NCBI GenBank assembly: GCA_965217895.1
Contig: CBDCJV010000002.1
Span: 1,664,001-1,728,000 of the forward strand
Length of the DNA: 64,000 nucleotides
Direction of reading: 5' to 3'
Origin: Waterburya sp.
GTDB lineage: Bacteria; Cyanobacteriota; Cyanobacteriia; Cyanobacteriales; Xenococcaceae
Shown here: positions 1 to 64,000 of the stretch, piece after piece
Numbering within the stretch: position 1 is the first letter of the stretch
Layout of the letters: each line of letters starts with the position of its first letter
Notes under the pieces: model-generated
The model's database searches: none
Seen by the model: the letters and a program-made list of their open reading frames with translations, nothing else
Told to the model about the DNA's origin: nothing
Position numbers and translations under genes: made by a program

Positions 1-1
1 C

Positions 2-1147
2 GCACAGGATGAATCGGGAAAATTTATCGTCCAGGCTCTAGCTCCCCGTGCGTTGTTGCAGGTCGAGCCAGACCAGGTAATTACTGGAAAGAAACCAGCC
101 AAAAAATATCTGAAAAAAGAGGCTTGGAATAATGTAGTTGCTAAAAAAGGCAAGATTAACTCGGTTCTACTCAATCATAAAACAACTCAACAAAAAAAAC
201 CTTGGGTAGAAGGTAAACGAGCATTATTAATTCATACATATGGTGGAATTGGCGGAAATAAAACCGAACCCGCAGCCAAATCTCCCCTTTACTTCGGTCA
301 CTTCGCCTACGGAATTGCTACTGTAGTGCGCGAACCCTTAACCAACGAACTACGCTTTGAAATAGTCTATCACCAAGTCTATACACAAAATTCTGAGGGA
401 CTGATTGCAGGTAGCCTGCACTGGTCGCGTTACATGGGCGATCGCAATTGGGGCTGGTTGGGATTGCGTCCTGTTTGCGACATTATAGTCGAACTAGATG
501 AATTTACTGGCGACTATGAAAGAGAAGGACGGAAGCGAAGCAGCGCGGTCTTTGCAAGCGGAAATGCTGCTTCGCAAGCAGCTTATTCCACGCTTGCGGT
601 GGGGGTTTTCCCCATGAGCGATTGCATCAAGAAGCGATCTCCTTTAGATAGAGTAGTTCATCAGCTAGAAGTTATGGCTGCGCGCTATCGCATTGGTGAT
701 GGAACTGGTGGCACTTTTGTTGGTCCTGCCAATAATTGCGTTCAAGATGCCAATCAAGCTTTATATGCTGCGCTGAGACAAATATCTCTATCTATTCGTT
801 CTAATCCCAATGTCGAACAGTGGAAAAAAGAAAATCCCGAACAGCTACACAGGTTGGAGCGATTAGAACAGCTAACTCAAGATTTCAAACATCTACTATT
901 GCCCTGGGGAACAGCACGCGCTGACTGGAAAGATCGAACTGAAGTATTAGGTAGCACGTTAGAAGATAACCCCGTGCAAAATTTAATTCGTGGTCTAATT
1001 ACCTGGCGTACTTTATTACCTCGTTTAACTAGCGAGGAAGTGGTACAAGCATTTCTTAATCAGGATGCTTTAGTGTGGGTGCTACGAACTAATCAGGTAG
1101 GCGGTATAAACCCCGATATCGAACCTGTTGCCCCAATGACGCTGTAG
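2..1147 (+). CDS. C-terminal part of a large cyanobacterial CAAX-protease/Abi-associated protein (5' end outside window); carries a 99-bp in-frame insertion
   Basis: Open frame from window start; motifs LLIHTYGGIGG, YFGHFAYG, RYRIGDGTG, NNCVQDANQALY resemble this family. Confidence 0.65.
   Translation, partial: AQDESGKFIVQALAPRALLQVEPDQVITGKKPAKKYLKKEAWNNVVAKKGKINSVLLNHKTTQQKKPWVEGKRALLIHTYGGIGGNKTEPAAKSPLYFGHFAYGIATVVREPLTNELRFEIVYHQVYTQNSEGLIAGSLHWSRYMGDRNWGWLGLRPVCDIIVELDEFTGDYEREGRKRSSAVFASGNAASQAAYSTLAVGVFPMSDCIKKRSPLDRVVHQLEVMAARYRIGDGTGGTFVGPANNCVQDANQALYAALRQISLSIRSNPNVEQWKKENPEQLHRLERLEQLTQDFKHLLLPWGTARADWKDRTEVLGSTLEDNPVQNLIRGLITWRTLLPRLTSEEVVQAFLNQDALVWVLRTNQVGGINPDIEPVAPMTL
539..637. 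repeat. 99-bp composite mini-element (51-bp SDR-like unit with a nested 48-bp unit) inserted in-frame
   Basis: Flanked by GAAGCGA direct repeat (532-538, 631-637); GC-rich hairpins; partial copy at 58545-58584. Confidence 0.8.
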
Positions 1148-1176
1148 TTAAATATTTAATAATTTGACTTGTCCGA

Positions 1177-1685
1177 TTAGTTCTCTATAACATAACCGAT
1201 TCCTCTCCTGGATAGTCTTTGACCGTAACGACGATTAGACAAAGATATGAACAAAGGAGATTCGGCGGTGAGCTTTTCTTTAGTCGAACTGCGTGCTTGG
1301 TGATACCGAGCTATTTCTTCTCCCAGGTCTAGGCGTAAGACAACTGTTCTGATGCTATTTTTACCATCTAGCTTGAGATAATGCTGACCGTTGGACTGAC
1401 GAGAGGAAACGCCAAACTTGTTTCGTTTCGGCTTGTTCCGCTTTCGTCGTGGCTAATACCTTCTAAATTAGCCCGATACATTTCGATACTGCGATAGCCT
1501 TGTAGAGCCATACAGCCGAGTAAAATGCGATCGCGTAAAACTTGTACGTTGGTGATATTCTCTCCACGAATTTTATAGGCAGGTAAAACACTGTTAATTA
1601 ACTGCTGTAACTCCTCCAAAGCCAAATAATTAATCATGCTACCAACTTCTCGTTTTTGCCTTGGTGCTTTTACTTCAATACTGTC
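1177..1685 (-). pseudogene. Tyrosine recombinase/integrase fragment
   Basis: RDRILLGCMALQGYRSIEMYRANL (box I Arg), then after a 53-bp insertion HYLKLDGKNSIRTVVL...SPLFISLSNRRYGQRLSRRGIGYVIE*; both ends missing. Confidence 0.75.
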
Positions 1686-1982
1686 TCGCTCTCTATTAAA
1701 TCATTAACTAGCGACCGCGATCGCACTACCTGTACCTCGCGATCGCATCAATCTATTTGTCTACATCTGCAATGGTGCTACCACCAGGAATATGAGCAGT
1801 GGTGTTTTGTTCGTGAGCCACTTTCATTTTCTGATTATTGTTCGTAGGCAAACTCCTGCTCCTTTTGTGCTGCATCGGCTGTTCCTTCTTTCTGGGCTTC
1901 TCTCTCGATATAACTAGAAAATTTTTTAGCCTCAGAAAAGTCTACGGGTTAATTATTTTAGTTTGTCATAATTTTTAGTCAA

Positions 1983-2810
1983 ATGCTTTTTATAGTAATG
2001 TTCGAGCAGATCCGAGAATTACTAACCAACTACGGTCGTATTGATGTTATTTGGTTTGATGGTAGCTGGGAACGTAGCCCTCCAGAATGGCGTAGTTCGG
2101 AATTAGGACAAATGATTCGACAGCTACAGCCAGATATACTGATTAACGATCGCTTGCCAGGACAGGGAGACTTTGCTACTCCCGAACAGTTCGTTCCGCC
2201 TCAGCCCCCCGACGGACTTTGGGAAGTTTGCCTAACTATGAACGAAAGCTGGGGTTATAACACTGCCGACAATAACTACAAATCAGCCAGAGCTTTAGTA
2301 CATACCTTGTGCGAGATAGCTGGCAAAGGAGGAAATCTACTGCTCAACGTTAGTCCGATGGGTGATAGTCAAATCCCACCAGCCCAACAAGAACGTTTAG
2401 AAGCCGTCGCCGAATGGATGTCGCGCTATGGAGAAAGTATCATCGACACTCAACCAGGACTAGAACCCTGGCAGTTTTATGGTTCATCAACTCGTAGGGA
2501 CAATTTTTACTATTTACACCTGTTAATGAAGCCCTACGAAACCATTTCTGTAAGAGGTATTCCCATCAAGCAAGTCAAATCCGTCAAAATAGTAGGAAGC
2601 GACGAACCCCTAACTTACAGCACTCGCTGTTCGATTATGGACGAGCTTAACGGACAACTCACGGACTTGAGCTTGGCTCAAGTCCCGTGTCCTCCCCAAC
2701 CCAATCCTCTGGGTGAATTGACTATCAGCGTTCCCGAATCGGTTATCGATCCCCTAGCTACTGCGATCGCCATAGAATTAGCGACCACAGTAGCGAACGA
2801 GATAAAATAA
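1983..2810 (+). pseudogene. Alpha-L-fucosidase (GH29), N-terminally truncated
   Basis: ELLTNYGRIDVIWFDG, QPDILINDR, WEVCLTMNESWGY, GGNLLLNV motifs; the N-terminal FIHWG region is absent. Confidence 0.75.
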
Positions 2811-3110
2811 GATTTTTGATGTTCCAGTAACGAAGTAAATTTCTATGTAGATAGTTGAGAAAAAAGTAGGAATATTTACTCATTATTTAACCCTTTCGGG
2901 TAAGTTTCAGCCAGGAATAGAGGAAGCCAAACATTTCCCTTCTAAACAAATGGCAGAGTCTATGGTTAAAGTTCACGAGGGAACGGCGCGAGAGTTGAAT
3001 GAGAAAGAATAGATTATCTTTATTGATTTGGAAACAGCAAATTCTGAAACGGTGTATCTTTGTTCGACACTACGAGCAAAGATCTACAATTAGCTTTTAA
3101 TCAATAATAA

Positions 3111-3479
3111 TTAATAGTTATAAATTCTATTTCTTATAGGATAATATGGGAAAATTCTGTTTTCTATATAGTAATAGCGGTCTCCCTGATTTCCCCCGCG
3201 TTGATTTCTCCAGTTTCTTCTTTGAATCGATCTTACGTCGAAATTTTCTACTCCTGAGATGTCGTATTCATTTAGTTGTTTGAGATTATCCTGAATCGAA
3301 GCTGTTTCATCCTTGCTAGAAAAACTCCAACTACCTTTACCTCCAGCACTAAGCTCGTCAAAATTAAAGCTATCGGCGGTCGTACTTTGAGCGTTGCTTG
3401 GTAGCGTAGAAAGATTAACAACTATGATTCCCAGAGCAATCGCACTTAAGTGTATTGCAGATTTGGCAGTAGTTAACAT
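3111..3479 (-). CDS. Hypothetical secreted protein
   Basis: 122-aa ORF with signal-peptide-like N-terminus ending PSNAQ. Confidence 0.55.
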   Translation of the reverse strand: MLTTAKSAIHLSAIALGIIVVNLSTLPSNAQSTTADSFNFDELSAGGKGSWSFSSKDETASIQDNLKQLNEYDISGVENFDVRSIQRRNWRNQRGGNQGDRYYYIENRIFPYYPIRNRIYNY

Positions 3480-4315
3480 AGTGTTTTAATATTTAATCTG
3501 TTATCTTCAAAACTGTAGAGAAGATTTGTTACCCCTGCATCTACATTGGGAATGATATTTAGACATATTCAAAAATACCAATAGAAGATTTTAGAAGAGT
3601 TGGCTAGTTGATGGAGAGCGATCGCTTAAAATCTTCATTCAAAACTAATTAGAAACAGTATTTATTGCTTCTCTTCCTTCCCGTTCGGCTGCTTCCCAAG
3701 TATAGAAGATATCATCTGGCTCGTAGACTGTGCCGTAGTCATCGATGATGCTGTATTTATTATAGCAGTTGTATGACGCAATCGTAGACAGCTAGTGTAT
3801 ATTAATTGATGCTGATGATTTTGATGATGCTCATGACGCGCTTGCGATCGCCAGTTTATCTTTAATTTTAGTTTGATTGAGGAAAGAGGGCGATCGCAAT
3901 ATCTATTTAAAGAAAATTAGTCTAATTCTTTACCCATTCAATATTTGATATCGTAGTTAATAATAAAGTCTAGCTCTTCGTCTGTAAAACCGTAGTGTTG
4001 AGCAAGAACTCGATCTATTTTATCTATTATTGGTTTGGACTTTTGTATTTTAAAAGATTGAGTTTCAGTTCATCCTGTATTTCTTTGGTTACGAACTAGC
4101 ATTTCGCTATTACTTTGTATATCTGTTAAATACTTTTTACCTCTCCTAAATATAGGGTTCGTGCGACCAAGTACAGCTTGCCTCTGAAACCCTTGTTATA
4201 CAAAGAATACAGGCTTCGAGTTTTTAAAATTAAGCGACCGCTAAAATATAGGTTACATAAGCTATTATTAATCTTGAATTCTTGTCTAATCAATAGTTAC
4301 ACGTATTTGAAAATA

Positions 4316-5340
4316 GGGAGCAAGTCAATTATGCAAGAACATAAGTACTACTGAGTAAAAAGAGTATTGTTGAGATAGGCGCATCGATGTTTTAAGACTT
4401 GTGGTACATTTTCAATTTTCCATTGCGCGCCTGAAATTTTTAGTCTTCGGTCTATCTGCTTAACGGTAGACTCCACCCCACCTGAAGCAATGGCACAAAT
4501 ATTTTCTGCTTGATAATAATCATAGTTGACAATGCGATCGCGATAATTTTCTAAATAAGTACAAAAGTTTTGTGCTTGTTTCTTTTTTAAAGGCGAAAAT
4601 AAAGCTAAAGTTTCATTAACTTTTCCCTGCCATAAAAGACTTTTTCCTTGCTCGATGCGTTTATTTGAACCGCCGACTTTATAAAGATTCTCTACGAGAT
4701 GAAACCAGTCTAGAATTTGTCTAGTTTCACCTTCGCGATTGAACTGGTTCATTAGATTCCAAATTCCTTGATGACCATCTGCCACACAATTCAACACACA
4801 TCAAAGGGTTGTTGATTGACCCCTTTAACTAGTTCTTCATTCTCCTGAAACCATGCCATTCTTGATTGTGAATCAATACAGACTGCTTTATAGTCTCTCC
4901 AGATACAGGATTGGCCTTTGCGTTCCGTTCTCAGACGTACTTTTCCTCCGTCAACACTAATCTCTGATACTTTCGCTTCACAGTTAGCTTCCCTAAATTG
5001 ATGTCGATGAACCAATCTCTGTTGAGTTTTCTCTGAAACTATCATTCCTGTGTATCTTGCTACATCTTGAGACGCACTCTCATAAGAGACATTGGCACTA
5101 GCTCTGAGGCAGCATTCCGTTAAATAAGGACTAATTCTTTGATGAGATTTTATTTTTAGTCTATGACCTTGTTTTTCGCTAATTGGCAGTTTTCCAATGA
5201 TACTCTTGATGTTTCTTACTCTTCCTGCTTTTGTTCCTGTAGTTTGCTGAATAAAAAAATGCCCAATTGAGGGGTAATGTATTCAAGAGTTTGTTCTCTA
5301 ATTGTCGCTTCTATTTTACCTAGACTCTCTGCTTGTTCTG
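4316..5340 (-). mobile_element. ISKra4-family transposase remnant (frameshifted, 5' truncated)
   Basis: Pieces 4348-4797, 4791-5045 and upstream: DGGKVRLRT, DGHQGIWN, ILDWFHLVENL, SGGVESTVKQIDRRLKISGAQW; T-run slip site near 5253-5259; GGGAGCA end at 4316. Confidence 0.85.
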
Positions 5341-5503
5341 CTTCAGTATCGTGAATTAGTGTAGCCGTTTCCTGTCCTTGTGACTCACGTCTGCCTGAGA
5401 AAACAACTTTTGCCCCAGCAGCCCCAAGAGCGATCGCCGTTGCTCGCCCAATTCCCGATGTTCCGCCAGTGACTAAAGCCACTTTATTTTCAAGTGTTAA
5501 CAT
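5340..5503 (-). pseudogene. Short-chain dehydrogenase N-terminal fragment fused to ISKra4 sequence
   Basis: [13 protein letters not shown]ossmann motif, then an abrupt switch to transposase sequence ([11 protein letters not shown]). Confidence 0.8.
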
Positions 5504-5717
5504 ATTTTTTTCTCCTTTTAGTTGAGGTTATTTAATGCCAAAAGCTATTAATTCAACCTACTTAAAATGTATCGAAAATCCAATTTTCGATCACTGAGAA
5601 GAAGATAAGTTGTAAACTCGACGATAGTCGAGGAATCGTCTCTATAAGTTTGACGACCAGTATATCTATATTTTTGCTATTGGAGGTCACTATGAGCAAT
5701 TGTAAAACTTAAAGTTT

Positions 5718-5879
5718 GTGAAGCAAAATCGACTATTTTCGCGATCGCACTGGCAATTAGCTAGCTGGTATACTGCTATTATTAGCCTTATTTTACTTAT
5801 CTGTGCCTTAGGAATTTATGAAGCGACTGCCCATGCCCACCGCATTAGCGTCAATCAGGAATTAGAATCTGTCATTTAA
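5718..5879 (+). pseudogene. N-terminal fragment of RppB/NrsS-type sensor histidine kinase
   Basis: Manual translation QNRLFSRSHWQLASWYTAII...(frameshift)ALGIYEATAHAHRISVNQELESV*. Confidence 0.6.
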
Positions 5880-5909
5880 CATCACTAATCGATGGCATAA
5901 GTCCCGCAC

Positions 5910-6169
5910 AAAGTACATTTTATAGTTGTTACCGCGCGCCTAAAATCTTTGACGTACATCAAGCAGTCGTGATTACTCAAAACTATCATCTACCTCGTAC
6001 TGTTTACACTTGTCGTCAGTTAGGAGTAAAGACGGTAGGTTTAAGAATCCCAGAGCGACAAATTTATAGACTGCAAGGAATGATTCCCTATTTGTTACGG
6101 CAAATGCTAGCTAACGTGGAAGCATTATGGAACATTCACATTACTCGTCCCCATCCTACTTTTTTATGA
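5910..6169 (+). pseudogene. SanA/YdcF (ElyC) family C-terminal fragment
   Basis: STFYSCYRA..IF....VVITQNYHLPRTVYTCRQLG motif. Confidence 0.7.
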
Positions 6170-6191
6170 GTTTTGCCGACACAGAAGTATG

Positions 6192-8117
6192 TTACAGCAA
6201 CAAACGTAAACCACTTAAGATTACCAAAACCGTAGATCCTTCATGTCCAAGTACCCCCAGGGGCATATTAATATTACCTGTAAAGTTAGCCATCAACAGC
6301 AAGAAAATAAATGAAAGGGCAAAAGTAATATTTTGTTTGATGATGCGATTAGCACGACGACCCAGGCTAATTGCCTGAGCTAGTTTTTCTAGACGATTGC
6401 TCATCAAAATTAGATCGGCAGTTTCGATGGCGACATCATTTCCCGCACCACCCATAGCTATACCTACTGTTGCCATAGCCAGTGCAGGTGCATCGTTAAT
6501 GCCATCTCCTACCATTGCCACGTTTTGATATTTCTGCTGTAGTTTTTGGATAGCCATCAACTTATCTTCTGGTAGAAGTTCGGCATAAACCTCTTCTATG
6601 CCCAGAGTTCGAGCAACGCTATTAGCAGTACCTTTATTGTCTCCTGTGAGCAGCACGACTTGTTCGATACCCAGTTGTTTCAATTTCTTGATCGACGCTG
6701 CTGCTTCTGGTCTAATCGTGTCAGCAACAGCTATTAAACCGATAACCCTTTCAGATTCAATCACCCAAACTACAGTTTTGCCTTCTTCTTCTAAGTGATT
6801 ACTTGCTTCAATAAATTCGCGATCTAAATAAGGAATTTCTTGCCGAACAAAAGCAGTTTTTCCTACTAGAATTGTTTTTCCTGCTACTTCACCGACAATT
6901 CCTAGACCTGGCTTTGCCTGAACATTACTGACATTTTGTAGCTGCAATTTTTTTTGCCAAGCTGCTTTGACAATTGCTTCCCCGATAGGATGTTCGGAAC
7001 GAGATTCTATGGCAGCAGCTAACTCTAATACTCGATCGCTCTTTTGTCCTTTTATGGGTATAACCTTTACTACCTCTAATTTCCCCTCCGTCAGAGTACC
7101 AGTTTTATCAAAAGCGATCGCCTTAATTTTGCCAATTTTTTCTAATTGTCCCCCATTCTTAAACAAAATTCCGGCTCTAGCACCACAAGCAATTCCCGAT
7201 AGTAGGGTCGGCATGATTGCGGCCATTAACGCGCAGGGAGAAGCTACAACCAAGAAGATTAAGGCTCGATAAATTGTCGTTTCCCAGTCCCAACCTAATA
7301 GTAGTGGCGGTAAAATTGCCAGCAAAAGTCCTAGCAAGATAATAATTCGTGCATAACTCCGCTCGAATCGTTCGATAAACTGCTGCGACGGCGGAGTTTC
7401 AGTTTGGGCTTTTTCTACTAGCTGAATTACCCGTTGAATCAGACTACTTTCAGGCGATCGATCTACTTTTACTTTTAAAGCTCCATTGCCATTGAGTGTA
7501 CCAGCATAAACTTCATCTCCAACCTGCTTATCTGCAGGAATAGACTCTCCAGTAATCGATGCTTGGTTAACATTAGTCCAACCTTCTACAATCAGACCAT
7601 CAACGGGAATTAATTCTCCTGGCTTGACTAAGACTAAATCTCCTACTTGTAATTTCGCGATCGCCATTTCTGCTGCTTCATTTCCTTTGAGGACTTTAGC
7701 GGTATTCGGTACGGTTGCCATTAGAGAACGAATATTTCGCTCTGTGCGCTCCATAGCAATGCTTTCTAAAGCCCCGCTAACAGCAAAGATCAGAATCAGT
7801 ATTCCGCCATCGACGATTAAATAATAATCCTGTTGCCATAAACCTAAGATCGCTGCACCCAAAGCTGCCACGATCATTAGTAGATCTACATCTAACTCCC
7901 TTTCTTGAAATAAAGTCGTCAATCCTTCTTTGGTGCTTTCATAACCGCCAATAACGTAAGCACCTGGAAAGATGAATAGAGCAATACCAATCCAATCCCG
8001 ATGAAGACATAACCAACCGAGGAAAATAAGAACTGCGCAGGCAGCAGCGGCTAAAGCGTCTGGATGCTTTTGTAAAATTCCTTTGAAAGAATACTTAGTT
8101 AAATATCTTTGAGCCAT
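6192..8117 (-). CDS. P1B-4-type heavy-metal (Co/Zn/Fe) translocating ATPase, CoaT-like
   Basis: TGES, SPC, DKTGTLT, GDGINDAPAL and HEGST motifs; no N-terminal metal-binding domain. Confidence 0.9.
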   Translation of the reverse strand: MAQRYLTKYSFKGILQKHPDALAAAACAVLIFLGWLCLHRDWIGIALFIFPGAYVIGGYESTKEGLTTLFQERELDVDLLMIVAALGAAILGLWQQDYYLIVDGGILILIFAVSGALESIAMERTERNIRSLMATVPNTAKVLKGNEAAEMAIAKLQVGDLVLVKPGELIPVDGLIVEGWTNVNQASITGESIPADKQVGDEVYAGTLNGNGALKVKVDRSPESSLIQRVIQLVEKAQTETPPSQQFIERFERSYARIIILLGLLLAILPPLLLGWDWETTIYRALIFLVVASPCALMAAIMPTLLSGIACGARAGILFKNGGQLEKIGKIKAIAFDKTGTLTEGKLEVVKVIPIKGQKSDRVLELAAAIESRSEHPIGEAIVKAAWQKKLQLQNVSNVQAKPGLGIVGEVAGKTILVGKTAFVRQEIPYLDREFIEASNHLEEEGKTVVWVIESERVIGLIAVADTIRPEAAASIKKLKQLGIEQVVLLTGDNKGTANSVARTLGIEEVYAELLPEDKLMAIQKLQQKYQNVAMVGDGINDAPALAMATVGIAMGGAGNDVAIETADLILMSNRLEKLAQAISLGRRANRIIKQNITFALSFIFLLLMANFTGNINMPLGVLGHEGSTVLVILSGLRLLL

Positions 8118-8151
8118 TAACTTGAACGATACTAATTACTTTAGTTAAAAT

Positions 8152-8175
8152 AAACCTTGACATTAATGTTAATGT
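8152..8175. promoter_or_regulatory. Truncated MerR(CoaR)-type operator upstream of the ATPase
   Basis: AAACCTTGACATT-N6-AATGT, after which the inverted half-site breaks off. Confidence 0.55.
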
Positions 8176-8433
8176 ATTTGGTTTCCTATCATCAAAAAAT
8201 GGCTCAGCATCCCCCACGCTCAAAATCAATTAAACTAAAAAAAAAGTTTCTACCTAGATATCGATAGAACAAGATAGCAAGAACGCAATTTATTCGTAGC
8301 CAGCTTAATCAAAAATAGTTGTCACCCCGTGAGCTGAATTTGCCGTTATTTTCAGCTTACTACCTGTTTCTTATCCCAAACTCATGTCAATTGATTAACG
8401 TACTGCGATAAATGCACGAACCAATATTAAGAA

Positions 8434-8560
8434 AACGTCAGTTCGACGAAAACATTTAAGAGGTTTAGGAAAAGGTTCAAGAAAGGAAAAATCAAGCTCT
8501 TTTCTTTGAACCTTTTCTCCTATATTTAATCGATGATTTATGACCTATTAAACTAACGTA
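8434..8560. repeat. Degenerate MITE-like palindrome (AACGTCAGTTCG family)
   Basis: End matches 42747; internal inverted repeat GAAAAGGTTCAA/TTGAACCTTTTC. Confidence 0.5.
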
Positions 8561-8855
8561 GAGCCACGCTCACGCAAGGGTCTTAAAACAGCACTATTCG
8601 GACGTTTTTAACTGCTAGGACACTCTTAAAGCCTGTAGTTTCCCACCAAGGCGCACTTGCGCATATCGTTTATGAGCGTGGGCTATACCAAATTTGGTTT
8701 CGCATCTAAAACCAGAACCACGCTGTTGTCGCCCGTCAAACTGAGGAAAGACCCCAACGTCGGCGCAAGACGCAAACAAAGGCTTTAGCCGCATGTAATG
8801 CTTTCCAATGTTGAACCCTTTAGGGAGTTGCTCGCCTTTACCTTTCCTCGATCTC
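8560..8855. repeat. GC-rich mosaic of small hairpin repeats
   Basis: Sub-motifs shared with 51714-51735, 58584-58605 and 59999-60030. Confidence 0.6.
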
Positions 8856-8913
8856 AACTAGGAAATTAATTTTACATAACTACTTATCTTTAATTGGTAA
8901 TACCTCATTTATG

Positions 8914-9192
8914 CTATGATAGTCTTTCACTAGAATTATTATTATCATTATTGTTTATTGGTAAAAGAGAGTTGGGCAGTTCTTCAAAATTGCGTTTTAC
9001 TGCCTTGCAAAATTGTCTCATTTGCGAAACTGTCATGGTAGGTTCAGCTTGTCCCTTTTCCCAGCGTCTAATAGTCGAGACTGCTACGCCGATTTCTCTA
9101 GCTAATTGTTCTTGAGAAAGCTTGACGTTTAATCTCAATCTTTTGAACGGAGAATTGGTTTCTTGATGCTGAGATTTTTTTGGTCTGGTCAT
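8914..9192 (-). CDS. XRE-family helix-turn-helix regulator
   Basis: LSQEQLAREIGVAVSTIRRWEKG. Confidence 0.85.
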   Translation of the reverse strand: MTRPKKSQHQETNSPFKRLRLNVKLSQEQLAREIGVAVSTIRRWEKGQAEPTMTVSQMRQFCKAVKRNFEELPNSLLPINNNDNNNSSERLS

Positions 9193-10514
9193 AGTAATAA
9201 ATTACGATAGAACTGGGTATAACAAATCTCAAACAGTGAACAATATACATATTGAATTTATTTTATTACAATATGCTATATATAGTGTAAAGCTAATAAC
9301 TAATGTTTTTTAGCTGCTACTAACTATAAACTCTGATGCTTATATGGCAATATAGTTTTGCGCTGCTGTTTAGATAAAATAAGAGTAATTACTGAATTAG
9401 AAAATATATTTGCCAAATACTATCAAATAAATAGCATTATTTAGCTCTAAAATAGATGAAGAAATAAATCTAGGGATAATAATCCGCTTTATTTATCCGT
9501 TCAATTTTGTCCTATATTAACAAATAAAAAAAATAACACTATTAGCAAAAACACCTAAATTTGTAAACTTTGATATTAAAGTCAATCTAATATTCAACCA
9601 TAAATCACGTAGCATACAGCGGATATATTTAAGTAAATTCAGTAATTATTCTGAAGCGGTTTATCAAACAAACTGATATCCAAACTTGAAAATAAACAAC
9701 TGATTGATAGTTATAAATAATTAATCTAAAAAATAATCAGCGTTGGCTGTTTTGCAAATTTACCTAATTTTTTAATGATTTAATAGAACTTAAGTTATTT
9801 AAGTTTTTTGGCTCTTAATAAGCATCGATACTTTTTATTTATTTAGGCAAATTTGCGTATTTTAAAACTAATTTCTTCTGCTGTTTAAAAACTATCTTAA
9901 TCATAAAGAATTAGAGTAATACAAACATCTATAAAACGTCTCAATTTGACCCTAGACTAAAGAGATAACAGAGACTCTAACTTTCGTTGCTCTGTTGAGT
10001 ATATATTTCTAAGACTTTAGCAACTGTTTATAAAGTAAATGTTAAGGATGGAAAAGTGTCGAAAATGGAGAGGCGGAGGAGTAGAAGAGATAGAGAAGTA
10101 TTATTCATCACCCCACTACCTTACAACTCTATTTACTCTTTACCGGTTTACTACCCAGTACTCCAAATACCTCATTACCCCAAATACGACCCTACCCAAC
10201 GGCAAAAAATTTTATTTTCTTTTTATAAACAGTCTCTAATTAACAATACAGATGCTTGATTACGGTTCTTAAAATGGCTAATCAAAATATTAATAGTCGT
10301 AGAGAAAAGCTGCTTTTTTTTAGCAATGATGTAAATAAGCAGCTTGCTTCATGTTCTCAAAGTCAGTATTTTATACTGTAAAAATGTTGAGTTATTTATG
10401 GAGTTTCCCTATTAAGTTGGGTAGCTAAAAAAGTTTATTAGGATATAAGATGCTTGGTGTTTATTTTGCCATCTAAAAACCAACTGTTCCTAGCATTGCC
10501 TTAAAGCTACTAAA

Positions 10515-11240
10515 TTACTGATATTTAACAATTCGTGCAAAGTTAGCTGCTTCCAAGCTTGCTCCTCCGACTAATGCTCCATCAATTTCTGGCTGTGCCA
10601 TAATTTCGTCAATATTACCTGGTTTTACAGAACCGCCATACTGAATTGAAATATCTTTATTATCAAGCTGTTGGCGAATAATACCGATGACACGGTTTGC
10701 TTCTGTAGATTCGCAAGTATTGCCTGTACCAATCGCCCAAATTGGCTCATAAGCAATAATCAAATTACTTTGGTCTACTTCTAGCAAACCTTTTTTTAGC
10801 TGATTGATAATAACATTCTCTGTTTTACCAGCATCTTTCTGTTCTTTAGTTTCTCCAACGCAGAGAATAGGCTTTAGTTTGTATTTTTGAGCAGCCTTTA
10901 ATCGCCAGTTTACTGTCTCATCGGTTTCATTAAAATACTGTCGTCTCTCGCTGTGACCAATAACTACATAGTCTACGCCGATTTCAGTCAGCATTTCTCC
11001 TGAGATTTCTCCAGTGTAAGCACCTTCTAATTCCCAATGAACGTTTTGCGCACCCAGCTTGACTCTACTGCCATGTAAGTTTTTAGACATTACAGTAAGA
11101 GAGGTAAAAGGCGCACACAAAATAATTTCGCGATCTTCTGCGGTATCCTCAATCTCGGATTTGAACTCTTGCACAAATTTCAAGGACTCTGCCTGATTTT
11201 TGTGCATTTTCCAATTGCCAGCAATAACTATTTTTCGCAC
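10515..11240 (-). CDS. tpiA: Triosephosphate isomerase
   Basis: [36 protein letters not shown]. Confidence 0.98.
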
Positions 11241-11309
11241 AATATAAAAAACATTTCAAATTCTCTGCAAATCTCAGTTTAAAGCTTTGTGGGGAGTTAA
11301 AGCTAGTAC

Positions 11310-11410
11310 ACCTAACTTTTGTTACACCTAACTTTTGGCAGCAAACCTCCTGGGCGATCCTTAGAGCCATTGTCGGCATTATGATAATTCACAGTGGTTT
11401 TACTTTCGAT
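11310..11410 (+). pseudogene. Possible DoxX-family N-terminal shard
   Basis: Manual translation PNFWQQTSWAILRAIVGIMIIHSG. Confidence 0.35.
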
Positions 11411-11414
11411 TCAT

Positions 11415-11510
11415 ACCTTAATTCAGCTAACTGGATCTGCAGTTACTGCCTCGAATAAATCTAAAATGCGATCGCCAACTTTACGATCTTTTTTTGCCCA
11501 CCAAATTATA
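11415..11510 (-). pseudogene. Possible Txe/YoeB toxin shard
   Basis: Manual translation WWAKKDRKVGDRILDLFEAVTADP. Confidence 0.4.
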
Positions 11511-11594
11511 GATAGTTAAATTATTTTACCTCCAGAATTGCGATGGGCATCGCGATGATAATCTGTAGTAGCGATCGCACTGCCCTAAATGTTC

Positions 11595-12674
11595 CTAAGC
11601 AATAGTTACCTCATCAGACAAATAAACATCCTGTATGGCATGAAACAACTCGATCCCTTCTGCCATAGGACGTTGAAAAGTCTTTCTGCCAGAAATTAAA
11701 CCACAACCACCAGCCCGCTTGTTAATTACTGCCGTACGTACGGCATCAGCAAAATCATTATCTCCAGAAGAACCACCAGAATTGATCAAACCACTACGCC
11801 CTGCATAGCAATTGAGTACTTGATAGCGAGTCAAATCAATCGGATGATCGCTGGATAATTTACTGTAGACTAAATCATCGGTACGACCATATTTTTCGCC
11901 CGTAGCTTTTGCCACTGCGGCATAACCACCGTTACATTCAGGCAGTTTTTGCTTAATAATATCAGCTTCAATGGTTACACCTATGTGATTAGCTTGTCCC
12001 GTAAGATCTGCTGCTAGATGATAGTCTTTGTCCTGTTTAAAAGCGTCATTGCGCAGATAACACCAGAGAATAGTTGCCATACCTAATTTATGTGCCTTAG
12101 CAAAGGCTTTGCTGACTTCTTGTATCTGGCGAGATGATTCTGGCGAACCAAAATAGATAGTTGCACCTACGGCAACGGCACCTAAATTCCATGCTTGCTC
12201 AACGCTACCAAACATAATTTCATCTGACGGGTTGGGGTAGGTAAGCAACTCGTTATGGTTGAGTTTGACAATAAAAGGAATACGGTGGGCGTATCTGCGG
12301 GACATCATGCCTAATACACCTAAAGTAGTGGCAACAGCATTACAGCCACTTTCTAAAGCCAATTTAACGATGTTTTCGGGGTCAAAATAGATCGGGTTGG
12401 GGGCAAAGGATGCCGCCCCAGAATGCTCTATTCCTTGGTCTACAGGTAAAATAGACAAGTAGCCAGTATTCGCTAGCCTTCCACTAGAATATAGCTGTTG
12501 CAGACTGCGAAGCACCTGAGAATTGCGATCGCTATTGACAAAAATTCGCTCAACGCAGTCGCCTCCAGGCAGGTGCAGCATATCTTGAGACACCTTTGAC
12601 TTGTAGGTTAGTAAGTCGTTGGTTTCGTTACCTAATATAGACTCAAGATTGGAAGGAGAAAAAGTGGTAGTCAT
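11595..12674 (-). CDS. fbaB: Class I fructose-bisphosphate aldolase (DhnA type)
   Basis: [34 protein letters not shown]. Confidence 0.95.
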
Positions 12675-12999
12675 AGCTTTTTTTCAAAAATTTACTTACT
12701 TACAGCTTATTGTTACTACTGCTGATAGTTTTTTTGTTCCTTCGTAAGATAGTTTTATGATTGTTGACTGCGTTTTTTACTGTCGGCTTACAAGAAGGAT
12801 GGCTTGAATATCAATTTAACTCTCGCCCATAAACTTAGTTTACGATCGAGTTATCAAAAATATCTACCGTCTAAAAAATATTTAAAATATCTAACTTACT
12901 TAATAGCATGACATCTTTAATAAGCGATCCTCTTATAGTACCCTTATTTTTATTAGGCTTAGTAGTAATTGCAGCCATATATTTTGCCAATCAAACCTA

Positions 13000-14067
13000 A
13001 TGTCAGAAATACGCGGAGTTTGGATTGCTAATCGTCCTCATAGTCAAGTTTTAGAGTCACGGGCAAACATTGCTGAGGCGATGAATTTTTTACAAGCTTA
13101 TGGATTTAATTTAATTTTTCCTGTGGTTTGGAATCGGGGCTACACTCTTTATCCAAGTCAAGTAATGAGTAAATATAATTTACCCGCCATCGAGCCTTTC
13201 TACGAACAACAGCAACGAGATCCTTTAGCAGAAATCGTTATCGAGGCTCATCAGCGCAACATTAAAGTTATTCCCTGGCTAGAATATGGCTTTGCTGCTT
13301 CTCATCTGCTCGACGGGGGACATATTTTGCAACAATACCCTCAATGGCAAGCCATAGATAAAGATGGCGCAGGGGTAAGACAGGGCAGCTTAACTTGGAT
13401 GAATGCTTTTGACCCCCAAGTGCAGCAGTTTATGCTGTCAATCATCACTGAAATTGTCAGTAATTATAGTATAGATGGAATCCAAGGATGCGATCGCCTT
13501 CCCGCTTCTCCTGTAAATTCTGGCTACGATCGCAAAACTACTCAGCAATATCAAACAGCCTTCAATAAACAACCACCCAGCAATTTTCAAGATCGACTCT
13601 GGATACAGTGGCGTGCAGATAAGCTTACTGACTTTTTGGCTAGAGTATATCAAGAAGTTAAAGCAATTAAACCCCAAATAATTGTTTCTTTATCCCCTGC
13701 GGTATATCCTTTTTGTTTGAGCAACTTGCTCCAAGATTACCCAGCTTGGATAGCTAAGGGTTTAGTAGATATTATTCATCCCCAGATATATCGCCCTAAT
13801 TTCTTGGGCTACAGTCAAGAAGTAAAAAAAATATGTCAGACTTTTAAGGGCGATTCATTAGCCAAATTTGCTCCAGGAATTGCCTTTACTGCTAATGGCA
13901 AAGATATTACCACTAAAGATTTAATTAAGTGTATCAAAGCTAATCGCGGTCGCCATTTAAATGGACAAGTCTTTTTCCATTATGAAGGCTTGCGTAAAAA
14001 TAACGATCAAGTTGCGATCGCTTTATCTAAATCTGCTGGTTATGATCCCATAACCAGTCTACTATAA
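13000..14067 (+). CDS. Glycoside hydrolase-like family 10 (DUF187) protein
   Basis: EIRGVWI, GYTLYPS, DPLAEIVIEAH, PWLEYG, HPQIYR. Confidence 0.85.
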   Translation: MSEIRGVWIANRPHSQVLESRANIAEAMNFLQAYGFNLIFPVVWNRGYTLYPSQVMSKYNLPAIEPFYEQQQRDPLAEIVIEAHQRNIKVIPWLEYGFAASHLLDGGHILQQYPQWQAIDKDGAGVRQGSLTWMNAFDPQVQQFMLSIITEIVSNYSIDGIQGCDRLPASPVNSGYDRKTTQQYQTAFNKQPPSNFQDRLWIQWRADKLTDFLARVYQEVKAIKPQIIVSLSPAVYPFCLSNLLQDYPAWIAKGLVDIIHPQIYRPNFLGYSQEVKKICQTFKGDSLAKFAPGIAFTANGKDITTKDLIKCIKANRGRHLNGQVFFHYEGLRKNNDQVAIALSKSAGYDPITSLL

Positions 14068-14100
14068 TTGTTCGCCAAAACAACTTCAAAATATCCGCGT

Positions 14101-15042
14101 TTACATAAACTTAGCCAGGCGTTTTGGATCTAAGCAGTTTTTTTGTCTTTGATTAATAGTGCCATTAATAATATCCCACTGTTCAGGAGAGATTTTTCTA
14201 CCATTCCAAACTACTTGGGGAGTAGTGGATGTATAACAAAAAGTTATTGAAAAACGTTCGTCCAAAGTAGGAGGTTGAGCGCGATGAAAAACACTAGCAG
14301 TATCGCTAATTATGACCGTTCCTTTTTTAGCTAAACAAGTAGTCCAATCGGATTTTGCTACTGCCGTTGCCATTCTTTCATCAGATACATAGCCCATATT
14401 ATAATAATTCAGTTTTTTAACCGCTTCAGAGGTTAAGTCACGATTAATATATTCATAAGCACCACCTCCAGCAACTACATCGTTGAGATAAATAATAATT
14501 TTAATAGTACGACGATCTTCAAAATCGATATGCCATCGTCTAACACCTGAGTATTGACCATCAGCAATACTTCTACGCATTGCAAAAAACTGATAAAGTA
14601 TCGGCAAGCCAATATAATTTTCAGCTATATCCAGTAGTTTTGGCTCTAATGCCCAAAATAATATTTCTGAAAATTCTCTTAAATCTTCTCGACTAGAGCC
14701 AACTTCACAGCCATTGCCAGAATCTGCCTTGGATAGTGGATTCTTAAGCTTGTTTGCCAAAGAAAATGCTGTTCGCATCATTTCCTCTGTTGAAGGCAAT
14801 GCTAAATCCTCTACAGGAATCATGCAAGAGCCTTCTTCCCGCAAAGCTTTCACAATTGAAAGACCTTGGTCATCAAGTTCAGGTAAAAACGGAGTGTAAG
14901 TATTAAGGGCTGTTTGGTATGCTTGTTCCTGTATGGTCTGTAAGAGAGGTAATTTATAAAATTCTCGCTTTAGCTTGCGAGGAATGTTTTTTACCTTACC
15001 AGAAATATAAGACAAGTTATTAGCAGATGTTTTCATGAACAT
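14101..15042 (-). CDS. 2OG-Fe(II)/phytanoyl-CoA dioxygenase-like protein
   Basis: WHID...YLNDV...GG, FHRA, RFS motifs. Confidence 0.75.
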   Translation of the reverse strand: MFMKTSANNLSYISGKVKNIPRKLKREFYKLPLLQTIQEQAYQTALNTYTPFLPELDDQGLSIVKALREEGSCMIPVEDLALPSTEEMMRTAFSLANKLKNPLSKADSGNGCEVGSSREDLREFSEILFWALEPKLLDIAENYIGLPILYQFFAMRRSIADGQYSGVRRWHIDFEDRRTIKIIIYLNDVVAGGGAYEYINRDLTSEAVKKLNYYNMGYVSDERMATAVAKSDWTTCLAKKGTVIISDTASVFHRAQPPTLDERFSITFCYTSTTPQVVWNGRKISPEQWDIINGTINQRQKNCLDPKRLAKFM

Positions 15043-15656
15043 AAGTCAAGAATAAAAATAAATCTATGGGCTAATAGTTTGTGTTTTTTGGACTGTAACT
15101 AGTAACTAAAAGCTGTTTAAACAATTGCACTACTACATTTAAAAGATTTGTTTGATTAAGCTAATGCTTCACCAATTAATCTTGAAATAGCGTTATCATT
15201 GACCAACTTTGTATCCTATTGCTACATATTTCGTAACAACTTCGCGATCTCAAATATACAGATATTTTCCCTAAATTGTGAACCCCTTTACAAAAGCTTT
15301 GCAAACTTCTTCATCAAGCCAACAAAATCAATTTTGATTTGATTACTTATACCTATTGTCAATAGCTGTCTCAATCAAAAAATACAGGTACATTATCTTG
15401 ACGAATCTAGTATTGATCGGCTAAAACCTGGAAAAGAACAGTCTTTCGGCTTTCACTATCAGTCTATCTTCTGAAGCGATAACTCGCCTGCAAAAATAAG
15501 ACAATTGATCATTAAAACTGGATTTACATTGCTATTCAATTATTTACAGTATCAAAGTAACTAGTTAAATTAAGCGTTACAACAATACAACACTTCCTAA
15601 AATTTAGCGGTTATTTAAACTGCTTTTTTTAAGTTTAACAATCAATCTATCAATCT

Positions 15657-16544
15657 ATGAAATTTATATCTTGTCTGTCTCGATGCGCCCTCTTCTCTGC
15701 CAGCTTTCTTAGTTTGACTACTGTTTTTTCTCTAGTACCTGTTTTTGCTAATACAGCCATTAGTCGTGACAGTAGTTTGAATTCAATTGAAGCTCTTACT
15801 GCTCCTGAAAATCATACTTTAGGTATTTGCTCTAATCAAATTGAACCAGTAATTAATCAAATTATTGAACGCCCAGACATTGATAAGGGCAAATGGGCTA
15901 TTTTAGTCCAATCTTTGGGTGGAACAAATATATATAGTCATAATCCCGATTCTTATATGGTTCCTGCCTCAAATATTAAGCTACTGGTTACTGCTGCTGC
16001 TTTACAAAAATTTAGTCTCAACGAACAAATTGAATCTACGTCAATTCGAGATTGGATTACTGTTACTAACCAGAGAAGTAATAATGACTATGCAAATGTA
16101 CTACTGGCTCACCTAGGTGGCTTTTCTTCGGTTGAGCAAGCTTTAACAAATTTAGGGATTGATGCTAATGGCTATCGTCTGCGGGATGGGTCTGGCTTAT
16201 CCCATAATAATTTGGCAACCCCCAGAACTTTGGTGTCTACACTAAGAGCGATGTCTTATGCACGAGGCAATGATGTTTTTTTGGCTTCTCTCCCCGTGGC
16301 AGGAATTAGCGGTACTTTAAAAAATCGCTTGCGCCATACTACCGCCGAAGGCACCGTAAGAGCAAAAACTGGAACTCTTAGAGGAGTAAGAGCCTTGTCT
16401 GGTTATATCGATCACCCAGAATATGGCACTCTTGTTTTTAGCATCATTACTAATCAATCAACTAGTCAACCTAGTTCTCCTGTTGTGCAAGCGATTGATG
16501 ATATTGTTTTGAGCTTGAGTACTCTAACTAATTGCCAAAATTAA
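15657..16544 (+). CDS. D-Ala-D-Ala carboxypeptidase/endopeptidase (peptidase S13), compact form
   Basis: PASNIK, SNN, DGSGLS, AKTGTL motifs; signal peptide. Confidence 0.88.
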   Translation: MKFISCLSRCALFSASFLSLTTVFSLVPVFANTAISRDSSLNSIEALTAPENHTLGICSNQIEPVINQIIERPDIDKGKWAILVQSLGGTNIYSHNPDSYMVPASNIKLLVTAAALQKFSLNEQIESTSIRDWITVTNQRSNNDYANVLLAHLGGFSSVEQALTNLGIDANGYRLRDGSGLSHNNLATPRTLVSTLRAMSYARGNDVFLASLPVAGISGTLKNRLRHTTAEGTVRAKTGTLRGVRALSGYIDHPEYGTLVFSIITNQSTSQPSSPVVQAIDDIVLSLSTLTNCQN

Positions 16545-16586
16545 TTTAATCGAGAACAGCTTTTATTAAGTTGTGTAACAATATTA

Positions 16587-16636
16587 GCGTCAAACCGTCT
16601 TAGCATCTTGACAGAATAATTCTAAGTAGGTAAATT
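16587..16636 (+). promoter_or_regulatory. Sigma70 promoter with overlapping 8-bp tandem repeats
   Basis: TTGACA(16608)-17 nt-TAAATT(16631); GCGTCAAA/CCGTCTTA/GCATCTTG overlap the -35. Confidence 0.5.
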
Positions 16637-16672
16637 AACATATATACCTGGGTAATTATTAAACTTAATGAT

Positions 16673-17023
16673 ATGCAAAGTAAGCAGAAAGTAACTCTAT
16701 ATATACCTCCAGAACTGCACAAAAAGTTAAAGATCAAGGCAGCTATAGACACGGAGTCTATGTCAGCACTCGTAGAGAGAGCGATCGCTTTTTATATGCG
16801 GTATCCTGACAAAATAGAGGAGATTGAAGCTTTTAGCCAAGGAAAAACCCACCAGCTTCATTTTTGCCCAGAATGCGAAGAGCCGATGGTGATGCGAAGA
16901 GGAAAAATGATGTCTTTAAATAATCAAGATGTAGTGTCAGCAAATGACGACATCGCGCTCAAGGTAACTGGCAAAGCGGAAAGTCAGGGCGAATCGAATG
17001 AAGAATTAGTCTCCTGTTTATAG
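16673..17023 (+). CDS. Ribbon-helix-helix protein with CxxC motif
   Basis: KVTLYIPPELHKKLKIKAA...MSALVERAI; CPEC. Confidence 0.8.
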   Translation: MQSKQKVTLYIPPELHKKLKIKAAIDTESMSALVERAIAFYMRYPDKIEEIEAFSQGKTHQLHFCPECEEPMVMRRGKMMSLNNQDVVSANDDIALKVTGKAESQGESNEELVSCL

Positions 17024-17089
17024 AGAAGACTAATCAGTAGCAGTAGGGAAAGGCTTTAAGAAAGAACTAAATTTCAGCAGGGTCGAATT

Positions 17090-18601
17090 ATGAAAGAAGA
17101 GCTAAATATTCTCGTACAGGCTCAATATCCGTTAATATACCTCATCACGCCCGAAGAGGAGCGTGCGGAGCAAGCGGTTTCTAAAATCGCAAAGGACAAT
17201 GCTGAATACCGAAAAGTGTTTGTTTGGACTGTAACTCGTGGCATGGTCGAATATGGTCAGCCTCGTCAAGCAACGCAGCACAATACAGTTTCTCCCGAAG
17301 CAGCTATCGAATGGACAATCAGACAAAAAGAGTCTGGGGTTTATATCTTTAAAGATTTACATCCATTTATAGATGGTCCAGTTATCACTAGATGGCTAAG
17401 AGATGCGATCGCTGATTTTAAAGATTCAGACAAAGTTATTATCTTAATGTCTCCCGTACAGACGCTACCAATAGAACTAGAGAAAGAAGCTGTAGTATTA
17501 GACTATCCTTTGCCTAACCTAGCAGAACTTAACCAGGTGCTTTCTGCTAGATTGTCTAAAGGCAAGAAAAGCAATATAGATACTGAAACCAGAGAAAAGC
17601 TACTTAAAGCTGCTTTGGGTTTGACCAAAGATGAAGCCGAAAAAGTATATCGCAAGGCACAGGTAAAGGCTGGTCGTTTAACAGAAAGTGAAGTTGACAT
17701 TGTTCTTTCTGAAAAGAAGCAGTTAATTCGTCGTAACGGAATTTTAGAATATATTGAAGAAGATGAAACTATCAATTCTGTTGGTGGCTTAGAAGAGCTT
17801 AAAGGTTGGCTGAGACAGCGTTCTAATGCTTTTACGGAAAGGGCTAGAGAGTATGGTCTGCCTCAACCCAAAGGAATGCTAATTCTGGGTATTCCTGGCT
17901 GTGGTAAATCTTTAATTGCCAAAACTACCTCCCGCCTTTGGGGTCTACCCTTACTACGTTTGGACATGGGTAGAGTTTATGATGGTTCAACGGTTGGTCG
18001 CTCTGAGGCTAATCTCCGCAATGCACTTAAGACCGCTGAATCAATTTCTCCTGTAATTTTATTTATTGACGAACTAGATAAAGCTTTTTCAGGCGGTGGA
18101 GGTTCAGGGGATTCCGATGGCGGTACTTCTGGGCGCATATTTGGCTCTTTTCTAACCTGGATGCAGGAGAAGAAATCCCCTGTGTTTGTGATGGCTACGG
18201 CAAATAGAGTAGAAAGATTGCCTGGAGAGTTTCTCAGAAAAGGAAGATTTGACGAAATATTTTTTGTAGATCTACCTAATTCTGCTGAAAGACAAGATAT
18301 TTTTAGAATTCATCTTGGAAAAAGACGTTCAGATATCACTCGCTTCGATATTGAACAGTTAACCAAGGTATCAGATGGTTTTTCGGGTGCAGAGATTGAG
18401 CAAGCGATCATCGCCGCAATGTACGATGCTTTTGCTCAAGACAGGGAGTTTACGCAGCTAGACATTATCGCTGCGATCAAAGCTACCTTACCTCTGTCTC
18501 GAACAATGACTGAGCAGGTAACAGCCCTAAGAGATTGGGCTGGGCAAAGAGCCAGACCGGCATCAGCCTCCGTTGCTGAATATCAGCGACTGGAGTTCTA
18601 A
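17090..18601 (+). CDS. ycf46: Ycf46-family AAA+ ATPase
   Basis: GIPGCGKS, FIDELDK, RKGRFDE; 503 aa; followed by DUF1257. Confidence 0.9.
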   Translation: MKEELNILVQAQYPLIYLITPEEERAEQAVSKIAKDNAEYRKVFVWTVTRGMVEYGQPRQATQHNTVSPEAAIEWTIRQKESGVYIFKDLHPFIDGPVITRWLRDAIADFKDSDKVIILMSPVQTLPIELEKEAVVLDYPLPNLAELNQVLSARLSKGKKSNIDTETREKLLKAALGLTKDEAEKVYRKAQVKAGRLTESEVDIVLSEKKQLIRRNGILEYIEEDETINSVGGLEELKGWLRQRSNAFTERAREYGLPQPKGMLILGIPGCGKSLIAKTTSRLWGLPLLRLDMGRVYDGSTVGRSEANLRNALKTAESISPVILFIDELDKAFSGGGGSGDSDGGTSGRIFGSFLTWMQEKKSPVFVMATANRVERLPGEFLRKGRFDEIFFVDLPNSAERQDIFRIHLGKRRSDITRFDIEQLTKVSDGFSGAEIEQAIIAAMYDAFAQDREFTQLDIIAAIKATLPLSRTMTEQVTALRDWAGQRARPASASVAEYQRLEF

Positions 18602-18735
18602 CAGGCTTTCTTCTATGGGTTATTTAAATCCATAGAAGCAGAGGCTAGCAATTGCTAGCAGTTTATAATAATCCGTCAGTGACGGTTATTGATTTTAAAG
18701 TTGTTGTTTACTTCTCTTCTACTGGAGGAAATCTT

Positions 18736-19086
18736 ATGTCTCACTTTAGCACTTTACGCACCAAAATCAGCGATGCTGAAATTCTAGTTAGTTCTCTTCG
18801 TGATTTAGGTGTTAGTGTTCAAACTAATGCTGACGTTCGCGGTTACAACGGTCAAAGACTACGTGCCGATATCGTTGCTACCTTAGATGGTGAATATGAT
18901 TTGGGTTGGTCTGAGAATAGTGATGGTACTTTTGATTTGATTGCTGACCTTTGGGGTGTTGCTAAAAAGCACAACCAAACTGAGCTTATCAACTCAATTA
19001 ACCAAAAGTATGCTGTTAACAAAACTTTGGCTGAAGTAAAACAGCGTGGTCTACAGAATGCAAACGTTAAATTAGTTCTTCAGTAA
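18736..19086 (+). CDS. ycf35: DUF1257 (Ycf35) protein
   Basis: MSHFSTLRTKI, VRGYNGQ, LIADLW; GGAGG RBS before ATG 18736. Confidence 0.88.
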   Translation: MSHFSTLRTKISDAEILVSSLRDLGVSVQTNADVRGYNGQRLRADIVATLDGEYDLGWSENSDGTFDLIADLWGVAKKHNQTELINSINQKYAVNKTLAEVKQRGLQNANVKLVLQ

Positions 19087-19124
19087 TAACAAGAATTTAA
19101 TTTAAAGCGCGTTCCCAAGCATTG

Positions 19125-19156
19125 AGGGTTGACAACACTGTTCAACCCTTTTTTTT
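19125..19156 (+). terminator. Rho-independent terminator
   Basis: AGGGTTGA/TCAACCCT stem followed by T-tract. Confidence 0.75.
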
Positions 19157-19160
19157 GTGC

Positions 19161-19517
19161 TTAGTTAGATGATTCCGTATTTAAAAAAAGCTGATGAATA
19201 ATGCTAGACACCACAGTTAAAACAATTGAACCAAATACAGCAGGAAAAAACCCAGCTATGGTCAAGCCTGGAGTTAAATAACTAACTAGCCCTAAAGCGA
19301 TCGCATTTACTACCAGAAGGAATAATCCCAGAGTTAAAATTGTTAGAGGTAGAGTTAGCAAAACGAGTATCGGTTTAACAATGGCATTCACTAATCCTAG
19401 TATCGCTGCTCCAAATATTGCTGAGGAGAAACTTACTATAGCAAAGCCGGGGACAACAAACGCGGTAATGATCAAAGAGACGGCTGTGGCTAGCCAGGTT
19501 AGCAGAAATTGCAGCAT
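19161..19517 (-). CDS. Phage-holin-4/YvlD family membrane protein
   Basis: LGLVNAIVKPILVLLTLPLTILTLGLF. Confidence 0.88.
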   Translation of the reverse strand: MLQFLLTWLATAVSLIITAFVVPGFAIVSFSSAIFGAAILGLVNAIVKPILVLLTLPLTILTLGLFLLVVNAIALGLVSYLTPGLTIAGFFPAVFGSIVLTVVSSIIHQLFLNTESSN

Positions 19518-19829
19518 TTATTTAATTATCTAAAATAGTAAAGGTATTAAATCACCTCAATACTAATAAATTTCAGTTAGCTATTTCCACCAGTAATAGT
19601 TCGGTATTTCTGGACAACCTTGATGCGAAAACTCACATTGACAAGTGACGCGCGACGAGGCTTAATATGGATTTGAAAGAAGCTGTAAGCGATCGCGCAT
19701 TAGATAATTAAAGTTGAGCAAAAATATTTGAAAAGCTAATAGCTTAAAATTAGTTGACAAACAGCTTAGTCTCTCAACCTGTCACGATTGCCCAATCACT
19801 AACTACGTAAAGTGCTGACTTACCTGATA

Positions 19830-20951
19830 TTACTGAACATCATTGATAACCAAATTATTACGATGCACCACCGTATCTGCACCGTCATAACCCAAAATAT
19901 CAGCAATTTCAGTAGAATGATGTCCTTTTATTTGTTCAATCTCGTTACTGCTGTAGTTAACTAAGCCTCTGCCTAATTCCATACCTTCTTTGTTGCATAG
20001 CTGCACTGCATCAGAAGCAAAAAAGTCTCCTTCGAGGGCGATAATACCCGCAGGTAATAAAGATGTTTTTTTGTTGGTAACTGCCTTGACTGCACCAGTA
20101 TCTAAATATAGTTTGCCCATGGGAATTAAACCATAGGTGATCCAACGTTTGCGGGCATTGTCTGTTTGCGGTTGGGGTTCAAACTGTGTTCCTAAGTCTT
20201 CCCCCTGTAAGATTTTCAGAATGTTCTGAGGTTGCTTTCCTTGAGTAATCACGGTTCTAACCCCTGTGCTAGTGGCAATTCTGGCTGCGGACAGTTTAGT
20301 TGCCATTCCTCCTGTTCCCCACTGAGAACTACTAGAACCTGCATCTACCTGTAGCTGATGAAACTCCTTGCTGCTGACTAACTTAATAGGTTGAGCATCG
20401 GGGACGGTTTTGGGATCGGCAGAATACATTCTGTCTACGTCAGTCAAAAGAAACAGCCAATCTGCTTGAACTAAGCTAGCAACTAAGGCAGATAAGGTAT
20501 CATTGTCGCCAAATTTTAATTCATCAACGGCAATAGTATCATTTTCATTGACAATCGGGATTACGCCTAAACCTAACAGTTCTCTAAAAGTATTAGAAGC
20601 ATTAACATAAGTATTACGTTCCATTAATTCACGGCGAGTTAAAAGAACTTGCGCGATCGCCTGTTGTAAAGTACTAAATAAATCATCATATATTCGCATT
20701 AGTCTCCCCTGTCCTACCGCAGCCACCGCCTGCTTTAACGCCATTTTACGCGGTCTTTCGCTTAAGTTAAGTCTGGCGCACCCTACCCCCACCGCACCAG
20801 AGGAAACTAGAACGATATGATGTCCCTGAGAACGTAAGTAGCTTAAAGTTTCCACCAAAGAAGCAATTGTAGCGATCGCAATTTCTCCCGTCGGCTGTGT
20901 CAGGCTAGAAGTACCTATTTTGATTACTATTGTCTGAGGCTTATTGAACAT
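19830..20951 (-). CDS. proB: Glutamate 5-kinase
   Basis: [32 protein letters not shown]-terminal PUA domain; start uncertain within heptamer repeats. Confidence 0.96.
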
Positions 20952-20996
20952 TGAACATTTAGCATTAAACATTGAACAGTGAACAGTGAACATTGA
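20944..20996. repeat. Heptamer tandem repeat (STRR-like, (T/G)TGAACA)
   Basis: About 7 copies visible. Confidence 0.8.
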
Positions 20997-21104
20997 CTCA
21001 CGGTTTCTAGCCTACTTCCAAATACTTGAAAAATGATAAATGAAGTGACTAGTAGACGTGGACGTGAATAAATCCACCATTTAAAAATTATCGAACTGGC
21101 GGCG

Positions 21105-21335
21105 ATGGCTCAAATTAGTCCGTATCATTTTATTCGTTTATTTAAAAATAGTCTCGGCAAAACACCCCATCAATATATTTTGCAGCGTCGAATTGAGCAA
21201 GGAAAATATTTATTACAGCATACTCAATTAAGTACGGAAGAAATCGCAGCTAGCTTGGGCTTTTGCGATCGTAGTCATTTTGCCAAATATCTTAAGCGTT
21301 TTACTGGATTAACACCCAGACAACTTCAAGCCTAA
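21105..21335 (+). pseudogene. AraC-family regulator, C-terminal HTH only
   Basis: SPYHFIRLFK...TPHQY...LGFCDRSHF...FTGLTP. Confidence 0.75.
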
Positions 21336-21432
21336 TCGCAATAATTTACTCAAATCTAGCAACTTTTTTCTAGAGTTTAGATAAGTCAGACTTTTAGACT
21401 GTCAGCAGTAGAGAAAAGTTAACTAGATAAAA

Positions 21433-22221
21433 ATGAGCGATATTGAAATTAAAACTAGCTACGTCCAAATACCAAACCAAGACCTACAAATTGATGCTTA
21501 CTTAGCACAGCCAACCAGGGAAGGTAAATTTGCTGCGGTAATAGTTTTTCACGAAATTTTTGGCGTGAACGCTAATATTAGGGAAATTACCGAATTAATT
21601 GCCCGACAAGGATATATCGCGATCGCACCAGCGATGTATCAACGGATTGCTCCTGATTTTAGCCGTGATTTTAGTCCAGAACATCTTGCTTTCAGTCCCG
21701 AAGCTTACGAACTCGGTTTGCAATATTATCAACAGGTAAAGTATCAAGAGATATTCAGCGATATTCAAGCTGTGATCGCCTATCTGAAAACACTACCCAA
21801 TGTTAAAGCAAATGCGATCGGCTGTATTGGTTTTTGTTTTGGCGGTCATGTTACCTACATGGCAGCTACCTTACCCGATATAAAAGCTACGGCTTCGTTT
21901 TACGGTGGTGGCATTACCACTTCTAGCTATGGTGAAGATATTCCCACTCTCGATCGCACTGCCCAAATTCAAGGTACTATTTATCTGTTTTTCGGCACCA
22001 GAGATACTTTAGTTTCTCCAGAGGAAAGCCAGCAGATCGAGGCAGAATTACAAAAACAGCAGATCCAACATCGTATATTTCGCTACGATGCGGGACACGG
22101 ATTTTTTGGGGGATTTTTTCAGGACAAGTATCCGTTTTTGAAACAGCATCCCAGTTACAATCCTGAAGCTGCACCTCATGCTTGGCAACAAGTATTAGAG
22201 CTTTTTCAGAATAATTTGTAA
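21433..22221 (+). CDS. Dienelactone hydrolase family protein
   Basis: HEIFG, GFCFGG, AGHGF. Confidence 0.92.
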   Translation: MSDIEIKTSYVQIPNQDLQIDAYLAQPTREGKFAAVIVFHEIFGVNANIREITELIARQGYIAIAPAMYQRIAPDFSRDFSPEHLAFSPEAYELGLQYYQQVKYQEIFSDIQAVIAYLKTLPNVKANAIGCIGFCFGGHVTYMAATLPDIKATASFYGGGITTSSYGEDIPTLDRTAQIQGTIYLFFGTRDTLVSPEESQQIEAELQKQQIQHRIFRYDAGHGFFGGFFQDKYPFLKQHPSYNPEAAPHAWQQVLELFQNNL

Positions 22222-22474
22222 ATTAATTTTCCTCATTATTGCTTAAAGCGATCGCTGTGTAATCAATTTTGCATAGATACTTATCAGGGGTGCAATTACA
22301 ACCCTGGCGATAATTTGACCCCAATCTCTGACAGATCGGCTTTAAGTACAGTCCAAACAGACAATCCAAGTCTCATAACAACCAAATTGAAAGGCGATCG
22401 ACCAACTTTAATCGTAGACGGAAAGACTTTGCGCGTCCGCCTTTAAATTAGATGTTAACTTTTTCGCCCTACTT

Positions 22475-23998
22475 CTACAAATCCAAAATCTTCAACAACT
22501 CCAAAATTACGCCATTCGTCCAACCGAAACCAATCTCATTAGAACTATAGCCAAAAAAGATTTCGTCAGAAACATTCGCCGAACAAGCGCAAACATCATA
22601 TTTTTCTACTAGCGTCCCAGTTTTATTAAATTCTTGAACTGCCATGTTGAGAAACTTACCTGCAATACGTTTAGCATCTTCTTCGTAACCGTAGCGCAGC
22701 AAGCCCTCGACAGCAATTAAATTTAAAGGCGCCCAACCAAAAGGGGCATCCCATTGATTTCCACTAACGTGAGTACTGGTAAGAATTCCTCCTGCTGCTT
22801 CAAACTTAGCTAAATTTTGCCACACTCGTCGAGCCTGTTCATCAGAAGCAATACCCGTCCACAGAGGATAAAAGGTAGTAGCGTATTCGTATTGCCGGCG
22901 TTTGCCAGTACGGAAATTGTAGTCAAAATAAAGTCCTGCTTCCTCATCCCATAAAAACTGGTTAATTCTCTCCTGACGTAAAGAAGCGCGATCGCGCCAT
23001 TGGGCTGCTACTGCATCATAACCGAGAATTTCATTGATTTTGACAGTATCTAATTCCATTTGAAATAGTAAAGCATTAAGACATACAGGAGCGTAATGGA
23101 TAATGTCGATACTAAAAGGACCAAAACGGTTGGTGATATCAAATCCCGATTCTCGCATCGAGCGATCGCCTTGATAAAATAACTCGCTTAATTCATCTGT
23201 TTTGCGATCGTAATACAGGTTAACATCGTAATCGTCGAACTGAAAGTCGCGATAATATTCTTTGACGCGATCGTAATGAGTCTTTCCCTCTTCATCTATT
23301 TCTGACATTACCACTTCAGGAGCAGCACCAGATCCTAAAGCTGCATAATGAGAAAGTCCCGTACTAGGATTAAGATGAGGGGGTACATTCCAATAATAAT
23401 AATAACTTTCGATAGTCGCAAGCATTGACTGCAACCATTGTTTATCTTGAGTATGTTCGTAAACTTTTAGAATTGCAGGAGTAAATATTGGAGGCTGCGA
23501 TCGCGTCAAAAAATAGGTACGATTAGCATTAAGAATCATCCCATAATGCTCGATTTCATAGGCAAATTGATCGACCATATTTTTAGCAATTTCAGTTTCC
23601 CCATCCAGCAACAGCCCTAAAATAATAAAATAACTATCCCAACCATACATTTCGTTAAAACGTCCACCAGGAACTACGTAGGGATAGGGTAGATAGAGTA
23701 AACCATGTTCTTCGATTGATTCTACCTCAGCAGGTAAAACTCGCAATTCAAGCTGTTGCCATTCTTCAGCAGTCAGAATTTGCTGTAGAGATGTTTTGAT
23801 GCGATCGAGATCTTCCTGTGGTGAGACATAAACCAACCAAGATTGCTCTGATTCATGCTCGATTTTAGGATCTTTTGCTGCTACTAAAAGGTCTTTTTGG
23901 GAACGAGTTAAAGTTTTCCAAGTATGTTTAATGTAGGTTTTGACTTTTTCGATGTCTGTAACGTTAGGCAGTTGTTGGGGTGGAAATTGATTGGTCAT
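22475..23998 (-). CDS. Alpha,alpha-trehalase (GH37)
   Basis: PGGRFNEMYGWDSY, RSQPP, RESGFD, QWDAPFGWAP, GFGWTNG. Confidence 0.95.
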   Translation of the reverse strand: MTNQFPPQQLPNVTDIEKVKTYIKHTWKTLTRSQKDLLVAAKDPKIEHESEQSWLVYVSPQEDLDRIKTSLQQILTAEEWQQLELRVLPAEVESIEEHGLLYLPYPYVVPGGRFNEMYGWDSYFIILGLLLDGETEIAKNMVDQFAYEIEHYGMILNANRTYFLTRSQPPIFTPAILKVYEHTQDKQWLQSMLATIESYYYYWNVPPHLNPSTGLSHYAALGSGAAPEVVMSEIDEEGKTHYDRVKEYYRDFQFDDYDVNLYYDRKTDELSELFYQGDRSMRESGFDITNRFGPFSIDIIHYAPVCLNALLFQMELDTVKINEILGYDAVAAQWRDRASLRQERINQFLWDEEAGLYFDYNFRTGKRRQYEYATTFYPLWTGIASDEQARRVWQNLAKFEAAGGILTSTHVSGNQWDAPFGWAPLNLIAVEGLLRYGYEEDAKRIAGKFLNMAVQEFNKTGTLVEKYDVCACSANVSDEIFFGYSSNEIGFGWTNGVILELLKILDL

Positions 23999-24231
23999 CT
24001 CTGCTTAATTTTAGCTATGAATATTTAGCTTAAACTGTTCTTGACTGCTGATATTGCCAATTATGACCTAATTATTCGGTTCTAAGTTAGTATATGAGTT
24101 GTAAATCCAACGCTAAATCAATAGATTGAGTATTTCGACTTAATCTTCTAAGCTAAAGCTATAGGGTTCGATTCTCCTAATCCGCTTCCAGCTTCCATGA
24201 AAAAAAACAGGCTTTTGTTTAAATTTGTAAG

Positions 24232-24480
24232 ATGTCTCAAGCACCAGACCAATATCTAGCTCCAGAAGAGTCGGCTGATGTAGAAGCAGCACTGCTTTCT
24301 TCTGCGGAAAAGTTTCTTACACGATTAACTATTTCTTCTCAAAGATTGCTACAAAAAATTGCCCAAGACTATCAGGTTTCCGTTGAAGAACTAACTCATC
24401 AGCAAATTATTCAATGGTTTGAAAACGATAGTAAGGTCAAGCGCGAACAGGGAAATGATGCTGGCTCCTTGAAGTGGTAA
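24232..24480 (+). CDS. Small cyanobacterial hypothetical protein
   Basis: 82-aa ORF with normal composition. Confidence 0.6.
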   Translation: MSQAPDQYLAPEESADVEAALLSSAEKFLTRLTISSQRLLQKIAQDYQVSVEELTHQQIIQWFENDSKVKREQGNDAGSLKW

Positions 24481-24519
24481 CTTTCAAGAAGCGTCAGGAA
24501 TAAGTGTTGATTTAAGTTA

Positions 24520-26109
24520 TTAAGCAAAGTCATTAAAGCTATAAAGGCGATCGCTATTGCCAAAATAGAATGCCTCTACGTTTTCTACGATCAAAGTTGA
24601 ATCAGAATCATGAATGATAACCTGATTATCAGATGAACCACGAGCGATCGCGTAGTCGTCTAGATTGCCCCACAGCTTGAGTACATCATAGTCTTTACCG
24701 CCATCAATCGAAACGGTCGCTGTAAAGCCGCCGATCTCAAAAGTGTCATTGCCACCATCGCCAAAAATAGCAGCATTTTTAATTGAGCCTGACTGATTTG
24801 CTGACAAAGATTCTTCAGTGAATGAATTAGAATTAACTATGGCTGCTTGGAAATAGTCATTGCCTTGACCCAATCTAATCTCACTGTCTTCAATGCCAAC
24901 AGTGCTGCCGTAGCCAATAATGCGATCGCATCCCTGACCTGTCTGGATCTTACCGCCTTTGATGCCCACTAAACCATAGCCAATAATAAGATCGTCTCCC
25001 TCTCCCATTTTGATGACTCCCTCACTGTTATCAATACCAATGGTGATCGCTCCTGAATTATCAGCAATGGCATTGGTGTTAATTTTCACATCTGAATCAT
25101 TAGCAGTAGCCACGGCATCGGCATCAGCATTGGCATCCACGGCAGAATTGTTTACTGCAATGCCAATAATAGCGTCATTTCCTTGACCTGTCGCGATCGC
25201 ACCTTGGTTGACAATTCCCACCGCACTACCCTGAGAAATCGCCAGAGATGCTGCATCTGCTGTGGCAGTGGCTACGTCGTTAGCCATAGATTCGGCTTGA
25301 GAAATGGCTAAAGAATTACTTGAGCTTCTATTGTTTGCCAAGCCGACAATTGTATCGTTGCCTTGACCCGTAAAGATTGCACCAGAATTAATTATTCCCA
25401 AAGCGTTTGTATTACTAATAGCCGTTGCTTTAGATGTGCTTTGGGAAATAGCTGTCTTAATTTCATTGAGCGTTTTAGAATCTACAGCAGCGTTATTGGC
25501 AAATGCAGTAGCCTCAGCCTCACTCAAAGCCCAGGTACTCGCTACACCAACAATAACGTCATCACCTCGACCTGTGGCGATCGCGCCCAGATTATCAATG
25601 CCGATAGCCAAACTATTAACGACGCTAACGGACTCACTCTTGGCACTGACTGAAGAGTTATCAGCAAAAGCTGATTCAGCTTGAGAAATAGCTATTGAAA
25701 CACCCAACGCTGAAGCATTAGCTATGCCCAAGATTGCGTCATGACCTTTGCCTGTAGTAATCTTACCCGTATTGCTAATGCCGATGGCAAGTGCATCCGC
25801 GCTAGATTCGCTATTGGCATTAGCCGTAGCCAGATCATCTAAAGTTAATTGAGCCTCCGAAGTAGCGGTAGCATTACCAACGGTCAGAGCAGGCTCCGTC
25901 CGTTTAGAAGTCCCCGTGCTGTTCCGTTTAGGAACAGCTTCATGCGGGACGTGGCGGAGTAATCTCTGACTCGAAGCATTAGCTACACCAAGAATAATGT
26001 CATTACTTTTGCCTGTGGCGATCGCACAATTATTATTGAGCAGTGTATTAATCAGATTATTTTGAAGCCCGGTAACTACAATATCTTTAAATAATATTTT
26101 TTTGGACAT
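24520..26109 (-). CDS. Ala/Ser-rich repeat protein with RTX-like GxGxD repeats; carries an 87-bp in-frame insertion
   Basis: Repeated GIxNxGxIxTGxGNDxIxG; C-terminal ENVEAFYF. Confidence 0.75.
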   Translation of the reverse strand: MSKKILFKDIVVTGLQNNLINTLLNNNCAIATGKSNDIILGVANASSQRLLRHVPHEAVPKRNSTGTSKRTEPALTVGNATATSEAQLTLDDLATANANSESSADALAIGISNTGKITTGKGHDAILGIANASALGVSIAISQAESAFADNSSVSAKSESVSVVNSLAIGIDNLGAIATGRGDDVIVGVASTWALSEAEATAFANNAAVDSKTLNEIKTAISQSTSKATAISNTNALGIINSGAIFTGQGNDTIVGLANNRSSSNSLAISQAESMANDVATATADAASLAISQGSAVGIVNQGAIATGQGNDAIIGIAVNNSAVDANADADAVATANDSDVKINTNAIADNSGAITIGIDNSEGVIKMGEGDDLIIGYGLVGIKGGKIQTGQGCDRIIGYGSTVGIEDSEIRLGQGNDYFQAAIVNSNSFTEESLSANQSGSIKNAAIFGDGGNDTFEIGGFTATVSIDGGKDYDVLKLWGNLDDYAIARGSSDNQVIIHDSDSTLIVENVEAFYFGNSDRLYSFNDFA

Positions 26110-26315
26110 AACACTTGCCTTAGCTAAAATAATTTGTTGCTAAAAAAACTGTTTCTAGCCAACTAATTATCTATTAAGCAGATCGTATTTATTATCAAGC
26201 TAAGATGAAAAAATCATTTTTAAAATAAATTAGCAGTAAAGATTTGATGTAATTTAGATAAAGCATTTCCCTGTTTTTTGTCCTTCATTTCTCAGTTTCT
26301 CAATTCCCCAAAAAT

Positions 26316-27524
26316 ATGACCGATTCACAAGCTATTAACCAAGCCGTTGCCAATCTCTACAATACTTATCCCTTTCCCCCAGATCCTCTTTCAGATCTCG
26401 AACCTCCTGGCTATAACTGGCGATGGAATTGGACATCAGCATATAGTTTTTGTACAGGAACGAAACCCACCACTCAAGACATTCGTATTTTGGATGCAGG
26501 TTGTGGTACAGGTTCGGGTACAGATTATCTGATTCACCTCAACCCTGAAGCAGAGGTTACGGCAATTGACCTGAGTGAAAAAGCATTAGAAATGGCAGAG
26601 GAACGTTGTAATCGTTCAGGAGTAATTGCTAAACACTCTAAACCAGTCAAGTTTTTTAACCTCAAGTTAGAAGAAGCAACAAACCTAGAAGGAGAGTTTG
26701 ATTTTATTAACTGTGTCGGCGTTTTACATCATTTACCAGAACCAGAAAAGGGTATTCAGGCGTTGGCGAAAAAGTTAAAGCCAGGGGGAATTCTCCATAT
26801 CTTTGTCTATGCCGAATTAGGACGTTGGGAAATTAGCTTGATGCAAAAAGCGATCGCACTTCTTCAAGGAGACAAGCGGGGTGACTATCGTGATGGGGTA
26901 AAAGTTGGTCGAGATATTTTTGCTAACCTACCTCAGAATAATCGCATTTTGAAGCAGGAAAAGGAAAGATGGGCATTAGAAAATCATCGCGATGAAGCCT
27001 TTGCCGATATGTATGTCCATCCCCAGGAAATTGACTATAACGTTGAAACGCTATTCGATTTAATAGACGCTTCAGGCTTGGATTTTGTCGGCTTTTCTAA
27101 TCCTAAATACTGGCAGTTAGAGAGGCTATTAGGCGAATCAGCAGAATTAATGACTAGAGCAAAAGACTTGAGTGATCGCGCCTTATATCGTTTAATAGAA
27201 TTATTAGATCCCAACTTGACTCACTATGAGTTTTTCTTAGCCAAACCACCTTTAAAAAAAGAAAATTGGTCAAGTGACGAGAAGTTGAGTAAAGCAATTC
27301 CCGAATGTAGTCCTTGTATGCAGGGTTTTCCTAGTCAAAGCTTTCTTGATTTTGAATACCAGATGGTTCATCTGTCTGATGCAGAGTATCAGTTTATGCT
27401 TGCTTGCGACAAAAATATCGAAAAACAAGCTAGTGTCGGCAAGATTCTTGCTAATTGTGAGTTGGATTTAGCAGGAGTGCGATCGCTTTTTGAGCGGCAG
27501 TTAACTATCCTAAGCAGCAATTAA
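26316..27524 (+). CDS. Class I SAM-dependent methyltransferase
   Basis: ILDAGCGTG, GVLHHL, LKPGG. Confidence 0.88.
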   Translation: MTDSQAINQAVANLYNTYPFPPDPLSDLEPPGYNWRWNWTSAYSFCTGTKPTTQDIRILDAGCGTGSGTDYLIHLNPEAEVTAIDLSEKALEMAEERCNRSGVIAKHSKPVKFFNLKLEEATNLEGEFDFINCVGVLHHLPEPEKGIQALAKKLKPGGILHIFVYAELGRWEISLMQKAIALLQGDKRGDYRDGVKVGRDIFANLPQNNRILKQEKERWALENHRDEAFADMYVHPQEIDYNVETLFDLIDASGLDFVGFSNPKYWQLERLLGESAELMTRAKDLSDRALYRLIELLDPNLTHYEFFLAKPPLKKENWSSDEKLSKAIPECSPCMQGFPSQSFLDFEYQMVHLSDAEYQFMLACDKNIEKQASVGKILANCELDLAGVRSLFERQLTILSSN

Positions 27525-27556
27525 ACCTAGAGATAAAAACAAGTTAACCAGTCTGT

Positions 27557-27862
27557 TTAACGCGGATTAGTGTTAGGCGACTTATTAGCCATGAGATCGT
27601 ATAAGCTCCCCGAAACATACTTATGAAGAATGCTAGATACAAGGGTTTGATAAGGAATTCCTTCTTCTAACGCTCGTTTTTGTATAGCCTCTAAATCCCG
27701 TGATGAGATACGAATATTTATGCGTCTATCCTTTTTAAAAGTCTTTTCAGCGACTTTTGCAAGTTGTTTCTTTCGCTGTGCAGTTAAAACAGACTTAAAT
27801 TCTCCTGCCTCGAAATCACGCAGAATCTCTTTTTCTTCTGCATCCAGTTTGACTTTGCTCAT
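27557..27862 (-). CDS. BrnA/CopG-like antitoxin
   Basis: RINIRISSRDLEAIQKRALEEGIPYQTL; overlaps toxin stop. Confidence 0.8.
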   Translation of the reverse strand: MSKVKLDAEEKEILRDFEAGEFKSVLTAQRKKQLAKVAEKTFKKDRRINIRISSRDLEAIQKRALEEGIPYQTLVSSILHKYVSGSLYDLMANKSPNTNPR

Positions 27863-28137
27863 AATTCGTCTCCAAGGTATTCCTTTGTCGCCTTTCTGCT
27901 GGGAATAACTGTTTTTAAGAAGATTTCCTCATCGTTTTCAACATAGGGGACTAAGTAAGCGTATTTATCAACCTCTACAATAAGCACCCGTTGATTGGGG
28001 TATTTTGCCTTGTTAGGATGTTCAATATCGTCCAGCAATCGTCCCTTTTGTAGACAAAACAAAATATCTTCAAAAGATATCTGGCGATCTTCTATGATTT
28101 GCTGATTTTTCTGGTAATTCCAATTGAAAGGCTTCAT
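27859..28137 (-). CDS. BrnT-family toxin
   Basis: FNWNYQKN...RQISFE...YLVPYVE...FLKTVIPSRKAT. Confidence 0.8.
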   Translation of the reverse strand: MKPFNWNYQKNQQIIEDRQISFEDILFCLQKGRLLDDIEHPNKAKYPNQRVLIVEVDKYAYLVPYVENDEEIFLKTVIPSRKATKEYLGDEL

Positions 28138-28570
28138 TAAGCCAACTTTAGCATAAATGTGTGCCTATTGGCATCTTTACTTTCGGTTAATGATAAAAGC
28201 CAGTGACGGTATTTAGGAAGATAATTATTGTGAGCGATCGCTTTTTAAACAACACATGATTATTTCAAATAGCAATTAAATCTGGCAATTATCTGGAATA
28301 TCAAATTAATTTTTGGTTTAAGGCGATCGCCTATCAACTTAAACGCCAGAAGCACGATCACTTTTTGCTTGACAGTTAGTTTCTTAATTGAAGAGTAGGG
28401 ACGATCTGGGAAAAATTTAGATAAGTAACGGCCTCAAATTGAGCGGTGCCTGTAAAATAAGCCTCTAGCTCGCGTGTCCCGTCTATCGAAGTATAAAGAA
28501 CTTGCTTACCACAAAAGCAGAACCCCCAAAAAGTGTGACCGCAGCAGGAGGAGTTGAAGTCTAACTGTTT

Positions 28571-28707
28571 ATTATACGGAAACTTTCGGGATATCTACCC
28601 CATATAGAATGATATCAGGAAACTTTTGGGATATTCCTCGGTGATATCTCGACTTTTTCTGGATATCGTCCCAAATAAGCATAATATCAAGAAAATTTTT
28701 TGATATT
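28571..28707. repeat. Four 25-bp imperfect palindromes (RATATC-N13-GATATY)
   Basis: Copies start at 28571 (degenerate left arm), 28611, 28643, 28683. Confidence 0.7.
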
Positions 28708-28966
28708 ATCTGCTATAAAGACATTTTCTTAACGTCAACCTAAAATTTTTTAGTCTCTAGAACAATAATTTGTATTTCCTTGATTTGAGCTAATTGTCGA
28801 TCATTTCTTTGCTTTGTTAGAAAGGCTTCACATTCCAATGCCCTGGCTACAGAGATCCTTTTCCTCAGATCGCAAGAATTGATTGAGGAGCGATCGCCTT
28901 TTCTGTATTTAACAGTGTTTAGGTTAAAAGCGGTACAATAAAAAGTACAATGACTAAAAATAAATT

Positions 28967-29072
28967 ATGGATATTCACAGTGCTAGTCAAGCCAGAGCCA
29001 ATCTGTTTAAGTTATTAGAGCAAGTTAATCAAGAGAGTAAGCCTTGTATCATCACTTCCCGTAAGGGGGATG
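28967..29072 (+). pseudogene. Phd/YefM antitoxin truncated by an ISAs1 end
   Basis: MDIHSASQARANLFKLLEQVNQESKPCIITSRKGD, then IS inverted repeat; GTAC-N8-GTAC upstream at 28933. Confidence 0.8.
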
Positions 29073-29500
29073 TAGGGCTGTTTCATTCTCTAAAAAAGAA
29101 ATGCGATCGCGAATAAGTATATTTACTATTCCTATCAATGGCACAAAGAAAGTAATAATGGCAAATTATGGCTTAAATAACTGATTGCCTCGGTCATAGA
29201 ATCGAAACCATGAACTCTCAGTAGGTTAATAACCCAACTTTTAATCAAACAGATGTTTGTGGATGCTTTGCCGTGAAGTTGAGGGCTGTTATCATCTTGA
29301 GTTACGACATCCTTAAACGGCACTCAATACGGCGAACCTGCGTTGTCGTCCGTGCCTCCCCAATGAAGACGATTTTCAACAGCGTGATTGGACAAGCTGC
29401 TTGCGAAGCAGCGTCCCTCACGCTCAATATTGTCGGTACACCAAACAGCATTTTCTGAGCAAAAGAGCTTTTATAAACTCTTTGAGCGACGGTCAATTGA
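29073..29500 (-). mobile_element. ISAs1-family remnant (3' end)
   Basis: TAGGGCTGTTTCATTCT end; closely similar to 52011-52254; ENRLHW/KDVV.EDNS motif interrupted by mini-elements. Confidence 0.85.
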
Positions 29501-29667
29501 ACTTGTCTCATGTATTTTTAGAAATAAAAAAATGTTGGTGATACAAGTAAGAATAGAATAGTTATTTAGTAAAACGAACTATCCATTAGTCTGATTTTAA
29601 AGTTAGAAAATCTTCTTTTATAAGCGATCAATAATCTTTCTTTCGGCTGTGGACAAACTGGAAATTT

Positions 29668-29926
29668 TTATATAATCACAATGCTTGATTTTTCCGATCT
29701 GAGTAATGATTTTGCTCTATCTATGCGACATTTAATTAAATATTGATAGGGTGTAATGCCTGTAGATCTTTTAAATGACCGACAGAAATAAAAGCGACTC
29801 ATACCTATTTCAGTTACGATCGCATTTAACGATAAATCTTCGGCTAAGTGAACCTGAATATAGTCAATGGCTCGCTGTAGTTTATCAGGAGATAGACCTT
29901 TAGAATACTCTTTAAAAAGTAGTTTC
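29668..29926 (-). pseudogene. AraC-family regulator fragment
   Basis: Manual translation GLSPDKLQRAIDYIQVHLAEDLSL...MSRFYFCRSFKRSTGITPYQYLIKCRIDRAKSLL. Confidence 0.75.
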
Positions 29927-30034
29927 CTACCCCATAAGATAAAAACAATCGTTGTAAGCCATTACATTGGCTTGTTGGCGAACGATATTATCGATCTGGG
30001 CGATCGCATTCAAACTAACAACAACTATCGCTAT

Positions 30035-30215
30035 TTAGGGAAGTTTAACTCCTTTTAAAGGTTCGGCAGACAAGCCAGAAGTGTATTCAAATTCTTGTCC
30101 ATAAGCCTCTTCTCCATGTTCCGGTACGTCTAAACCCTGTTGTTCTATATCTTGTTTTACTCTCAAAGGCATAACTAATGCCAGAAGTTTTAGAATAATA
30201 AAAGAACCAGAACCT
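30035..30215 (-). pseudogene. Ammonium transporter (Amt) C-terminal fragment
   Basis: SFIILKLLALVMPLRV...EQQGLDVPEHGEEAY. Confidence 0.7.
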
Positions 30216-30373
30216 AATGCACTGCCTCCATTAAAGCCAAATCGCAGAGTAAAATGGCAAACCCCATAAGATAAAAACAATCGTTGTAAGCTATTACATT
30301 AGCTTGTTGGCGGACATTATCAACGGCGGCAATACTTTCGCAGCGCAGTGTTATGCTGTATGGTTAACGATCC

Positions 30374-31048
30374 TCAGAGTTTAACAGAGTATTCAATTCC
30401 ATCATCGATTGGGAGCGCAACTGAAATGAAGCCGTTATCGGGATTGCGGACGTAATCTAGATAGGGTTTCGTGTTCTCTAAAGTCAAGTTGATATCGTCT
30501 GCTAAAATGACAGCACCCGTCCGTAGATTTCCTAGTGTCAGGTGCAGAACGTCAAGATAAAGATCTTTCCAGCCATCTAAAAAGAGCAAATCGATCATCT
30601 TGTGAAGATTGCCTAGTGTTTGGAGGGCATCACCACCTCGGATTTCGACAAACTCGGATAATCCAGCATCTACAACATTTTGAGTAGCTTTAGCGACTTT
30701 ACTACTATCAAGTTCAGAACTGATGACCAATCCGCCGCCGTTGTCATGTAGAGCAGCGGCTAAGTAGATTGTCGAGATACCGAAAGAGGTGCCGAATTCG
30801 ACGATGTGTTTAGCTGAGATGGAGCGCGCGACACTGTAGAGAAATCTGCCATTATCCTTTGAAATTGGCAACAACGCATCACTTAGCATCGTTGCCTTTT
30901 GTTGAGGATGAACTGACTGCCAATCGGCACCGCTATCCAGAAATTGCTGAATAACAATATTATCATTAGTCTCGGCTAAAGTATGAAGCCGCTCAAGAAC
31001 AGCCCGTACTTCTGGAATTAATAGTTTTGTAGAAATTGAGTTTGCCAT
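30374..31048 (-). CDS. O-methyltransferase
   Basis: IVEFGTSFGIST, GDALQTL, LLFLDGWK. Confidence 0.88.
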   Translation of the reverse strand: MANSISTKLLIPEVRAVLERLHTLAETNDNIVIQQFLDSGADWQSVHPQQKATMLSDALLPISKDNGRFLYSVARSISAKHIVEFGTSFGISTIYLAAALHDNGGGLVISSELDSSKVAKATQNVVDAGLSEFVEIRGGDALQTLGNLHKMIDLLFLDGWKDLYLDVLHLTLGNLRTGAVILADDINLTLENTKPYLDYVRNPDNGFISVALPIDDGIEYSVKL

Positions 31049-31073
31049 ATATCCTCCTAAATTTATTTTTTAG

Positions 31074-31460
31074 TTATTTGCTGGTAGAAATCTGTAATTG
31101 TTTGACTGTTTTGCCGTTGATAAAATGACTTTTGGAGATCGCCTTGACATCAGGACTAGTCAAATGACCGTATAAAATGCGATCGCGTAACAGGATCTTT
31201 TTTAGCTTGATTCGTAGTTTCGTTGGCAACCAGAATAATTGATTTCCTTTCGGATATACCATCGCTACTGGACCCGCTTGACAGTAATCTAAACATTTAG
31301 ATTGACTAACTTCTACGCGATCGCTTAGTCCCAAACGTTCAACCTCTTCTTGAAACGCTTGATGAATATCTAACGCACCTGCACTACAACAACAGCCTTT
31401 TAGGTTGTTGGCAGAACGTTTTTTGGTACAGACAAAGACACGGTATTGAAATGAATCCAT
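31074..31460 (-). CDS. Thioredoxin-like (2Fe-2S) ferredoxin
   Basis: VFVCT...CC...CLDYCQAGPVAMVYP. Confidence 0.8.
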   Translation of the reverse strand: MDSFQYRVFVCTKKRSANNLKGCCCSAGALDIHQAFQEEVERLGLSDRVEVSQSKCLDYCQAGPVAMVYPKGNQLFWLPTKLRIKLKKILLRDRILYGHLTSPDVKAISKSHFINGKTVKQLQISTSK

Positions 31461-31474
31461 AACTCTTTGCTAAA

Positions 31475-31512
31475 ATGTGAGTAATTACTTACATGATATG
31501 AGTAATTACTCG
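31475..31512. promoter_or_regulatory. Tandem palindromic TetR-type operators
   Basis: ATGTGAGTAATTACTTACAT and TGAGTAATTACTCG between divergent genes. Confidence 0.7.
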
Positions 31513-31545
31513 CGTTAACAACTCGCTTTTGACGAAGCTCATTCT

Positions 31546-32190
31546 ATGTGTCCTAAAAGTACGCCAGAACCCCGTAAACTACCGCAACAAGATCGTTCCC
31601 GCGTGACGGTAGAAGCGATTTTAGAAGCAACTGCTCGCATTTTGACGGAAAAAGGCTATAGCAAAACTAACACCAACCATATTGCAGAGTTAGCAGGTGT
31701 TAGTATTGGCTCGCTATATCAGTACTTTCCTAACAAAGAATCATTGATGGCTGCTCTAATTCAACAGCATTCCGATGAAATGGTGGAGTTAGTAGAATCA
31801 AAACTAAATAATTCATTTGATACTCCCTTAGAAGAAGCCATTCCTCAACTAGTCCGCGCTGTAATTGCTGCTCATGCTATTAATCCCAGATTGCATCAGG
31901 TATTGAACGAAGAAGTACCGCTATCGCGAGAATTAGATCCTGCTGGAAAAATTGACGATCGCATTAATCAAATATTGCTGAAATATTTAGAAATTTGGCG
32001 CGATCGTCTTGCTACCCAAGATCTAAAGATGACGGTGTTTATCTTTGCTCATACTTTAGAATCATTGTGTCATGCTGCCGTGATTGAAGATGGACAGTAT
32101 ATGGAGAATGATGATTTTGAACGAGAAGTTTGTCGCCTGCTTCTTTCTTGCTTAATTGGCGATCGCCAACTAAGCAAGAGGTTCATTTAA
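31546..32190 (+). CDS. TetR/AcrR regulator
   Basis: PQQDRS...IAELAGVSIGSLYQYFPNKESL. Confidence 0.92.
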   Translation: MCPKSTPEPRKLPQQDRSRVTVEAILEATARILTEKGYSKTNTNHIAELAGVSIGSLYQYFPNKESLMAALIQQHSDEMVELVESKLNNSFDTPLEEAIPQLVRAVIAAHAINPRLHQVLNEEVPLSRELDPAGKIDDRINQILLKYLEIWRDRLATQDLKMTVFIFAHTLESLCHAAVIEDGQYMENDDFEREVCRLLLSCLIGDRQLSKRFI

Positions 32191-32237
32191 TTCTGCCTAG
32201 CTACTTACCTTGTTAAATGGAAAAAACTTAAACTGGT

Positions 32238-33815
32238 TTAATGTGCAGCAGCGTTAGCACCAGCCTTGACTTTTTTACAGAAAATTAAAGCCAAACCGCA
32301 GATTAAAATAGCAAATCCCATGAGATAAAAGCAGTCGTTGTAAGCCATTACATTGGCTTGTTGGCGGACGATATTATCGATCTGGGCGATCGCCTGTTGG
32401 TTTGCCGTTACGGCATCGCTACCTTTATTAATAAAGCTTTGGGTTAACTCACTGAGTCGTTGTTGAGTTTGGGGATCGTATAGGGATACGGCATCACCGA
32501 TGCGATTTGAATGAAACTGCTCTCGCCGTGAGAGTATAGTTGATAAAGCAGCAATACCCGTCGAACCACCCAAGTTACGCATCACGTTAAACAAGCCAGA
32601 AGCCGAACCCGCCTGTTCTGGTTCTATATTACCTGTAGAGATCGTAGTTAAGGGTACAATCATCAGAGGTTGTCCCAATGCCCTAACTAGCTGCGACCAC
32701 TTTAGTTGGGTAATATCGGTCTGGCTGGTCATATTAGAATTCATAAAGCAGCTTATGGCAAAAATACTAAAGCCGACGGCAGCGATAAACCTAACATCAA
32801 AACGCTGCATCAGTTTGGGAACCAAAGGAATTAATACTAGCTGGGGCAAACCAGACCACATAATTACTTCCCCAATTTGCAATGCCGTATAACCTTGAAT
32901 CTGAGCTAAATATAAAGGCAAAATATAAACTGAGCCGTATAAACCTAGTCCCAAACCCATTCCCGCAATACTGCCGATTCCGAAGTTACGTCGCAGCAAC
33001 AGACGTAGATTGATAAAAGGTTGACGACGAGTTAGCTCGATCCACAAGAAAATAGCGATAAAAATTACGGCAAAGATAGCGCAACGGGTGACTAACTCCG
33101 AACCAAACCAATCTTTGCGATTACCTTCTTCTAAAAATATGGTTAAAGAACCCAACCCGATCGCCATACTAAGAATACCCCACCAATCGCCTCGCTTGAG
33201 TAGATGAAGCTGCATTGGTTTAGGGGGAATGGCATAGGCGATCGTTGCTAACATAATTACTCCAGGAATTATATTGAGATAAAAGATATATTCCCAGCCA
33301 AGATGATCTGTTAGCCAACCGCCAATAGTCGGGCCAATTGAAGGTGCGAAAGTGGCAGTGATGGCAAACATCGCCATGCCCACAGCCTGTTTGGACTTGG
33401 GTAAAAAAGTCAAGACGATGGTTAACGCCATGGGAATTAAAACTCCCCCCGTAAACCCTTGGCAGCCACGAAGAACAATCATCATCCCCAAGCTAGTTGC
33501 CTGGGCGCAAGCAGTAGAAAAACAGATAAATAAAGCGACGTTGACTAAAAGATAGCGACGCACCGAAAATACTCCCGACAGCCAGCCTGAAATCGGAATT
33601 ACAACAACTTCGGCAATTAGGTAAGCCGTAGAAATCCAAGAACCTTCGTCTAAAGTTGCGGCTAAAGCTCCTTGAATATCTTGTAATGACGAGTTGGTAA
33701 TTTGAATATCTAGCACCGCCATAAATGCGCCTAACATGGCACCGATGACACCGATCCAAGTTTTGAGACTGACTGTATCTTCTTGTTGTTGTTGTTTGAC
33801 TTGAGTTTGAGACAT
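32238..33815 (-). CDS. DHA2/EmrB-family MFS efflux permease
   Basis: GAFMAVLDIQITN, APSIGPTIGGWL; 14-TM pattern. Confidence 0.92.
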   Translation of the reverse strand: MSQTQVKQQQQEDTVSLKTWIGVIGAMLGAFMAVLDIQITNSSLQDIQGALAATLDEGSWISTAYLIAEVVVIPISGWLSGVFSVRRYLLVNVALFICFSTACAQATSLGMMIVLRGCQGFTGGVLIPMALTIVLTFLPKSKQAVGMAMFAITATFAPSIGPTIGGWLTDHLGWEYIFYLNIIPGVIMLATIAYAIPPKPMQLHLLKRGDWWGILSMAIGLGSLTIFLEEGNRKDWFGSELVTRCAIFAVIFIAIFLWIELTRRQPFINLRLLLRRNFGIGSIAGMGLGLGLYGSVYILPLYLAQIQGYTALQIGEVIMWSGLPQLVLIPLVPKLMQRFDVRFIAAVGFSIFAISCFMNSNMTSQTDITQLKWSQLVRALGQPLMIVPLTTISTGNIEPEQAGSASGLFNVMRNLGGSTGIAALSTILSRREQFHSNRIGDAVSLYDPQTQQRLSELTQSFINKGSDAVTANQQAIAQIDNIVRQQANVMAYNDCFYLMGFAILICGLALIFCKKVKAGANAAAH

Positions 33816-33849
33816 TTTTTTTAAAGGATGAGGAACTAATAACTAATAA

Positions 33850-35439
33850 CTAATGAACTCCAGACGCACTCGCTTTTTTGTTTCCTTTACCAAGAAGCAA
33901 CAGCAAAGGCAAGGTACAAATAAAAACAATACCGACGATTTTAAAAATGTCTTCAAAAGATAAAATCGATGACTGAAGATCGAGGGTCTGAGAAATGACT
34001 GCTAATGCCTGTTGATGGGCAGTATGGGCATCCATACCGCGACTTTGAAACGCACCAGTTAAGGCATCAAGACGTTGATTGGTTGCTGAATTATAAAGAC
34101 TAACGTTATTGCTTAAAATGTCACGATGAAAAGCTTCTCGTCGGGCTAAAAGGGTAGAAAGAATCGCAATGCCAATGCTGCCTCCCAATTGACGGGTGAG
34201 ATTGTAAAAACCAGATCCTGCGGGGATATCGCTTTTGGGCAGTGAACCTATGGTAGCCAAACTCAAGGGTAAAAACATTAACACTGTGCCGACTCCCCGC
34301 CAGAGTAACGGATAAAATAAGGCTTCTGTTCCCGTGTCGGGATTGATTTTTGCCAGTTGAAACATGACCAAGCTGGTAATAATTGCACCACTACCAATTA
34401 ATAGTCTAGAGTCGATTTTGCTCGTTACCTTACCCAAAATAGGCATCATAATTCCTGCTGCTAAAGCCCCTGGAAACAATAGCATCCCCGTTTGCATTGC
34501 GGTAAAGTGCAGCACGTTTTGGGCGAAAATTGGCACGGCAAATAACGTGCCATAAAGTCCCATCCCCATAACTGCTGAATAGAGACTGCCAGCAGCTAAA
34601 GAACGGTGACGCAAAACCCGCAGATCGACTGCTGGTCGCTTAGTAGTAAGTTCGCGCCAGATAAACAATCCCAGCCCGATCGCAGCTACAATTCCGAAAG
34701 TAACGATGAAGCTAGAATTGAACCAATCGTCCCGTTCTCCTTCTTCTAAAAAAGTTTGTAGGCTACCAACGGCGATCGCCAATAGCCCGATTCCTAACCA
34801 ATCGACTTTTCTACTAGATTGCCCTGTTGCCTTAGAATCAGGTGGCAGAAACAACCAACACATAATTACGGCTAATATTCCGAAGGGTATATTGACAAAA
34901 AATATCCATCGCCAGCCGACGCTATCGGTTAAATAACCTCCCAGGGTTGGGCCAATAGCAGGGCCAACGATTACACCCATGCCAAACACTCCTTGCGCAG
35001 TTCCTTGTTCTTCGGAGGGAAAAGTCTGAAATAAAATTGCCTGAGCTTTTGCCAGTAGCCCACCGCCACAGAGTCCCTGAAGAATGCGCGAAATTATTAG
35101 AAATGGCAAAGTAGGAGCAAACCCGCACAGCACCGAAGCAATTGTAAATCCGACTAGGGAAAAAATAAAGTAGCGTTTTTGACCGAACTGTTCGCCCAAC
35201 CAGGCAGTCAACGGGATAACAATTACATTGGCGATCGCATAACCAGTTACCACCCAACCAATTTCGGTAATTGTTGCCCCTAAATTAGACTGCATATCGG
35301 GTAGTGCCACATTAACGATACTGGTATCGATAACTTCAAGGATTGCTCCTAAAGCGACGGTAATGGCGATCGCCCACTTGAGAAAGTTAGGGTTCAAGCG
35401 ATCGGTAACGAAGTTTTGGGATTTATTGGTTTGAGTCAT
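33850..35439 (-). CDS. DHA2/EmrB-family MFS efflux permease
   Basis: LEVIDTSIVNVALP, GPAIGPTLGGYL, WRWIFFVNIP. Confidence 0.92.
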   Translation of the reverse strand: MTQTNKSQNFVTDRLNPNFLKWAIAITVALGAILEVIDTSIVNVALPDMQSNLGATITEIGWVVTGYAIANVIVIPLTAWLGEQFGQKRYFIFSLVGFTIASVLCGFAPTLPFLIISRILQGLCGGGLLAKAQAILFQTFPSEEQGTAQGVFGMGVIVGPAIGPTLGGYLTDSVGWRWIFFVNIPFGILAVIMCWLFLPPDSKATGQSSRKVDWLGIGLLAIAVGSLQTFLEEGERDDWFNSSFIVTFGIVAAIGLGLFIWRELTTKRPAVDLRVLRHRSLAAGSLYSAVMGMGLYGTLFAVPIFAQNVLHFTAMQTGMLLFPGALAAGIMMPILGKVTSKIDSRLLIGSGAIITSLVMFQLAKINPDTGTEALFYPLLWRGVGTVLMFLPLSLATIGSLPKSDIPAGSGFYNLTRQLGGSIGIAILSTLLARREAFHRDILSNNVSLYNSATNQRLDALTGAFQSRGMDAHTAHQQALAVISQTLDLQSSILSFEDIFKIVGIVFICTLPLLLLLGKGNKKASASGVH

Positions 35440-36808
35440 TGTCGTTATGCTGTGGTAAATCTACATGAACGACTGCCGACATACCAGGGCTGATTCGCGA
35501 CTCGTAACCTTTAATACTTTGAGGATCGAGAACAATTTTCACAGAAATACGTTGTACTACTTTGGTAAAGTTACCTGTGGCATTATCAGGAGGTAGTAAA
35601 GCAAATTGCGCTCCCGAACCTGGGGCAATGCTGTTGACCTTCCCTGTAAAGGTGCGCCCGTCAAAAGCATCAATTTTGACTTCTACGGTTTCTCCTGGCT
35701 TCATTTCTCCCAGTTGGGTTTCTTTAAAGTTAGCCGTAACCCAATAATCGTCCCCGACAACTGCCATTAATGGTGTTCCTTGCTGGACTCTTTGTCCTAC
35801 CTCTACTGTTTTATTACCAACTTTACCCCCAGTTGGAGCGGTAATATTAGCATAAGAAAGCTGCAAACGTGCATTTTCAAGAGTGGCTTCAGCTTGGGCA
35901 ATATCGGCTTGAGCAGCAGCATACTGGGCGCGATTAGCTTCGGTTTGTCGTCCACTAGCTAATACTTGTTGCAGTTGACTTTTTGTAGAAGCTAGTTTGG
36001 CATTAGCACTATTTACCCCTTGTTGAGCCTGTTCTAACTGTGCCTGAGCTTGGTCTACTCCCCGATCGGCTGCATTCTTTTTAGCCAGAGCGACTTTATA
36101 AGCTGCTTGTGCATTATCTAACCGTTGAAGGGTAACTGCTCCCTCTTTATAAAGAGTAGAATAGCGATTGTAATCTTTTTGGGCATTGTTTAAATCGGCA
36201 TCGGCTTGGGCTACTTGAGCTTGTGCTGAGGCTATTCCTGCTTTGGCTCCAGATACTGCTGCTTTGGCAGTAGAAATATTGGCAGTGGCATCGCTGATGT
36301 CTCCCTTAGCCTGAGCAGATTTGGCATCAGTTGTATCTGATGCTAGAGCAATATTTGCCTGTGCTGCTTTAGCCTGACCTTGGGCGGTTAATAATGCTGC
36401 TTCTGCTTTTGTTACCGCGACTTGAAGATCGCTCTTGTCGAGCTTGACTAGCAATTCTCCTTTTTTGACTTCTTGGTTATCGTTGACTTCTACGTCAGTT
36501 ACAGTTCCAGAAATACGGCTGCTTATCGGGTGTACGTGCCCTGCGACATAAGCGTCATCTGTGCTTGCGTGGGTAGAAGCATAGTGCCACCAGCGATAGC
36601 CGAATACACCTGCGGCGATCGCGCCAACTCCTACTGCTACCCAAATCAATGCTTTTGGTAGTTTTTTACGGGGTTTTTTAGGAGCCTCTGTTTCTTCTGG
36701 CTTAAGATTATCTTGTGGCTTATCTACTAAAGGTTCTGTCACTAAGACTCGATCCTTAGCCTGTATATTTAGATCTCGATCTGCCGATCTACCGTTTAAA
36801 GTTTTCAT
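35423..36808 (-). CDS. HlyD/EmrA membrane fusion protein
   Basis: STDDAYV, long coiled coil, ANFKETQ, PPDNATGNFTKVVQR; start uncertain (36808 or 36835). Confidence 0.92.
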   Translation of the reverse strand: MKTLNGRSADRDLNIQAKDRVLVTEPLVDKPQDNLKPEETEAPKKPRKKLPKALIWVAVGVGAIAAGVFGYRWWHYASTHASTDDAYVAGHVHPISSRISGTVTDVEVNDNQEVKKGELLVKLDKSDLQVAVTKAEAALLTAQGQAKAAQANIALASDTTDAKSAQAKGDISDATANISTAKAAVSGAKAGIASAQAQVAQADADLNNAQKDYNRYSTLYKEGAVTLQRLDNAQAAYKVALAKKNAADRGVDQAQAQLEQAQQGVNSANAKLASTKSQLQQVLASGRQTEANRAQYAAAQADIAQAEATLENARLQLSYANITAPTGGKVGNKTVEVGQRVQQGTPLMAVVGDDYWVTANFKETQLGEMKPGETVEVKIDAFDGRTFTGKVNSIAPGSGAQFALLPPDNATGNFTKVVQRISVKIVLDPQSIKGYESRISPGMSAVVHVDLPQHNDNDSNQ

Positions 36809-36944
36809 TTGCTTCTTTCCTTTATTTAATTTCAATATGTTCAGCTAATTAATAAGTAGTCTTTTATTTCGTATGCGTACTATCGATCTTCACAAACCCA
36901 TCTAGAAAAGATATCTCTCTAAGGATGGATTATAACCTATGGAT

Positions 36945-37418
36945 TTATGACATATTAGCGATCGCGCGATCGATTAGTTGGGAAAACTGCTTTTGTTCGC
37001 TGGCTGAAAATCCAGTCATAACACGTTCTTGCAAGCCTAAAACAATTGGAGGCAAAACTGTTTCGAGTTCTTTACCCGTATCTGTCAGCCAGATTCTAAC
37101 CATGCGCCGATCGGTGCGATCGCGCTGGCGACGAATCAATTTTCTTTCTTCCATACGGTCTAAAACTCCTGTCAGAGTTCCTCCGACCTGTTGCAATTTT
37201 TCTCCAATTGCTGAAGTCGCCAAACCATCTTCTGACCAAAGACAGCATAAAACCACCCAGTGAAAAGGAGTCAAATCCCAAGGTTCTAGTAGTTCATTAA
37301 AATTACGAGCTGCAAGCTGAGATAGCAGTTTAATACGATAGCCAATACTGCATGGAGCTAAAATTTCCCGATATTGTTGAGAACTTAAATTACTTAAATT
37401 TGCAGATTTAGTAGGCAT
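36945..37418 (-). CDS. MarR-family regulator
   Basis: LTGVLDRME...IRRQRDRTDRR...LTDTG. Confidence 0.92.
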   Translation of the reverse strand: MPTKSANLSNLSSQQYREILAPCSIGYRIKLLSQLAARNFNELLEPWDLTPFHWVVLCCLWSEDGLATSAIGEKLQQVGGTLTGVLDRMEERKLIRRQRDRTDRRMVRIWLTDTGKELETVLPPIVLGLQERVMTGFSASEQKQFSQLIDRAIANMS

Positions 37419-37667
37419 TTGGCAAAATACTTAGGGTGCGTACTATTATTATAGATATTTTAGAAAACTTTTGCAAGCTGATTAGCTGTAATGAGTTCTA
37501 AAGTACAATTTGCTAAAGCTTGAAAATATTGATAGGAAAAAACTTCATACTTCATACTTGCTGTAGATCACACCTAGCTTAGATATCTCCATGCTACTAA
37601 TAGAATATATTAAAAAATTCAAAGTATCTATATATATTTCTATAACTCAAGTTCGAGCCATATAGTA

Positions 37668-39596
37668 ATGAATCAAGCAACCTTCGTTGGGCAAAAGCCC
37701 CATTTATGTAGCAACAATATTTTAATTGTAGATGATACTCCTGATAACCTACGTTTGCTATCGCAAACTTTAATTAAAGAAGGTTATGAAATTCGCTGTG
37801 CTGTCAATGGAGCTATGGCGTTATTAACTATAAAAGCGAAGCTTCCAGATCTAATTTTACTAGATATAAATATGCCAGAGATGGACGGCTTTAAAGTTTG
37901 TGAGACATTAAAAGCATCAGATTTAACCAAAGATATTCCAATTATTTTCGTCAGTGCTTTGGACGAAATATTTGATAAGATAAAGGCTTTCGAGGCAGGA
38001 GCAGTAGATTATATCAGCAAGCCTTTTCAAATTCCCGAAGTTATTTCTAGAGTTAATAGTCAGCTAAATCTACAAAACTTGAGAAAGCAGCTAATGCAAA
38101 AAAATCAGCTTTTGCAAATAGAAATTCAAAGCAGAATTGCTGCCGAGGAAGAAATTATTCAGTTTAATTCGGAACTAGAAAAGAGAGTCGAAGAAAGAAC
38201 TTTTCAATTAAGATCTGAGATTAGCGAACGACAACAAATTCAGAATAAATTAGAATACCTAGTTTGGAATAATTCCTTAACTGGATTACCTAATAGATTA
38301 TGGCTAATTGAAAAACTAAAAGAAATACTGGCTTTAAAAGCTAAGGAAGGAAAGAGTCGGTTTGCCATAATTATTTTAGACTGTAATCGCTTTAAAATAA
38401 TTAATGATTCTTTAGGTCGTCAAGCAGGAGACAAGCTGCTAGCTATGGTAAGTGAGAAATTAAAATCAGAAGTAATTAACCCCAGCATACATTTAACTCA
38501 CTTTGGCGAAGACAAATTTGCCGTTTTGCTAGAAACAATCAACAGTGAGCATTATGCGATCGCCTTAGCTAAGAAAATACAGCAATCTTTGGGTGCAGCA
38601 TTTGTATTTGAAGCCAGAGATATCTTCATGAGCTTTAATATGGGAATTGTAACTGATAACTCTAGCTATTCCCAGCCAGATGAAGTTTTTAGGGATGCAG
38701 ATTTAGCGATTCAAAAAGCCAAAACCTCTAGCGGTCATTTTTATCAAGTTTTTAACTCGACAATTCAGAATAATACTCTGGAAATTCTCGAACTGGAAAC
38801 AGATTTACGTATCGCCCTAAAACGTCAAGAATTTTATCTCAACTATCAGCCAATTATCTGTTTTCAGTCAGAGAAAATTGTTGGCTTTGAGACTTTGGTA
38901 CGTTGGCATCATCCCAAAAAAGGCTTTATTTGCCCTGGAAAATTTATTCCTGTTGCCGAACAAACAAATCTGATTTTACCTTTAGGAATGTGGATTCTCA
39001 ATCAAGCCTGTCAGCAAATTCGTATTTGGCAAGATCGGCTCGATCATCAGCTAGAAAATTTTAGCGTTAGCGTTAATATTTCTGCCAAACAGTTTGAACA
39101 AGAAGACTTTATTACTCAACTAGATCGAATAATTAAAGATACGGGAATCAATATTCAACATCTAAAGCTAGAAATTACCGAATCTTTATTGATGAATAAT
39201 GCCGAAATCGCCGATCGCGCTTTCAGTCAATTAAAAGCACGAAAAATTAAGCTGGCAATTGATGATTTTGGTACGGGGTATTCTTCCCTTAGCTATTTAG
39301 ATCGCTTTCCTGTAGATACTTTAAAGATAGACCGTTCCTTTGTCAGTCGTCTTAACGAGAAAAACCAAGCCTGCACTATCGTTAAAGCAACATTAGATTT
39401 GGCTCACAATTTGGGTTTCAATGTTGTGGCTGAAGGAGTAGAAACAATTGAACAGGGGGAACAATTAAAAGCTTGGGGTTGTGAATTTGCCCAAGGATAT
39501 TTTTACGCCAAACCATTAAACAAAGACGCTGCTTGGCAGTTTATGATGGAGAACTTGGCTAATCAACGCCAGTTTAGGTTAAGACAATTAAACTAG
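37668..39596 (+). CDS. Response regulator with degenerate GGDEF and EAL domains
   Basis: REC domain (IVDD, LLDINMP, KPF); GEDKF; ETLVRW, DDFGTGYSSL, VVAEGVE. Confidence 0.9.
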   Translation: MNQATFVGQKPHLCSNNILIVDDTPDNLRLLSQTLIKEGYEIRCAVNGAMALLTIKAKLPDLILLDINMPEMDGFKVCETLKASDLTKDIPIIFVSALDEIFDKIKAFEAGAVDYISKPFQIPEVISRVNSQLNLQNLRKQLMQKNQLLQIEIQSRIAAEEEIIQFNSELEKRVEERTFQLRSEISERQQIQNKLEYLVWNNSLTGLPNRLWLIEKLKEILALKAKEGKSRFAIIILDCNRFKIINDSLGRQAGDKLLAMVSEKLKSEVINPSIHLTHFGEDKFAVLLETINSEHYAIALAKKIQQSLGAAFVFEARDIFMSFNMGIVTDNSSYSQPDEVFRDADLAIQKAKTSSGHFYQVFNSTIQNNTLEILELETDLRIALKRQEFYLNYQPIICFQSEKIVGFETLVRWHHPKKGFICPGKFIPVAEQTNLILPLGMWILNQACQQIRIWQDRLDHQLENFSVSVNISAKQFEQEDFITQLDRIIKDTGINIQHLKLEITESLLMNNAEIADRAFSQLKARKIKLAIDDFGTGYSSLSYLDRFPVDTLKIDRSFVSRLNEKNQACTIVKATLDLAHNLGFNVVAEGVETIEQGEQLKAWGCEFAQGYFYAKPLNKDAAWQFMMENLANQRQFRLRQLN

Positions 39597-39683
39597 TAAA
39601 CGGCAGAATTAAATGTAAAACCGAATAATTCGTTTTTTAGGAGCTAATAACTAATAGCAGACTTCGGAGCAAGTTTTAGACAT

Positions 39684-39998
39684 TCAATTAACAACATCCA
39701 AAATAGCCTGTAAACGTTTGCGAAATTCTCCTTTAGGATGACCACCTTTAACTTCACCAAGAATTTCAAAATCTGCTTCAGGAGAGTCACAAACTATATA
39801 TGTTGGCCATCCCATTTCTTTTTTATCGGGGTACTGCGCCATCAAAATTTGGCGATATTGACGATAGGTAGCAGTATCCTGCATTTTGACATCTATAAAT
39901 TCTAAATTTAGCTCATTAGCAACTTTGGCATCATAAAAAGACATCTTGTGGCAGACACCACAGTCTTCGGAAGAAAATTTGACAACGGCTTTAGTCAT
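39684..39998 (-). CDS. Thioredoxin-fold protein
   Basis: CGVC motif, GWPT. Confidence 0.75.
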   Translation of the reverse strand: MTKAVVKFSSEDCGVCHKMSFYDAKVANELNLEFIDVKMQDTATYRQYRQILMAQYPDKKEMGWPTYIVCDSPEADFEILGEVKGGHPKGEFRKRLQAILDVVN

Positions 39999-40359
39999 TT
40001 TAAATATTAATGTTTAAATGTCCTGGTTTGGATGCAAAATGTAGAGATATTAATTTGTCGTTGTTGCTAATAACGTTAACCATAGCAGCTTTTTTCACTG
40101 ACTACTCTATCAATTCATGGTTAGAATTGGGATTATAAATTTCTTCTAAGAGAATTTTAGAACCATTTCTTGTTTCTAAATAGACATCTATTAAATTCTT
40201 TCCATTACAATCAATTATTATTAGCTTCGCTCTTCAGTATCCCTTAATTCTTAAGTATGCCGTTTGCCCTGGCAATAATCACAGTATAAATTATAAATCT
40301 ATCTCAAATTCGGGTTATACTAGGAAACTGTGTGTTTATATTGATACCAATAAATTTTT

Positions 40360-40662
40360 ATGGCTAAGAAAGCTATGGTCGAGCGAGAAAAAAAGCGCGC
40401 TCACTTAATTGAAAAATATGCTGATAAAAGAGCAGAATTGAAAGAACGTTTGCGTACATCCAAGTCCGCAGCCGAAAAGCTTGATATTAGTCGTCAAATC
40501 CAAAGGTTACCTAGAGATAGCTCTGCTACTCGTAAACGTAATCGCTGCATGATAACTGGTAGATCTAGAGGATATTACCGCGATTTTGGTTTATCTCGCA
40601 ACGTTTTGCGCGAATGGGCGCATGAAGGTTTACTACCTGGAGTAGTTAAATCTAGTTGGTAG
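40360..40662 (+). CDS. rpsN: 30S ribosomal protein S14
   Basis: [27 protein letters not shown]. Confidence 0.98.
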
Positions 40663-41259
40663 ATTTAAATTAATTTAACTGACGTTACGTAAGACAACGA
40701 AAGAGACAGTTTGTTTATTAAAGGGCGATGTATCGAAAATGATATTTCTGAGGAAGAACGGGCAAGTATCACTGCTTCTAAGTTGGATACAGTCGCCCAT
40801 TCCTCATCTAAATCGCTTTGGCAAGCCCGTATAAGTCACCATTTTTGCTTCATCTTCATTCAAGCATCTTTGACTTTTTTCAGCAGATGCTAGCCATTTA
40901 GTAGGATTCTTTTTCTTCTATCGGTTGCTTTTGATAGTTTCTCTTCTCTTTATTTTGATGATTGAAGTTTCTAGTTCATAACTGTATAGTGCTTAATCCC
41001 AATGGGAAACCAATCTGACTATCTACAATTAACGTCGGATGAATACAAAATCATACGTCTTGATTGTTTCCTGCCACACCTAAACCTATTTGTTCGAGTG
41101 TATTTCGGCTTATTTGGCAGACATTAACAAATAGTCTATTCAAAAAGGATCGGGCAATGGATAATAGACAGGACAAAGAATAAGCAAATCTAGCCATATT
41201 CTTGGCTGATAATCAGTAATTAGTTAAAAGCGAACAAGCCTTTCGCCCGTAAAGTAATC

Positions 41260-41874
41260 ATGAATGAATCTACAGTTAGTAACGAACAGCACAAGCAGAA
41301 GATGCAACGTCGCCAAGAGGTTCAGGAAAAACGCTTAGCTGAGAAAAATCAAGAAAAAGGTCTAATTGTCGTTAATACGGGCAATGGTAAAGGCAAAACC
41401 ACCGCTGCTTTGGGAATGGTAATGCGATCGCTTGGTCATGGTTACAACGTGGCAATTGTACAGTTTATAAAAGGAGCATGGGAACCTGCCGAAAAAGCAG
41501 TATTAGAGAAATGGTCAGATCAGTTAAAATTTCACGCCATGGGCGAAGGATTTACCTGGAATACTCAAGATCGAGATCGAGATATAGAAATGGCGACTGC
41601 TGCTTGGGAGAAGGGATTGAGCTATATCGTTGACCCCGAATATAGATTAGTGCTGCTAGATGAGGTTAATATCGCCTTAAAGCTAGGGTATTTAGACGTT
41701 GAGACTGTAATTGCAGGCTTAAAACAAAAACCAGCAGATTCTCACGTAATTTTGACAGGCAGAGGCGCACCTGAAGAATTAATTGCGATCGCTGATTTAG
41801 TAACGGAAATGACGTTAGTTAAACATCCATTTCGTGAACAAGGAGTTAAAGCCCAACCTGGAATCGAATTTTAG
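41260..41874 (+). CDS. cobO: Cob(I)yrinic acid a,c-diamide adenosyltransferase
   Basis: TGNGKGKTTAALG, QFIKG, LLDE, TGRGAP. Confidence 0.95.
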   Translation: MNESTVSNEQHKQKMQRRQEVQEKRLAEKNQEKGLIVVNTGNGKGKTTAALGMVMRSLGHGYNVAIVQFIKGAWEPAEKAVLEKWSDQLKFHAMGEGFTWNTQDRDRDIEMATAAWEKGLSYIVDPEYRLVLLDEVNIALKLGYLDVETVIAGLKQKPADSHVILTGRGAPEELIAIADLVTEMTLVKHPFREQGVKAQPGIEF

Positions 41875-41963
41875 GCATTTGAGGATTGGGACTATAAGAC
41901 TATAATTAGATGCAAATTTTTGTAAATTTGTTTTTTGTCCCTCATCCTTTTAAAAATCACTTA

Positions 41964-42740
41964 ATGAGTAGTACCTTCAATGACAGATTTCAGATTTGGC
42001 TACAACGTTCATTAGCGGCATTGTTTCTTACAGGACAAGTTGTTGTTCATTTGCTCAAAGGAAAAATAAATCGCCGCAACACCATAGAACAAATGGTAAT
42101 AGTTGGACCAGATTCTTTAACAATTGCTTTGGCAACAGCAATTTTTGTCGGCATGGTATTTACAATACAAGTCGCTCGCGAGTTTTTAAACTTTGGCGCA
42201 GTACGGGCAATTGGAGGTGTTTTAGCTTTAGCCTTAAGTAGAGAACTAGCTCCTGTACTAACAGCGGTAGTGCTAGCTGCTAGAGTTGGTTCAGCATTCG
42301 CAGCCGAGATTGGCACTATGAAAGTCACCGAACAAATTGATGCTCTGTACGTGCTAAAAAGTGATCCCATCGACTATCTCGTGATTCCTCGTCTGCTGGC
42401 TTGCTGTCTGATGTTACCGATGCTGACTATGCTTTCTTTAGTTGTTGGTTTAATTGGAGGTATTTTGGTTGCAAATAATTTTTACAATATTTCTCATGTA
42501 ATCTTTATCGAGTCCATACAAAGTTTTATTCAGGTATGGGATATAGTTAGTGCCTTAATCAAAGCAGTTGTTTTTGGAGCATTAATTGCTATTGTTGGCT
42601 GCAATTGGGGATTGACCACTATAGGAGGAGCTAAAGGAGTGGGCGAATCAACTACTACGGCGGTAGTTATGGCATTGAGCGCAATTTTTATTTCTAACTT
42701 TTTTATGTCCTTGCTAATGTTTCAAGGTTTGGGTCGTTAG
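41964..42740 (+). CDS. mlaE: MlaE-family lipid ABC permease
   Basis: RELAPVLTA, GSAFAAEIGTMKVTEQIDAL, GVGESTT. Confidence 0.92.
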   Translation: MSSTFNDRFQIWLQRSLAALFLTGQVVVHLLKGKINRRNTIEQMVIVGPDSLTIALATAIFVGMVFTIQVAREFLNFGAVRAIGGVLALALSRELAPVLTAVVLAARVGSAFAAEIGTMKVTEQIDALYVLKSDPIDYLVIPRLLACCLMLPMLTMLSLVVGLIGGILVANNFYNISHVIFIESIQSFIQVWDIVSALIKAVVFGALIAIVGCNWGLTTIGGAKGVGESTTTAVVMALSAIFISNFFMSLLMFQGLGR

Positions 42741-42746
42741 TTTCTT

Positions 42747-42819
42747 AACGTCAGTTCGGGTTACGAACATGAAATAATAGCTCTACTCTTCCACGCGAAT
42801 CTTATCCCAAACTCACGTC
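42747..42819. repeat. MITE-like palindrome
   Basis: ACGTCAGTTCGGG / CCCAAACTCACGT imperfect inverted repeat; related ends at ~8370 and 8434. Confidence 0.6.
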
Positions 42820-42873
42820 AGCTAAAATTTGGGTCGTTGTAAAATAGAAACTATTAATCAGTAACTAATTTAA

Positions 42874-43278
42874 ATGACTGCTAATATCAAAACTAACAAT
42901 CCTAACGAAGTCGTCGAACTTTCACCAAGCTATAGAATACCTCTATTTTTAATGGTGGGAGCTTGTGCTTTAGCTTTAGTTTCCCTTTGGTTGGCTGGAG
43001 TTTGCGCTTTACTTGGTCTATTTTTAACAATACAAACAATTTTAATTAGACTGCAATTTACGGATGAAGCTCTAAACGTCCTGCGCTCGGACAAGGTTAT
43101 TTTAAGATTTCCCTATAGTGAATGGTTGAATTGGGAAATCTTTTGGTCGCCTATTCCTATCCTGTTTTACTTTCGAGAAGTTAACAGCATTCATTTCTTG
43201 CCAGTTATTTTTGATTCTAAAACTTTATTAGATTGCTTAAATAAATACTATCCTCGTGAAAGACAATTATATTCATAG
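42874..43278 (+). CDS. DUF3119 family protein
   Basis: RFPYSEWLNW, YFREVNSIHFLP; lies between mlaE and DUF3086. Confidence 0.8.
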   Translation: MTANIKTNNPNEVVELSPSYRIPLFLMVGACALALVSLWLAGVCALLGLFLTIQTILIRLQFTDEALNVLRSDKVILRFPYSEWLNWEIFWSPIPILFYFREVNSIHFLPVIFDSKTLLDCLNKYYPRERQLYS

Positions 43279-43318
43279 TCTTTAACTGTAAACTGTAATA
43301 CTTACTCTTAGCGTTCTC

Positions 43319-44890
43319 ATGAATTCTGAAAACCCTTATATTCCCGAATCAGACAATACCAATTCTAAATCTATCGAGCTAGACACTGAACTACAACCAG
43401 ACCAAAAAGAATCAATTTCCCAAAGCTATACTGATGCTTGGTCTGAACAAGACGATGTGATTGATGTGACTATAGATTCAGAACTTTCAGCCGATGATTC
43501 TCTCCCAGTGGATAATTCTCAGGGTAAAGTTGAACCTTTGGATGTTTTAGAGCAGTCAGAATTAAATCAGGACGAAATATCAACTAAACCCAGCAGTGTC
43601 AATAGTGAACAGTCAACTACTAGCTTAGAATTAGCCGAGTCAGAGATTAGTTTGCCGTACAATGACGAAGTAATCTCCGAGCGGTGGTCAAGTAATGCTG
43701 ATAGTGAGCCAGAATCTACTGCTGCAAAAAGCTCTAAAGCTGAACCAGAATTATTTGTAGATAGCTGGTTAGATGAACCTGAGTCAAACATATCAGCCAA
43801 CGGCAATCCCGTTAAAGAAAATCAGACTTCAGATGATCGAGAGATAATCAGCTTAAAAGAGCAAAAAGCTAATCTGCAAAGTGAAATCAAAGCATTACAG
43901 CAACAAAAAGAAAAATTACTGTTACAGCAGGTAAAAGATATCCAACAAAGCATCGGACAGATGATTGAAGAGGGAACAAAAGAACTACATGAGCGCAAAA
44001 CGACTCTGCAAATTGAAATTGAAAAACTAGAACGGCGTAAAGAAAGAATCAATCAGGAGATGAGACGTAATTTTGCAGGTTCATCCCAAGAGTTAGCCCT
44101 TAGAGTTCAAGGGTTTAAAAACTATTTGGTCGGTAGTCTGCAAGATTTAGCCACAGCAGCAGAAAAACTAGAGTTAGAACCCAAAGAGGTTTCTTCCTCT
44201 AGAAGCCGTGGAAGAATTAGCGACAGAGAAAGAGATAATGCTCGCAGAGATGAGCCACAAAGAGATAGAGGTAGGCGAGGCGAGAGGGAACTTCGCCGAA
44301 CCAGAAACACCTCAGACCAAGCAGCCTCTGCACAAGCTCAGTTTTCTGAACCCACTTTTAGCGATCAAAGTAGGCGCATTCGTCAACTATTGGATAAATA
44401 TCGTAACAGTCCCGATTATTATGGCTCTCCTTGGCAATTACGCCGTACATTTGAAGCCACTCACGCCAAAAGAGTCCAAGATTGGTTTTTCTCTCAAGGT
44501 GGTAGAGGTACAGTTGACAGTATGGGAAGCCGTCTGCAAAATATTCTGGTAGCCTCAGCAGTAGTTTCAGTTCTCCATAGTCTGTATGGGGATAGCTGTA
44601 GAGTTCTGGTGTTGACAGATACGCCCGAAAACTTAGGTGAATGGCGTAAAGGATTACAAGACTGTTTAGGTATTTCGCGAAGTAGCTTTGGTGCTAATCG
44701 AGGCGTAGTGTTGTTTGATTCTCCCGAAGTTTTGGTTCAAAGAGCCGAGCGTTTGATTCAAGACAAGTTATTACCGATGATTATCATTGATGAGACTGAA
44801 GAAATATTGAACTTATCTGTTCTCAAGTTCCCTCTTTGGCTAGCGTTTGCTTCTGGGGCTAAGTCAACATCTTCTAATTATTTGTATTAA
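43319..44890 (+). CDS. DUF3086 protein with long acidic N-terminus
   Basis: AGSSQELALRVQGFK, PDYYGSPWQLRRTFE. Confidence 0.8.
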   Translation: MNSENPYIPESDNTNSKSIELDTELQPDQKESISQSYTDAWSEQDDVIDVTIDSELSADDSLPVDNSQGKVEPLDVLEQSELNQDEISTKPSSVNSEQSTTSLELAESEISLPYNDEVISERWSSNADSEPESTAAKSSKAEPELFVDSWLDEPESNISANGNPVKENQTSDDREIISLKEQKANLQSEIKALQQQKEKLLLQQVKDIQQSIGQMIEEGTKELHERKTTLQIEIEKLERRKERINQEMRRNFAGSSQELALRVQGFKNYLVGSLQDLATAAEKLELEPKEVSSSRSRGRISDRERDNARRDEPQRDRGRRGERELRRTRNTSDQAASAQAQFSEPTFSDQSRRIRQLLDKYRNSPDYYGSPWQLRRTFEATHAKRVQDWFFSQGGRGTVDSMGSRLQNILVASAVVSVLHSLYGDSCRVLVLTDTPENLGEWRKGLQDCLGISRSSFGANRGVVLFDSPEVLVQRAERLIQDKLLPMIIIDETEEILNLSVLKFPLWLAFASGAKSTSSNYLY

Positions 44891-44894
44891 ATAA

Positions 44895-45002
44895 CTAATG
44901 TTACGCAAATCAATGAGAAATCAATAGTTTGAACAAGGTATGAAAAAAGATCCATAAACCCCTTTTCCCAATCTTAACAAATACATTAGTGCGTAACATC
45001 AG
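44895..45002. mobile_element. 108-bp MITE with 8-bp target duplication
   Basis: Inverted repeat CTAATGTTACGCA/TGCGTAACATCAG; TTAAATAA at 44887-44894 and 45003-45010. Confidence 0.75.
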
Positions 45003-45013
45003 TTAAATAAAAA

Positions 45014-46669
45014 CTAAAAACTAAAGGTAGTCCTAATTGTGCCAACAACCAAATCGTCAGAGTTAAGAATATCGGTATCGGGTTTGGTAATCCAAACTAC
45101 CCCTGGAGTAATAGCAATATTGTCATTAACCTGATATTGATAAAAAGCTTCTAGATGTAGGGAGCGTTGACTATCTTCGCCAAAACTATCCGTGTTGATG
45201 GTTGAATTGGTTACTGTCGATTCTGAACCCACTATAATTCCTGCCAAGTTACCCTCCTTGCCTAAGTCTGGTAATGCCAAGGTTGCAGCCCAGTTCCAGA
45301 TATTTTGAGTGCCACGCTCAATTTGTTGATTGAGATTGCTAAGATTATTAACCTTACTAAATCCTCCCCAGCCACCAAAGACTAGGCGATCGCTAATTGA
45401 CCAAGATAGCTCTAGCCCATAGGAATTGCTGACCGTTTGTGCTTCCTCGCCCAGTAATTTTGCAGTTTGAGATTGCAAATTAGCTCGATTGGTTCCTGTT
45501 TCGGTGTCGCTTTGATCGTAACTATGAATATAGGTGGCAGCCAATTTTAGACTGTTTATTGGGGCGATCGCAATTTGTCCCAGCGCGCTATATGAACCGT
45601 TAAACAAGCCACTGCCTGGATTTGAGTCATCAGTGTTAGAAGCCAAATAACCCGCACTAATTTCAATTTGCTCAATCGGACGACCCACAATCCCTAACCC
45701 CGCATTTTTAGATCGATTGTAAATAGGATTGCGAGTACCGAATCTGGAAATTGCACCCGAACCTCCATCTCCATCTAAGACGTTTATTGTATTGGCAATA
45801 TCCTTTGCCTCTATTCCTGTTGCTCCTAAAATAAAGTCAACTTTATCACCTATGCCAAAAGTATATTGCAAGACTTCCAATTGAAAATCATCTTGTTCTG
45901 GCTCGGTAAAAGCCAATTCACCCTGAAAAGTGCCAATTTCCTCGGAAAAGCCAGGAAATTGCGCACTAGACAATCTAGTTAATAGTAGATCGTCTCCCCC
46001 AAAGCTAGTTTCTATATTTAATCGTAATCTACTACCTAAAATCGTACTGTTCTCGCGATCGCCAGATAAAAGGCTACCTAGCCCAAAAATCGCCTCTCCC
46101 TGAAGTTTACTGGTAGTAGAAAATTGCGTAGCTTCTAAATCTTGCAATCTTGCCTGAGAGCCGTCTGTTTTCCCTTTAAGAATGGCTAAATCTGACTGAA
46201 ACTCCTGCATTAACTGTAAAACAGTATCTACATCTGTTTGAGGAATGCTGTCAGAATTGCTAATTAAACTTTCGATTTTATTTAAACAACTATTTAATCC
46301 TGCTGCAAACTCAGAACGAGAAATAGGTTGTTCGCCTCGAAAAGTGCGATCGCTATATCCGCTAATGCAACCGTAACGTTCGGTCAAGTTTTTTAATGCT
46401 GCGTAAGCCCAATCTGTAGGCTTGATATCTCGTAATCGATCGACACTATTAATTTGAGTCAACAACAATGTCCTAGTGTTTTTTTCTGAGTAAAAATTGC
46501 TAAAATTTTCTGCTTGACGGTGCAAAATTTGTGGAATAGATTGTTTTTGCTGACTTAAATTAACGTCGAGCAACTCTGGTAATTCAGCAGCTTCAACACT
46601 CGAAGATAACGATAGATAAGTAGCACAAATAGGCACTATTAGCCTAGTTTTTAACCAAAATCTAGACAT
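45014..46669 (-). CDS. SLH-domain/OprB-type cyanobacterial porin
   Basis: DIKPTDWAY, SRSEFAAGLN, QFSTTSKL, terminal RTTFSF. Confidence 0.92.
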   Translation of the reverse strand: MSRFWLKTRLIVPICATYLSLSSSVEAAELPELLDVNLSQQKQSIPQILHRQAENFSNFYSEKNTRTLLLTQINSVDRLRDIKPTDWAYAALKNLTERYGCISGYSDRTFRGEQPISRSEFAAGLNSCLNKIESLISNSDSIPQTDVDTVLQLMQEFQSDLAILKGKTDGSQARLQDLEATQFSTTSKLQGEAIFGLGSLLSGDRENSTILGSRLRLNIETSFGGDDLLLTRLSSAQFPGFSEEIGTFQGELAFTEPEQDDFQLEVLQYTFGIGDKVDFILGATGIEAKDIANTINVLDGDGGSGAISRFGTRNPIYNRSKNAGLGIVGRPIEQIEISAGYLASNTDDSNPGSGLFNGSYSALGQIAIAPINSLKLAATYIHSYDQSDTETGTNRANLQSQTAKLLGEEAQTVSNSYGLELSWSISDRLVFGGWGGFSKVNNLSNLNQQIERGTQNIWNWAATLALPDLGKEGNLAGIIVGSESTVTNSTINTDSFGEDSQRSLHLEAFYQYQVNDNIAITPGVVWITKPDTDILNSDDLVVGTIRTTFSF

Positions 46670-46885
46670 TGCAAACGATCCTCACTTACACCAACATAAA
46701 TCAGAATTCTTTAGCTATTAATAATCAGCAACTACTAAAGAATTTTGATGATTATTTCATCTCAAACCATTTTGGCATTGCTATAAACTAATTGGGAGAA
46801 AAAAGTAGAATTATACATTTATTTTTGTGGACAAACATAGATTCTGCGATCGCAAATCTAAAAATATGCAGCTAATTGTTAATCT

Positions 46886-47617
46886 CTATTCTGTTTGCGG
46901 ATAACGTTGCCATAAATCTGTTTTTTGCCTGAGACTTTGATGATCGCCATTACCTAAGATTAAATGATCCAATAGCGGAATATCCAAACATTGCGAACCC
47001 TGGAGTAATTGTTCAGTCAAATAAATATCTTCACTCGAAGGCTCTAAGTTCCCAGATGGATGATTATGAGCAATAATCAGCTTAGTTGCACCTTGTCGTA
47101 TAGTCTCTCGAAAAACTTCACGAGGATGAATCAATGTCTCTGTAGCTGTGCCAATAGTTAAGATTTTCGTCGCCAGCAAACGATTTTTTACGTCCAGCAT
47201 CACTATGGCAAATCGTTCTTGATCTTGCCACATTAAGTCATTACTTAAAACCGCAGCAGCCGAAGCGGGACTATCGACGGCGACTCTTTCATTGGGTCGA
47301 AATTTAAAGGTGCGTTTGCCTAACTCCACAGCAGCAACAATAGTCGCAGCTTTAGCAGGGCCAATGCCAGGAATACGCATCAACTCGCGAGGATTCACGT
47401 CTCGCAACATATCCAAAGGCGATCGCTGGTATTTACCTAATTCTTGTAATATGTGTTGCCCTAAGCCAATTGCTGATAAATTACCTTTTGTTTGTCCAGT
47501 ACTAATCAAAATAGCCAAAAGTTCTGCTTCAGTTAGATTTTTCGCGCCTACAGCCATTAACCTTTCACGGGGACGCTCACTGATAGGCAAGTCAGCAATT
47601 CTGAGGCTATAGGTCAT
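46886..47617 (-). CDS. radC: RadC (JAB-domain) protein
   Basis: ERPRERL, GIGPAKA, HNHPSG, LLDHLI. Confidence 0.95.
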
Positions 47618-47693
47618 GACAAATTTTTAAATCAGATAATATTTTTGTAACATAAATATAGCTTACAAAATACTAGCCTTCAATTTTCCTCAT

Positions 47694-48230
47694 CTAATCT
47701 TTAATTAATTCCACCGCATCCCTGCCATCAATTTCATTGACATAAACCTTGACTTTTTCTTCTGAGGCGGTAGGCAGCATTTTGCCAACAAAGTCTGGAT
47801 GGATGGGTAATTCGCGATGTCCCCTGTCTACAAGTACCGCTAATCTAATTACTTGAGGTCTACCATATTCAGTGACGGCATTTAGCGCAGCACGAATAGT
47901 ACGACCTTTATAGATTACATCATCGATTAGCACCACAGTTTTACCCGTTAAGTCAAGAGGAATTTTGGTTTGGGCGGGAATACGAGTCCGAATCTTATCT
48001 AGATCATCACGATAGAAGGTAACATCGATCGCACCAACGGCAACGGAAGTGTTTTCTAAAATCTCAATCTGATTGGCTAACAAGTGAGCTAAAGGAACAC
48101 CTTTGGTATGAATACCCAACAAAACTACGTTAGATAAATCCCCTGATTCTTCAATAATTTGCGAAGCCAAACGATTTAAGGTACGGCGAATTTCTTCAGC
48201 AGATAAAATTGTAACGACTTTGGCTGACAT
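47694..48230 (-). CDS. pyrR: PyrR regulator/uracil phosphoribosyltransferase
   Basis: [26 protein letters not shown]. Confidence 0.95.
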
Positions 48231-48315
48231 TTATTAAGAGTGAACAGCGAACACTTGCTATGGTATTTATGGATTTATTATATAGCTCACCTGTTGGCTA
48301 ATTGTAGAACTCCCA

Positions 48316-49329
48316 ATGAATCAAACAAAACAAGTAGTCCTTAATTCGCCCTTAGATATGCACCTTCATTTTCGCGAGGGAGTAATGGCGCAAACAGTCA
48401 TTCCCCTTAGTTCATACTCGTTTGCAGGTGGGGTAGTAATGCCCAACCTTGTTCCTGCGGTGAATAATTTAGAGCGGTTGCAGGGATATATAAAGGAAAT
48501 TAAATCAATTATTGGCAAAGATGTATTTGAACCCTACATGACGCTGTTCTTTCAGGAATATAGCTATCAAGAGCTTGAGCAACTTAAGCCGTATATTCTT
48601 GGAGTCAAGCTTTATCCTGCGGGAGTTACCACCAATAGCGAAGATGGAGTATCTACCTTGAGTCAGGCAGAAACTACAATTAAGCATTTAGAAGAGTTGG
48701 AAATCCCGCTAATGGTACACGGGGAAACTCATGGCTTTGTGATGGACAGAGAAAAACTGTTTCTGCCTATCTTTGAACATCTGGCACAGAAATTTCCTAA
48801 GCTAAAAATTATCATGGAGCATATTACCACTGCCGATGCAGTTTTATTGCTAGATAATTATGAGCATCTTTATGCCACCGTAACCCTTCATCACTTGATC
48901 ATTACCTTAGATGACTTAGCAGGGGGATTACTTAGACCTCATTTATTCTGTAAACCCATCGCCAAACGTCCTGAAGACAGAGAAGCTTTAGTCAATGCAG
49001 CCATCAATGCCCATCCTAAACTAATGTTTGGTAGCGACTCCGCACCTCACCCGATTGATAAAAAAGAAGCTTGTGGCTGTGCTGCGGGGATTTTTACTGC
49101 GCCGATCGCACTACAGGCTTTGGTAGAATTATTTGAACAGCATAATGCGATCGCGAACTTACAAGCTTTTGTTTCTGATAATGCTCAACGTATCTATAAT
49201 ATTACGCCACCACAAAAATCTGTCACCTTAGAGCCTTTAGCCTATAAAGTTCCTAACCAGTATGGCAAGGTTGTACCCATGTTTGCTAATCAAGAGCTTC
49301 CTTGGTCTATTACCAAGGTGTCAATTTAA
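48316..49329 (+). CDS. pyrC: Dihydroorotase (class II)
   Basis: [33 protein letters not shown]. Confidence 0.95.
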
Positions 49330-49633
49330 GAGACTACGCTGTTTATCAACTAGTACTAAGCTTTTAGCCTTTAGCTATTAGCTCTTAGCTTTTTAATCGG
49401 TATGAACTGTAATTTCCCATTTTCTTAGGTTGGGGATAAAAGTAAAAGACGTATACTAAATTGAATTTCTAAAACTTTTTACATCTATTCAGCCTAAATT
49501 TGCAATATTTAAATGGGGCTAATGTATAAAAAGCATATCTGATTAATTATTATTGAGCTTTAGTAAGTTTTGCTACAAAATTTAGCCTAAACCAATGTCA
49601 TTCTGGGATAAAACAAGTTAAAGAAACCCAGAA

Positions 49634-49783
49634 ATGAGAAATTTAGCACCATATTTACTTCCCTCAATTTTAGGACTAGTCGCAGGCATTGGACACGGTA
49701 TTACTTCTCACAATCAAAATCTTCCTTTTTCTTTAGCAGACCAAGTTATTGAATCAGTCTCGCCACATCAATCTTTCAATTAA
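49634..49783 (+). CDS. Small 49-aa membrane/secreted protein (not in the ORF track)
   Basis: MRNLAPYLLPSILGLVAGIGHGITSH...SFN*. Confidence 0.45.
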   Translation: MRNLAPYLLPSILGLVAGIGHGITSHNQNLPFSLADQVIESVSPHQSFN

Positions 49784-49873
49784 GTAAATTTTTGTAAAAA
49801 GTAGCGGTTGTTACAATTATTTCTGTAATAATAAAAGATACAGAAATAATTTAGAACTGTGAGGCTTCGATCA

Positions 49874-50080
49874 ATGAATGTACAGACATCCCGCGAGAAT
49901 ACATCTGTTTTAGATAGAGTAATTGGATTCTCTCTAGCAGCTTTTTCTATGTTTGTAGTAGGATACACTGCTACTCGTGCTTATTTAGATCAACCTCAGA
50001 CTCAAAATGTAGCACCTGCAAACTCTGATCTTGTGATTCCTCATCAAGCTCAACTATGGAGTGAGTTTGGAAGTAGGTAA
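49874..50080 (+). CDS. Small single-TM hypothetical protein
   Basis: Hydrophobic VIGFSLAAFSMFVVGY. Confidence 0.5.
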   Translation: MNVQTSRENTSVLDRVIGFSLAAFSMFVVGYTATRAYLDQPQTQNVAPANSDLVIPHQAQLWSEFGSR

Positions 50081-50187
50081 TTTATCATTCTAGCTATTAA
50101 GAATACTATTAAAAGCTGAGAGCGATCGCATTTCTTCAACTGCGATCGTTTTTTAATAAGCTAAGATTTGTAATTTAGCTTAGAAAA

Positions 50188-50676
50188 ATGGGTAAAGAAA
50201 TCGAAAGAAAGCATCTAATCAAAAAAGATGAATGGCAGTCTTATAAGCAATATTCATCAGTTACAGGAACAAAATACTGTCAGGGTTACATCCCTACAGG
50301 TAACACGACGACAGTTAGACTGAGAACTATTGATAAGCAAGGCTATATAACAATCAAAGGTGAAACCACAGGCTATACTCGTTCAGAATTTGAATATCCT
50401 ATCCCGCTAAAGGATGCTGAAGAGATGCTAAGTACCTTATGTCTTAAACCCTTGATCGAAAAGATTAGGTATAAAGTCAATCAGAATAATTTAACTTGGG
50501 AAATAGATGAATTTTTAGGAGACAATGCGGGATTAATTATCGCCGAAGTAGAATTAGAAAGCGAAGACCAGCAAATAGATTTACCTCATTGGATCGATAA
50601 AGAAGTCAACGATAAAAAATATTTTAATTTCAGCTTGGCTAAATATCCCTATAGTCAATGGCAAGATAAATCATAA
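50188..50676 (+). CDS. CYTH-domain protein
   Basis: EIERK, RSEFEY, WEIDEF, AEVEL. Confidence 0.92.
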   Translation: MGKEIERKHLIKKDEWQSYKQYSSVTGTKYCQGYIPTGNTTTVRLRTIDKQGYITIKGETTGYTRSEFEYPIPLKDAEEMLSTLCLKPLIEKIRYKVNQNNLTWEIDEFLGDNAGLIIAEVELESEDQQIDLPHWIDKEVNDKKYFNFSLAKYPYSQWQDKS

Positions 50677-50728
50677 ATAACGTTTTGTTGTTCTAAACAT
50701 CTAAAATTTTAGAAAACCCAAGCTCAAT

Positions 50729-52305
50729 TAGGACTTACGCAGTCTAACGAGTTTCGCCCCCCCAGACCCCCTGCTGGGTAGGGCTGTTTCATTCTAGAGC
50801 TAAAGTGCGGTAAATTGATATAAAACCTAATTTAACCGCTCAATAACTTTAAAAAACTTTGATAAAAGCTTAATTGACTATTTGAAACAAATACCTGATG
50901 AGCGAAAAGCAGGTGAATGAATGAGCATCTCAGTATACTCACAATAGTCAAGGTCAATGGATTGCAATTGATGGCAAAAGTTTGAAAAATACTGTCAACG
51001 ACTGTTATGGACAACAGCAAAACTTCGTCATGATGGTTTCGGCTTTGACTCATGAAGGCGGGGAAATTTTAGGCATAAAAGTTAGGGAAAATAAGAAATA
51101 AAGTGAGATTGTCGCCGTGCAAGACTTATTAGAATTGCTGCATTTAAAAGGAGTGGTGTTCACGATGGATGCTCTACATTGTCAAAAAAAACAGTCTCAG
51201 CAATTATCGACAGTGGTAATAACTACCTAATTGTGGTTAAAAGAAATCAAAAAACATTACATCGGCAAATTGAGCGGAGGAAATGCGTGGGTTTCCCGCG
51301 CTTATTCCACTCCGCTGTTGAATTTCAAGCAACAAGTACAAAGGCGATTAGTTGCTTTGAGCAGATCGAGAAGACGAGAAATCGACTAACTCATCGAACT
51401 GTAGAAGTATTGGCTCCTCCATCAAACATTGATTCTCAATGAGTTGGAGTTCATAGTATCATCAAAATTTTCCGTTCGCGAACAAGAGGTAATCACGATT
51501 ACGAATCGGATTCGGCGACTTATTATATTAGTTCTTTACCCAACTCCTTCGGAGTTAAGTAGCAAGTAGCAGCCGCTCCACGCGGCTCGACTTTCCTTCG
51601 CAAAGGCGGCGAACGACCCGTTCGCGCAGATAGCAATTAAGAAAAACTCCGAAGTTGGATATGCAGCCTCTTCATTGATGAGGAAAAGGTGAAAAAATAA
51701 TTCAACTCTTGAATACATGCGGGCAAGCCCTTTGTCTGACACAGGAGCTATCGCTCCATGTCGTCGTCTTCGACGACTTTGCAAGCTTTGCTTGCTGTGG
51801 CAGAGGTTGAACTTGCAGACGCGCTTCGCGTCTGGCCGTTGCGGAGCAACGTCGGCAGCCTCCAGGCTGCGCTACTTGTTATCTGCTACTTGTGAACAGC
51901 AACTTCTTGGCTTATTCCCCAAGGTATTGGCCGACATTGGGGTATCGAGAATCGTTGGCATTGGGGAGGCACTCAATACGGCGACGCAGGTTCGCCGTAT
52001 TGAGTGCCGTTTAAGGATGTCGTAACGAAAGAAGATAACAGCCCTCAACTTCACGGCAAAGCATCCACAAACATCTCTTTGATTAAAAGTTGGGTTATTA
52101 ACCTACTGAGAGTTCATGGTTTCGATTCTATGACTGAGGCAATCAGTTATTTAAGCCATAATTTGCCATTATTACTTTCTTTGTGTCACTGATAGGTGTA
52201 GTGAATAGATTTATTCGCGATCGCATCTTCTATTTTGAGAATGAAACAGCCCTACCAAACTTGGGGGGCTAGGGGGGCAAAACTCGTTAAACTGCGTAAG
52301 TCCTA
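50729..52305. mobile_element. TAGGACTTACGCA-type MITE split by an ISAs1 insertion
   Basis: Complementary arms at 50729-50771 and 52263-52305. Confidence 0.75.
50779..52254 (+). mobile_element. ISAs1-family element with inactivated transposase
   Basis: Inverted repeats TAGGGCTGTTTCATTCT/AGAATGAAACAGCCCTA; AIDGK, MDALHCQKKT, YYISSL, HWGIENR motifs; stops and three insertions. Confidence 0.9.
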
Positions 52306-52319
52306 TTAAAATAGAAAAA

Positions 52320-52590
52320 GAATAATCATTCAAAAAATTATCGACGAACTAAACGAAATTCCTGAAGAAAAACTCACTCATACCAACTCTCTATGACAAT
52401 GCATTAAATAAAATCTACCCCCTTAGCGTCTTTGCGTCTTTGCGAGAGTTTTAAGCTCAAATACTTAAGTGCAACTTCAAGGAGAAATGGTATCAGATTT
52501 ACGAATTGATACATTTTTTTCGTCTTGGAGTAAACCAACAAAACGATCAACCTCGAACTCCTGGGTTACTCCAAGGCAGAGGGCAGAAGG
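52320..52590 (+). pseudogene. DUF2281-like antitoxin interrupted by a MITE
   Basis: IIQKIIDELNEIPEEKLT|QIYELIHFFRLG...RTPGLLQG once 52381-52492 is removed. Confidence 0.55.
52381..52492. mobile_element. 112-bp MITE
   Basis: Inverted repeat TACCAACTCTC/GAGAAATGGTA, TCA duplication, internal CTTTGCGT repeats. Confidence 0.7.
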
Positions 52591-52724
52591 TTTTGAATCT
52601 CGTTAAGACTCTCATCTAAAAAGTGTACTTTGAGAATCAAATTTATAGTCATTCCAATTAATTTCCTTATAGTAGTTTCGTATTGATTGTCAGGTTGAAT
52701 ATTATTTGTTACTTGCTATATACG

Positions 52725-52772
52725 AAGCGGTTATCCGAAGGTGTCCTAAAGGATGCCTTCGGATAACCGCTT
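52725..52772. repeat. 22-bp-stem hairpin
   Basis: AAGCGGTTATCCGAAGGTGTCC-TAAA-GGATGCCTTCGGATAACCGCTT. Confidence 0.8.
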
Positions 52773-52911
52773 TAGGGATCGGACACCCTACAGCGATCGC
52801 CTGTAGCCCAAGAATTCTCTCTAAAAGCGATCGCAAAAATAGCCGTAGGTATCTTCAATAAAATAGAATATAGTCAGACTAGGTCAAACTACTTTGTTCT
52901 CAAACCAAACA

Positions 52912-53148
52912 ATGAAAGTATATTCTGTTACCGATGCCAAGGCTAAGTTCTCTCAGGTAATAGAGAGTGTTTTACAAGGAGAAGAAATAATTGTTACTAA
53001 AATGGGCAAGGCAGTCGTCAGAATATCTGCTTATGAACCTTTTATAAGCAATCAACGGTTAGGTTTAATGAAAGGTCAAGCAACAATACCAGATGATTTT
53101 GGAGAATGGGATGAGTCAGAAGCTAAATCGTTGAGAATAATCGAATAG
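52912..53148 (+). CDS. Phd/YefM-family antitoxin
   Basis: SVTDAKAKFSQVIE...GEEIIVTK, RLGLMKG. Confidence 0.85.
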   Translation: MKVYSVTDAKAKFSQVIESVLQGEEIIVTKMGKAVVRISAYEPFISNQRLGLMKGQATIPDDFGEWDESEAKSLRIIE

Positions 53149-53149
53149 C

Positions 53150-53527
53150 ATGAAGTTTTTGCTCGATACTCACAGTTTACTCTGGACAGTTTTTGAACCA
53201 GATAAGCTCTCAACAGAAGCTCAAAAAATCATAATTGACCACAATAACATTATTTGTGTCAGCTTAATCTCTCTTTGGGAAATTAGTATTAAACAAAATA
53301 TCGGTCGTTTAGATATACCAAAAGAATTTTTTGAGGTTGTCAACAAAGGAGGGTTTGAAATGCTTGGGCTGACTATAGATCAAATCGAAAAATATCGAAC
53401 ATGACCTTTGCATCATCAAGATCCATTCGATCAGATGTTGATAGTTCAAGCAAGACAGCAAAAACTAATTTTTATTACCCGTGACTCAGAAATTAGCAAG
53501 TACGATGTAGAGATTGTCAAAGCCTAA
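53150..53527 (+). pseudogene. VapC PIN-domain toxin with premature stop
   Basis: LLDTH...SLWEISIK; TGA at 53402 followed in frame by PLHHQDPFDQMLIVQA...ITRD. Confidence 0.85.
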
Positions 53528-53631
53528 TGTGGGATTGATTGTTTCTATAGTTAAAAATATAATGCGATCGCCTAGAATCCAACTAATTTTAGTTTCACTA
53601 AAACTGACCCAGAACCTTAATATCGCTACAA

Positions 53632-55485
53632 TTAGTGCGTAACATCAGTAAGCAGATGTAACCAACGGCGTATTCTGCCTCTGGCGATCGCCGATAACAT
53701 TTTAAGATAGGTAATCGGATTAGTATATCTCTGGAACAACCCCGTTACATCACTCTTTTTAACGTCACTTAGATACCACTGTGACCAAACCTCCAAACTA
53801 CCGTCAAGAAACATGGCTTTGCACGCACTACGTTGAACTTTGCCACTAGAAGTTTTAGGTATACGTCCTGGTTTGAGCAAGACAATGCTGTAAATGTCGA
53901 TAAAATGTTCTTGAAATATCTGCCAACGGATAGCTGCTACCACCTCATCCATAACTAAAAATTGGCGATAAGTGCGCTCTATTTCTTGAGCAACCACTAA
54001 TCTTGCTTTTCCCTCCACCTCAATCGAGAAAGCAGCACCACAATTAGGTTTTAATCCAGGATGACATTGTTCTACCGTTTGTTCAATCTGCTGCGGATAA
54101 TGATTTAAGCCCCAAAAGACCAGCACATCATGAAGACGACCAGTAATATATAATTCTCTATTATCAATAAAGCCTAAATCTCCAGTACGTAGATATTTAC
54201 CTTGACCATTTAAACTTGCCTGAAAAGTCTCTTGGGTTTTGGCTGGTAGCTGCCAATATCCTTGTCCTACACTGGAACTAGAAAACCAAATTTCTCCGAT
54301 TTTATTTGCTGCACATTCTGTTAGAGAATCAGGATCGGCGATCGCAATTGTGCCATCCAACCAAGGATAACCCGCGCTAACTATCGTAGTTGTTCCTGGC
54401 TGATTATCGGCAATAACTACTTTGTTTTCTTCTAAAGCAATCTTGTCTAAATACTTCACCGTCGGTGACTTGGCTTTATCTCCCCCTGTAATTATTAGAG
54501 TAGCTTCCGCCATGCCATAGCAGGGATAGAATGCCGTTGATTTAAAGCCACAGCTAGCAAATTTACGGCTAAACTGCTTCATAGTTGCCGTTTGCACTGG
54601 TTCTGCGCCACAAAACGCTACCTCCCAACTACTGAGGTCTAATTGCGCTGCTTGTTCTTCCGTGACGCGATCGCATAATAAATCATAGGCGAAGTTGGGC
54701 GCACCGCTAGTAGTTGCTTGATATTTACTTATCGCCTGTAGCCAACGAATTGGCTTTTGCACAAAGCTAATGGGAGAGATCATCACACAATATGCACCCA
54801 TGTATATCGGTTGGATCACGTTACCAATTAAGCCCATGTCGTGAAACAAAGGTAGCCAACCCACACCTACTAAATCTTTGGTATGACCAAAAGCCTGTTT
54901 TAGCATCTCTTGATTTTGCATCAGACACCCGTGAGTAATCATTACTCCCTTTGGTTCGCCTGTAGACCCAGAGGTATATTGTAAGAAAGCCAAAGTATCG
55001 GCATTTATCTTTGGTGGAGTCCAATCATCAACTTTCTGATTGATTTTGTCTGTATTTAAACAATGTAGCGAAGCGTGTCCCCACTTAGATAGCTGAGTTT
55101 TTAGCTTGCTAAACAAACTAGATTCAGTTAGCACTACTTCTGCACCCGCAGAGACAATGCGGGTTTGTACTTCTACGGTAGTCAAACGATTTTTGGGCGG
55201 ATGACAGGGTACAGCTACAACTCCCGCGTACAAACAGCCAAAAAAGGCGGTAATAAACTCTAAGCCACCGCTGTAAGGATATACCAGTAAAGCTTTAGAG
55301 CCAGGTAAAACGATTTGCTGTAGTGAAAGCGCGATCGCTTTTGCCTTAGTCTCTAACTCCTGATAGGTCAGTATAATTTCTTTATTCTCACCATCCTTGA
55401 GAAAAATATACGCTGTATCCTCGCCTTGAGATATGGCTCGCTGCTGTAATATTTCGACGATGTTAGAGTTTGGCTGACTAGACAT
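53632..55485 (-). CDS. Fatty acyl-AMP ligase (stand-alone)
   Basis: LQYTSGSTG, WLPLFHDMGLIG, YGMAEATL, RTGDLGF, PKTSSGK. Confidence 0.9.
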   Translation of the reverse strand: MSSQPNSNIVEILQQRAISQGEDTAYIFLKDGENKEIILTYQELETKAKAIALSLQQIVLPGSKALLVYPYSGGLEFITAFFGCLYAGVVAVPCHPPKNRLTTVEVQTRIVSAGAEVVLTESSLFSKLKTQLSKWGHASLHCLNTDKINQKVDDWTPPKINADTLAFLQYTSGSTGEPKGVMITHGCLMQNQEMLKQAFGHTKDLVGVGWLPLFHDMGLIGNVIQPIYMGAYCVMISPISFVQKPIRWLQAISKYQATTSGAPNFAYDLLCDRVTEEQAAQLDLSSWEVAFCGAEPVQTATMKQFSRKFASCGFKSTAFYPCYGMAEATLIITGGDKAKSPTVKYLDKIALEENKVVIADNQPGTTTIVSAGYPWLDGTIAIADPDSLTECAANKIGEIWFSSSSVGQGYWQLPAKTQETFQASLNGQGKYLRTGDLGFIDNRELYITGRLHDVLVFWGLNHYPQQIEQTVEQCHPGLKPNCGAAFSIEVEGKARLVVAQEIERTYRQFLVMDEVVAAIRWQIFQEHFIDIYSIVLLKPGRIPKTSSGKVQRSACKAMFLDGSLEVWSQWYLSDVKKSDVTGLFQRYTNPITYLKMLSAIARGRIRRWLHLLTDVTH

Positions 55486-55614
55486 TATAGCTATCTTTAA
55501 CTCGATGCAAATTAAACCATAATATAACTTGGGTTTAATCCTATATGAAAATTAAAAAGTGAGAAAAATAAGTTTCTCTACCTCAATCAACTTTTAAATA
55601 GTTAATGTCGTGCT

Positions 55615-56463
55615 TTAATACTTTGCTGGCACAAAGTTTTGAGTACTAATTGGTGGACGTTCATAGTCTATTGCTTTTTGGCGTGGAGGTAATTTAATTT
55701 TTTTAGCGGGCAAATCTTCGTAGGGAACAGTTTCTAGAAAATGACTAATACAGTTTAATCTTGCCTTTTTCTTATTGTCAGCCTCAACTACATTCCAAGG
55801 AGACTCAGGAACATCGGTAGCTGCAAACATATCATCTTTGGCTCTAGAATATTCTACCCATTTCTCCCTAGCCTTTAGATCCATAGGGCTAATTTTCCAG
55901 CGTTTTGTCGGATCTTCAATTCGATCTTGAAAACGTTTTTCCTGTTCGCGATCGCTAACCGAAAACCAATATTTAATTAAGATAATACCCGATCGCTGGA
56001 TCATCATTTCAAACTGGGGACATGAGCGCATAAACTCGTTATACTGTTCATAGGTGCAAAAGCCCATGACTTTTTCTACCCCGGCGCGGTTATACCAGCT
56101 ACGGTCAAACAGCACTATTTCTCCTGCTGCGGGGAGATGAGCCACATATCTTTGAAAATACCACTGAGTTTTTTCGCGATCGCTGGGTGTACCTAAAGCC
56201 ACCACTTTACAAACACGGGGATTTAAGTATTTAGTGATGCGCTTAATTGAGCCTCCCTTTCCTGCTGCATCTCTACCTTCAAAGACAACTACAATCTTTA
56301 AGCCTTTGTGTTGCACCCATCTTTGCAATTTGACCAACTCAATTTGCAACTTTTTTAGTTCTTTTTTATATACTTTTTTGCTTAATTTTTTGGATTTATC
56401 TTTATTTTTTTTATTATCTTTTTTTGATTTAGCAGCTTGGTTATTTAAATCTTTTTTGCTCAT
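55615..56463 (-). CDS. ppk2: Polyphosphate kinase 2
   Basis: FEGRDAAGKGG, FDRSWYNR. Confidence 0.95.
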   Translation of the reverse strand: MSKKDLNNQAAKSKKDNKKNKDKSKKLSKKVYKKELKKLQIELVKLQRWVQHKGLKIVVVFEGRDAAGKGGSIKRITKYLNPRVCKVVALGTPSDREKTQWYFQRYVAHLPAAGEIVLFDRSWYNRAGVEKVMGFCTYEQYNEFMRSCPQFEMMIQRSGIILIKYWFSVSDREQEKRFQDRIEDPTKRWKISPMDLKAREKWVEYSRAKDDMFAATDVPESPWNVVEADNKKKARLNCISHFLETVPYEDLPAKKIKLPPRQKAIDYERPPISTQNFVPAKY

Positions 56464-56641
56464 ACTTATTATTACTCTTGCTCGCTATTTAAAGAATATT
56501 TATAAACTGAACAAAAAGCAAGTTGCTGTACAAAACTTTGCTATTTCTAGATTCAGTAAAAAATATTTAGTTAAGTAAATTGATTTTGCAGGTTATAACG
56601 AGATAACATTTTTATATAGTTTGTGTATTTGAAAGCTGTAA

Positions 56642-56968
56642 ATGAAAAAGCTGCATTTAGCAATTTCCACTAACGAGATCGAAGCAACGATTAAAGACTA
56701 TAGTAAACGATTATCAGCAAAACCCTGCTTAGTCATTGCTGGCGAATATGCTCTGTGGCGAACAGAAACTCTCAATGTTTCTATTAGACAAGATGAATCT
56801 TGCCAACCAGGAAAATTAAGACATTTGGGATGGGAAGATTCTACTGTTTTAAGTATGTCTGCTGAAACCGACGTTAACGGTATTGTTTGGGAAAATTTTA
56901 CCGCTAGTCAACAGGCAGAAGAAATTAACGAAATATGGTCAGAAGCTAATTATCAACCAGAATCTTAA
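56642..56968 (+). CDS. VOC/glyoxalase-like hypothetical protein
   Basis: KLHLAIS...LRHLGW...DVNGIVWE pattern. Confidence 0.6.
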   Translation: MKKLHLAISTNEIEATIKDYSKRLSAKPCLVIAGEYALWRTETLNVSIRQDESCQPGKLRHLGWEDSTVLSMSAETDVNGIVWENFTASQQAEEINEIWSEANYQPES

Positions 56969-57163
56969 ATTGATGCTTGTTTGCTATTTAATGTTTACAG
57001 ATTAATTATTTCTCAAAAACCTATTAATTATCGCTTACTGTGCTTTTCAGTTGAGTAGAACACGCAAGTTTAATTTGAAAAGCTAAAAGCTAAAAACTGA
57101 TAGCTAAAAACCAGTTAATCAACAACGTAGTCTATCCAATTAAAAACTGCTGTATTACCTAAA

Positions 57164-58393
57164 TCAACCTTCCTCCAAACAATCAGGAGAATTAAGAGCA
57201 GCTTCAATTTCTAAGACAACCTGATCTCTGTTTTCATAGAGCATGATTAAGTGATCTTTTGCTCTTGTTATCGCTGTATATAAACCCGCTTTAGCTTCAA
57301 AACTAATTTCTTTGTCTTCTGATTTATATGCAGATAAACTATCTATTCCTGCAATAATTACCGCATCAAATTCTACACCTTTTAAAGCATTCCAAGAATC
57401 AACAATTACAAAAGGACGATTAACAACATTGCGATCGCGATCGCCTGAAGTTTCAGGAGCATGATGTTCTAAATTTAACTTGGTTAATTCTTTGCTTATT
57501 TCTTGTTTTAAATCTTTAGCTTGGGGATGCACCAAAATACCAATTGAAGATTCACCATGAACCTCTAAAGCCTCTTGAACTTGAGCGGCAATTTTATCTG
57601 GCATATCTTCATAATAAACTTCGAGTAATAAAGGCTTAATACCTGAACTACGGGAAGGTTTTTTCTTAGGTTCAATTACACTACTAATACTAGGAGTATG
57701 AACCACTTTTCCTGTTTCATCTCGTTCTTTTTTCTCTACTTTTATTTCGGCTGTAGCTAAGACTGGGGCAATAAACTTCCAGGCAAGTTCCAAAATTTCG
57801 GGAGAATTACGATAATTAAGCTCAAAAACTTGCGCTCGTCCTCCAGGAATATTAATGCCTAAACTTTTCCAACTCCAATCTGATTTGCGTCGATGAAATT
57901 GTCCATAAACCGATTGAGTATTGTCGTAAACAATAAATAAAGCGTTAGTTCGCTTATCTAAAACTTCTAATAAAGCTTGAAACCATTCATCAGGAAAATC
58001 TTGCGCCTCATCAATTAAAATTGCTTGATATCTTTTTGGACATTTACGAGCCAATTCTACCAGTTTGCTAACATCATTATCGTAACTATATTTTAAATTT
58101 CTATATGCCCATTGATGAAAAGTTAAGCATTCAAACTTCTTAACTTGATTAGCTTCTAAATTAGATTTCAACCAGCTATTCATAAAGCGATTGTAGGTCA
58201 AAATCAAAATTCTATCGTAATCTTCAGCTAATTTTTTAACTCTATTTCTTAATACTAGAGACTTACCAGATCCCGCAACACCTCTGACAATTGCTGCACC
58301 TTTAGAACGCAAATTCTTAGACCTATCTTGTTCTTGATTTAACTGTTCGAGTTCTAATCTTTGCCCTACACTTTGTTCAAAATTAATCCACAT
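57164..58393 (-). CDS. UvrD/SF1 helicase-like ATPase
   Basis: GVAGSGKS, LIDEAQD, NYRNS, KGVEFD, YTAITRA. Confidence 0.85.
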   Translation of the reverse strand: MWINFEQSVGQRLELEQLNQEQDRSKNLRSKGAAIVRGVAGSGKSLVLRNRVKKLAEDYDRILILTYNRFMNSWLKSNLEANQVKKFECLTFHQWAYRNLKYSYDNDVSKLVELARKCPKRYQAILIDEAQDFPDEWFQALLEVLDKRTNALFIVYDNTQSVYGQFHRRKSDWSWKSLGINIPGGRAQVFELNYRNSPEILELAWKFIAPVLATAEIKVEKKERDETGKVVHTPSISSVIEPKKKPSRSSGIKPLLLEVYYEDMPDKIAAQVQEALEVHGESSIGILVHPQAKDLKQEISKELTKLNLEHHAPETSGDRDRNVVNRPFVIVDSWNALKGVEFDAVIIAGIDSLSAYKSEDKEISFEAKAGLYTAITRAKDHLIMLYENRDQVVLEIEAALNSPDCLEEG

Positions 58394-58544
58394 TTTAAAA
58401 TTATTAAAATCTTTATTTAGATCCTATGCGGATTTTTTGGCAGCGTCTCTACTGAAAACTACCTAGAATCTGTCTGCATGAACCTCATAAAGTTTAATTG
58501 GGTAGGCTGAGAAGATAAGGCGATCGCTAAAGTCAAAAGTCAAA

Positions 58545-58612
58545 GCTTGCGGTGGGGGTCTTCCTCCATGAGCAACTGAATCAACAAAGGCTTAAGCCGC
58601 ATATAGCGATCG
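58545..58612. repeat. Mini-element mosaic next to a HIP1 site
   Basis: Matches 592-630 and 8776-8797. Confidence 0.7.
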
Positions 58613-58617
58613 CTCTA

Positions 58618-59274
58618 TCAAAGATTATTTTTCGCTTCTTTAGCAACCTGTTCAAATTCATCATCTGCCAACTTGGTAATTATTGTCTTGGCTTCTTCTC
58701 CCCCTAATCTACCTAAAGCCTGTACAAGACGGTAACGTATTTGCCAGTCTTCATTATCGGCAAAGGGAGCAAGTAAATGAATAGCGCGAGTGTCGCCCAA
58801 TTCTCCCATTGAACCAATGGCTGCGGTTTGCAGGAGGTTATTATCCGAGTGAAGAGCCTCTTTTAAGAGATCGAAGCCACGAGGATCGCCTAATTCGCCC
58901 AAAGCAGCAATAATGCTAAACTGCACTAACCATTCTGATGTATCGTGATAGATATTGGCTAAATCTTCATAAGCTTCAACAAGCTTTAAACCGCCAATCG
59001 CATCTGCTGCTGCTGCTTGTACATCTGGCTCTGGATCGTTAAACAGGCGATCGCGTAAGATTTCTAGAGCAGCATCTTTATTATTTATTCCCAGAGTATC
59101 TAGCTGACTAACTGCTGCATAGCGCACGCGGGTATTATCATCGGTAATCATGGGCTGCACCATGGCAAAGGCTGTTTCTGTGTCAATTTGACGTAGTTGA
59201 TTTAAGCCTCTAATCCGCTCGCCAAAATCTTCGGAATTTAGCAGAGTCTTAACTGATTCTGGGGTAATAGTCAT
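58618..59274 (-). CDS. nblB: HEAT-repeat phycobilisome degradation protein NblB-like
   Basis: PBS-lyase HEAT repeats, RVRYAAVSQL; adjacent to CBS gene. Confidence 0.75.
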   Translation of the reverse strand: MTITPESVKTLLNSEDFGERIRGLNQLRQIDTETAFAMVQPMITDDNTRVRYAAVSQLDTLGINNKDAALEILRDRLFNDPEPDVQAAAADAIGGLKLVEAYEDLANIYHDTSEWLVQFSIIAALGELGDPRGFDLLKEALHSDNNLLQTAAIGSMGELGDTRAIHLLAPFADNEDWQIRYRLVQALGRLGGEEAKTIITKLADDEFEQVAKEAKNNL

Positions 59275-59337
59275 GATTAATTAAAATTATTAGATTTAAA
59301 GTTGGTTTTAAACAGAGAAAAAATAAGGCTTTAATAG

Positions 59338-59796
59338 CTATTCGGCTGCCATCATCTTAATTACATCACCTTGAGTAATCATGCCGATTAACTTGGAATT
59401 ATCATCTATCACTGGCAAACGCCGTACTTTTTTTTCGTGCATGATCCTAGCTGCCTCTCCCACTAGCTGATTGCCTTTCACCGTTGTCGGGCGATCGCTC
59501 ATAGCTTCAGCCACGGTTTGCCCTAAAGCCTTATGTACTTCTTGATTATGCTTGGCGGGATTTTGCAGATAAATTACGCTATCGAGAAACATAATATAAG
59601 GCGGTGCTTCTACTCCTGAAGCTTGCCAAGTTAAATCAGTCTCGGATATTACTCCCACTAGCTCTCCCTGCTTATTTACCACAGGTAAACCGCTAATATC
59701 TTTTTCAGCTAGAATTTGGATCGCTTCTTCTAGAGATGTCTCAGGAGATACCGTAGTTGGATTGGCTGTCATAACGTCAGCAACAGTTTTGCTCAT
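59338..59796 (-). CDS. CBS-domain protein
   Basis: Two CBS repeats (ISGLPVV, RRLPVI). Confidence 0.92.
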   Translation of the reverse strand: MSKTVADVMTANPTTVSPETSLEEAIQILAEKDISGLPVVNKQGELVGVISETDLTWQASGVEAPPYIMFLDSVIYLQNPAKHNQEVHKALGQTVAEAMSDRPTTVKGNQLVGEAARIMHEKKVRRLPVIDDNSKLIGMITQGDVIKMMAAE

Positions 59797-59975
59797 CTTT
59801 TTGCTCTTGGGTTTATCGTATAATTGGCTACCACTACCTGATTTAATCTATCGCAAATTGCCACCTTCTAAGGTAAAGCTGTCACTATATTTAATTTTTA
59901 TATTTTTCTCTAATTTTGTAATATACGCTTGGTGTGAATTAGCTTCGTTGATATTAAACGTTTTAAGCTTTAAGC

Positions 59976-60031
59976 CCTTCGGGTTCGGGCGCGTTCCCTT
60001 GCGTCTTACGCCGACGCGGGGTCGCCCTCAC
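59976..60031. repeat. GC-rich stem-loop mini-element within heptamer repeats
   Basis: CCTTCGGGTTC...GCCCTCAC; core shared with 8742-8775 (reverse complement). Confidence 0.65.
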
Positions 60032-60314
60032 TTTTAGCTTTTAGGAGTCAGGTTGTGTTGTCGGTGGAGTAGTAAAGAATACTAAAACTAGAAACAACAT
60101 CTAAAAAGCTCATAGATTGTGGCTTATAGCTTATGGCTAAAGAGCGAATCACTTGATTTTCTGGCGTTGCTGAATCGGAATATGAAAGTAAATTGATTAC
60201 TTTTGTAATCTAACTCCAAAATCAGAATAACTCAATATTTTTGGCTACTACGGGAAACCAGATTAGCTCAAATGTTATACTTGTATAACAACTTGGTTTT
60301 CAAGGAGTCGTTTT

Positions 60315-60539
60315 ATGGAATCTCAATCAATTGCTGTTAGGCTTAACAAAGAACTACATCAGCGTCTTAGCGATCTTGCTGCTCAAACAGGTCGCTCAAA
60401 AAGCTTTTACGTCAAACGTGCCATAGCGCAATATCTGGAAGATATGGAAGATACCTATCTTGCAATAGACAGAATAGAAAACTCTGAAGGGAGAGTTTCG
60501 ATGGAAGAAGCAAAGAGGATTCTTGATGTGGAAAATTGA
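60315..60539 (+). CDS. RelB/CopG-type antitoxin
   Basis: IAVRL...LAAQTGRSKSFYVKRAI..YLEDMED. Confidence 0.88.
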   Translation: MESQSIAVRLNKELHQRLSDLAAQTGRSKSFYVKRAIAQYLEDMEDTYLAIDRIENSEGRVSMEEAKRILDVEN

Positions 60540-60789
60540 ATGGGAAAGAAAAGCTCTTAAAGATGCAGAGAAACTTGATAAATCTGCTCGTCAAAGAATA
60601 GTAAATTATCTTGAGGAGCGGGTTTTAGTAGATCAAAATCCCTATCAATTTGGAAAGCCATTAAAAGGCAGCAAATTAGGACTCTGGCGTTATAGGGTTG
60701 GTGATTATCGAATTCTATGCCAAATAGAAAAAAACCGATTAGTCGTGTTAGTGGTTGCTGTGGGTCATAGAAAAGATATTTACCTTTAA
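60526..60789 (+). CDS. RelE/ParE-family toxin
   Basis: GKPLKG...WRYRVGDYRI...VGHRKDIY. Confidence 0.9.
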   Translation: MWKIEWERKALKDAEKLDKSARQRIVNYLEERVLVDQNPYQFGKPLKGSKLGLWRYRVGDYRILCQIEKNRLVVLVVAVGHRKDIYL

Positions 60790-61029
60790 AGGTTTTTTCT
60801 TTCCACATAATTCAACGTTTTGTGAATTATGATGATTGGACGCATGGGATTAAAAAGCAGCCAAACACTGGTTCGCGTATCAGCTTGACATGGAGAGCAT
60901 TTACTCAAGCTAGCTAGCCAGTAAATAATTGATTTTTATGAATAGCGATATTTAGCCATACAATTAAATAGCTAAGTTAAGATTTAGTTTATAGATTTAG
61001 CGTCTATTAATTTCATCTAGCTACTCAGC

Positions 61030-61941
61030 TTAAAAATCCACTGTATAAATCCAGTCTTGATATTTTGATTCTTTATTTTGAGTTATTGCTGTTAGCTTGT
61101 GCTTTATTTTCTCAGTAATGGGTCTATTAGTTGTTAGGTGATAACTTTCGATTTGTTTTACAGGAGTTACCTTAGCTGCTGTACCACTTAAAAATACTTC
61201 ATCGGCAATTAATAATTCAGTTTTATCGATCGCTCTTTCCTCTGTTTCTATATCTAAATCTTTGGCGATAGTTAAGATGCTATCTCTGGTAATGCCCTCT
61301 AAAATGTCTTGATTAAAGCCAGGCGTGATTAATTTACCATTACGCACCATAAATATATTCATTCCTGAAGCTTCACAAATTTTACCTTGGGAGTTCATTA
61401 AAATCGCTTCATCAAAACCCGATTCTACGGCTTCAGTTTTAGCTAAAGAAGAAGTAATATAAGCACCGCTAATCTTACCCCGTAATGGCAAACTGCGATC
61501 TTCCTGGCGATACCAAGAACTAATCCGACAGCTAATCCCTTCAGGAGGTAAATAGTCCCCAAGTTCTAGACCATAAATAAAGAAATCTTTGGCAATTTTA
61601 TGCAGTCGGGGTGCAATACCTAAATCAGAAGTATAAACAAAAGGTCGAATATAAAATGGTTTTTTGGGCTTATTCTTTTGGACAAAATCAATAATTATAT
61701 GCTGTATTTTATCTGCGGGTAAATCATAATTTAGTAGTTTGGCACTTTCGCTCAATCTTTTACAGTGGCGATCGAGTCTAAATAATAATATTTGCTCAGG
61801 ATTCTCTGGGTTAGGAATACCTCTCATCCCACCAAAAGCTCCTGTTCCGTAGTGTAGAGCGTGGGTAGCAATAGAAACATTTGCTTCTTTAAAAGGAACA
61901 AACTGATTTTGAAAATAAGCGATTTCTAAAAAATTGTGCAT
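61030..61941 (-). CDS. ilvE: Branched-chain amino acid aminotransferase
   Basis: ALHYG, LFRLDRH, EASGMNIF, LEGITR. Confidence 0.93.
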   Translation of the reverse strand: MHNFLEIAYFQNQFVPFKEANVSIATHALHYGTGAFGGMRGIPNPENPEQILLFRLDRHCKRLSESAKLLNYDLPADKIQHIIIDFVQKNKPKKPFYIRPFVYTSDLGIAPRLHKIAKDFFIYGLELGDYLPPEGISCRISSWYRQEDRSLPLRGKISGAYITSSLAKTEAVESGFDEAILMNSQGKICEASGMNIFMVRNGKLITPGFNQDILEGITRDSILTIAKDLDIETEERAIDKTELLIADEVFLSGTAAKVTPVKQIESYHLTTNRPITEKIKHKLTAITQNKESKYQDWIYTVDF

Positions 61942-61974
61942 AATTGCTTGATTATTATTGATTCTTAATTACTT

Positions 61975-62034
61975 GGTGGGCATTAATAAGTGTATTTTTA
62001 TAACGAGCAGAACTGTATTTTATGCCCACCCTAC
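61975..62034. repeat. REP-like palindrome
   Basis: GGTGGGCAT...ATGCCCACCCTAC. Confidence 0.6.
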
Positions 62035-62062
62035 AAATTGATCGTTGGTCATCGATCATTGA

Positions 62063-63835
62063 TTATTGTTCCCCAAGCCACCCAGTTAAATTTTGTTGCT
62101 GTATTTCTGTCAAGTTACTTTTAACTGCTACTTCATAACGGCTAGGTTGGGATTCACTTAAGGTAACGGGCAAAGTTTTAAGTTGATCTTGATGAAAAAC
62201 TGTAATTTCGATTGTATCTTTAACCTGATAGTCTTTTAACCGTTCATTAAGAGATTCAGCAGTAACTTTAGTTCCGTCGATCGCTAATAGTTCATCATCA
62301 GCATCAATTCCCGCTTTGCTTGCAGGAGATTCGGCAGCAACAAATTTAATTACTTCTCTATTATTCTCCGACTGTACCCTGATTCCCATGTAAGGCGTGT
62401 CTGATTCGGTAATAGTTTTCAAGTATAAACCAAAGGGTTCAAAGTAGTCATCAAAAGGTACTTCTTCTGTGGTTTCGATATAGCGAAAGAAAAAATCATC
62501 TAGGTTTGTCTCGGCAACTTCGGCTATCATTTCTCTTAACTGAGTTTCACTAAAGCCTATTTCATCCTGTCCAAAACGCTGCCACATTAGCTGCATCACA
62601 TTATCAAGCGATCGCCTATTATTATGTTTAGCTCGAATTATTAGATCTAGCAGCAGGGAAACAAATTGCCCTTTGAGGTAATAGGAAATCTGATTATTAT
62701 CGCTATTGGCATCACGGCGATAAAGCTTAATCCAGGCATCATAGCTAGACTCTCCCAAGGGCTGCACTTTACGTCCAGGGGTATTAAGATATTTGGTAAG
62801 ATCTTTACTCAGGTTTTTTAAACAGGTTTGACGATTATATATTCCTGCCCGTAGAGGAATTAAAAAATCGTAATAGCTAGTTGTTCCCTCGCAAAACCAC
62901 AGAGAAATAGTGTAGTTTTCTCCTTCGTAATCAAATACTTCTAAAGCTTTGGGGCGGATGCGCTTTACGTTCCACAAATGGAAAAATTCGTGGGCGACTA
63001 ACTGCATAAAACGTTCGTATTTCTCGCGATCGCGAAACCCAAATCGAGGATAATTTAAAGTACAGCTATCTTTATGTTCTAAACCTCCGTAGCCACTTCC
63101 TGAGAGGTGTAGCAGAAACAAATACTGTTCATAAGGTAAACCGCCAAACATCTCGGCTTCAACCTCAATTACTTTCTTAGTATCGGCAATTATTTGTTCA
63201 GGGTTGGCGTTACCTTCACTCCAAATAGCTAAAGAATGAGGCTTATCTAACACCTCAAAACTATATACCTGCTGTGTCCCCACTTCTACGGGAGTATCAA
63301 CCAACGTATCAAAATTTGGAGCAACAAAAGTATTGGTTTCTCCTTCTACCTTGGGCAAGGTTGTCGTCACCTGCCAATCTGACTGTGGAGTTATAATTTT
63401 GACTGTAATTGGCTGTTGTTCTAATCCAGGCACATAAAAGAACAAGGCTGCACCATTAAAATAGCCATGAGTAGCATCTAAATGATTAGTGCGTACCGTT
63501 AAATCATTGGCAAAGATACGGTAGCTAACTATTATTTCCGAACAGTCTTGTGTTGCTACCTGCCAATGATTTTTACTGATTTTTTGGCAAGTTAAATTCT
63601 GTTTGTTGCTATCTTGCGCCACAAAATCTTGTACGTGTCTAGCATATTCTCTTACTAAATAAGAACCAGGAGTCCAGACTGGCATTTTGAGATCCAAGCT
63701 TGTTGACTGCCAATTTTTTACTTGTAAGCTGACTTCAAATAGGTGGGAAGCAGGTTGAGACATGGCAACTTGATAAAACAAGGTTGCTTTTTTTTGAGTA
63801 GGTTGTGGCTGACGAGTAGCCGTGGCTTCAGTCAT
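62063..63835 (-). CDS. M61 glycyl aminopeptidase with PDZ domain
   Basis: PVWTPGSY, GGLEH, HEFFHLWN, C-terminal PDZ. Confidence 0.93.
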   Translation of the reverse strand: MTEATATRQPQPTQKKATLFYQVAMSQPASHLFEVSLQVKNWQSTSLDLKMPVWTPGSYLVREYARHVQDFVAQDSNKQNLTCQKISKNHWQVATQDCSEIIVSYRIFANDLTVRTNHLDATHGYFNGAALFFYVPGLEQQPITVKIITPQSDWQVTTTLPKVEGETNTFVAPNFDTLVDTPVEVGTQQVYSFEVLDKPHSLAIWSEGNANPEQIIADTKKVIEVEAEMFGGLPYEQYLFLLHLSGSGYGGLEHKDSCTLNYPRFGFRDREKYERFMQLVAHEFFHLWNVKRIRPKALEVFDYEGENYTISLWFCEGTTSYYDFLIPLRAGIYNRQTCLKNLSKDLTKYLNTPGRKVQPLGESSYDAWIKLYRRDANSDNNQISYYLKGQFVSLLLDLIIRAKHNNRRSLDNVMQLMWQRFGQDEIGFSETQLREMIAEVAETNLDDFFFRYIETTEEVPFDDYFEPFGLYLKTITESDTPYMGIRVQSENNREVIKFVAAESPASKAGIDADDELLAIDGTKVTAESLNERLKDYQVKDTIEITVFHQDQLKTLPVTLSESQPSRYEVAVKSNLTEIQQQNLTGWLGEQ

Positions 63836-64000
63836 TAAGCTTTCTTTTGGTAGACAAAATCAAATACAGATAGGAATGCAAGTCTATATTTTATCTATAT
63901 CTTGTAGATTGCCCAAACTAAACAACGTATCAAATTCAAATTATGGATGCCGTTGCTTTATAAGTTACGTAACTATGCTATAAATATTAAGGATTATGAA

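Follow-up and report, generated by a model that had tools for sequence, protein, structure and literature searches.

A non-coding mobile micro-element of 48 bp is found in Pleurocapsales-type cyanobacteria, where it accounts for dozens of insertions, and its copies very probably choose their targets by base-pairing. The target-matching rule is new relative to the original prediction, which described the element from four copies in a 64,000-nucleotide stretch of Waterburya sp. DNA (the window) and recorded no such rule. To our knowledge, the way in which repeats of fewer than 50 bases, such as the small dispersed repeats (SDRs) of Nostoc, move has been an open question since 2008. Here, natural variation yields a mechanistic constraint, namely an exact cut between T and G (T|G) followed on its 3' side by a copy-specific check for identity over three bases, and together these narrow the possible chemistry.

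Family size and distribution

The expectation of further copies was borne out, with at least 68 in the genome. Across the genome, the descriptor first given for the family matches 36 sites; within the window it picks out exactly the four copies. A scan on structure alone returned 140 matches versus 64 in a shuffled chromosome, and requiring at least 7 of 10 core positions gave 43 versus none. The family is present in 33 of 38 same-genus genomes and in Pleurocapsales-titled records, and in 0 of the 150 other cyanobacterial genomes of the class searched. Viral contigs gave ten pattern matches, none of them structured (0/10); a plasmid collection held no match to the element, and Rfam 15 gave none within the window at the gathering score. 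No description of the family was found in the literature searched, which left outside it Elhai 2008 and Das 2010, two works that may bear on novelty. Element lengths read from empty sites are 42, 45, 48 and 51 nt, multiples of three that likely reflect the survival of in-frame insertions.

Copies in the window

All four copies were recovered in the sequence with the layout and at the places first described, but each starts one base further 5', because the junction data place the cut at T|G. Three copies have fold z-scores of -3.6 to -5.3; that at 1398..1450 is unremarkable (z -0.7).

The first copy (553..600, forward strand), a T-start variant, is nested in a second repeat, an unrelated outer hairpin element (539..637, forward strand; limits read from the sequence) that lies at a HIP1-like GCGATC site and measures 51 bp once the inner copy is subtracted. 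Host repeats that lack the inner copy are shorter by 48 bp, and further empty and filled copies of the outer element were found. At this locus 96-99 bp are absent from all three orthologs. The 99-bp composite leaves open the 3' end of a long ORF (2..1147, forward strand), in which the inner copy lies in frame; no function was assigned to this ORF, which has no match in Pfam or NCBIfam.

The second copy (1398..1450, forward strand) is 53 bp long, and exactly 53 bp are missing from 10 of 10 orthologs. As originally described alongside three copies of 48 bp, it is a 48-bp element with a 5-nt duplication. The duplication lies in the terminal hairpin and is absent in one contig from the source sample. 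The copy lies antisense in a frameshifted and truncated tyrosine recombinase gene remnant (1180..1679, reverse strand), which tblastn with an intact ortholog of L017 (Pfam Phage_integrase) aligns in two frames at 78-82% identity.

The other two copies are associated with ISAs1 elements. The third (29378..29425, reverse strand; GGGAC/GTCC subtype) sits where likeness to an ISAs1 copy starts, and is adjoined on its downstream side by an ISAs1 3' fragment (29150..29377, reverse strand) with 92-93% identity to the genome's other ISAs1 copies across 228 bp. The fourth (51272..51319, forward strand) extends an ISAs1 transposase gene by 16 codons while keeping the frame. It is present in seven genome copies of its IS, and the locus is empty in four of five relatives and filled in one. 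Empty sites in relatives, which the original prediction had named as a check, were thus seen for the other window copies but not for the third, where one was sought. A second micro-element family is represented by a 21-nt hairpin (8776..8796, reverse strand); elsewhere, this family nests inside the 48-bp element.

Insertion junction and target rule

Empty homologues were recovered for 56 of 156 sites (two of six extra searches gave no usable orthologue). They confirm that the family is mobile and show clean insertion. The TTGA motifs once read as direct repeats are not target duplications when empty and filled alleles are compared.

The target consensus is W-W/T-T|G-A-x, where x is dictated by the element. 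The element's third base equals the third target base after the cut (+3) at 52 of 72 sites, against an expectation of 20.8, and a held-out set of 82 sites gave 55 matches against an expected 24.7; counted by arm lineage, the match is 38 of 47. None of 20000 shuffles reached any of these values, and the rule, which is broken at about 30% of sites, holds for all four bases. No excess of matches was seen at +4 to +7 or left of the cut. The element's third base differs from copy to copy.

Empty alleles show how the match arises. At 37 of the sites with an empty homologue, the element and the right flank carry the same base at +3, and 35 of these empty alleles share it. At the other 19 the two bases differ, and 15 empty alleles have that of the right flank; the same holds for 13 of 17 sites at which the two sides differ at +2. 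These bases rule out both target-site duplication, since the empty allele mostly agrees with the right flank when the sides differ, and overwriting of target bases, since empty alleles already hold the +3 base. Given that the match ends at +3, with no excess farther on, and that empty alleles are already matched, each copy appears to choose its target through a short stretch of homology immediately 3' of the cut.

The crossover itself is fixed. It stays between T and G at sites with deviant +2 or +3 bases and where the base two before the cut is A (29 of 154 sites). On the 5' side of the cut the sole preference is for TT, and targets show no palindrome. The junction is asymmetric: among 118 contexts, G on the left with A on the right occurs seven times and the opposite never. 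In elements whose two arms disagree, the target agrees with the right arm in 11 cases, with the left in five and with neither in three, a split that is not decisive. In a tandem pair in L333, the junction of one copy served as the target of the other, with a match of 3/3. No free circle or excision joint appeared in the contigs, which cannot show rare events.

Fold and strand

Compensatory pairing in the middle helix was confirmed, but the register first proposed is rejected for most subtypes. Instead, RRAY pairs with RTYC (positions 8-11 with 34-31), because subtypes with other bases there fit no other register; an invariant G and A are thereby left in an internal loop. Covariation upholds the view that shape rather than sequence is conserved, in an alignment of sequences pre-selected for pairing. 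Template switching at hairpins can also produce compensatory changes without selection. In the stems, G.T outnumbers A.C by 31 to 8 (p=3e-4), from which we infer that one strand is used; the difference in folding energy between the two strands is small. Together, covariation and this bias support the earlier proposal of a single-stranded RNA or DNA substrate read by shape.

The invariant bulges are retained in 134 distinct elements, and all bulge-loss copies are singletons. In the 51-nt variant (L105, L163, L171), the final bases pair with the first base only when the ends are joined. TTT/AAA triloops and inverted loops are frequent, features that fit DNA hairpins better than RNA.

A candidate mechanism and its alternatives

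By analogy with known systems, and at slightly less than even chances, the element may move as a folded single-stranded circle that is joined to its target by one-strand exchange, via a probably tyrosine-recombinase-like host enzyme. The enzyme class is a putative assignment, held with somewhat less than even confidence; the junction pattern alone is consistent with 3'-phosphotyrosine cleavage and a swap of 5'-OH ends. The putative enzyme would bind the bulged stem by shape and cut T|G both in the target and in the circle junction, where a 4-nt loop would cap the 7-bp arm. Cutting would free 5' ends of three bases, which would change places and would have to pair, that of the element with the opposite strand of the target and that of the target with the right arm of the element, before replication fixed the insertion. 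The original proposal of mobilisation in trans stands in so far as the copies encode no protein, but no enzyme moving the element was identified among the candidates examined.

Comparable steps are described for other systems. XerC joins folded single-stranded CTX DNA through one strand exchange, in which the freed 5'-OH ends have to pair next to the cut (PMC3442271); integron attC sites are read by shape (PMC2727003) and their insertion is resolved by replication (PMC3458562); and IntDOT needs identity only at the bases beside the first cut (PMC2817482). Against the model, attC and attP are cut within a duplex binding box, but the cut here would fall in a 4-nt loop. No integron integrase exceeded the TIGR02249 cut-off in five copy-rich genomes. 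IS91 Y2 transposases were found in none of five genomes, a result that carries no weight because the control was likewise blank.

The position of the matched bases also bears on whether an HUH nuclease (Y1 TnpA or RAYT-like) binds the bulged hairpin and excises a single-stranded circle whose arm end acts as guide, as in IS200/IS605 and REP systems. These enzymes are characterised by a single-stranded circle, no duplication at the target, recognition of shape and pairing by a guide (PMC6006769), but the guide pairs with a tetranucleotide 5' of the cut, whereas the bases matched by this element are found 3' of the cut on its folded strand. The element's end does resemble the left side of the target (TT before the cut), and among 39 genomes of the genus 31 have Y1 genes. 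However, three copy-rich genomes, one of them a single contig with 53-67 element matches, have no Y1 match; the single RAYT of the window's genome is frameshifted and flanked by ordinary GTAG REPs, and the element itself has no GTAG-type guide. We therefore regard this explanation as rather unlikely. Far less likely still is movement by an IS110-family recombinase through a bridge RNA, even though 15 of 39 genomes, the four copy-richest among them, carry intact IS110_2 genes and IS110 insertion makes no true duplication. Its presence is not associated with element copy number (p=0.28), four genomes with 11-14 element matches have no IS110_2 over the cut-off, the variable upstream loops of the two local IS110 genes match their own flanks (by eye), and the junction arms are too variable for a fixed donor guide. 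The analysis gave no support to RAYT/HUH or IS110, both suggested at the outset.

Exact junctions weigh against two further explanations. If a group II intron-type reverse transcriptase (RT) used the last three bases of the nicked target strand as primer to copy a folded RNA, primer pairing would account for the homology just 3' of the cut and for both orientations, and G.U pairs are compatible with RNA; an RNA route was reportedly proposed for Nostoc SDRs. RT genes are plentiful, with eight in this genome and some in five of five others, but they occur regardless of element copy number, and a genome with 22 RT matches has no element pattern match. Such copying would also call for an RNA trimmed precisely at both ends, or for termination after just one round, and predicts duplications or ragged ends where the observed junctions are exact; the frequent triloops and inverted loops suit DNA hairpins better. 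We consider it, too, to be unlikely. An mRNA target is likewise improbable, because the element is found in both orientations. Polymerase template switching at TTGAx microhomologies, which would copy the hairpin while hairpin correction yields the covariation, requires no extra protein; many copies are flanked by stretches of similarity five to six bases long, and loop inversions and bulge-loss copies indicate that template switching acts on these hairpins. As the origin of the insertions it is nevertheless quite improbable, given that it erases the bulges kept in those 134 elements and that the crossover does not shift when neighbouring bases deviate, as with A two before the cut.

Comparison with known systems

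The closest known system is that of the Nostoc SDRs. Elhai et al. 2008 (Genome Res 18:1484) are said to have described SDR1-8 of Nostocaceae as tiny, non-coding repeats of 21-27 nt, reportedly with conserved structure and compensatory changes, and nested in heptamer repeats, HIP1 sites and each other. The 48-bp family likewise shows clean insertion, nesting in repeats and in itself, and compensatory structure, and the 21-nt family that nests in it is of SDR-like size. It differs in being about twice as long (42-51 nt), in having three helices and in occurring outside Nostocaceae, within the limits of distribution given above. SDRs are not known to follow a target-matching rule. PMC5861425, which cites the SDR work, reports no SDR-like repeat outside Nostocaceae.

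Integron attC and CTX attP resemble the element in using one folded strand, bulge recognition, one strand exchange, pairing by the cut and no duplication. However, the element lacks the complementary AAC/GTT of the R''/R' boxes (there is no AAC at its left end), crosses over at T|G in a terminal loop where attC is cut at G|TT, and has no attI or dif target, cargo or integrase that we found. Non-autonomous IS200/IS605 derivatives and REP/RAYT systems share the imperfect hairpin, single-strand logic, lack of duplication and self base-pairing for the target. In the 48-bp element, by contrast, the matched bases are 3' of the cut and the target base varies per copy. It lacks a GTAG guide at its 5' foot and a linked Y1 gene, unlike REP/RAYT; no copies were seen in L210. 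An IS200/IS605 derivative would have a fixed tetra- or pentanucleotide 5' of the cut, which was not found, and two separate end hairpins or a long parent, of which there is none within 12 kb in this genome. Nor is there the target-site duplication that, together with terminal inverted repeats, marks a MITE of a DDE transposon.

Reading frames and potential use

Open frames contain 30 of 97 sites, which recalls the Rickettsia palindromic elements (RPE), stem-loop repeats inserted in frame in protein genes (PMC2229807). RPE differ in measuring 105-146 bp with terminal inverted repeats, whereas the present element has 42-51 bp, a fixed bulged core and a defined T|G junction.

The matching rule gives a designable substrate and target and can be looked for in other micro-element families. 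If the enzyme is a host protein, the outcome would be a very small programmable insertion system. A broader, more doubtful proposition is that the element is a minimal self-guided mobile DNA, a closed single-stranded rod of 48 nt without gene or separate guide, whose arm end sets the landing site through pairing of three bases and which co-opts a strand-transfer enzyme with a housekeeping role; like chemistry may move SDR-like micro-elements of many phyla.

No replichore bias is visible, with GC skew being weak. Insertions in ORFs are antisense in 21 cases and sense in nine (p=0.10), and those between co-oriented genes divide nine and nine. The element supplies cyanobacterial proteins with in-frame insertions of 16 codons. 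Sense phase-0 insertions number only 1 of 30, against about one third expected, a shortage that more likely reflects selection on the peptide.

Structure and abundance of the 48-bp element

All four window copies of the 48-bp element, a non-coding hairpin family, are present as described in the original prediction; with limits corrected to the T|G cut they lie at 553–600, 1398–1450, 29378–29425 on the reverse strand and 51272–51319. The host genome (5.29 Mb, 39% GC) holds 5,880 GCGATCGC octamers, a signature that points to a cyanobacterium. Across it, the initial descriptor matches 36 times, and a structure-only scan yields 140 hits, compared with 64 for a shuffled chromosome. Scanning for structure plus at least 7 of 10 core positions gives 43 hits, with none in the shuffled chromosome. 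A covariance model trained on 103 copies, part of them from this genome, recovered further copies, with at least 68 matches at E<0.001 (a lower bound from 150 of 920 candidates scored). An Rfam search of the window returned no match, to this element or otherwise.

The element folds as a single long hairpin, comprising a 7-bp arm, an internal loop, a 4-bp helix, a 2-nt bulge, a 6-bp stem and a short loop. The claim of conserved structure is borne out: in the GRRAY-based register first proposed for the middle helix, 98% of alignment cells pair (a figure inflated by pre-selection of copies for pairing) and 14 of 17 pairs show changes on both sides. The covariation score in this register is 0.825, compared with 0.221 for shuffles and at most 0.146 for a slid alignment. 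The register itself did not prove general. Subtypes found later pair only in a second register (RRAY/RTYC, positions 8–11 with 34–31), which is thus the general one; its lower pairing on the same alignment (92.6%) arises because the commonest subtype carries an A.C mismatch there. In this second register, the internal loop contains an invariant G and A, with an invariant A-T pair above it. G.T pairs exceed A.C pairs by 31 to 8 (p=3e-4; 134 distinct elements picked without strand bias), indicating that it is the GRRAY-first strand that folds; folding energies show only a slight preference for it. Bulge-less copies are singletons, which suggests that bulges are needed for multiplication. The terminal loop is free in sequence and frequently inverted. 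At 1421–1424, a low-depth contig in sequencing runs X1 and X2 holds a related copy with a further 38-base structured insert in this loop.

Empty sites and element ends

Mobility was predicted to leave empty sites in relatives. None of 10 orthologs of the tyrosine recombinase gene that hosts the 1398–1450 copy carries this insertion; the window's own version of the gene is broken (1180–1679, reverse strand). Intact orthologs are widespread across the genus, and in the L019 ortholog there is a different short in-frame insertion. The 553–600 copy is nested in another hairpin element; the entire 96–99 bp are missing in 3/3 orthologs, and host repeats without the insert are 48 bp shorter. This host, a third kind of hairpin element (51 bp, at a HIP1-like site), forms with it a composite at 539–637. 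Such composites turn up in several genomes with inner copies that differ considerably, which suggests that the host is targeted again and again or that the whole moves together. The 51272–51319 copy lengthens an ISAs1 transposase by 16 codons and has four empty loci and one filled among five relatives. This ISAs1 copy (50900–52200) has several more small repeat insertions downstream of the 48-bp element, plus stop codons, and the 48-bp insert is common to seven ISAs1 copies, so the IS went on multiplying after insertion. For the 29378–29425 copy, the search found no empty site. ISAs1 likeness begins exactly at this copy and the opposite flank is unrelated. The copy thus borders a fragment of ISAs1, as would be expected had a deletion or rearrangement stopped there.

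Net insertion lengths read off empty sites are 48, 51, 45 and 42, although insertion in the 45 class is not clean. Among 118 contexts of the main class, G before the arm with A after the element occurs seven times and the reverse never, which places the cut at T|G. A gap-free empty homologue exists for 56 of 156 sites. When left and right sides disagree, the empty allele agrees with the right flank at 15/19 sites for +3 and 13/17 for +2 (positions 3' of the cut), with a small bias in that direction from picking the best empty match by likeness to the filled flanks; target duplication is thus ruled out.

A target-matching rule

The element's third base equals target base +3 at 52 of 72 independent sites (20.8 expected; 0 of 20,000 shuffles), as tested on main-class elements (135 of 200 copies, other junction classes excluded) with sites clustered by distal flanks. 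A held-out test on newly fetched loci gave 55/82 (24.7 expected), and both sets together 107/154 (45.5 expected). The rule persists with a single vote per arm lineage (38/47; 12.6 expected) and holds for all four bases. The excess at +2 is weaker (116 vs 107.8 expected), +1 is G in 147/154 sites, and on the same site sets matching at +4 to +7 or on the left side shows zero excess. The matching base already stands in the empty allele in 35/37 cases, so the rule reflects selection of the target and not overwriting of its bases. The target is otherwise loose, with T at -1 in 152/154 and T or A at -2 to -4. Where the arms disagree, 11 targets match the right arm and five the left.

Candidate enzymes and mechanism

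The host genome encodes one frameshifted RAYT, two intact IS110_2 genes, eight reverse transcriptase (RT) hits and several tyrosine recombinases. None of these, the tyrosine recombinases included, is flanked by the element as had been proposed for an RT, HUH/RAYT or IS110-type gene, and no long form was found within 12 kb in this genome. Copy number is not associated with the presence of IS110_2 (p=0.28), and no integron integrase exceeded the cut-off in five genomes. Such presence/absence tests are weak because elements outlast their enzymes.

A swap of freed 5'-OH ends predicts the combination observed: an exact cut, no target duplication, folding of one strand, and identity checked only at the three bases 3' of the cut. 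The freed ends of element and target would be exchanged at the cut, and the element's joined ends would form a circle in which a 4-nt loop closes the 7-bp arm. Joined ends complete a stem in the 51-nt class that the flanks could not supply, which supports a circle. XerC integrates folded CTX DNA through such a swap (PMC3442271), IntDOT checks its first exchange likewise (PMC2817482), and integron attC is read (PMC2727003) and resolved (PMC3458562) in the same manner. A tyrosine-recombinase-like model is put forward tentatively as the likeliest; against it, the element is cut within a loop, and no recombinase-type box is seen in the target.

Movement by an HUH enzyme appears unlikely: such enzymes rely for guidance on pairing 5' of the cut (PMC6006769), whereas the element's matched bases lie 3', and Y1 genes are missing in three copy-rich genomes. 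Reverse transcription primed by three bases would account for the +3 rule, but leaves the exact ends unexplained, and RT genes occur in genomes with and without the element; we consider it similarly improbable.

The genome's sole RAYT (L210:1462–1990) has GTAG-type REPs on its flanks; it could be a pseudogene, or its frameshift could stem from faulty assembly. Upstream of IS110_2-family (NF051857) genes at L219 and L220 (own genome), L252–L261 and L279, CUGAUGA, GAAA and a GUC site lie in three stems, which we take to be a hammerhead-ribozyme-like motif in at least 8 of 9 aligned loci, as read by eye. Downstream of it comes a conserved region with two loops that resembles a bridge RNA; in both local IS110_2 copies, its variable loops match the flank of the IS110 element itself. 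An Rfam search found no match here, and a literature search by title found no link between hammerhead ribozymes and IS110. The available text of one preprint handles the two separately (bioRxiv 10.64898/2026.10.21.760802).

Distribution, novelty and genomic context

The core pattern occurs in 23 of 24 same-genus genomes (maximum 67 matches), compared with one to three matches, about control level, in each of 16 genomes from other families; a broader pattern occurs in 33/38 same-genus genomes. Under stricter filters, a search of 150 further genomes from the class gave no match to the covariance model. A GTDB-wide scan gave at least 91 loci. Among the arm-paired matches listed, all those with titles are cyanobacterial (Waterburya, Pleurocapsa, Hyella, Xenococcaceae and various bins, one titled Chroococcales and one Prochloraceae), and the eight titled non-cyanobacterial matches listed lack arm pairing. 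A metagenome scan found 117 loci, of which 96 hold a structured copy that could be scored; ten viral matches were all unstructured.

The small dispersed repeats (SDRs) of Nostoc reportedly behave like the 48-bp element, which differs from them in length and in range. No SDR was found outside Nostocaceae, according to PMC5861425. The element is not described in the available portions of PMC3733652, PMC3116915, PMC2884548, PMC4476775, PMC2229807 or the above preprint. Our literature search found no description; the family is real and apparently undescribed. It is kin to known but unexplained micro-elements and adds a new, testable targeting rule.

Of 97 sites, 30 fall within open frames that span 130 codons or more (21 antisense, nine sense; p=0.10), and orientations between co-oriented genes are nine and nine, which makes mRNA an unlikely target. 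Many other copies are housed in heptamer repeats, REP-like hairpins, IS elements and further micro-elements; one is nested within a family member and another lies in tandem with one. A second family, a 21-nt hairpin (8776–8796, reverse strand; also near 2839947 and 2682404 of C2, a sequence of the same genome), has 35 copies by a strict pattern and is also found nested in the 48-bp element. Hosts that lack it are in most cases 18 bp shorter, which may mean that it takes the place of a 3-nt loop, and its size is akin to that of SDR4-6.

Follow-up and report, generated by a model that had tools for sequence, protein, structure and literature searches.

The closest known kind of element to the hairpins analyzed here is the small dispersed repeat (SDR) of cyanobacteria, a likeness drawn from descriptions of the SDRs. 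In 2008, Elhai et al. reportedly described SDR1-8 of Nostoc and its relatives as gene-less repeats of 21-27 bases whose structure is kept by compensatory change, and their insertions are said to be precise, hitting other repeats as well as SDRs themselves, with no known mobilizer. How cyanobacterial hairpin repeats of less than 50 bases move has been a standing question since that description, and the present family makes it testable, as it offers 216 distinct sequences with exact ends and more than 100 independent sites, together with predictions of both the active strand and the circle joint, GY^RA. Like the SDRs, it is tiny and gene-less, keeps its fold by compensatory change, and nests in other repeats; unlike them, it measures 42-45 bases (against 21-27), forms a rod with a bulge and a 5x2 loop, and often stands in frame in genes. 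Furthermore, SDRs are cited in PMC5861425 as confined to Nostocaceae, whereas the present family reaches plasmids of Pleurocapsales and has members in no fewer than 11 families of the order.

Three other systems share some of its properties. PATEs and 52-base derivatives of IS200/IS605, the latter a single-palindrome unit that may be mobile, likewise have no transposase and no target duplication, contain a palindrome, and measure about 50 bases (PMC3119063); the 45-base family differs from them in having no fixed adjacent motif (only A/T at two positions and a rarity of T at +1), in having ends that pair with each other and are unlike those of IS200/IS605 (21 loci tested), and in that no guide pairing was found. 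REP and REPIN hairpins associated with RAYT are thought to be moved in trans as single-stranded DNA by an HUH enzyme (PMC3116915 and PMC3733652), while our elements carry no GTAG or CGTC tag at the hairpin foot (187 elements) and are not built as a pair of copies of one conserved repeat. A non-exhaustive search of 30 ORFs near paired copies and of 21 Y1 loci gave no RAYT gene flanked by copies. The palindromic elements of Rickettsia are also tolerated in frame in unrelated genes, but according to PMC10969869 they are about 150 bases long with a conserved peptide, compared with 15 residues here, in any open frame and either orientation.

A MITE was ruled out by the absence of a target duplication and by the terminal bases, two of which are unpaired on either side. 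Integron attC sites have an RYYYAAC/GTTRRRY core and a crossover inside the stem; an attC site was ruled out as well, there being no such core and the element inserting whole. The literature searched gave no description of this family, with the proviso that Elhai et al. 2008 may list longer repeats. The analysis points to folding on the opposite strand, the GNRA joint, and the enrichment of sites in IS200/IS605-family elements as what is new here. A paper on a tRNA-Leu intron (PMC4476775) and PMC2884548 had, in the portions available, no bearing on the family.

Four precise insertions in the window

The window is the whole stretch of 64,000 nucleotides of Waterburya sp. DNA that was analyzed. 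All four elements in it (Table 1) are real, precise insertions without target duplication. A first-pass annotation had given their sequences, strands, and lengths correctly (45, 42, 45, and 45 bases for E1 to E4, all multiples of 3), and its proposal of mobility was supported by empty alleles, which place the ends exactly and without duplication.

Table 1. Elements and their hosts in the window
Feature	Positions	Strand	Remarks
E1, 45-base element, single copy	2650..2694	minus (predicted folding strand)	in frame in GH29 remnant
E1 host, 5'-truncated alpha-L-fucosidase (GH29) open frame	1983..2810	+	E1 gives 15 extra residues near the C-terminus
E4, 45-base element	25908..25952	plus (predicted folding strand)	6 exact and 2 variant genome copies, in one host repeat only
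E4 host, 48-base hairpin repeat interrupted by E4	25878..25970	-	6 empty hosts in genome
E2, 42-base form without the bulge-plus-pair unit, decayed	29317..29358	minus (predicted folding strand)	inner loop inverted relative to seven other copies
ISAs1-derived remnant around E2, approximate extent	29072..29377	-	family name taken from empty homolog
E3, 45-base perfect hairpin	51966..52010	+	derived from the 42-base form
Multicopy ISAs1-derived repeat bearing E3, approximate extent	50775..52270	+	family name taken from empty homolog

For E1, the GH29 homolog L047 has a 45-base gap exactly at the element, and in two sequencing runs of other studies (X3 and X4) the contigs skip 2649-2695 exactly. 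The presence of the 15-residue segment in GH29 homologs had been named as an argument against insertion; it is missing from all nine aligned homologs (9/9), and the insertion reading survives. A GH29 search over 30 relatives gave no match beyond this genome. The fucosidase that bears E1 is itself already missing some 150 residues at its start, and tblastn did not find the ~150-170 N-terminal residues of its homologs in the genome. The E4 site, which reads CGCC^CTAAA and not CCCAA, occurs in the genome in six empty and eight filled copies, and the 93-base nest of E4 and its host repeat is in frame within a 529-residue ORF (24520-26109).

The site of E2 and E3 is empty in the ISAs1 copies of three relatives. 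These two elements do lie at the same ISAs1 site, as had been claimed, but they represent a single inherited insertion that is present in nine ISAs1-derived copies of this genome and that splits, in the case of E3, the HWVKDV motif of the repeat. Relatives carry 42-, 45-, and 51-base forms at this site, and the inner loop of E2 is inverted with respect to seven other copies. In E3, all 17 pairs of the hairpin are perfect; this element derives from the 42-base form, apparently by a template switch in which one arm was copied onto the other. The common layout with an asymmetric internal loop that had been ascribed to all four elements does not apply to E3, which has no such loop.

Fold and spread of the family

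The first-pass annotation had proposed a genome-wide model search, and additional copies do exist: a model of the family gave 1009 matches in the genus, with 39/39 genomes positive. Across the order, the spread was patchy (28/141 positive), with plasmid copies in the Pleurocapsales Stanieria and Chondrocystis; Stanieria cyanosphaera PCC 7437 is among the carriers. The fold comprises a 5-pair stem, a 1-base bulge, one pair, the 5x2 internal loop, a 7-pair stem, and a 7-base loop. Covariation was strong, with 90.4% of cells paired, a value reached by none of 500 shuffles (0/500), while slid controls gave at most 42.8%; the core alignment excluded one misplaced row (L077). The fold is kept by compensatory change while the letters vary, and the ends, RCG...CTY with two unpaired bases on each side, are invariant.

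On this chromosome, a geometry filter derived from the family itself found 29 copies, against 0 in each of five Markov controls. A looser structural scan gave 128 matches compared with 113-130 in shuffles, that is, no excess, and none over control ends either; most of what a loose ungapped filter picked up was noise. Viral contigs gave 0 matches to one exact pattern of the commonest subtype. Many copies are passengers that were multiplied within insertion sequences or other kinds of repeat. The same genome also hosts several further families of small elements for which empty alleles exist.

Target sites and copies within genes

The predicted junction was gap-free at 29 of the 36 independent sites for which an empty homolog was available. 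The shared target CTTA^CCCAA proposed earlier did not hold: among 115 independent 45-base sites, CCCAA follows the element at 2 and CTTA or TTAA precedes it at 1. CCCAA does follow both known sites of the ISAs1-type 42-base element, one of them in ISAs1 and the second in a different host repeat. What remained of the proposed site preference is loose, with A/T at +4/+5 in 94/115 sites (81/98 in another tally; local background, 0.30) and T rare at +1. Element and target covary, since +1 is G in 19/21 cases when base 1 of the element is G and in 16/94 when it is A. Neither a consistent or simple rule of guide pairing between element and target nor a fixed 4- to 5-base motif adjacent to the element was found (position profile of 187 elements; 115 sites). 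GTAG repeats are among the target sites.

Twenty-two of 64 sites were within long open frames, with 12 copies in the sense and 10 in the antisense orientation, and the in-frame hosts were unrelated (among them HisRS-like, methionine synthase, UvrD, AcrB, and SNF2; a Pfam scan covered 20/22). Selection for preservation of the frame, which had been proposed, was not supported, because noncoding copies are also multiples of 3 in length (49/52) and the ISAs1 copies carry an in-frame stop, a TGA that the E2/E3 insert introduces into the transposase frame. It is the fold that sets the length, whether a copy is coding or noncoding. About one-third of the element's six frames contain a stop (open fraction of 0.68, versus 0.62 in shuffles). 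Since the multiple-of-3 length lets copies persist in genes, selection at the level of the family is possible.

Candidate moving form and mobilizing enzyme

The strand that folds is likely RAG...CGY, opposite to the one given in the first-pass annotation, as judged from a wobble asymmetry at pair 20:30. On the RCG...CTY strand, this pair is C-A (T.G on the complement) in 16 distinct inner stems, G.T in 2, and A-C in 1. RAG...CGY also folds slightly better on average than its complement. When the ends of this strand were joined, c(GNRA)g resulted in 43 of the 47 distinct matches of an end-blind model (R2) and in 18/20 additional loci taken from named plasmids or other families. The moving form is probably a dumbbell circle of 45 bases in which the 3' end is joined to the 5' end and a c(GYRA)g tetraloop caps the stem; insertion would open this circle between Y and R. 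RNA would account equally well for the GNRA loops and the wobble pairs. A related TCGACAG-type hairpin, which would give a GAGA joint, was excluded from the family, with 0/5 copies having an exact empty site.

The best reading overall, to which we assign a probability of roughly 0.4, is that of a single-strand circle for which an HUH enzyme encoded elsewhere does the moving. The unit would be a gene-less hairpin of 45, sometimes 42, bases inserted precisely at unrelated sites; the folded RAG...CGY strand, closed end to end by its tetraloop, would be the moving form, and a putative IS200/IS605 TnpA-like enzyme would cut out this DNA circle and paste it. The assignment of the enzyme to the TnpA kind is likewise tentative. 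TnpA of IS200/IS605 forms circular single-strand intermediates and excises without scar or duplication (PMC10055086). The sites of the family are enriched in IS200/IS605-family elements, although hitch-hiking and a tolerance of these sites for insertions may be all that lies behind the excess in tnpB: 12/104 site clusters are in tnpB, whose share of the DNA, as deduced from TNB-domain counts of 2-48 per genome, does not exceed about 2%, and 8/16 matches outside the genus are in or beside tnpB or iscB. Inserts in tnpB occur in both orientations. The share of genome-private sites rises with the Y1 TnpA count (rho, 0.69; p, 0.012; 12 genomes, post hoc), and the association of copy number with that count is weak (rho, 0.35).

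No Y1 TnpA match was found in a complete genome with 67 copies or in another with 32, and this genome has one Y1 TnpA fragment. At 21 of the about 280 Y1 matches of the genus, inner hairpins were absent except inside two whole elements. The 30 ORFs beside or between paired copies comprised housekeeping genes and one tnpB. The search for an autonomous parent gave orphan halves that were decayed or nested copies and no gene-bearing form, that for permuted or junction copies in assembled sequence gave one chance-like match and no circle, and no strand clustering was seen along one complete chromosome (G019). A more far-reaching version, which we regard as somewhat unlikely, is that the self-closed dumbbell with its GNRA cap is a complete mobile unit read almost entirely by shape, inserting scarlessly at almost any site near two A/T bases, giving proteins 15 extra residues, and riding IS200/IS605 between cyanobacterial families, with an enzyme or mode undescribed for any insertion sequence. 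If true, such 45-base insertion would be a steady source of 15-residue protein insertions and, once the mobilizing enzyme is known, a possible minimal DNA-writing tool.

A route through RNA is an unlikely alternative to the HUH-moved circle. RAG...CGY would be cut from transcripts, closed by the GNRA loop, and reverse-transcribed into DNA, for example by a group II intron reverse transcriptase. Such a route was reportedly suggested earlier for SDR repeats; c(GNRA)g closure and U.G wobble, the bias seen here at the T.G pair, are typical of RNA, and reverse transcriptases are present in 5/5 genomes tested, including two without a Y1 match. However, none of 15 loci matched an Rfam 15 covariance model at E <= 1, there is no ribozyme-sized sequence, in-gene copies occur in both orientations in near-equal numbers, most junctions are free of duplications and truncated ends, and we know of no enzyme that cuts a transcript so precisely at both ends.

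It is also doubtful that an enzyme of the host or of a phage that is not one of the known transposases, such as an integron-integrase-like tyrosine recombinase or a type IA topoisomerase, reads the bulged hairpin by shape. The conserved shape with variable letters, the extrahelical base, and the asymmetric loop would suit such an enzyme, attC sites being likewise conserved in shape with an extrahelical base, as would the occurrence of the family throughout the genus regardless of Y1 content and the other small families with empty alleles in this genome; yet a GTT/AAC core is absent, the whole hairpin inserts intact and is not split, the patchy distribution across families is more in keeping with a mobile partner than with a core gene, and the stretches between paired copies yielded no gene of this type.

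Strongly disfavored, and very improbable, is the absence of any dedicated mechanism, in which hairpin repeats would gain copies by template switching or gene conversion and spread solely as passengers of larger elements: template switching clearly acts (the perfect hairpin of E3, inverted loops, and the 51-base form), the 21 insertions of this genome form 6 site clusters, mostly in few host repeats, and target sequences fold above the shuffle level (55% versus 36%), but 115 independent site clusters share the same exact ends, the unpaired end bases are invariant, copies are in frame in unrelated genes, and the A/T preference persists at 18/23 unstructured sites.

Precise insertions in the window and their hosts

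The four hairpin sequences recorded in the first-pass annotation (E1 to E4) were confirmed as present in this cyanobacterial genome, which is rich in HIP1 (its chromosome has 5798 GCGATCGC), and comparison with empty alleles showed E1, E2/E3, and E4 all to be precise insertions. The E1 site corresponds to an exact 45-base gap in a GH29 homolog with 86% protein identity, the 15-residue segment it encodes was absent from all nine GH29 homologs aligned, and in contigs of two further studies the sequence jumps straight across 2649-2695, the junction having no bases in common. The host fucosidase (GH29) lacks its N-terminal 150-170 residues, had no match in the 30 relatives searched, and occurs in close strains without E1; the gene is probably mobile or decaying. 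A different hairpin-like insertion, of 27 bases, was found in the same gene in a sequencing run of a relative (X4), some 70 bases further downstream than E1.

E4 occurs as six exact and two variant copies, all inserted at a single point in a host repeat of 48 bases, which is empty at six further places, with an unambiguous junction and no duplication. In the window, the host hairpin and E4 together make up 93 bases, in frame near the start of an open reading frame for an alanine/asparagine-rich protein of 529 residues with no Pfam match.

The site of E2 and E3 is empty in ISAs1 copies from three relatives. That the two share one ISAs1 site held true, but rather than two separate insertions they represent one old insertion inherited by nine ISAs1-derived copies. 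Nor does E3 have the asymmetric loop ascribed to it: it is a perfect hairpin, which from its sequence reads as a derivative of the 42-base form produced by copying of one arm. Since, moreover, 42-, 45-, and 51-base forms share this site in relatives, we infer that E3 owes its 45 bases to template switching and not to frame selection.

Coordinates of the elements and associated features
Feature	Sequence	Position
E1	window	2650-2694
E2	window	29317-29358
E3	window	51966-52010
E4	window	25908-25952
GH29 gene	window	1983-2810
27-base insertion (run X4)	window	2765
Host hairpin plus E4	window	25878-25970
Open reading frame hosting E4	window	24520-26109
TCGACAG-start hairpins	G000:C2 (source genome)	2137908, 3090749
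tnpB with two elements	L428 (related genome G016)	57-1430

A widespread family and its predicted intermediate

A strict scan gave 24 matches, 14 of them of 45 bases, and 10 distinct sequences of 45 bases emerged when the genome was searched for insertions that have empty alleles. Sixteen family members could be aligned without gaps. On the RCG...CTY strand the layout runs R-C, a 5-pair stem (its first pair an invariant G-C), one bulged base, and one Y-R pair, followed by an internal loop of 5x2 bases, a stem of 7 pairs, and a loop of 7 bases; the element ends in T-Y, and the 42-base form is the element without the bulge-plus-pair unit. Pairing held in 90.4% of alignment cells, a value reached in 0 of 500 shuffles, while slid controls gave at most 42.8%. 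A family filter, set post hoc, retained 29 chromosomal copies versus 0 in five Markov controls.

The further copies sought with a covariance model amounted to 1009 matches, in all 39 genomes of the genus. Across the phylum the model matched in 13 of 141 genomes, and an end-blind model across the order found the family in 28 of 141, from at least 11 families; Stanieria and Chondrocystis plasmids are named carriers. From the loci fetched, a score-biased part of the matches, we recovered 271 insertions (216 distinct sequences, 115 independent site clusters, 46 genomes). An empty homolog was found for 61 of 221 sites, representing 36 independent sites, 29 with a gap-free junction. The proposed mobility is borne out by precise insertions with empty alleles, and the family is real, widespread, and undescribed, though it belongs to a kind of element that is known and still unexplained.

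The sole recurrent nonstandard pair, 20:30, is C-A on the RCG...CTY strand in 16 distinct inner stems (versus G.T in two and A-C in one) and a T.G wobble on the opposite strand, a bias suggesting that RAG...CGY is probably the strand that folds. With the 3' end of that strand joined to its 5' end, the stem is closed by c(G-Y-R-A)g, a GNRA tetraloop, and every invariant end base is accounted for. This closure points to a 45-base dumbbell circle, its ends joined in the tetraloop, as the putative intermediate. The GNRA joint was found in 43 of 47 distinct end-blind-model matches (exceptions, two GTTA, one ATGA, and one offset); of 20 additional loci, 18 had it as well (the others, one GTCA and one not recovered). 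No such circle was observed, and a sequence search for permuted or junction copies gave a single chance-like match. The G...C end combination (loop GCGA) occurs in only 2 of 216 element sequences, which would fit a need for unpaired terminal bases or avoidance of CG at the joint. Together, the strand and joint predictions make the open question of movement directly testable.

Genome-wide, the source genome holds further small hairpin insertions with empty alleles, of 25, 37, 47, 48, 51, and 56 bases, with ends differing from those of the 45-base family and many nested in one another. At the two tabulated positions and three more lies a related hairpin that starts with TCGACAG and differs in its internal loop; its true ends are probably wider than 45 bases. 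Model matches of 76-82 bases at L284-L289 in the related genome G019 are probably elements whose inner loop has taken up a second insert.

Target sites and reading frames

The supposed shared target CTTA^CCCAA did not survive: CCCAA follows 2, and CTTA/TTAA precedes 1, of 115 sites of the 45-base form. As CCCAA lies downstream of the ISAs1-type 42-base element at both known sites, that subtype may have a preference of its own. In general the element is followed by A/T at positions +4 and +5 (94 of 115 sites; 81 of 98 versus 0.30 in the local background, p 2e-27), with T scarce at +1. The preference is also present at unstructured sites (18 of 23), and targets folded better than shuffles (55% versus 36%). 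Element and target covary, with G at +1 in 19 of 21 sites of G-starting elements versus 16 of 94 of A-starting ones and a purine at +1 in 37 of 41 for elements ending in T; no single pairing rule was found, and G-starting elements precede C in one hot-spot host. Part of the covariation may stem from sub-family history.

Long open frames contain 6 of 58 copies in this genome, each of 45 bases, and 22 of 64 sites in relatives (12 sense, 10 antisense); of 20 in-frame hosts scanned, 17 matched Pfam families, including HisRS-like, methionine synthase, UvrD, AcrB, SNF2, and four TnpB. When lengths modulo 3 were compared between coding and noncoding copies, 49 of 52 noncoding ones were also multiples of 3. 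Element length therefore permits residence in genes, while the claimed selection for frame is unproven. The open fraction of element frames was 0.68 versus 0.62 in shuffles (highest, 0.66), and elements are not stop-free; the ISAs1 transposase frame gains TGA from E2, E3, and the 42-base form, inside its HWVKDV motif. In G016, a single tnpB open frame holds two separate in-frame copies.

Candidate enzymes and known repeats

We favor, at a probability of roughly 40%, a TnpA-like enzyme that would be supplied in trans and work on a single strand. According to PMC10055086, IS200/IS605 TnpA forms single-strand circles and excises without scar or duplication. Consistent with this route, tnpB hosts 12 of 104 site clusters versus at most about 2% of DNA, 8 of 16 matches outside the genus lie within or adjoin tnpB or iscB, and the private-site share climbs with the count of Y1-type TnpA (rho 0.69, a post hoc result from 12 related genomes). 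Against it, Y1 matches are missing from two genomes that hold 67 and 32 copies, this genome holds one Y1 fragment, the inner hairpins were not found at the 21 Y1 loci examined other than within two whole elements, the sites lack a fixed target motif, and tnpB inserts occur in both orientations; tolerant sites and hitch-hiking may account for the tnpB enrichment. Movement through RNA and reverse transcriptase, an enzyme found in all five genomes tested, is less likely, and another enzyme reading the element's shape is as likely as the RNA route. Passive copying alone is very unlikely.

In its working the family resembles the SDR repeats reported by Elhai et al. in 2008 and cited in PMC5861425, but it departs from their reported length and range. 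The 52-base terminal-only PATEs (PMC3119063) show a resemblance, but our family has no fixed target and, at the 21 Y1 loci examined, no end likeness; it is neither REP nor REPIN as these are outlined in PMC3733652 and PMC3116915, and its in-frame residence in genes recalls the Rickettsia palindromic elements (PMC10969869). Identity as a MITE was rejected, Rfam gave no match for the 15 loci searched, and a literature search found no description of the family. At eight loci (L242, L254, L273, L445, L451, L460, L465, and L468), several insertions are concentrated at the 3' end of tnpB or iscB genes, the usual place of guide-RNA scaffolds.

Follow-up and report, generated by a model that had tools for sequence, protein, structure and literature searches.

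The hairpin-dense insert that interrupts an ISAs1 transposase gene in the window (the whole stretch of 64,000 nt of Waterburya sp. DNA analyzed here) is a mobile element of 357 bp, composed of an AT-rich backbone and four nested GC-rich blocks that occupy more than half of its length. The genome (5.29 Mb, 39 % G+C, 2 contigs) contains 14 full-length copies, eight of them at the same site in ISAs1 copies and the other six at unrelated loci. From its footprint, we favor, with a probability of about 0.6, that this is a non-autonomous element of the IS200/IS605 type, similar to PATEs and moved as folded single-stranded DNA by a Y1 (HUH) transposase acting in trans. The initial annotation had considered the insert to be either a mobile structured RNA, akin to an intron or a ribozyme, or an extreme pile of nested mini-elements. 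Its mobility is borne out by the 14 copies, including the six that lie outside ISAs1, and by two related empty sites; full-length copies at other loci, which the annotation proposed to look for, are thus at hand.

Host insertion sequence, borders and copies

The host is a decayed insertion sequence with eight copies in the genome. NCBIfam NF033564 matches its fragments as well as a related copy from the sister genome G020, and the cores of its inverted repeats are situated at 50776-50794 and 52239-52256, with the shared ends extending ca. 20 nt beyond. The features of the host and the limits of the element are as follows:

50776..52256, + strand: host, a decayed ISAs1-family insertion sequence (from NCBIfam NF033564 and the alignment to the G020 copy)
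51536..51539, + strand: TTAC target tetranucleotide, host sequence, in the codons L-P of YYISSLP
51540..51896, + strand: mobile element, 357 bp, starting with C(C)AACTCC and ending in ...CTACTTGTGAA (defined by the alignment of copies and by two empty sites)

The reading frames of the host are interrupted by stops, and alignment to the G020 copy revealed a deletion of 212 bp at 50915/50916 and three inserts, of 48 nt (51270-51317), 357 bp (the element) and 45 nt (51966-52010). The host transposase gene is therefore dead independently of the 357-bp element, because of its stops, the deletion and the two further inserts. All three inserts have a length divisible by 3, which we take as chance, since other copies of the element span 300-363 bp and do not follow such a rule.

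Copies of ISAs1 devoid of the insert, found in G020, G019 and G009, read ...TATTACATTAGTTCT(T/C)TACCGCC(N)AC.TCTTC..., corresponding to YYISSLPP... Since these empty sites read through uninterrupted, the TTAC at 51536-51539 belongs to the host gene and nothing was duplicated upon insertion. They also place the left border between this TTAC and position 51540, and the right border between position 51896 and CAGCAACT, with one ambiguous C. The insert had been thought to be bounded by CAACT repeats; these do exist, at 51541 and 51900 and 359 bp apart, but the empty sites show that they are neither the borders nor a target duplication, and their presence is a coincidence without any role. A second pair of empty and filled sites corresponds to copy c337, inserted in another multi-copy sequence: the empty site in G020 reads CATGTTAC followed directly by GTCTAGG, versus CATGTTAC, the element and GCCGAGG in the filled site. 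Target duplication is absent at both pairs, which discards a classical MITE derived from a DDE transposase.

The association with TTAC was examined with a search pattern for the left end that did not itself contain this tetranucleotide. All 27 left ends in the genome, with 17 of 17 distinct flanks, were preceded by TTAC at a distance of 1-3 nt, as were the five left ends from G019. Among relatives in metagenome and genome records, 11 family-type sequences follow TTAC and two have TCAC or TGAC instead. All the aligned copies show TTAC and then C at the left, and ...CTACTTGTGAA at the right, followed by unrelated sequence; this right-end motif appears in 27 family-type occurrences before unrelated flanks, plus two unrelated occurrences. 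The right flanks of the copies are also unrelated to their left flanks.

The sister species G019 contains five full-length copies, with 72-73 % identity. It was the only one with full-length copies when 40 further genomes from this genus and order were searched, 19 of which showed short partial matches. A scan for the left-end motif using one genome per species identified nine loci, six of them of the family type (from Xenococcaceae, Pleurocapsa, Waterburya and one Calothrix MAG), and a scan of metagenome contigs identified 12, seven of them of the family type; in both scans, these came only from cyanobacterial records. A search of a plasmid collection with the element gave no match, and full-text literature searches retrieved no published description of the family. 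The eight IS-borne copies arose when the defective IS later spread and carried the element along as a passenger, and the near-identity among copies implies a fairly recent movement in this genome.

Backbone, nested cassettes and folding

The backbone contains, in order, AACTCC-TTC-GGAGTT, (AAGTAGC)n, a conserved segment with AACTCCGAAGTTGG, the core, and (GCTACTT)n GTGAA. The blocks of the element are the following:

51542..51556, + strand: left-end mini-hairpin AACTCC-TTC-GGAGTT, 2-3 nt past TTAC, in all copies
51557..51570, + strand: left heptamer array, (AAGTAGC)x2, pairing with the right array in ssDNA folds
51571..51625, + strand: left GC-rich cassette of three hairpins, the middle one degenerate here; absent from L112, L114 and L117
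51626..51658, + strand: conserved left-proximal segment, with invariant columns in alignment A1
51659..51714, + strand: AT-rich core of the backbone, containing two weak hairpins; conserved in the hairpin-free L112 and L117
51715..51734, + strand: GC block of ca. 20 nt, ACATGCGGGCAAGCCCTTTG; absent from c1876, the G019 copies, L112, L114 and L117
51740..51799, + strand: middle cassette of three hairpins, closed by CACA/TGTG; absent from c2503, c4809, c141, L112, L114 and L117
51816..51870, + strand: right cassette of three hairpins, built like the left type but in inverted arrangement; missing in L112, L114 and L117
51871..51896, + strand: right heptamer array and terminus ...GCTACTTGTGAA; the recurrent CTACTTGTGAA precedes unrelated flanks

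Relatives without GC-rich hairpins occur as forms of 197 nt (L112) and 177 nt (L117), and as a mini form of ca. 75 nt (L110). The left mini-hairpin exists also as a compensatory variant, AGCTCC/GGAGCT, and this helix (helix 1) is paired in 100 % of the cases. Of the two ends, only the left has a hairpin that is conserved across the family. The sequence AACTCCGAAGTTGG, at 51645-51658, is complementary to the left end of the element, and the segment that contains it is common to a second family of ca. 254 bp. The extreme termini, CCAACTCC... and ...CTTGTGAA, are not inverted repeats; the subterminal heptamer arrays are inverted. In the predicted ssDNA folds of both the window copy and L112, the zipped heptamer arrays bring the mini-hairpin, TTAC and TGAA next to one another. 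These folds have z scores of -7.2 for the window copy and of -7.9 for the hairpin-free L112.

Copies of the element are separated by indels of whole blocks, and each of the four GC-rich blocks is absent from some copy. Three of them are cassettes of 52-60 nt, which sit nested within the heptamer arrays and a loop of the backbone; the middle cassette stands in place of TTCAG/TTTAG, in the loop of a backbone hairpin. Their G+C content is 64 %, versus 42 % for the remainder of the element. Different alleles were found for the middle cassette in c1876 and G019, and for the right cassette in G019, and in L114 the backbone is interrupted elsewhere by different GC-rich inserts. For the short block ACATGCGGGCAAGCCCTTTG, sister genomes have the same 24 nt within other multi-copy units.

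A census of the chromosome identified 95 runs of at least three adjacent perfect hairpins (94, minus one duplicate), versus 14 in a first-order Markov control. There were 56 GC-rich runs, 52 of them measuring 53-55 nt; 26 of the 56 are inside the 14 copies of the element, and the other 30 elsewhere, mostly within other heptamer arrays. These GC-rich runs comprise 25 distinct sequences, which have in common their loops and linkers (TGGA/TCCA, CGAC, GGCG) and not their stems. Exact 16-mers of the window copy are rare in this genome outside the 14 copies and, therefore, its hairpins do not represent sequence repeats of high copy number here; the independence of the cassettes is visible only at the level of geometry. 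The proposal of a pile of nested mini-elements can then be retained in a modified form: the backbone exists free of hairpins and the three-hairpin blocks recur elsewhere, and what is nested amounts to four blocks in a single backbone.

The density of hairpins noted in the initial annotation was readily reproduced, with 12 perfect local hairpins in the 357 nt having stems of at least 5 bp, at 11 distinct places because two of them are registers of one stem, and with ten stems of at least 6 bp. In contrast, 1,000 dinucleotide shuffles gave means of 1.95 (maximum 9) and 0.52 (maximum 5), respectively. As RNA, the + strand folds at -149 kcal/mol and the - strand at -146.7 kcal/mol, far more strongly than shuffled controls (z of -6.2 and -5.0) and with about equal strength on both strands. 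The reported long-range closure CAAGTAGC/GCTACTTG is real, and is the pairing of the two inverted heptamer arrays; likewise, CCTTTGTC and GGCAGAGG do pair, with two G-T wobbles, around a three-hairpin block. We agree that there is no credible protein, because the ORFs inside the element, of 82, 102 and 45 aa, lack any Pfam match. A scan for promoters and terminators gave results at the level of shuffles.

Rewriting of stems between copies

If a transposon-like unit carried a functional structured RNA, be it an intron, a ribozyme or a TnpB guide scaffold of the omega-RNA type, this strong fold would be in agreement with it. Such an RNA is also favored by the alignment of 15 copies (A1), where 87.9 % of the cells pair and 17 of 73 pairs changed on both sides. 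The covariation score was 0.204, versus 0.108 for shuffled alignments (0 of 500 reached the score), and fell to at most 0.079 when the partners were slid. Additionally, the genome contains one TnpB gene, and PATEs "often encode omega RNAs", in the words of a passage from PMC10055086. Nevertheless, the changes between closely related copies indicate a different origin for the covariation. In the eight IS-borne copies, the left cassette of the window copy differs at 25 of 53 positions from that of the other seven, which are mutually identical, whereas there are 0-6 differences in 273 positions in the rest of the element; the whole cassette was, therefore, exchanged in place. For reference, the IS arms of the same eight copies show 12-24 differences in ca. 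720-1,140 positions, excluding a mosaic patch in c1733. The entry of a second element at the same TTAC is an alternative to this exchange in situ, which we consider less likely.

The changes on both sides of the pairs are not stepwise compensations. Loops appear inverted between close copies (TCCAC/GTGGA and CTT/AAG), and in the 45-nt hairpin of the host (51966-52010) the window copy, compared with its seven sisters, has its loop inverted and its 5′ arm rewritten so that it complements the 3′ arm exactly. As described in the relevant part of PMC8794818, template switching creates and maintains perfect stems, and rewriting of arms and inversion of loops are its signatures. Template switching during replication would thus keep the stems of the element perfect, and the cassettes may spread by recombination between heptamer arrays or through an unknown enzyme.

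Against an RNA, the covariation comes from swaps of whole cassettes and from blocks that relatives lack, the loops of sister copies are inverted with respect to one another, and the two strands fold alike. The stems are near-perfect Watson-Crick helices without a strand-specific wobble signal, with 2 G-T, 0 A-C and 6 other single mismatches, too few imperfections to decide on a strand. No Rfam match was obtained for positions 50600-52800 of the window on either strand with E values up to 1, and hence none to a group I or II intron, except for a chance match to RNase P at 52147-52328 (13.6 bits vs. 97); there was also no match at other loci (L002, L012, L116 and L118) with E values up to 0.1. 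The element has no similarity to the single TnpB locus, which bears against a guide scaffold. Finally, splicing would rescue nothing, because other damage has inactivated the host transposase gene. We consequently consider a structured RNA highly improbable, and the idea of an intron- or ribozyme-like molecule is not supported: the multi-way "junctions" are separable DNA cassettes.

These comparisons remove a candidate "new ribozyme/intron" and put in its place a documented example of layered selfish DNA. The sister copies capture the inversion of loops, the perfecting of arms and the exchange of whole cassettes, a "compensatory" covariation without RNA function, which calls for caution in the covariation-based discovery of RNAs in repeat-rich cyanobacterial genomes.

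Candidate mechanism and known systems

A fixed tetranucleotide outside the element, the absence of duplication and a fixed orientation are a hallmark of the IS200/IS605 type, and for this reason we prefer a PATE-like, Y1-dependent reading, from which we infer the class of enzyme and the single-stranded intermediate. The element would be mobilized as folded single-stranded DNA, by a Y1 transposase made elsewhere and supplied in trans, and would insert directly 3′ of a pre-existing TTAC without target duplication. According to the sections of PMC3201880 and PMC5027513 dealing with it, IS608 has TTAC at its left and TCAA at its right, inserts 3′ of TTAC without duplication and forms a single-stranded circle. 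PATEs, as defined in PMC3119063, are non-coding, have near-terminal palindromes, and lack terminal inverted repeats and target duplication; the same passages mention PATEs where all IS200-type genes are broken, and describe them as favored landing sites of small repeats. Our element is likewise non-coding and too short for a transposase (ORFs of 45-102 aa). Its copies are found in mixed orientations on both putative replichores, with no bias with respect to GC skew, which is itself weak.

The only Y1 gene in the genome is a frameshifted REP-associated tyrosine transposase (RAYT), whose flanking repeats are unrelated to the element, and no Y1 gene with the ends of the element was found in its own genome. 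RAYTs belong to the HUH enzymes and have hairpins as their substrates. That property, together with its being the sole Y1 gene of the genome, might suggest that the element is REPIN-like and moved by this RAYT. This is very unlikely, because the gene is split by the frameshift, the GTAG-type hairpins flanking it (GGTAGGGTGGGCA...) have nothing in common with the element, a comparison of the element with the RAYT locus ± 2.5 kb produced only matches of up to 10 nt, and the element greatly exceeds REP doublets in length.

Y1 genes are present in 30 of 38 other genomes of the genus, and G020, a carrier of related elements, gave no Y1 matches. The ends of the element were found at none of 32 Y1 loci inspected in sister genomes (20 + 12; 31 distinct, because L087 appears twice), which are part of 150 + 129 Y1 matches in those genomes. 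No transposase adjoins the left ends in the nine loci from the species-wide scan or in the 12 from metagenomes; in two of the latter, L116 and L118, the left end is followed by other sequence that runs off the contig, without a transposase ORF. An IS605-type element with three copies in G042 was rejected as a partner, having unrelated ends and not being located at TTAC, as were two IS110-like genes, which are single-copy and have unrelated ends. A search for Y2 genes found none in the genome, although it matched no control genome either.

These results bring in the possibility, which we see as unlikely but worth keeping in mind, that the element is a gene-less mobile repeat with a different, still unknown mechanism, such as that of SMRs or of another structure-reading recombinase that would recognize the zipped heptamer stem and TTAC. 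It is favored by the failure to find a Y1 gene with matching ends, by the fact that two of the three family-carrying genomes lack an intact Y1 gene, and by near-identical copies that imply a fairly recent movement in this genome. The element also has inverted heptamer arms, and the SMR class itself has an enigmatic mobilization, as stated in a passage of PMC3119063. Conversely, an oriented, duplication-free TTAC/TGAA footprint, adjacent to a tetranucleotide, is a known signature of IS200/IS605; moreover, the Y2 search was negative (and silent in the controls as well), and the IS110-like genes are, as indicated, inadequate. More doubtful is a broader proposal, in which backbone and cassettes would constitute a structure-defined class of mobile DNA without a canonical IS200/IS605 TnpA. 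An enzyme would then read the folded strand, recognizing the single-strand fold of the mini-hairpin and the zipped heptamer stem beside TTAC, and the heptamer arrays would dock swapped cassettes, of fixed geometry and freely rewritten stems.

A precise IS608-like footprint is thus kept by the family in genomes without a detectable matching Y1 transposase, the same puzzle that was reported for the PATEs of Haloquadratum. The whole is a case of layered selfish DNA, with three-hairpin cassettes in a TTAC-targeting mini-transposon that lies in a defective ISAs1 and then spread with it to eight sites.

The known systems nearest to the idea of an intron are the IStrons of Clostridioides, which consist of a group I intron fused to IS605-type ends. 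A structured RNA riding on an IS605-type element would likewise excuse insertion into a gene; the element differs from them in having no match to group I or II introns and in that its structure can be divided into separate DNA cassettes. The cyanobacterium Nostoc possesses very small mobile repeats, SDR1-8, some of which are palindromic, and which Elhai et al. reportedly described in 2008 (Genome Res 18:1484); they are said to measure 21-27 nt and to be conserved in sequence.

For the nested three-hairpin cassettes, a good analogue is SMR-A of Haloquadratum walsbyi, following the account of SMRs in PMC3119063. SMRs have inverted repeats, no target duplication and an unknown enzyme, and SMR-A is gene-less and, like the cassettes, nested, in its case preferentially in PATEs and IS605-type elements. 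Nevertheless, it has ca. 110 bp and a conserved sequence (PMC3119063), whereas the cassettes span 52-60 nt and maintain their geometry, linkers and loops while every stem varies.

The motifs of the element, TTAC at the left and TGAA at the right, resemble the TTAC and TCAA of IS608 (PMC3201880 and PMC5027513). The element as a whole differs from IS608 in the distance from the left hairpin to TTAC, of 2-3 nt versus 19 nt. It also departs from IS608 and PATEs in lacking a conserved right hairpin and a known autonomous partner, in its zipped inverted heptamer arrays, and in that secondary GC-rich cassettes make up more than half of the window copy; these inverted subterminal arrays resemble inverted repeats, which PATEs lack by definition (in the wording of PMC3119063). 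With IS608 and with PATEs such as the HqIRS of Haloquadratum and the PATE-like elements of Geobacillus stearothermophilus, as portrayed in passages of PMC3201880, PMC5027513, PMC3119063 and PMC10055086, the element shares insertion 3′ of TTAC, without duplication and in a fixed orientation. It is also like them in being short and non-coding, in its subterminal hairpin, in harboring nested small repeats and in residing in genomes without an intact tnpA.

Insertions and rearrangements in ISAs1 copies

A further copy of the element (357 bp in the window) was found within an ISAs1 of sister genome G019. It is inserted at another TTAC, with its orientation reversed, and ISAs1 has therefore been struck at least twice.

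G019:C2:1618253-1619491 (L053): ISAs1 copy of G019 carrying the element in opposite orientation

The ISAs1 of G020, an element-free relative present in nine copies (L054), is otherwise intact; read-through requires a frame change within an A8 run near L054:1600. The slippage could be programmed, or the homopolymer could contain a sequencing error. Comparison of these IS copies with the window's ISAs1 gene, and with c1733, one of the element-bearing copies in its own genome (G000), revealed two small hairpin inserts and several rearrangements.

window 51270-51317: imperfect hairpin insert of 48 nt, with a TTGA direct repeat on both sides
window 51966-52010: hairpin insert of 45 nt
G000:C2:1733129-1734651: ISAs1 copy c1733, with its own internal deletion and a divergent patch of ca. 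280 bp

The 48-nt insert is missing from both the G020 ISAs1 copy and c1733, and the 45-nt hairpin is not present in the G020 copies. When the latter was compared with seven sister copies, the 5′ arm of the window copy was the one that matched the exact complement of its 3′ arm, and its loop was inverted, reading CGCAGGT versus ACCTGCG in all seven. Additionally, 212 bp that are kept in c1733 and G020 are missing from the window's IS at 50915/50916. The patch in c1733 is 20–25 % divergent and stops at the element's left border, an arrangement that looks like the product of gene conversion from a divergent, insert-free IS.

Heptamer arrays, cassettes and a second family

Arrays of (AAGTAGC)n, with n of at least 2 and including variants, occur 79 times genome-wide and form the arms of several unrelated repeat families, and 3-hairpin cassettes, of the kind nested in the element, were also found in arrays of further heptamers (TAAGAGC and TAATAGC). 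The left 130 nt and right end of the element recur in a second family, whose centre is different and contains a 3-hairpin cassette of its own; in some copies of this family the left cassette has collapsed to a 17-nt remnant, cut loop to loop.

G000:C2:1107172-1107347, 2917695-2917765 and 4864950-4865160: example array loci
G000:C2:4524047-4524300, plus 6–9 more loci: second family, ca. 254 bp

The sole Y1 gene in G000, Y1 being the transposase class that would move the element, is a frameshifted RAYT (REP-associated tyrosine transposase) gene.

G000:C2:2354836-2355400 (L021:1462-1990): frameshift-split RAYT gene, flanked by GTAG-type hairpins (GGTAGGGTGGGCA...)

A 24-nt stretch shared with sister genomes

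One stretch of the element is nearly restricted to it in G000 and occurs dozens of times, at 100 % identity, in G020, G023, G011 and G021.

window 51714-51737 (element positions 175-198): 24-nt stretch; loci L137-L141

In those sister genomes it lies within other multi-copy units of ca. 60 nt each, which look like terminator-type hairpins.
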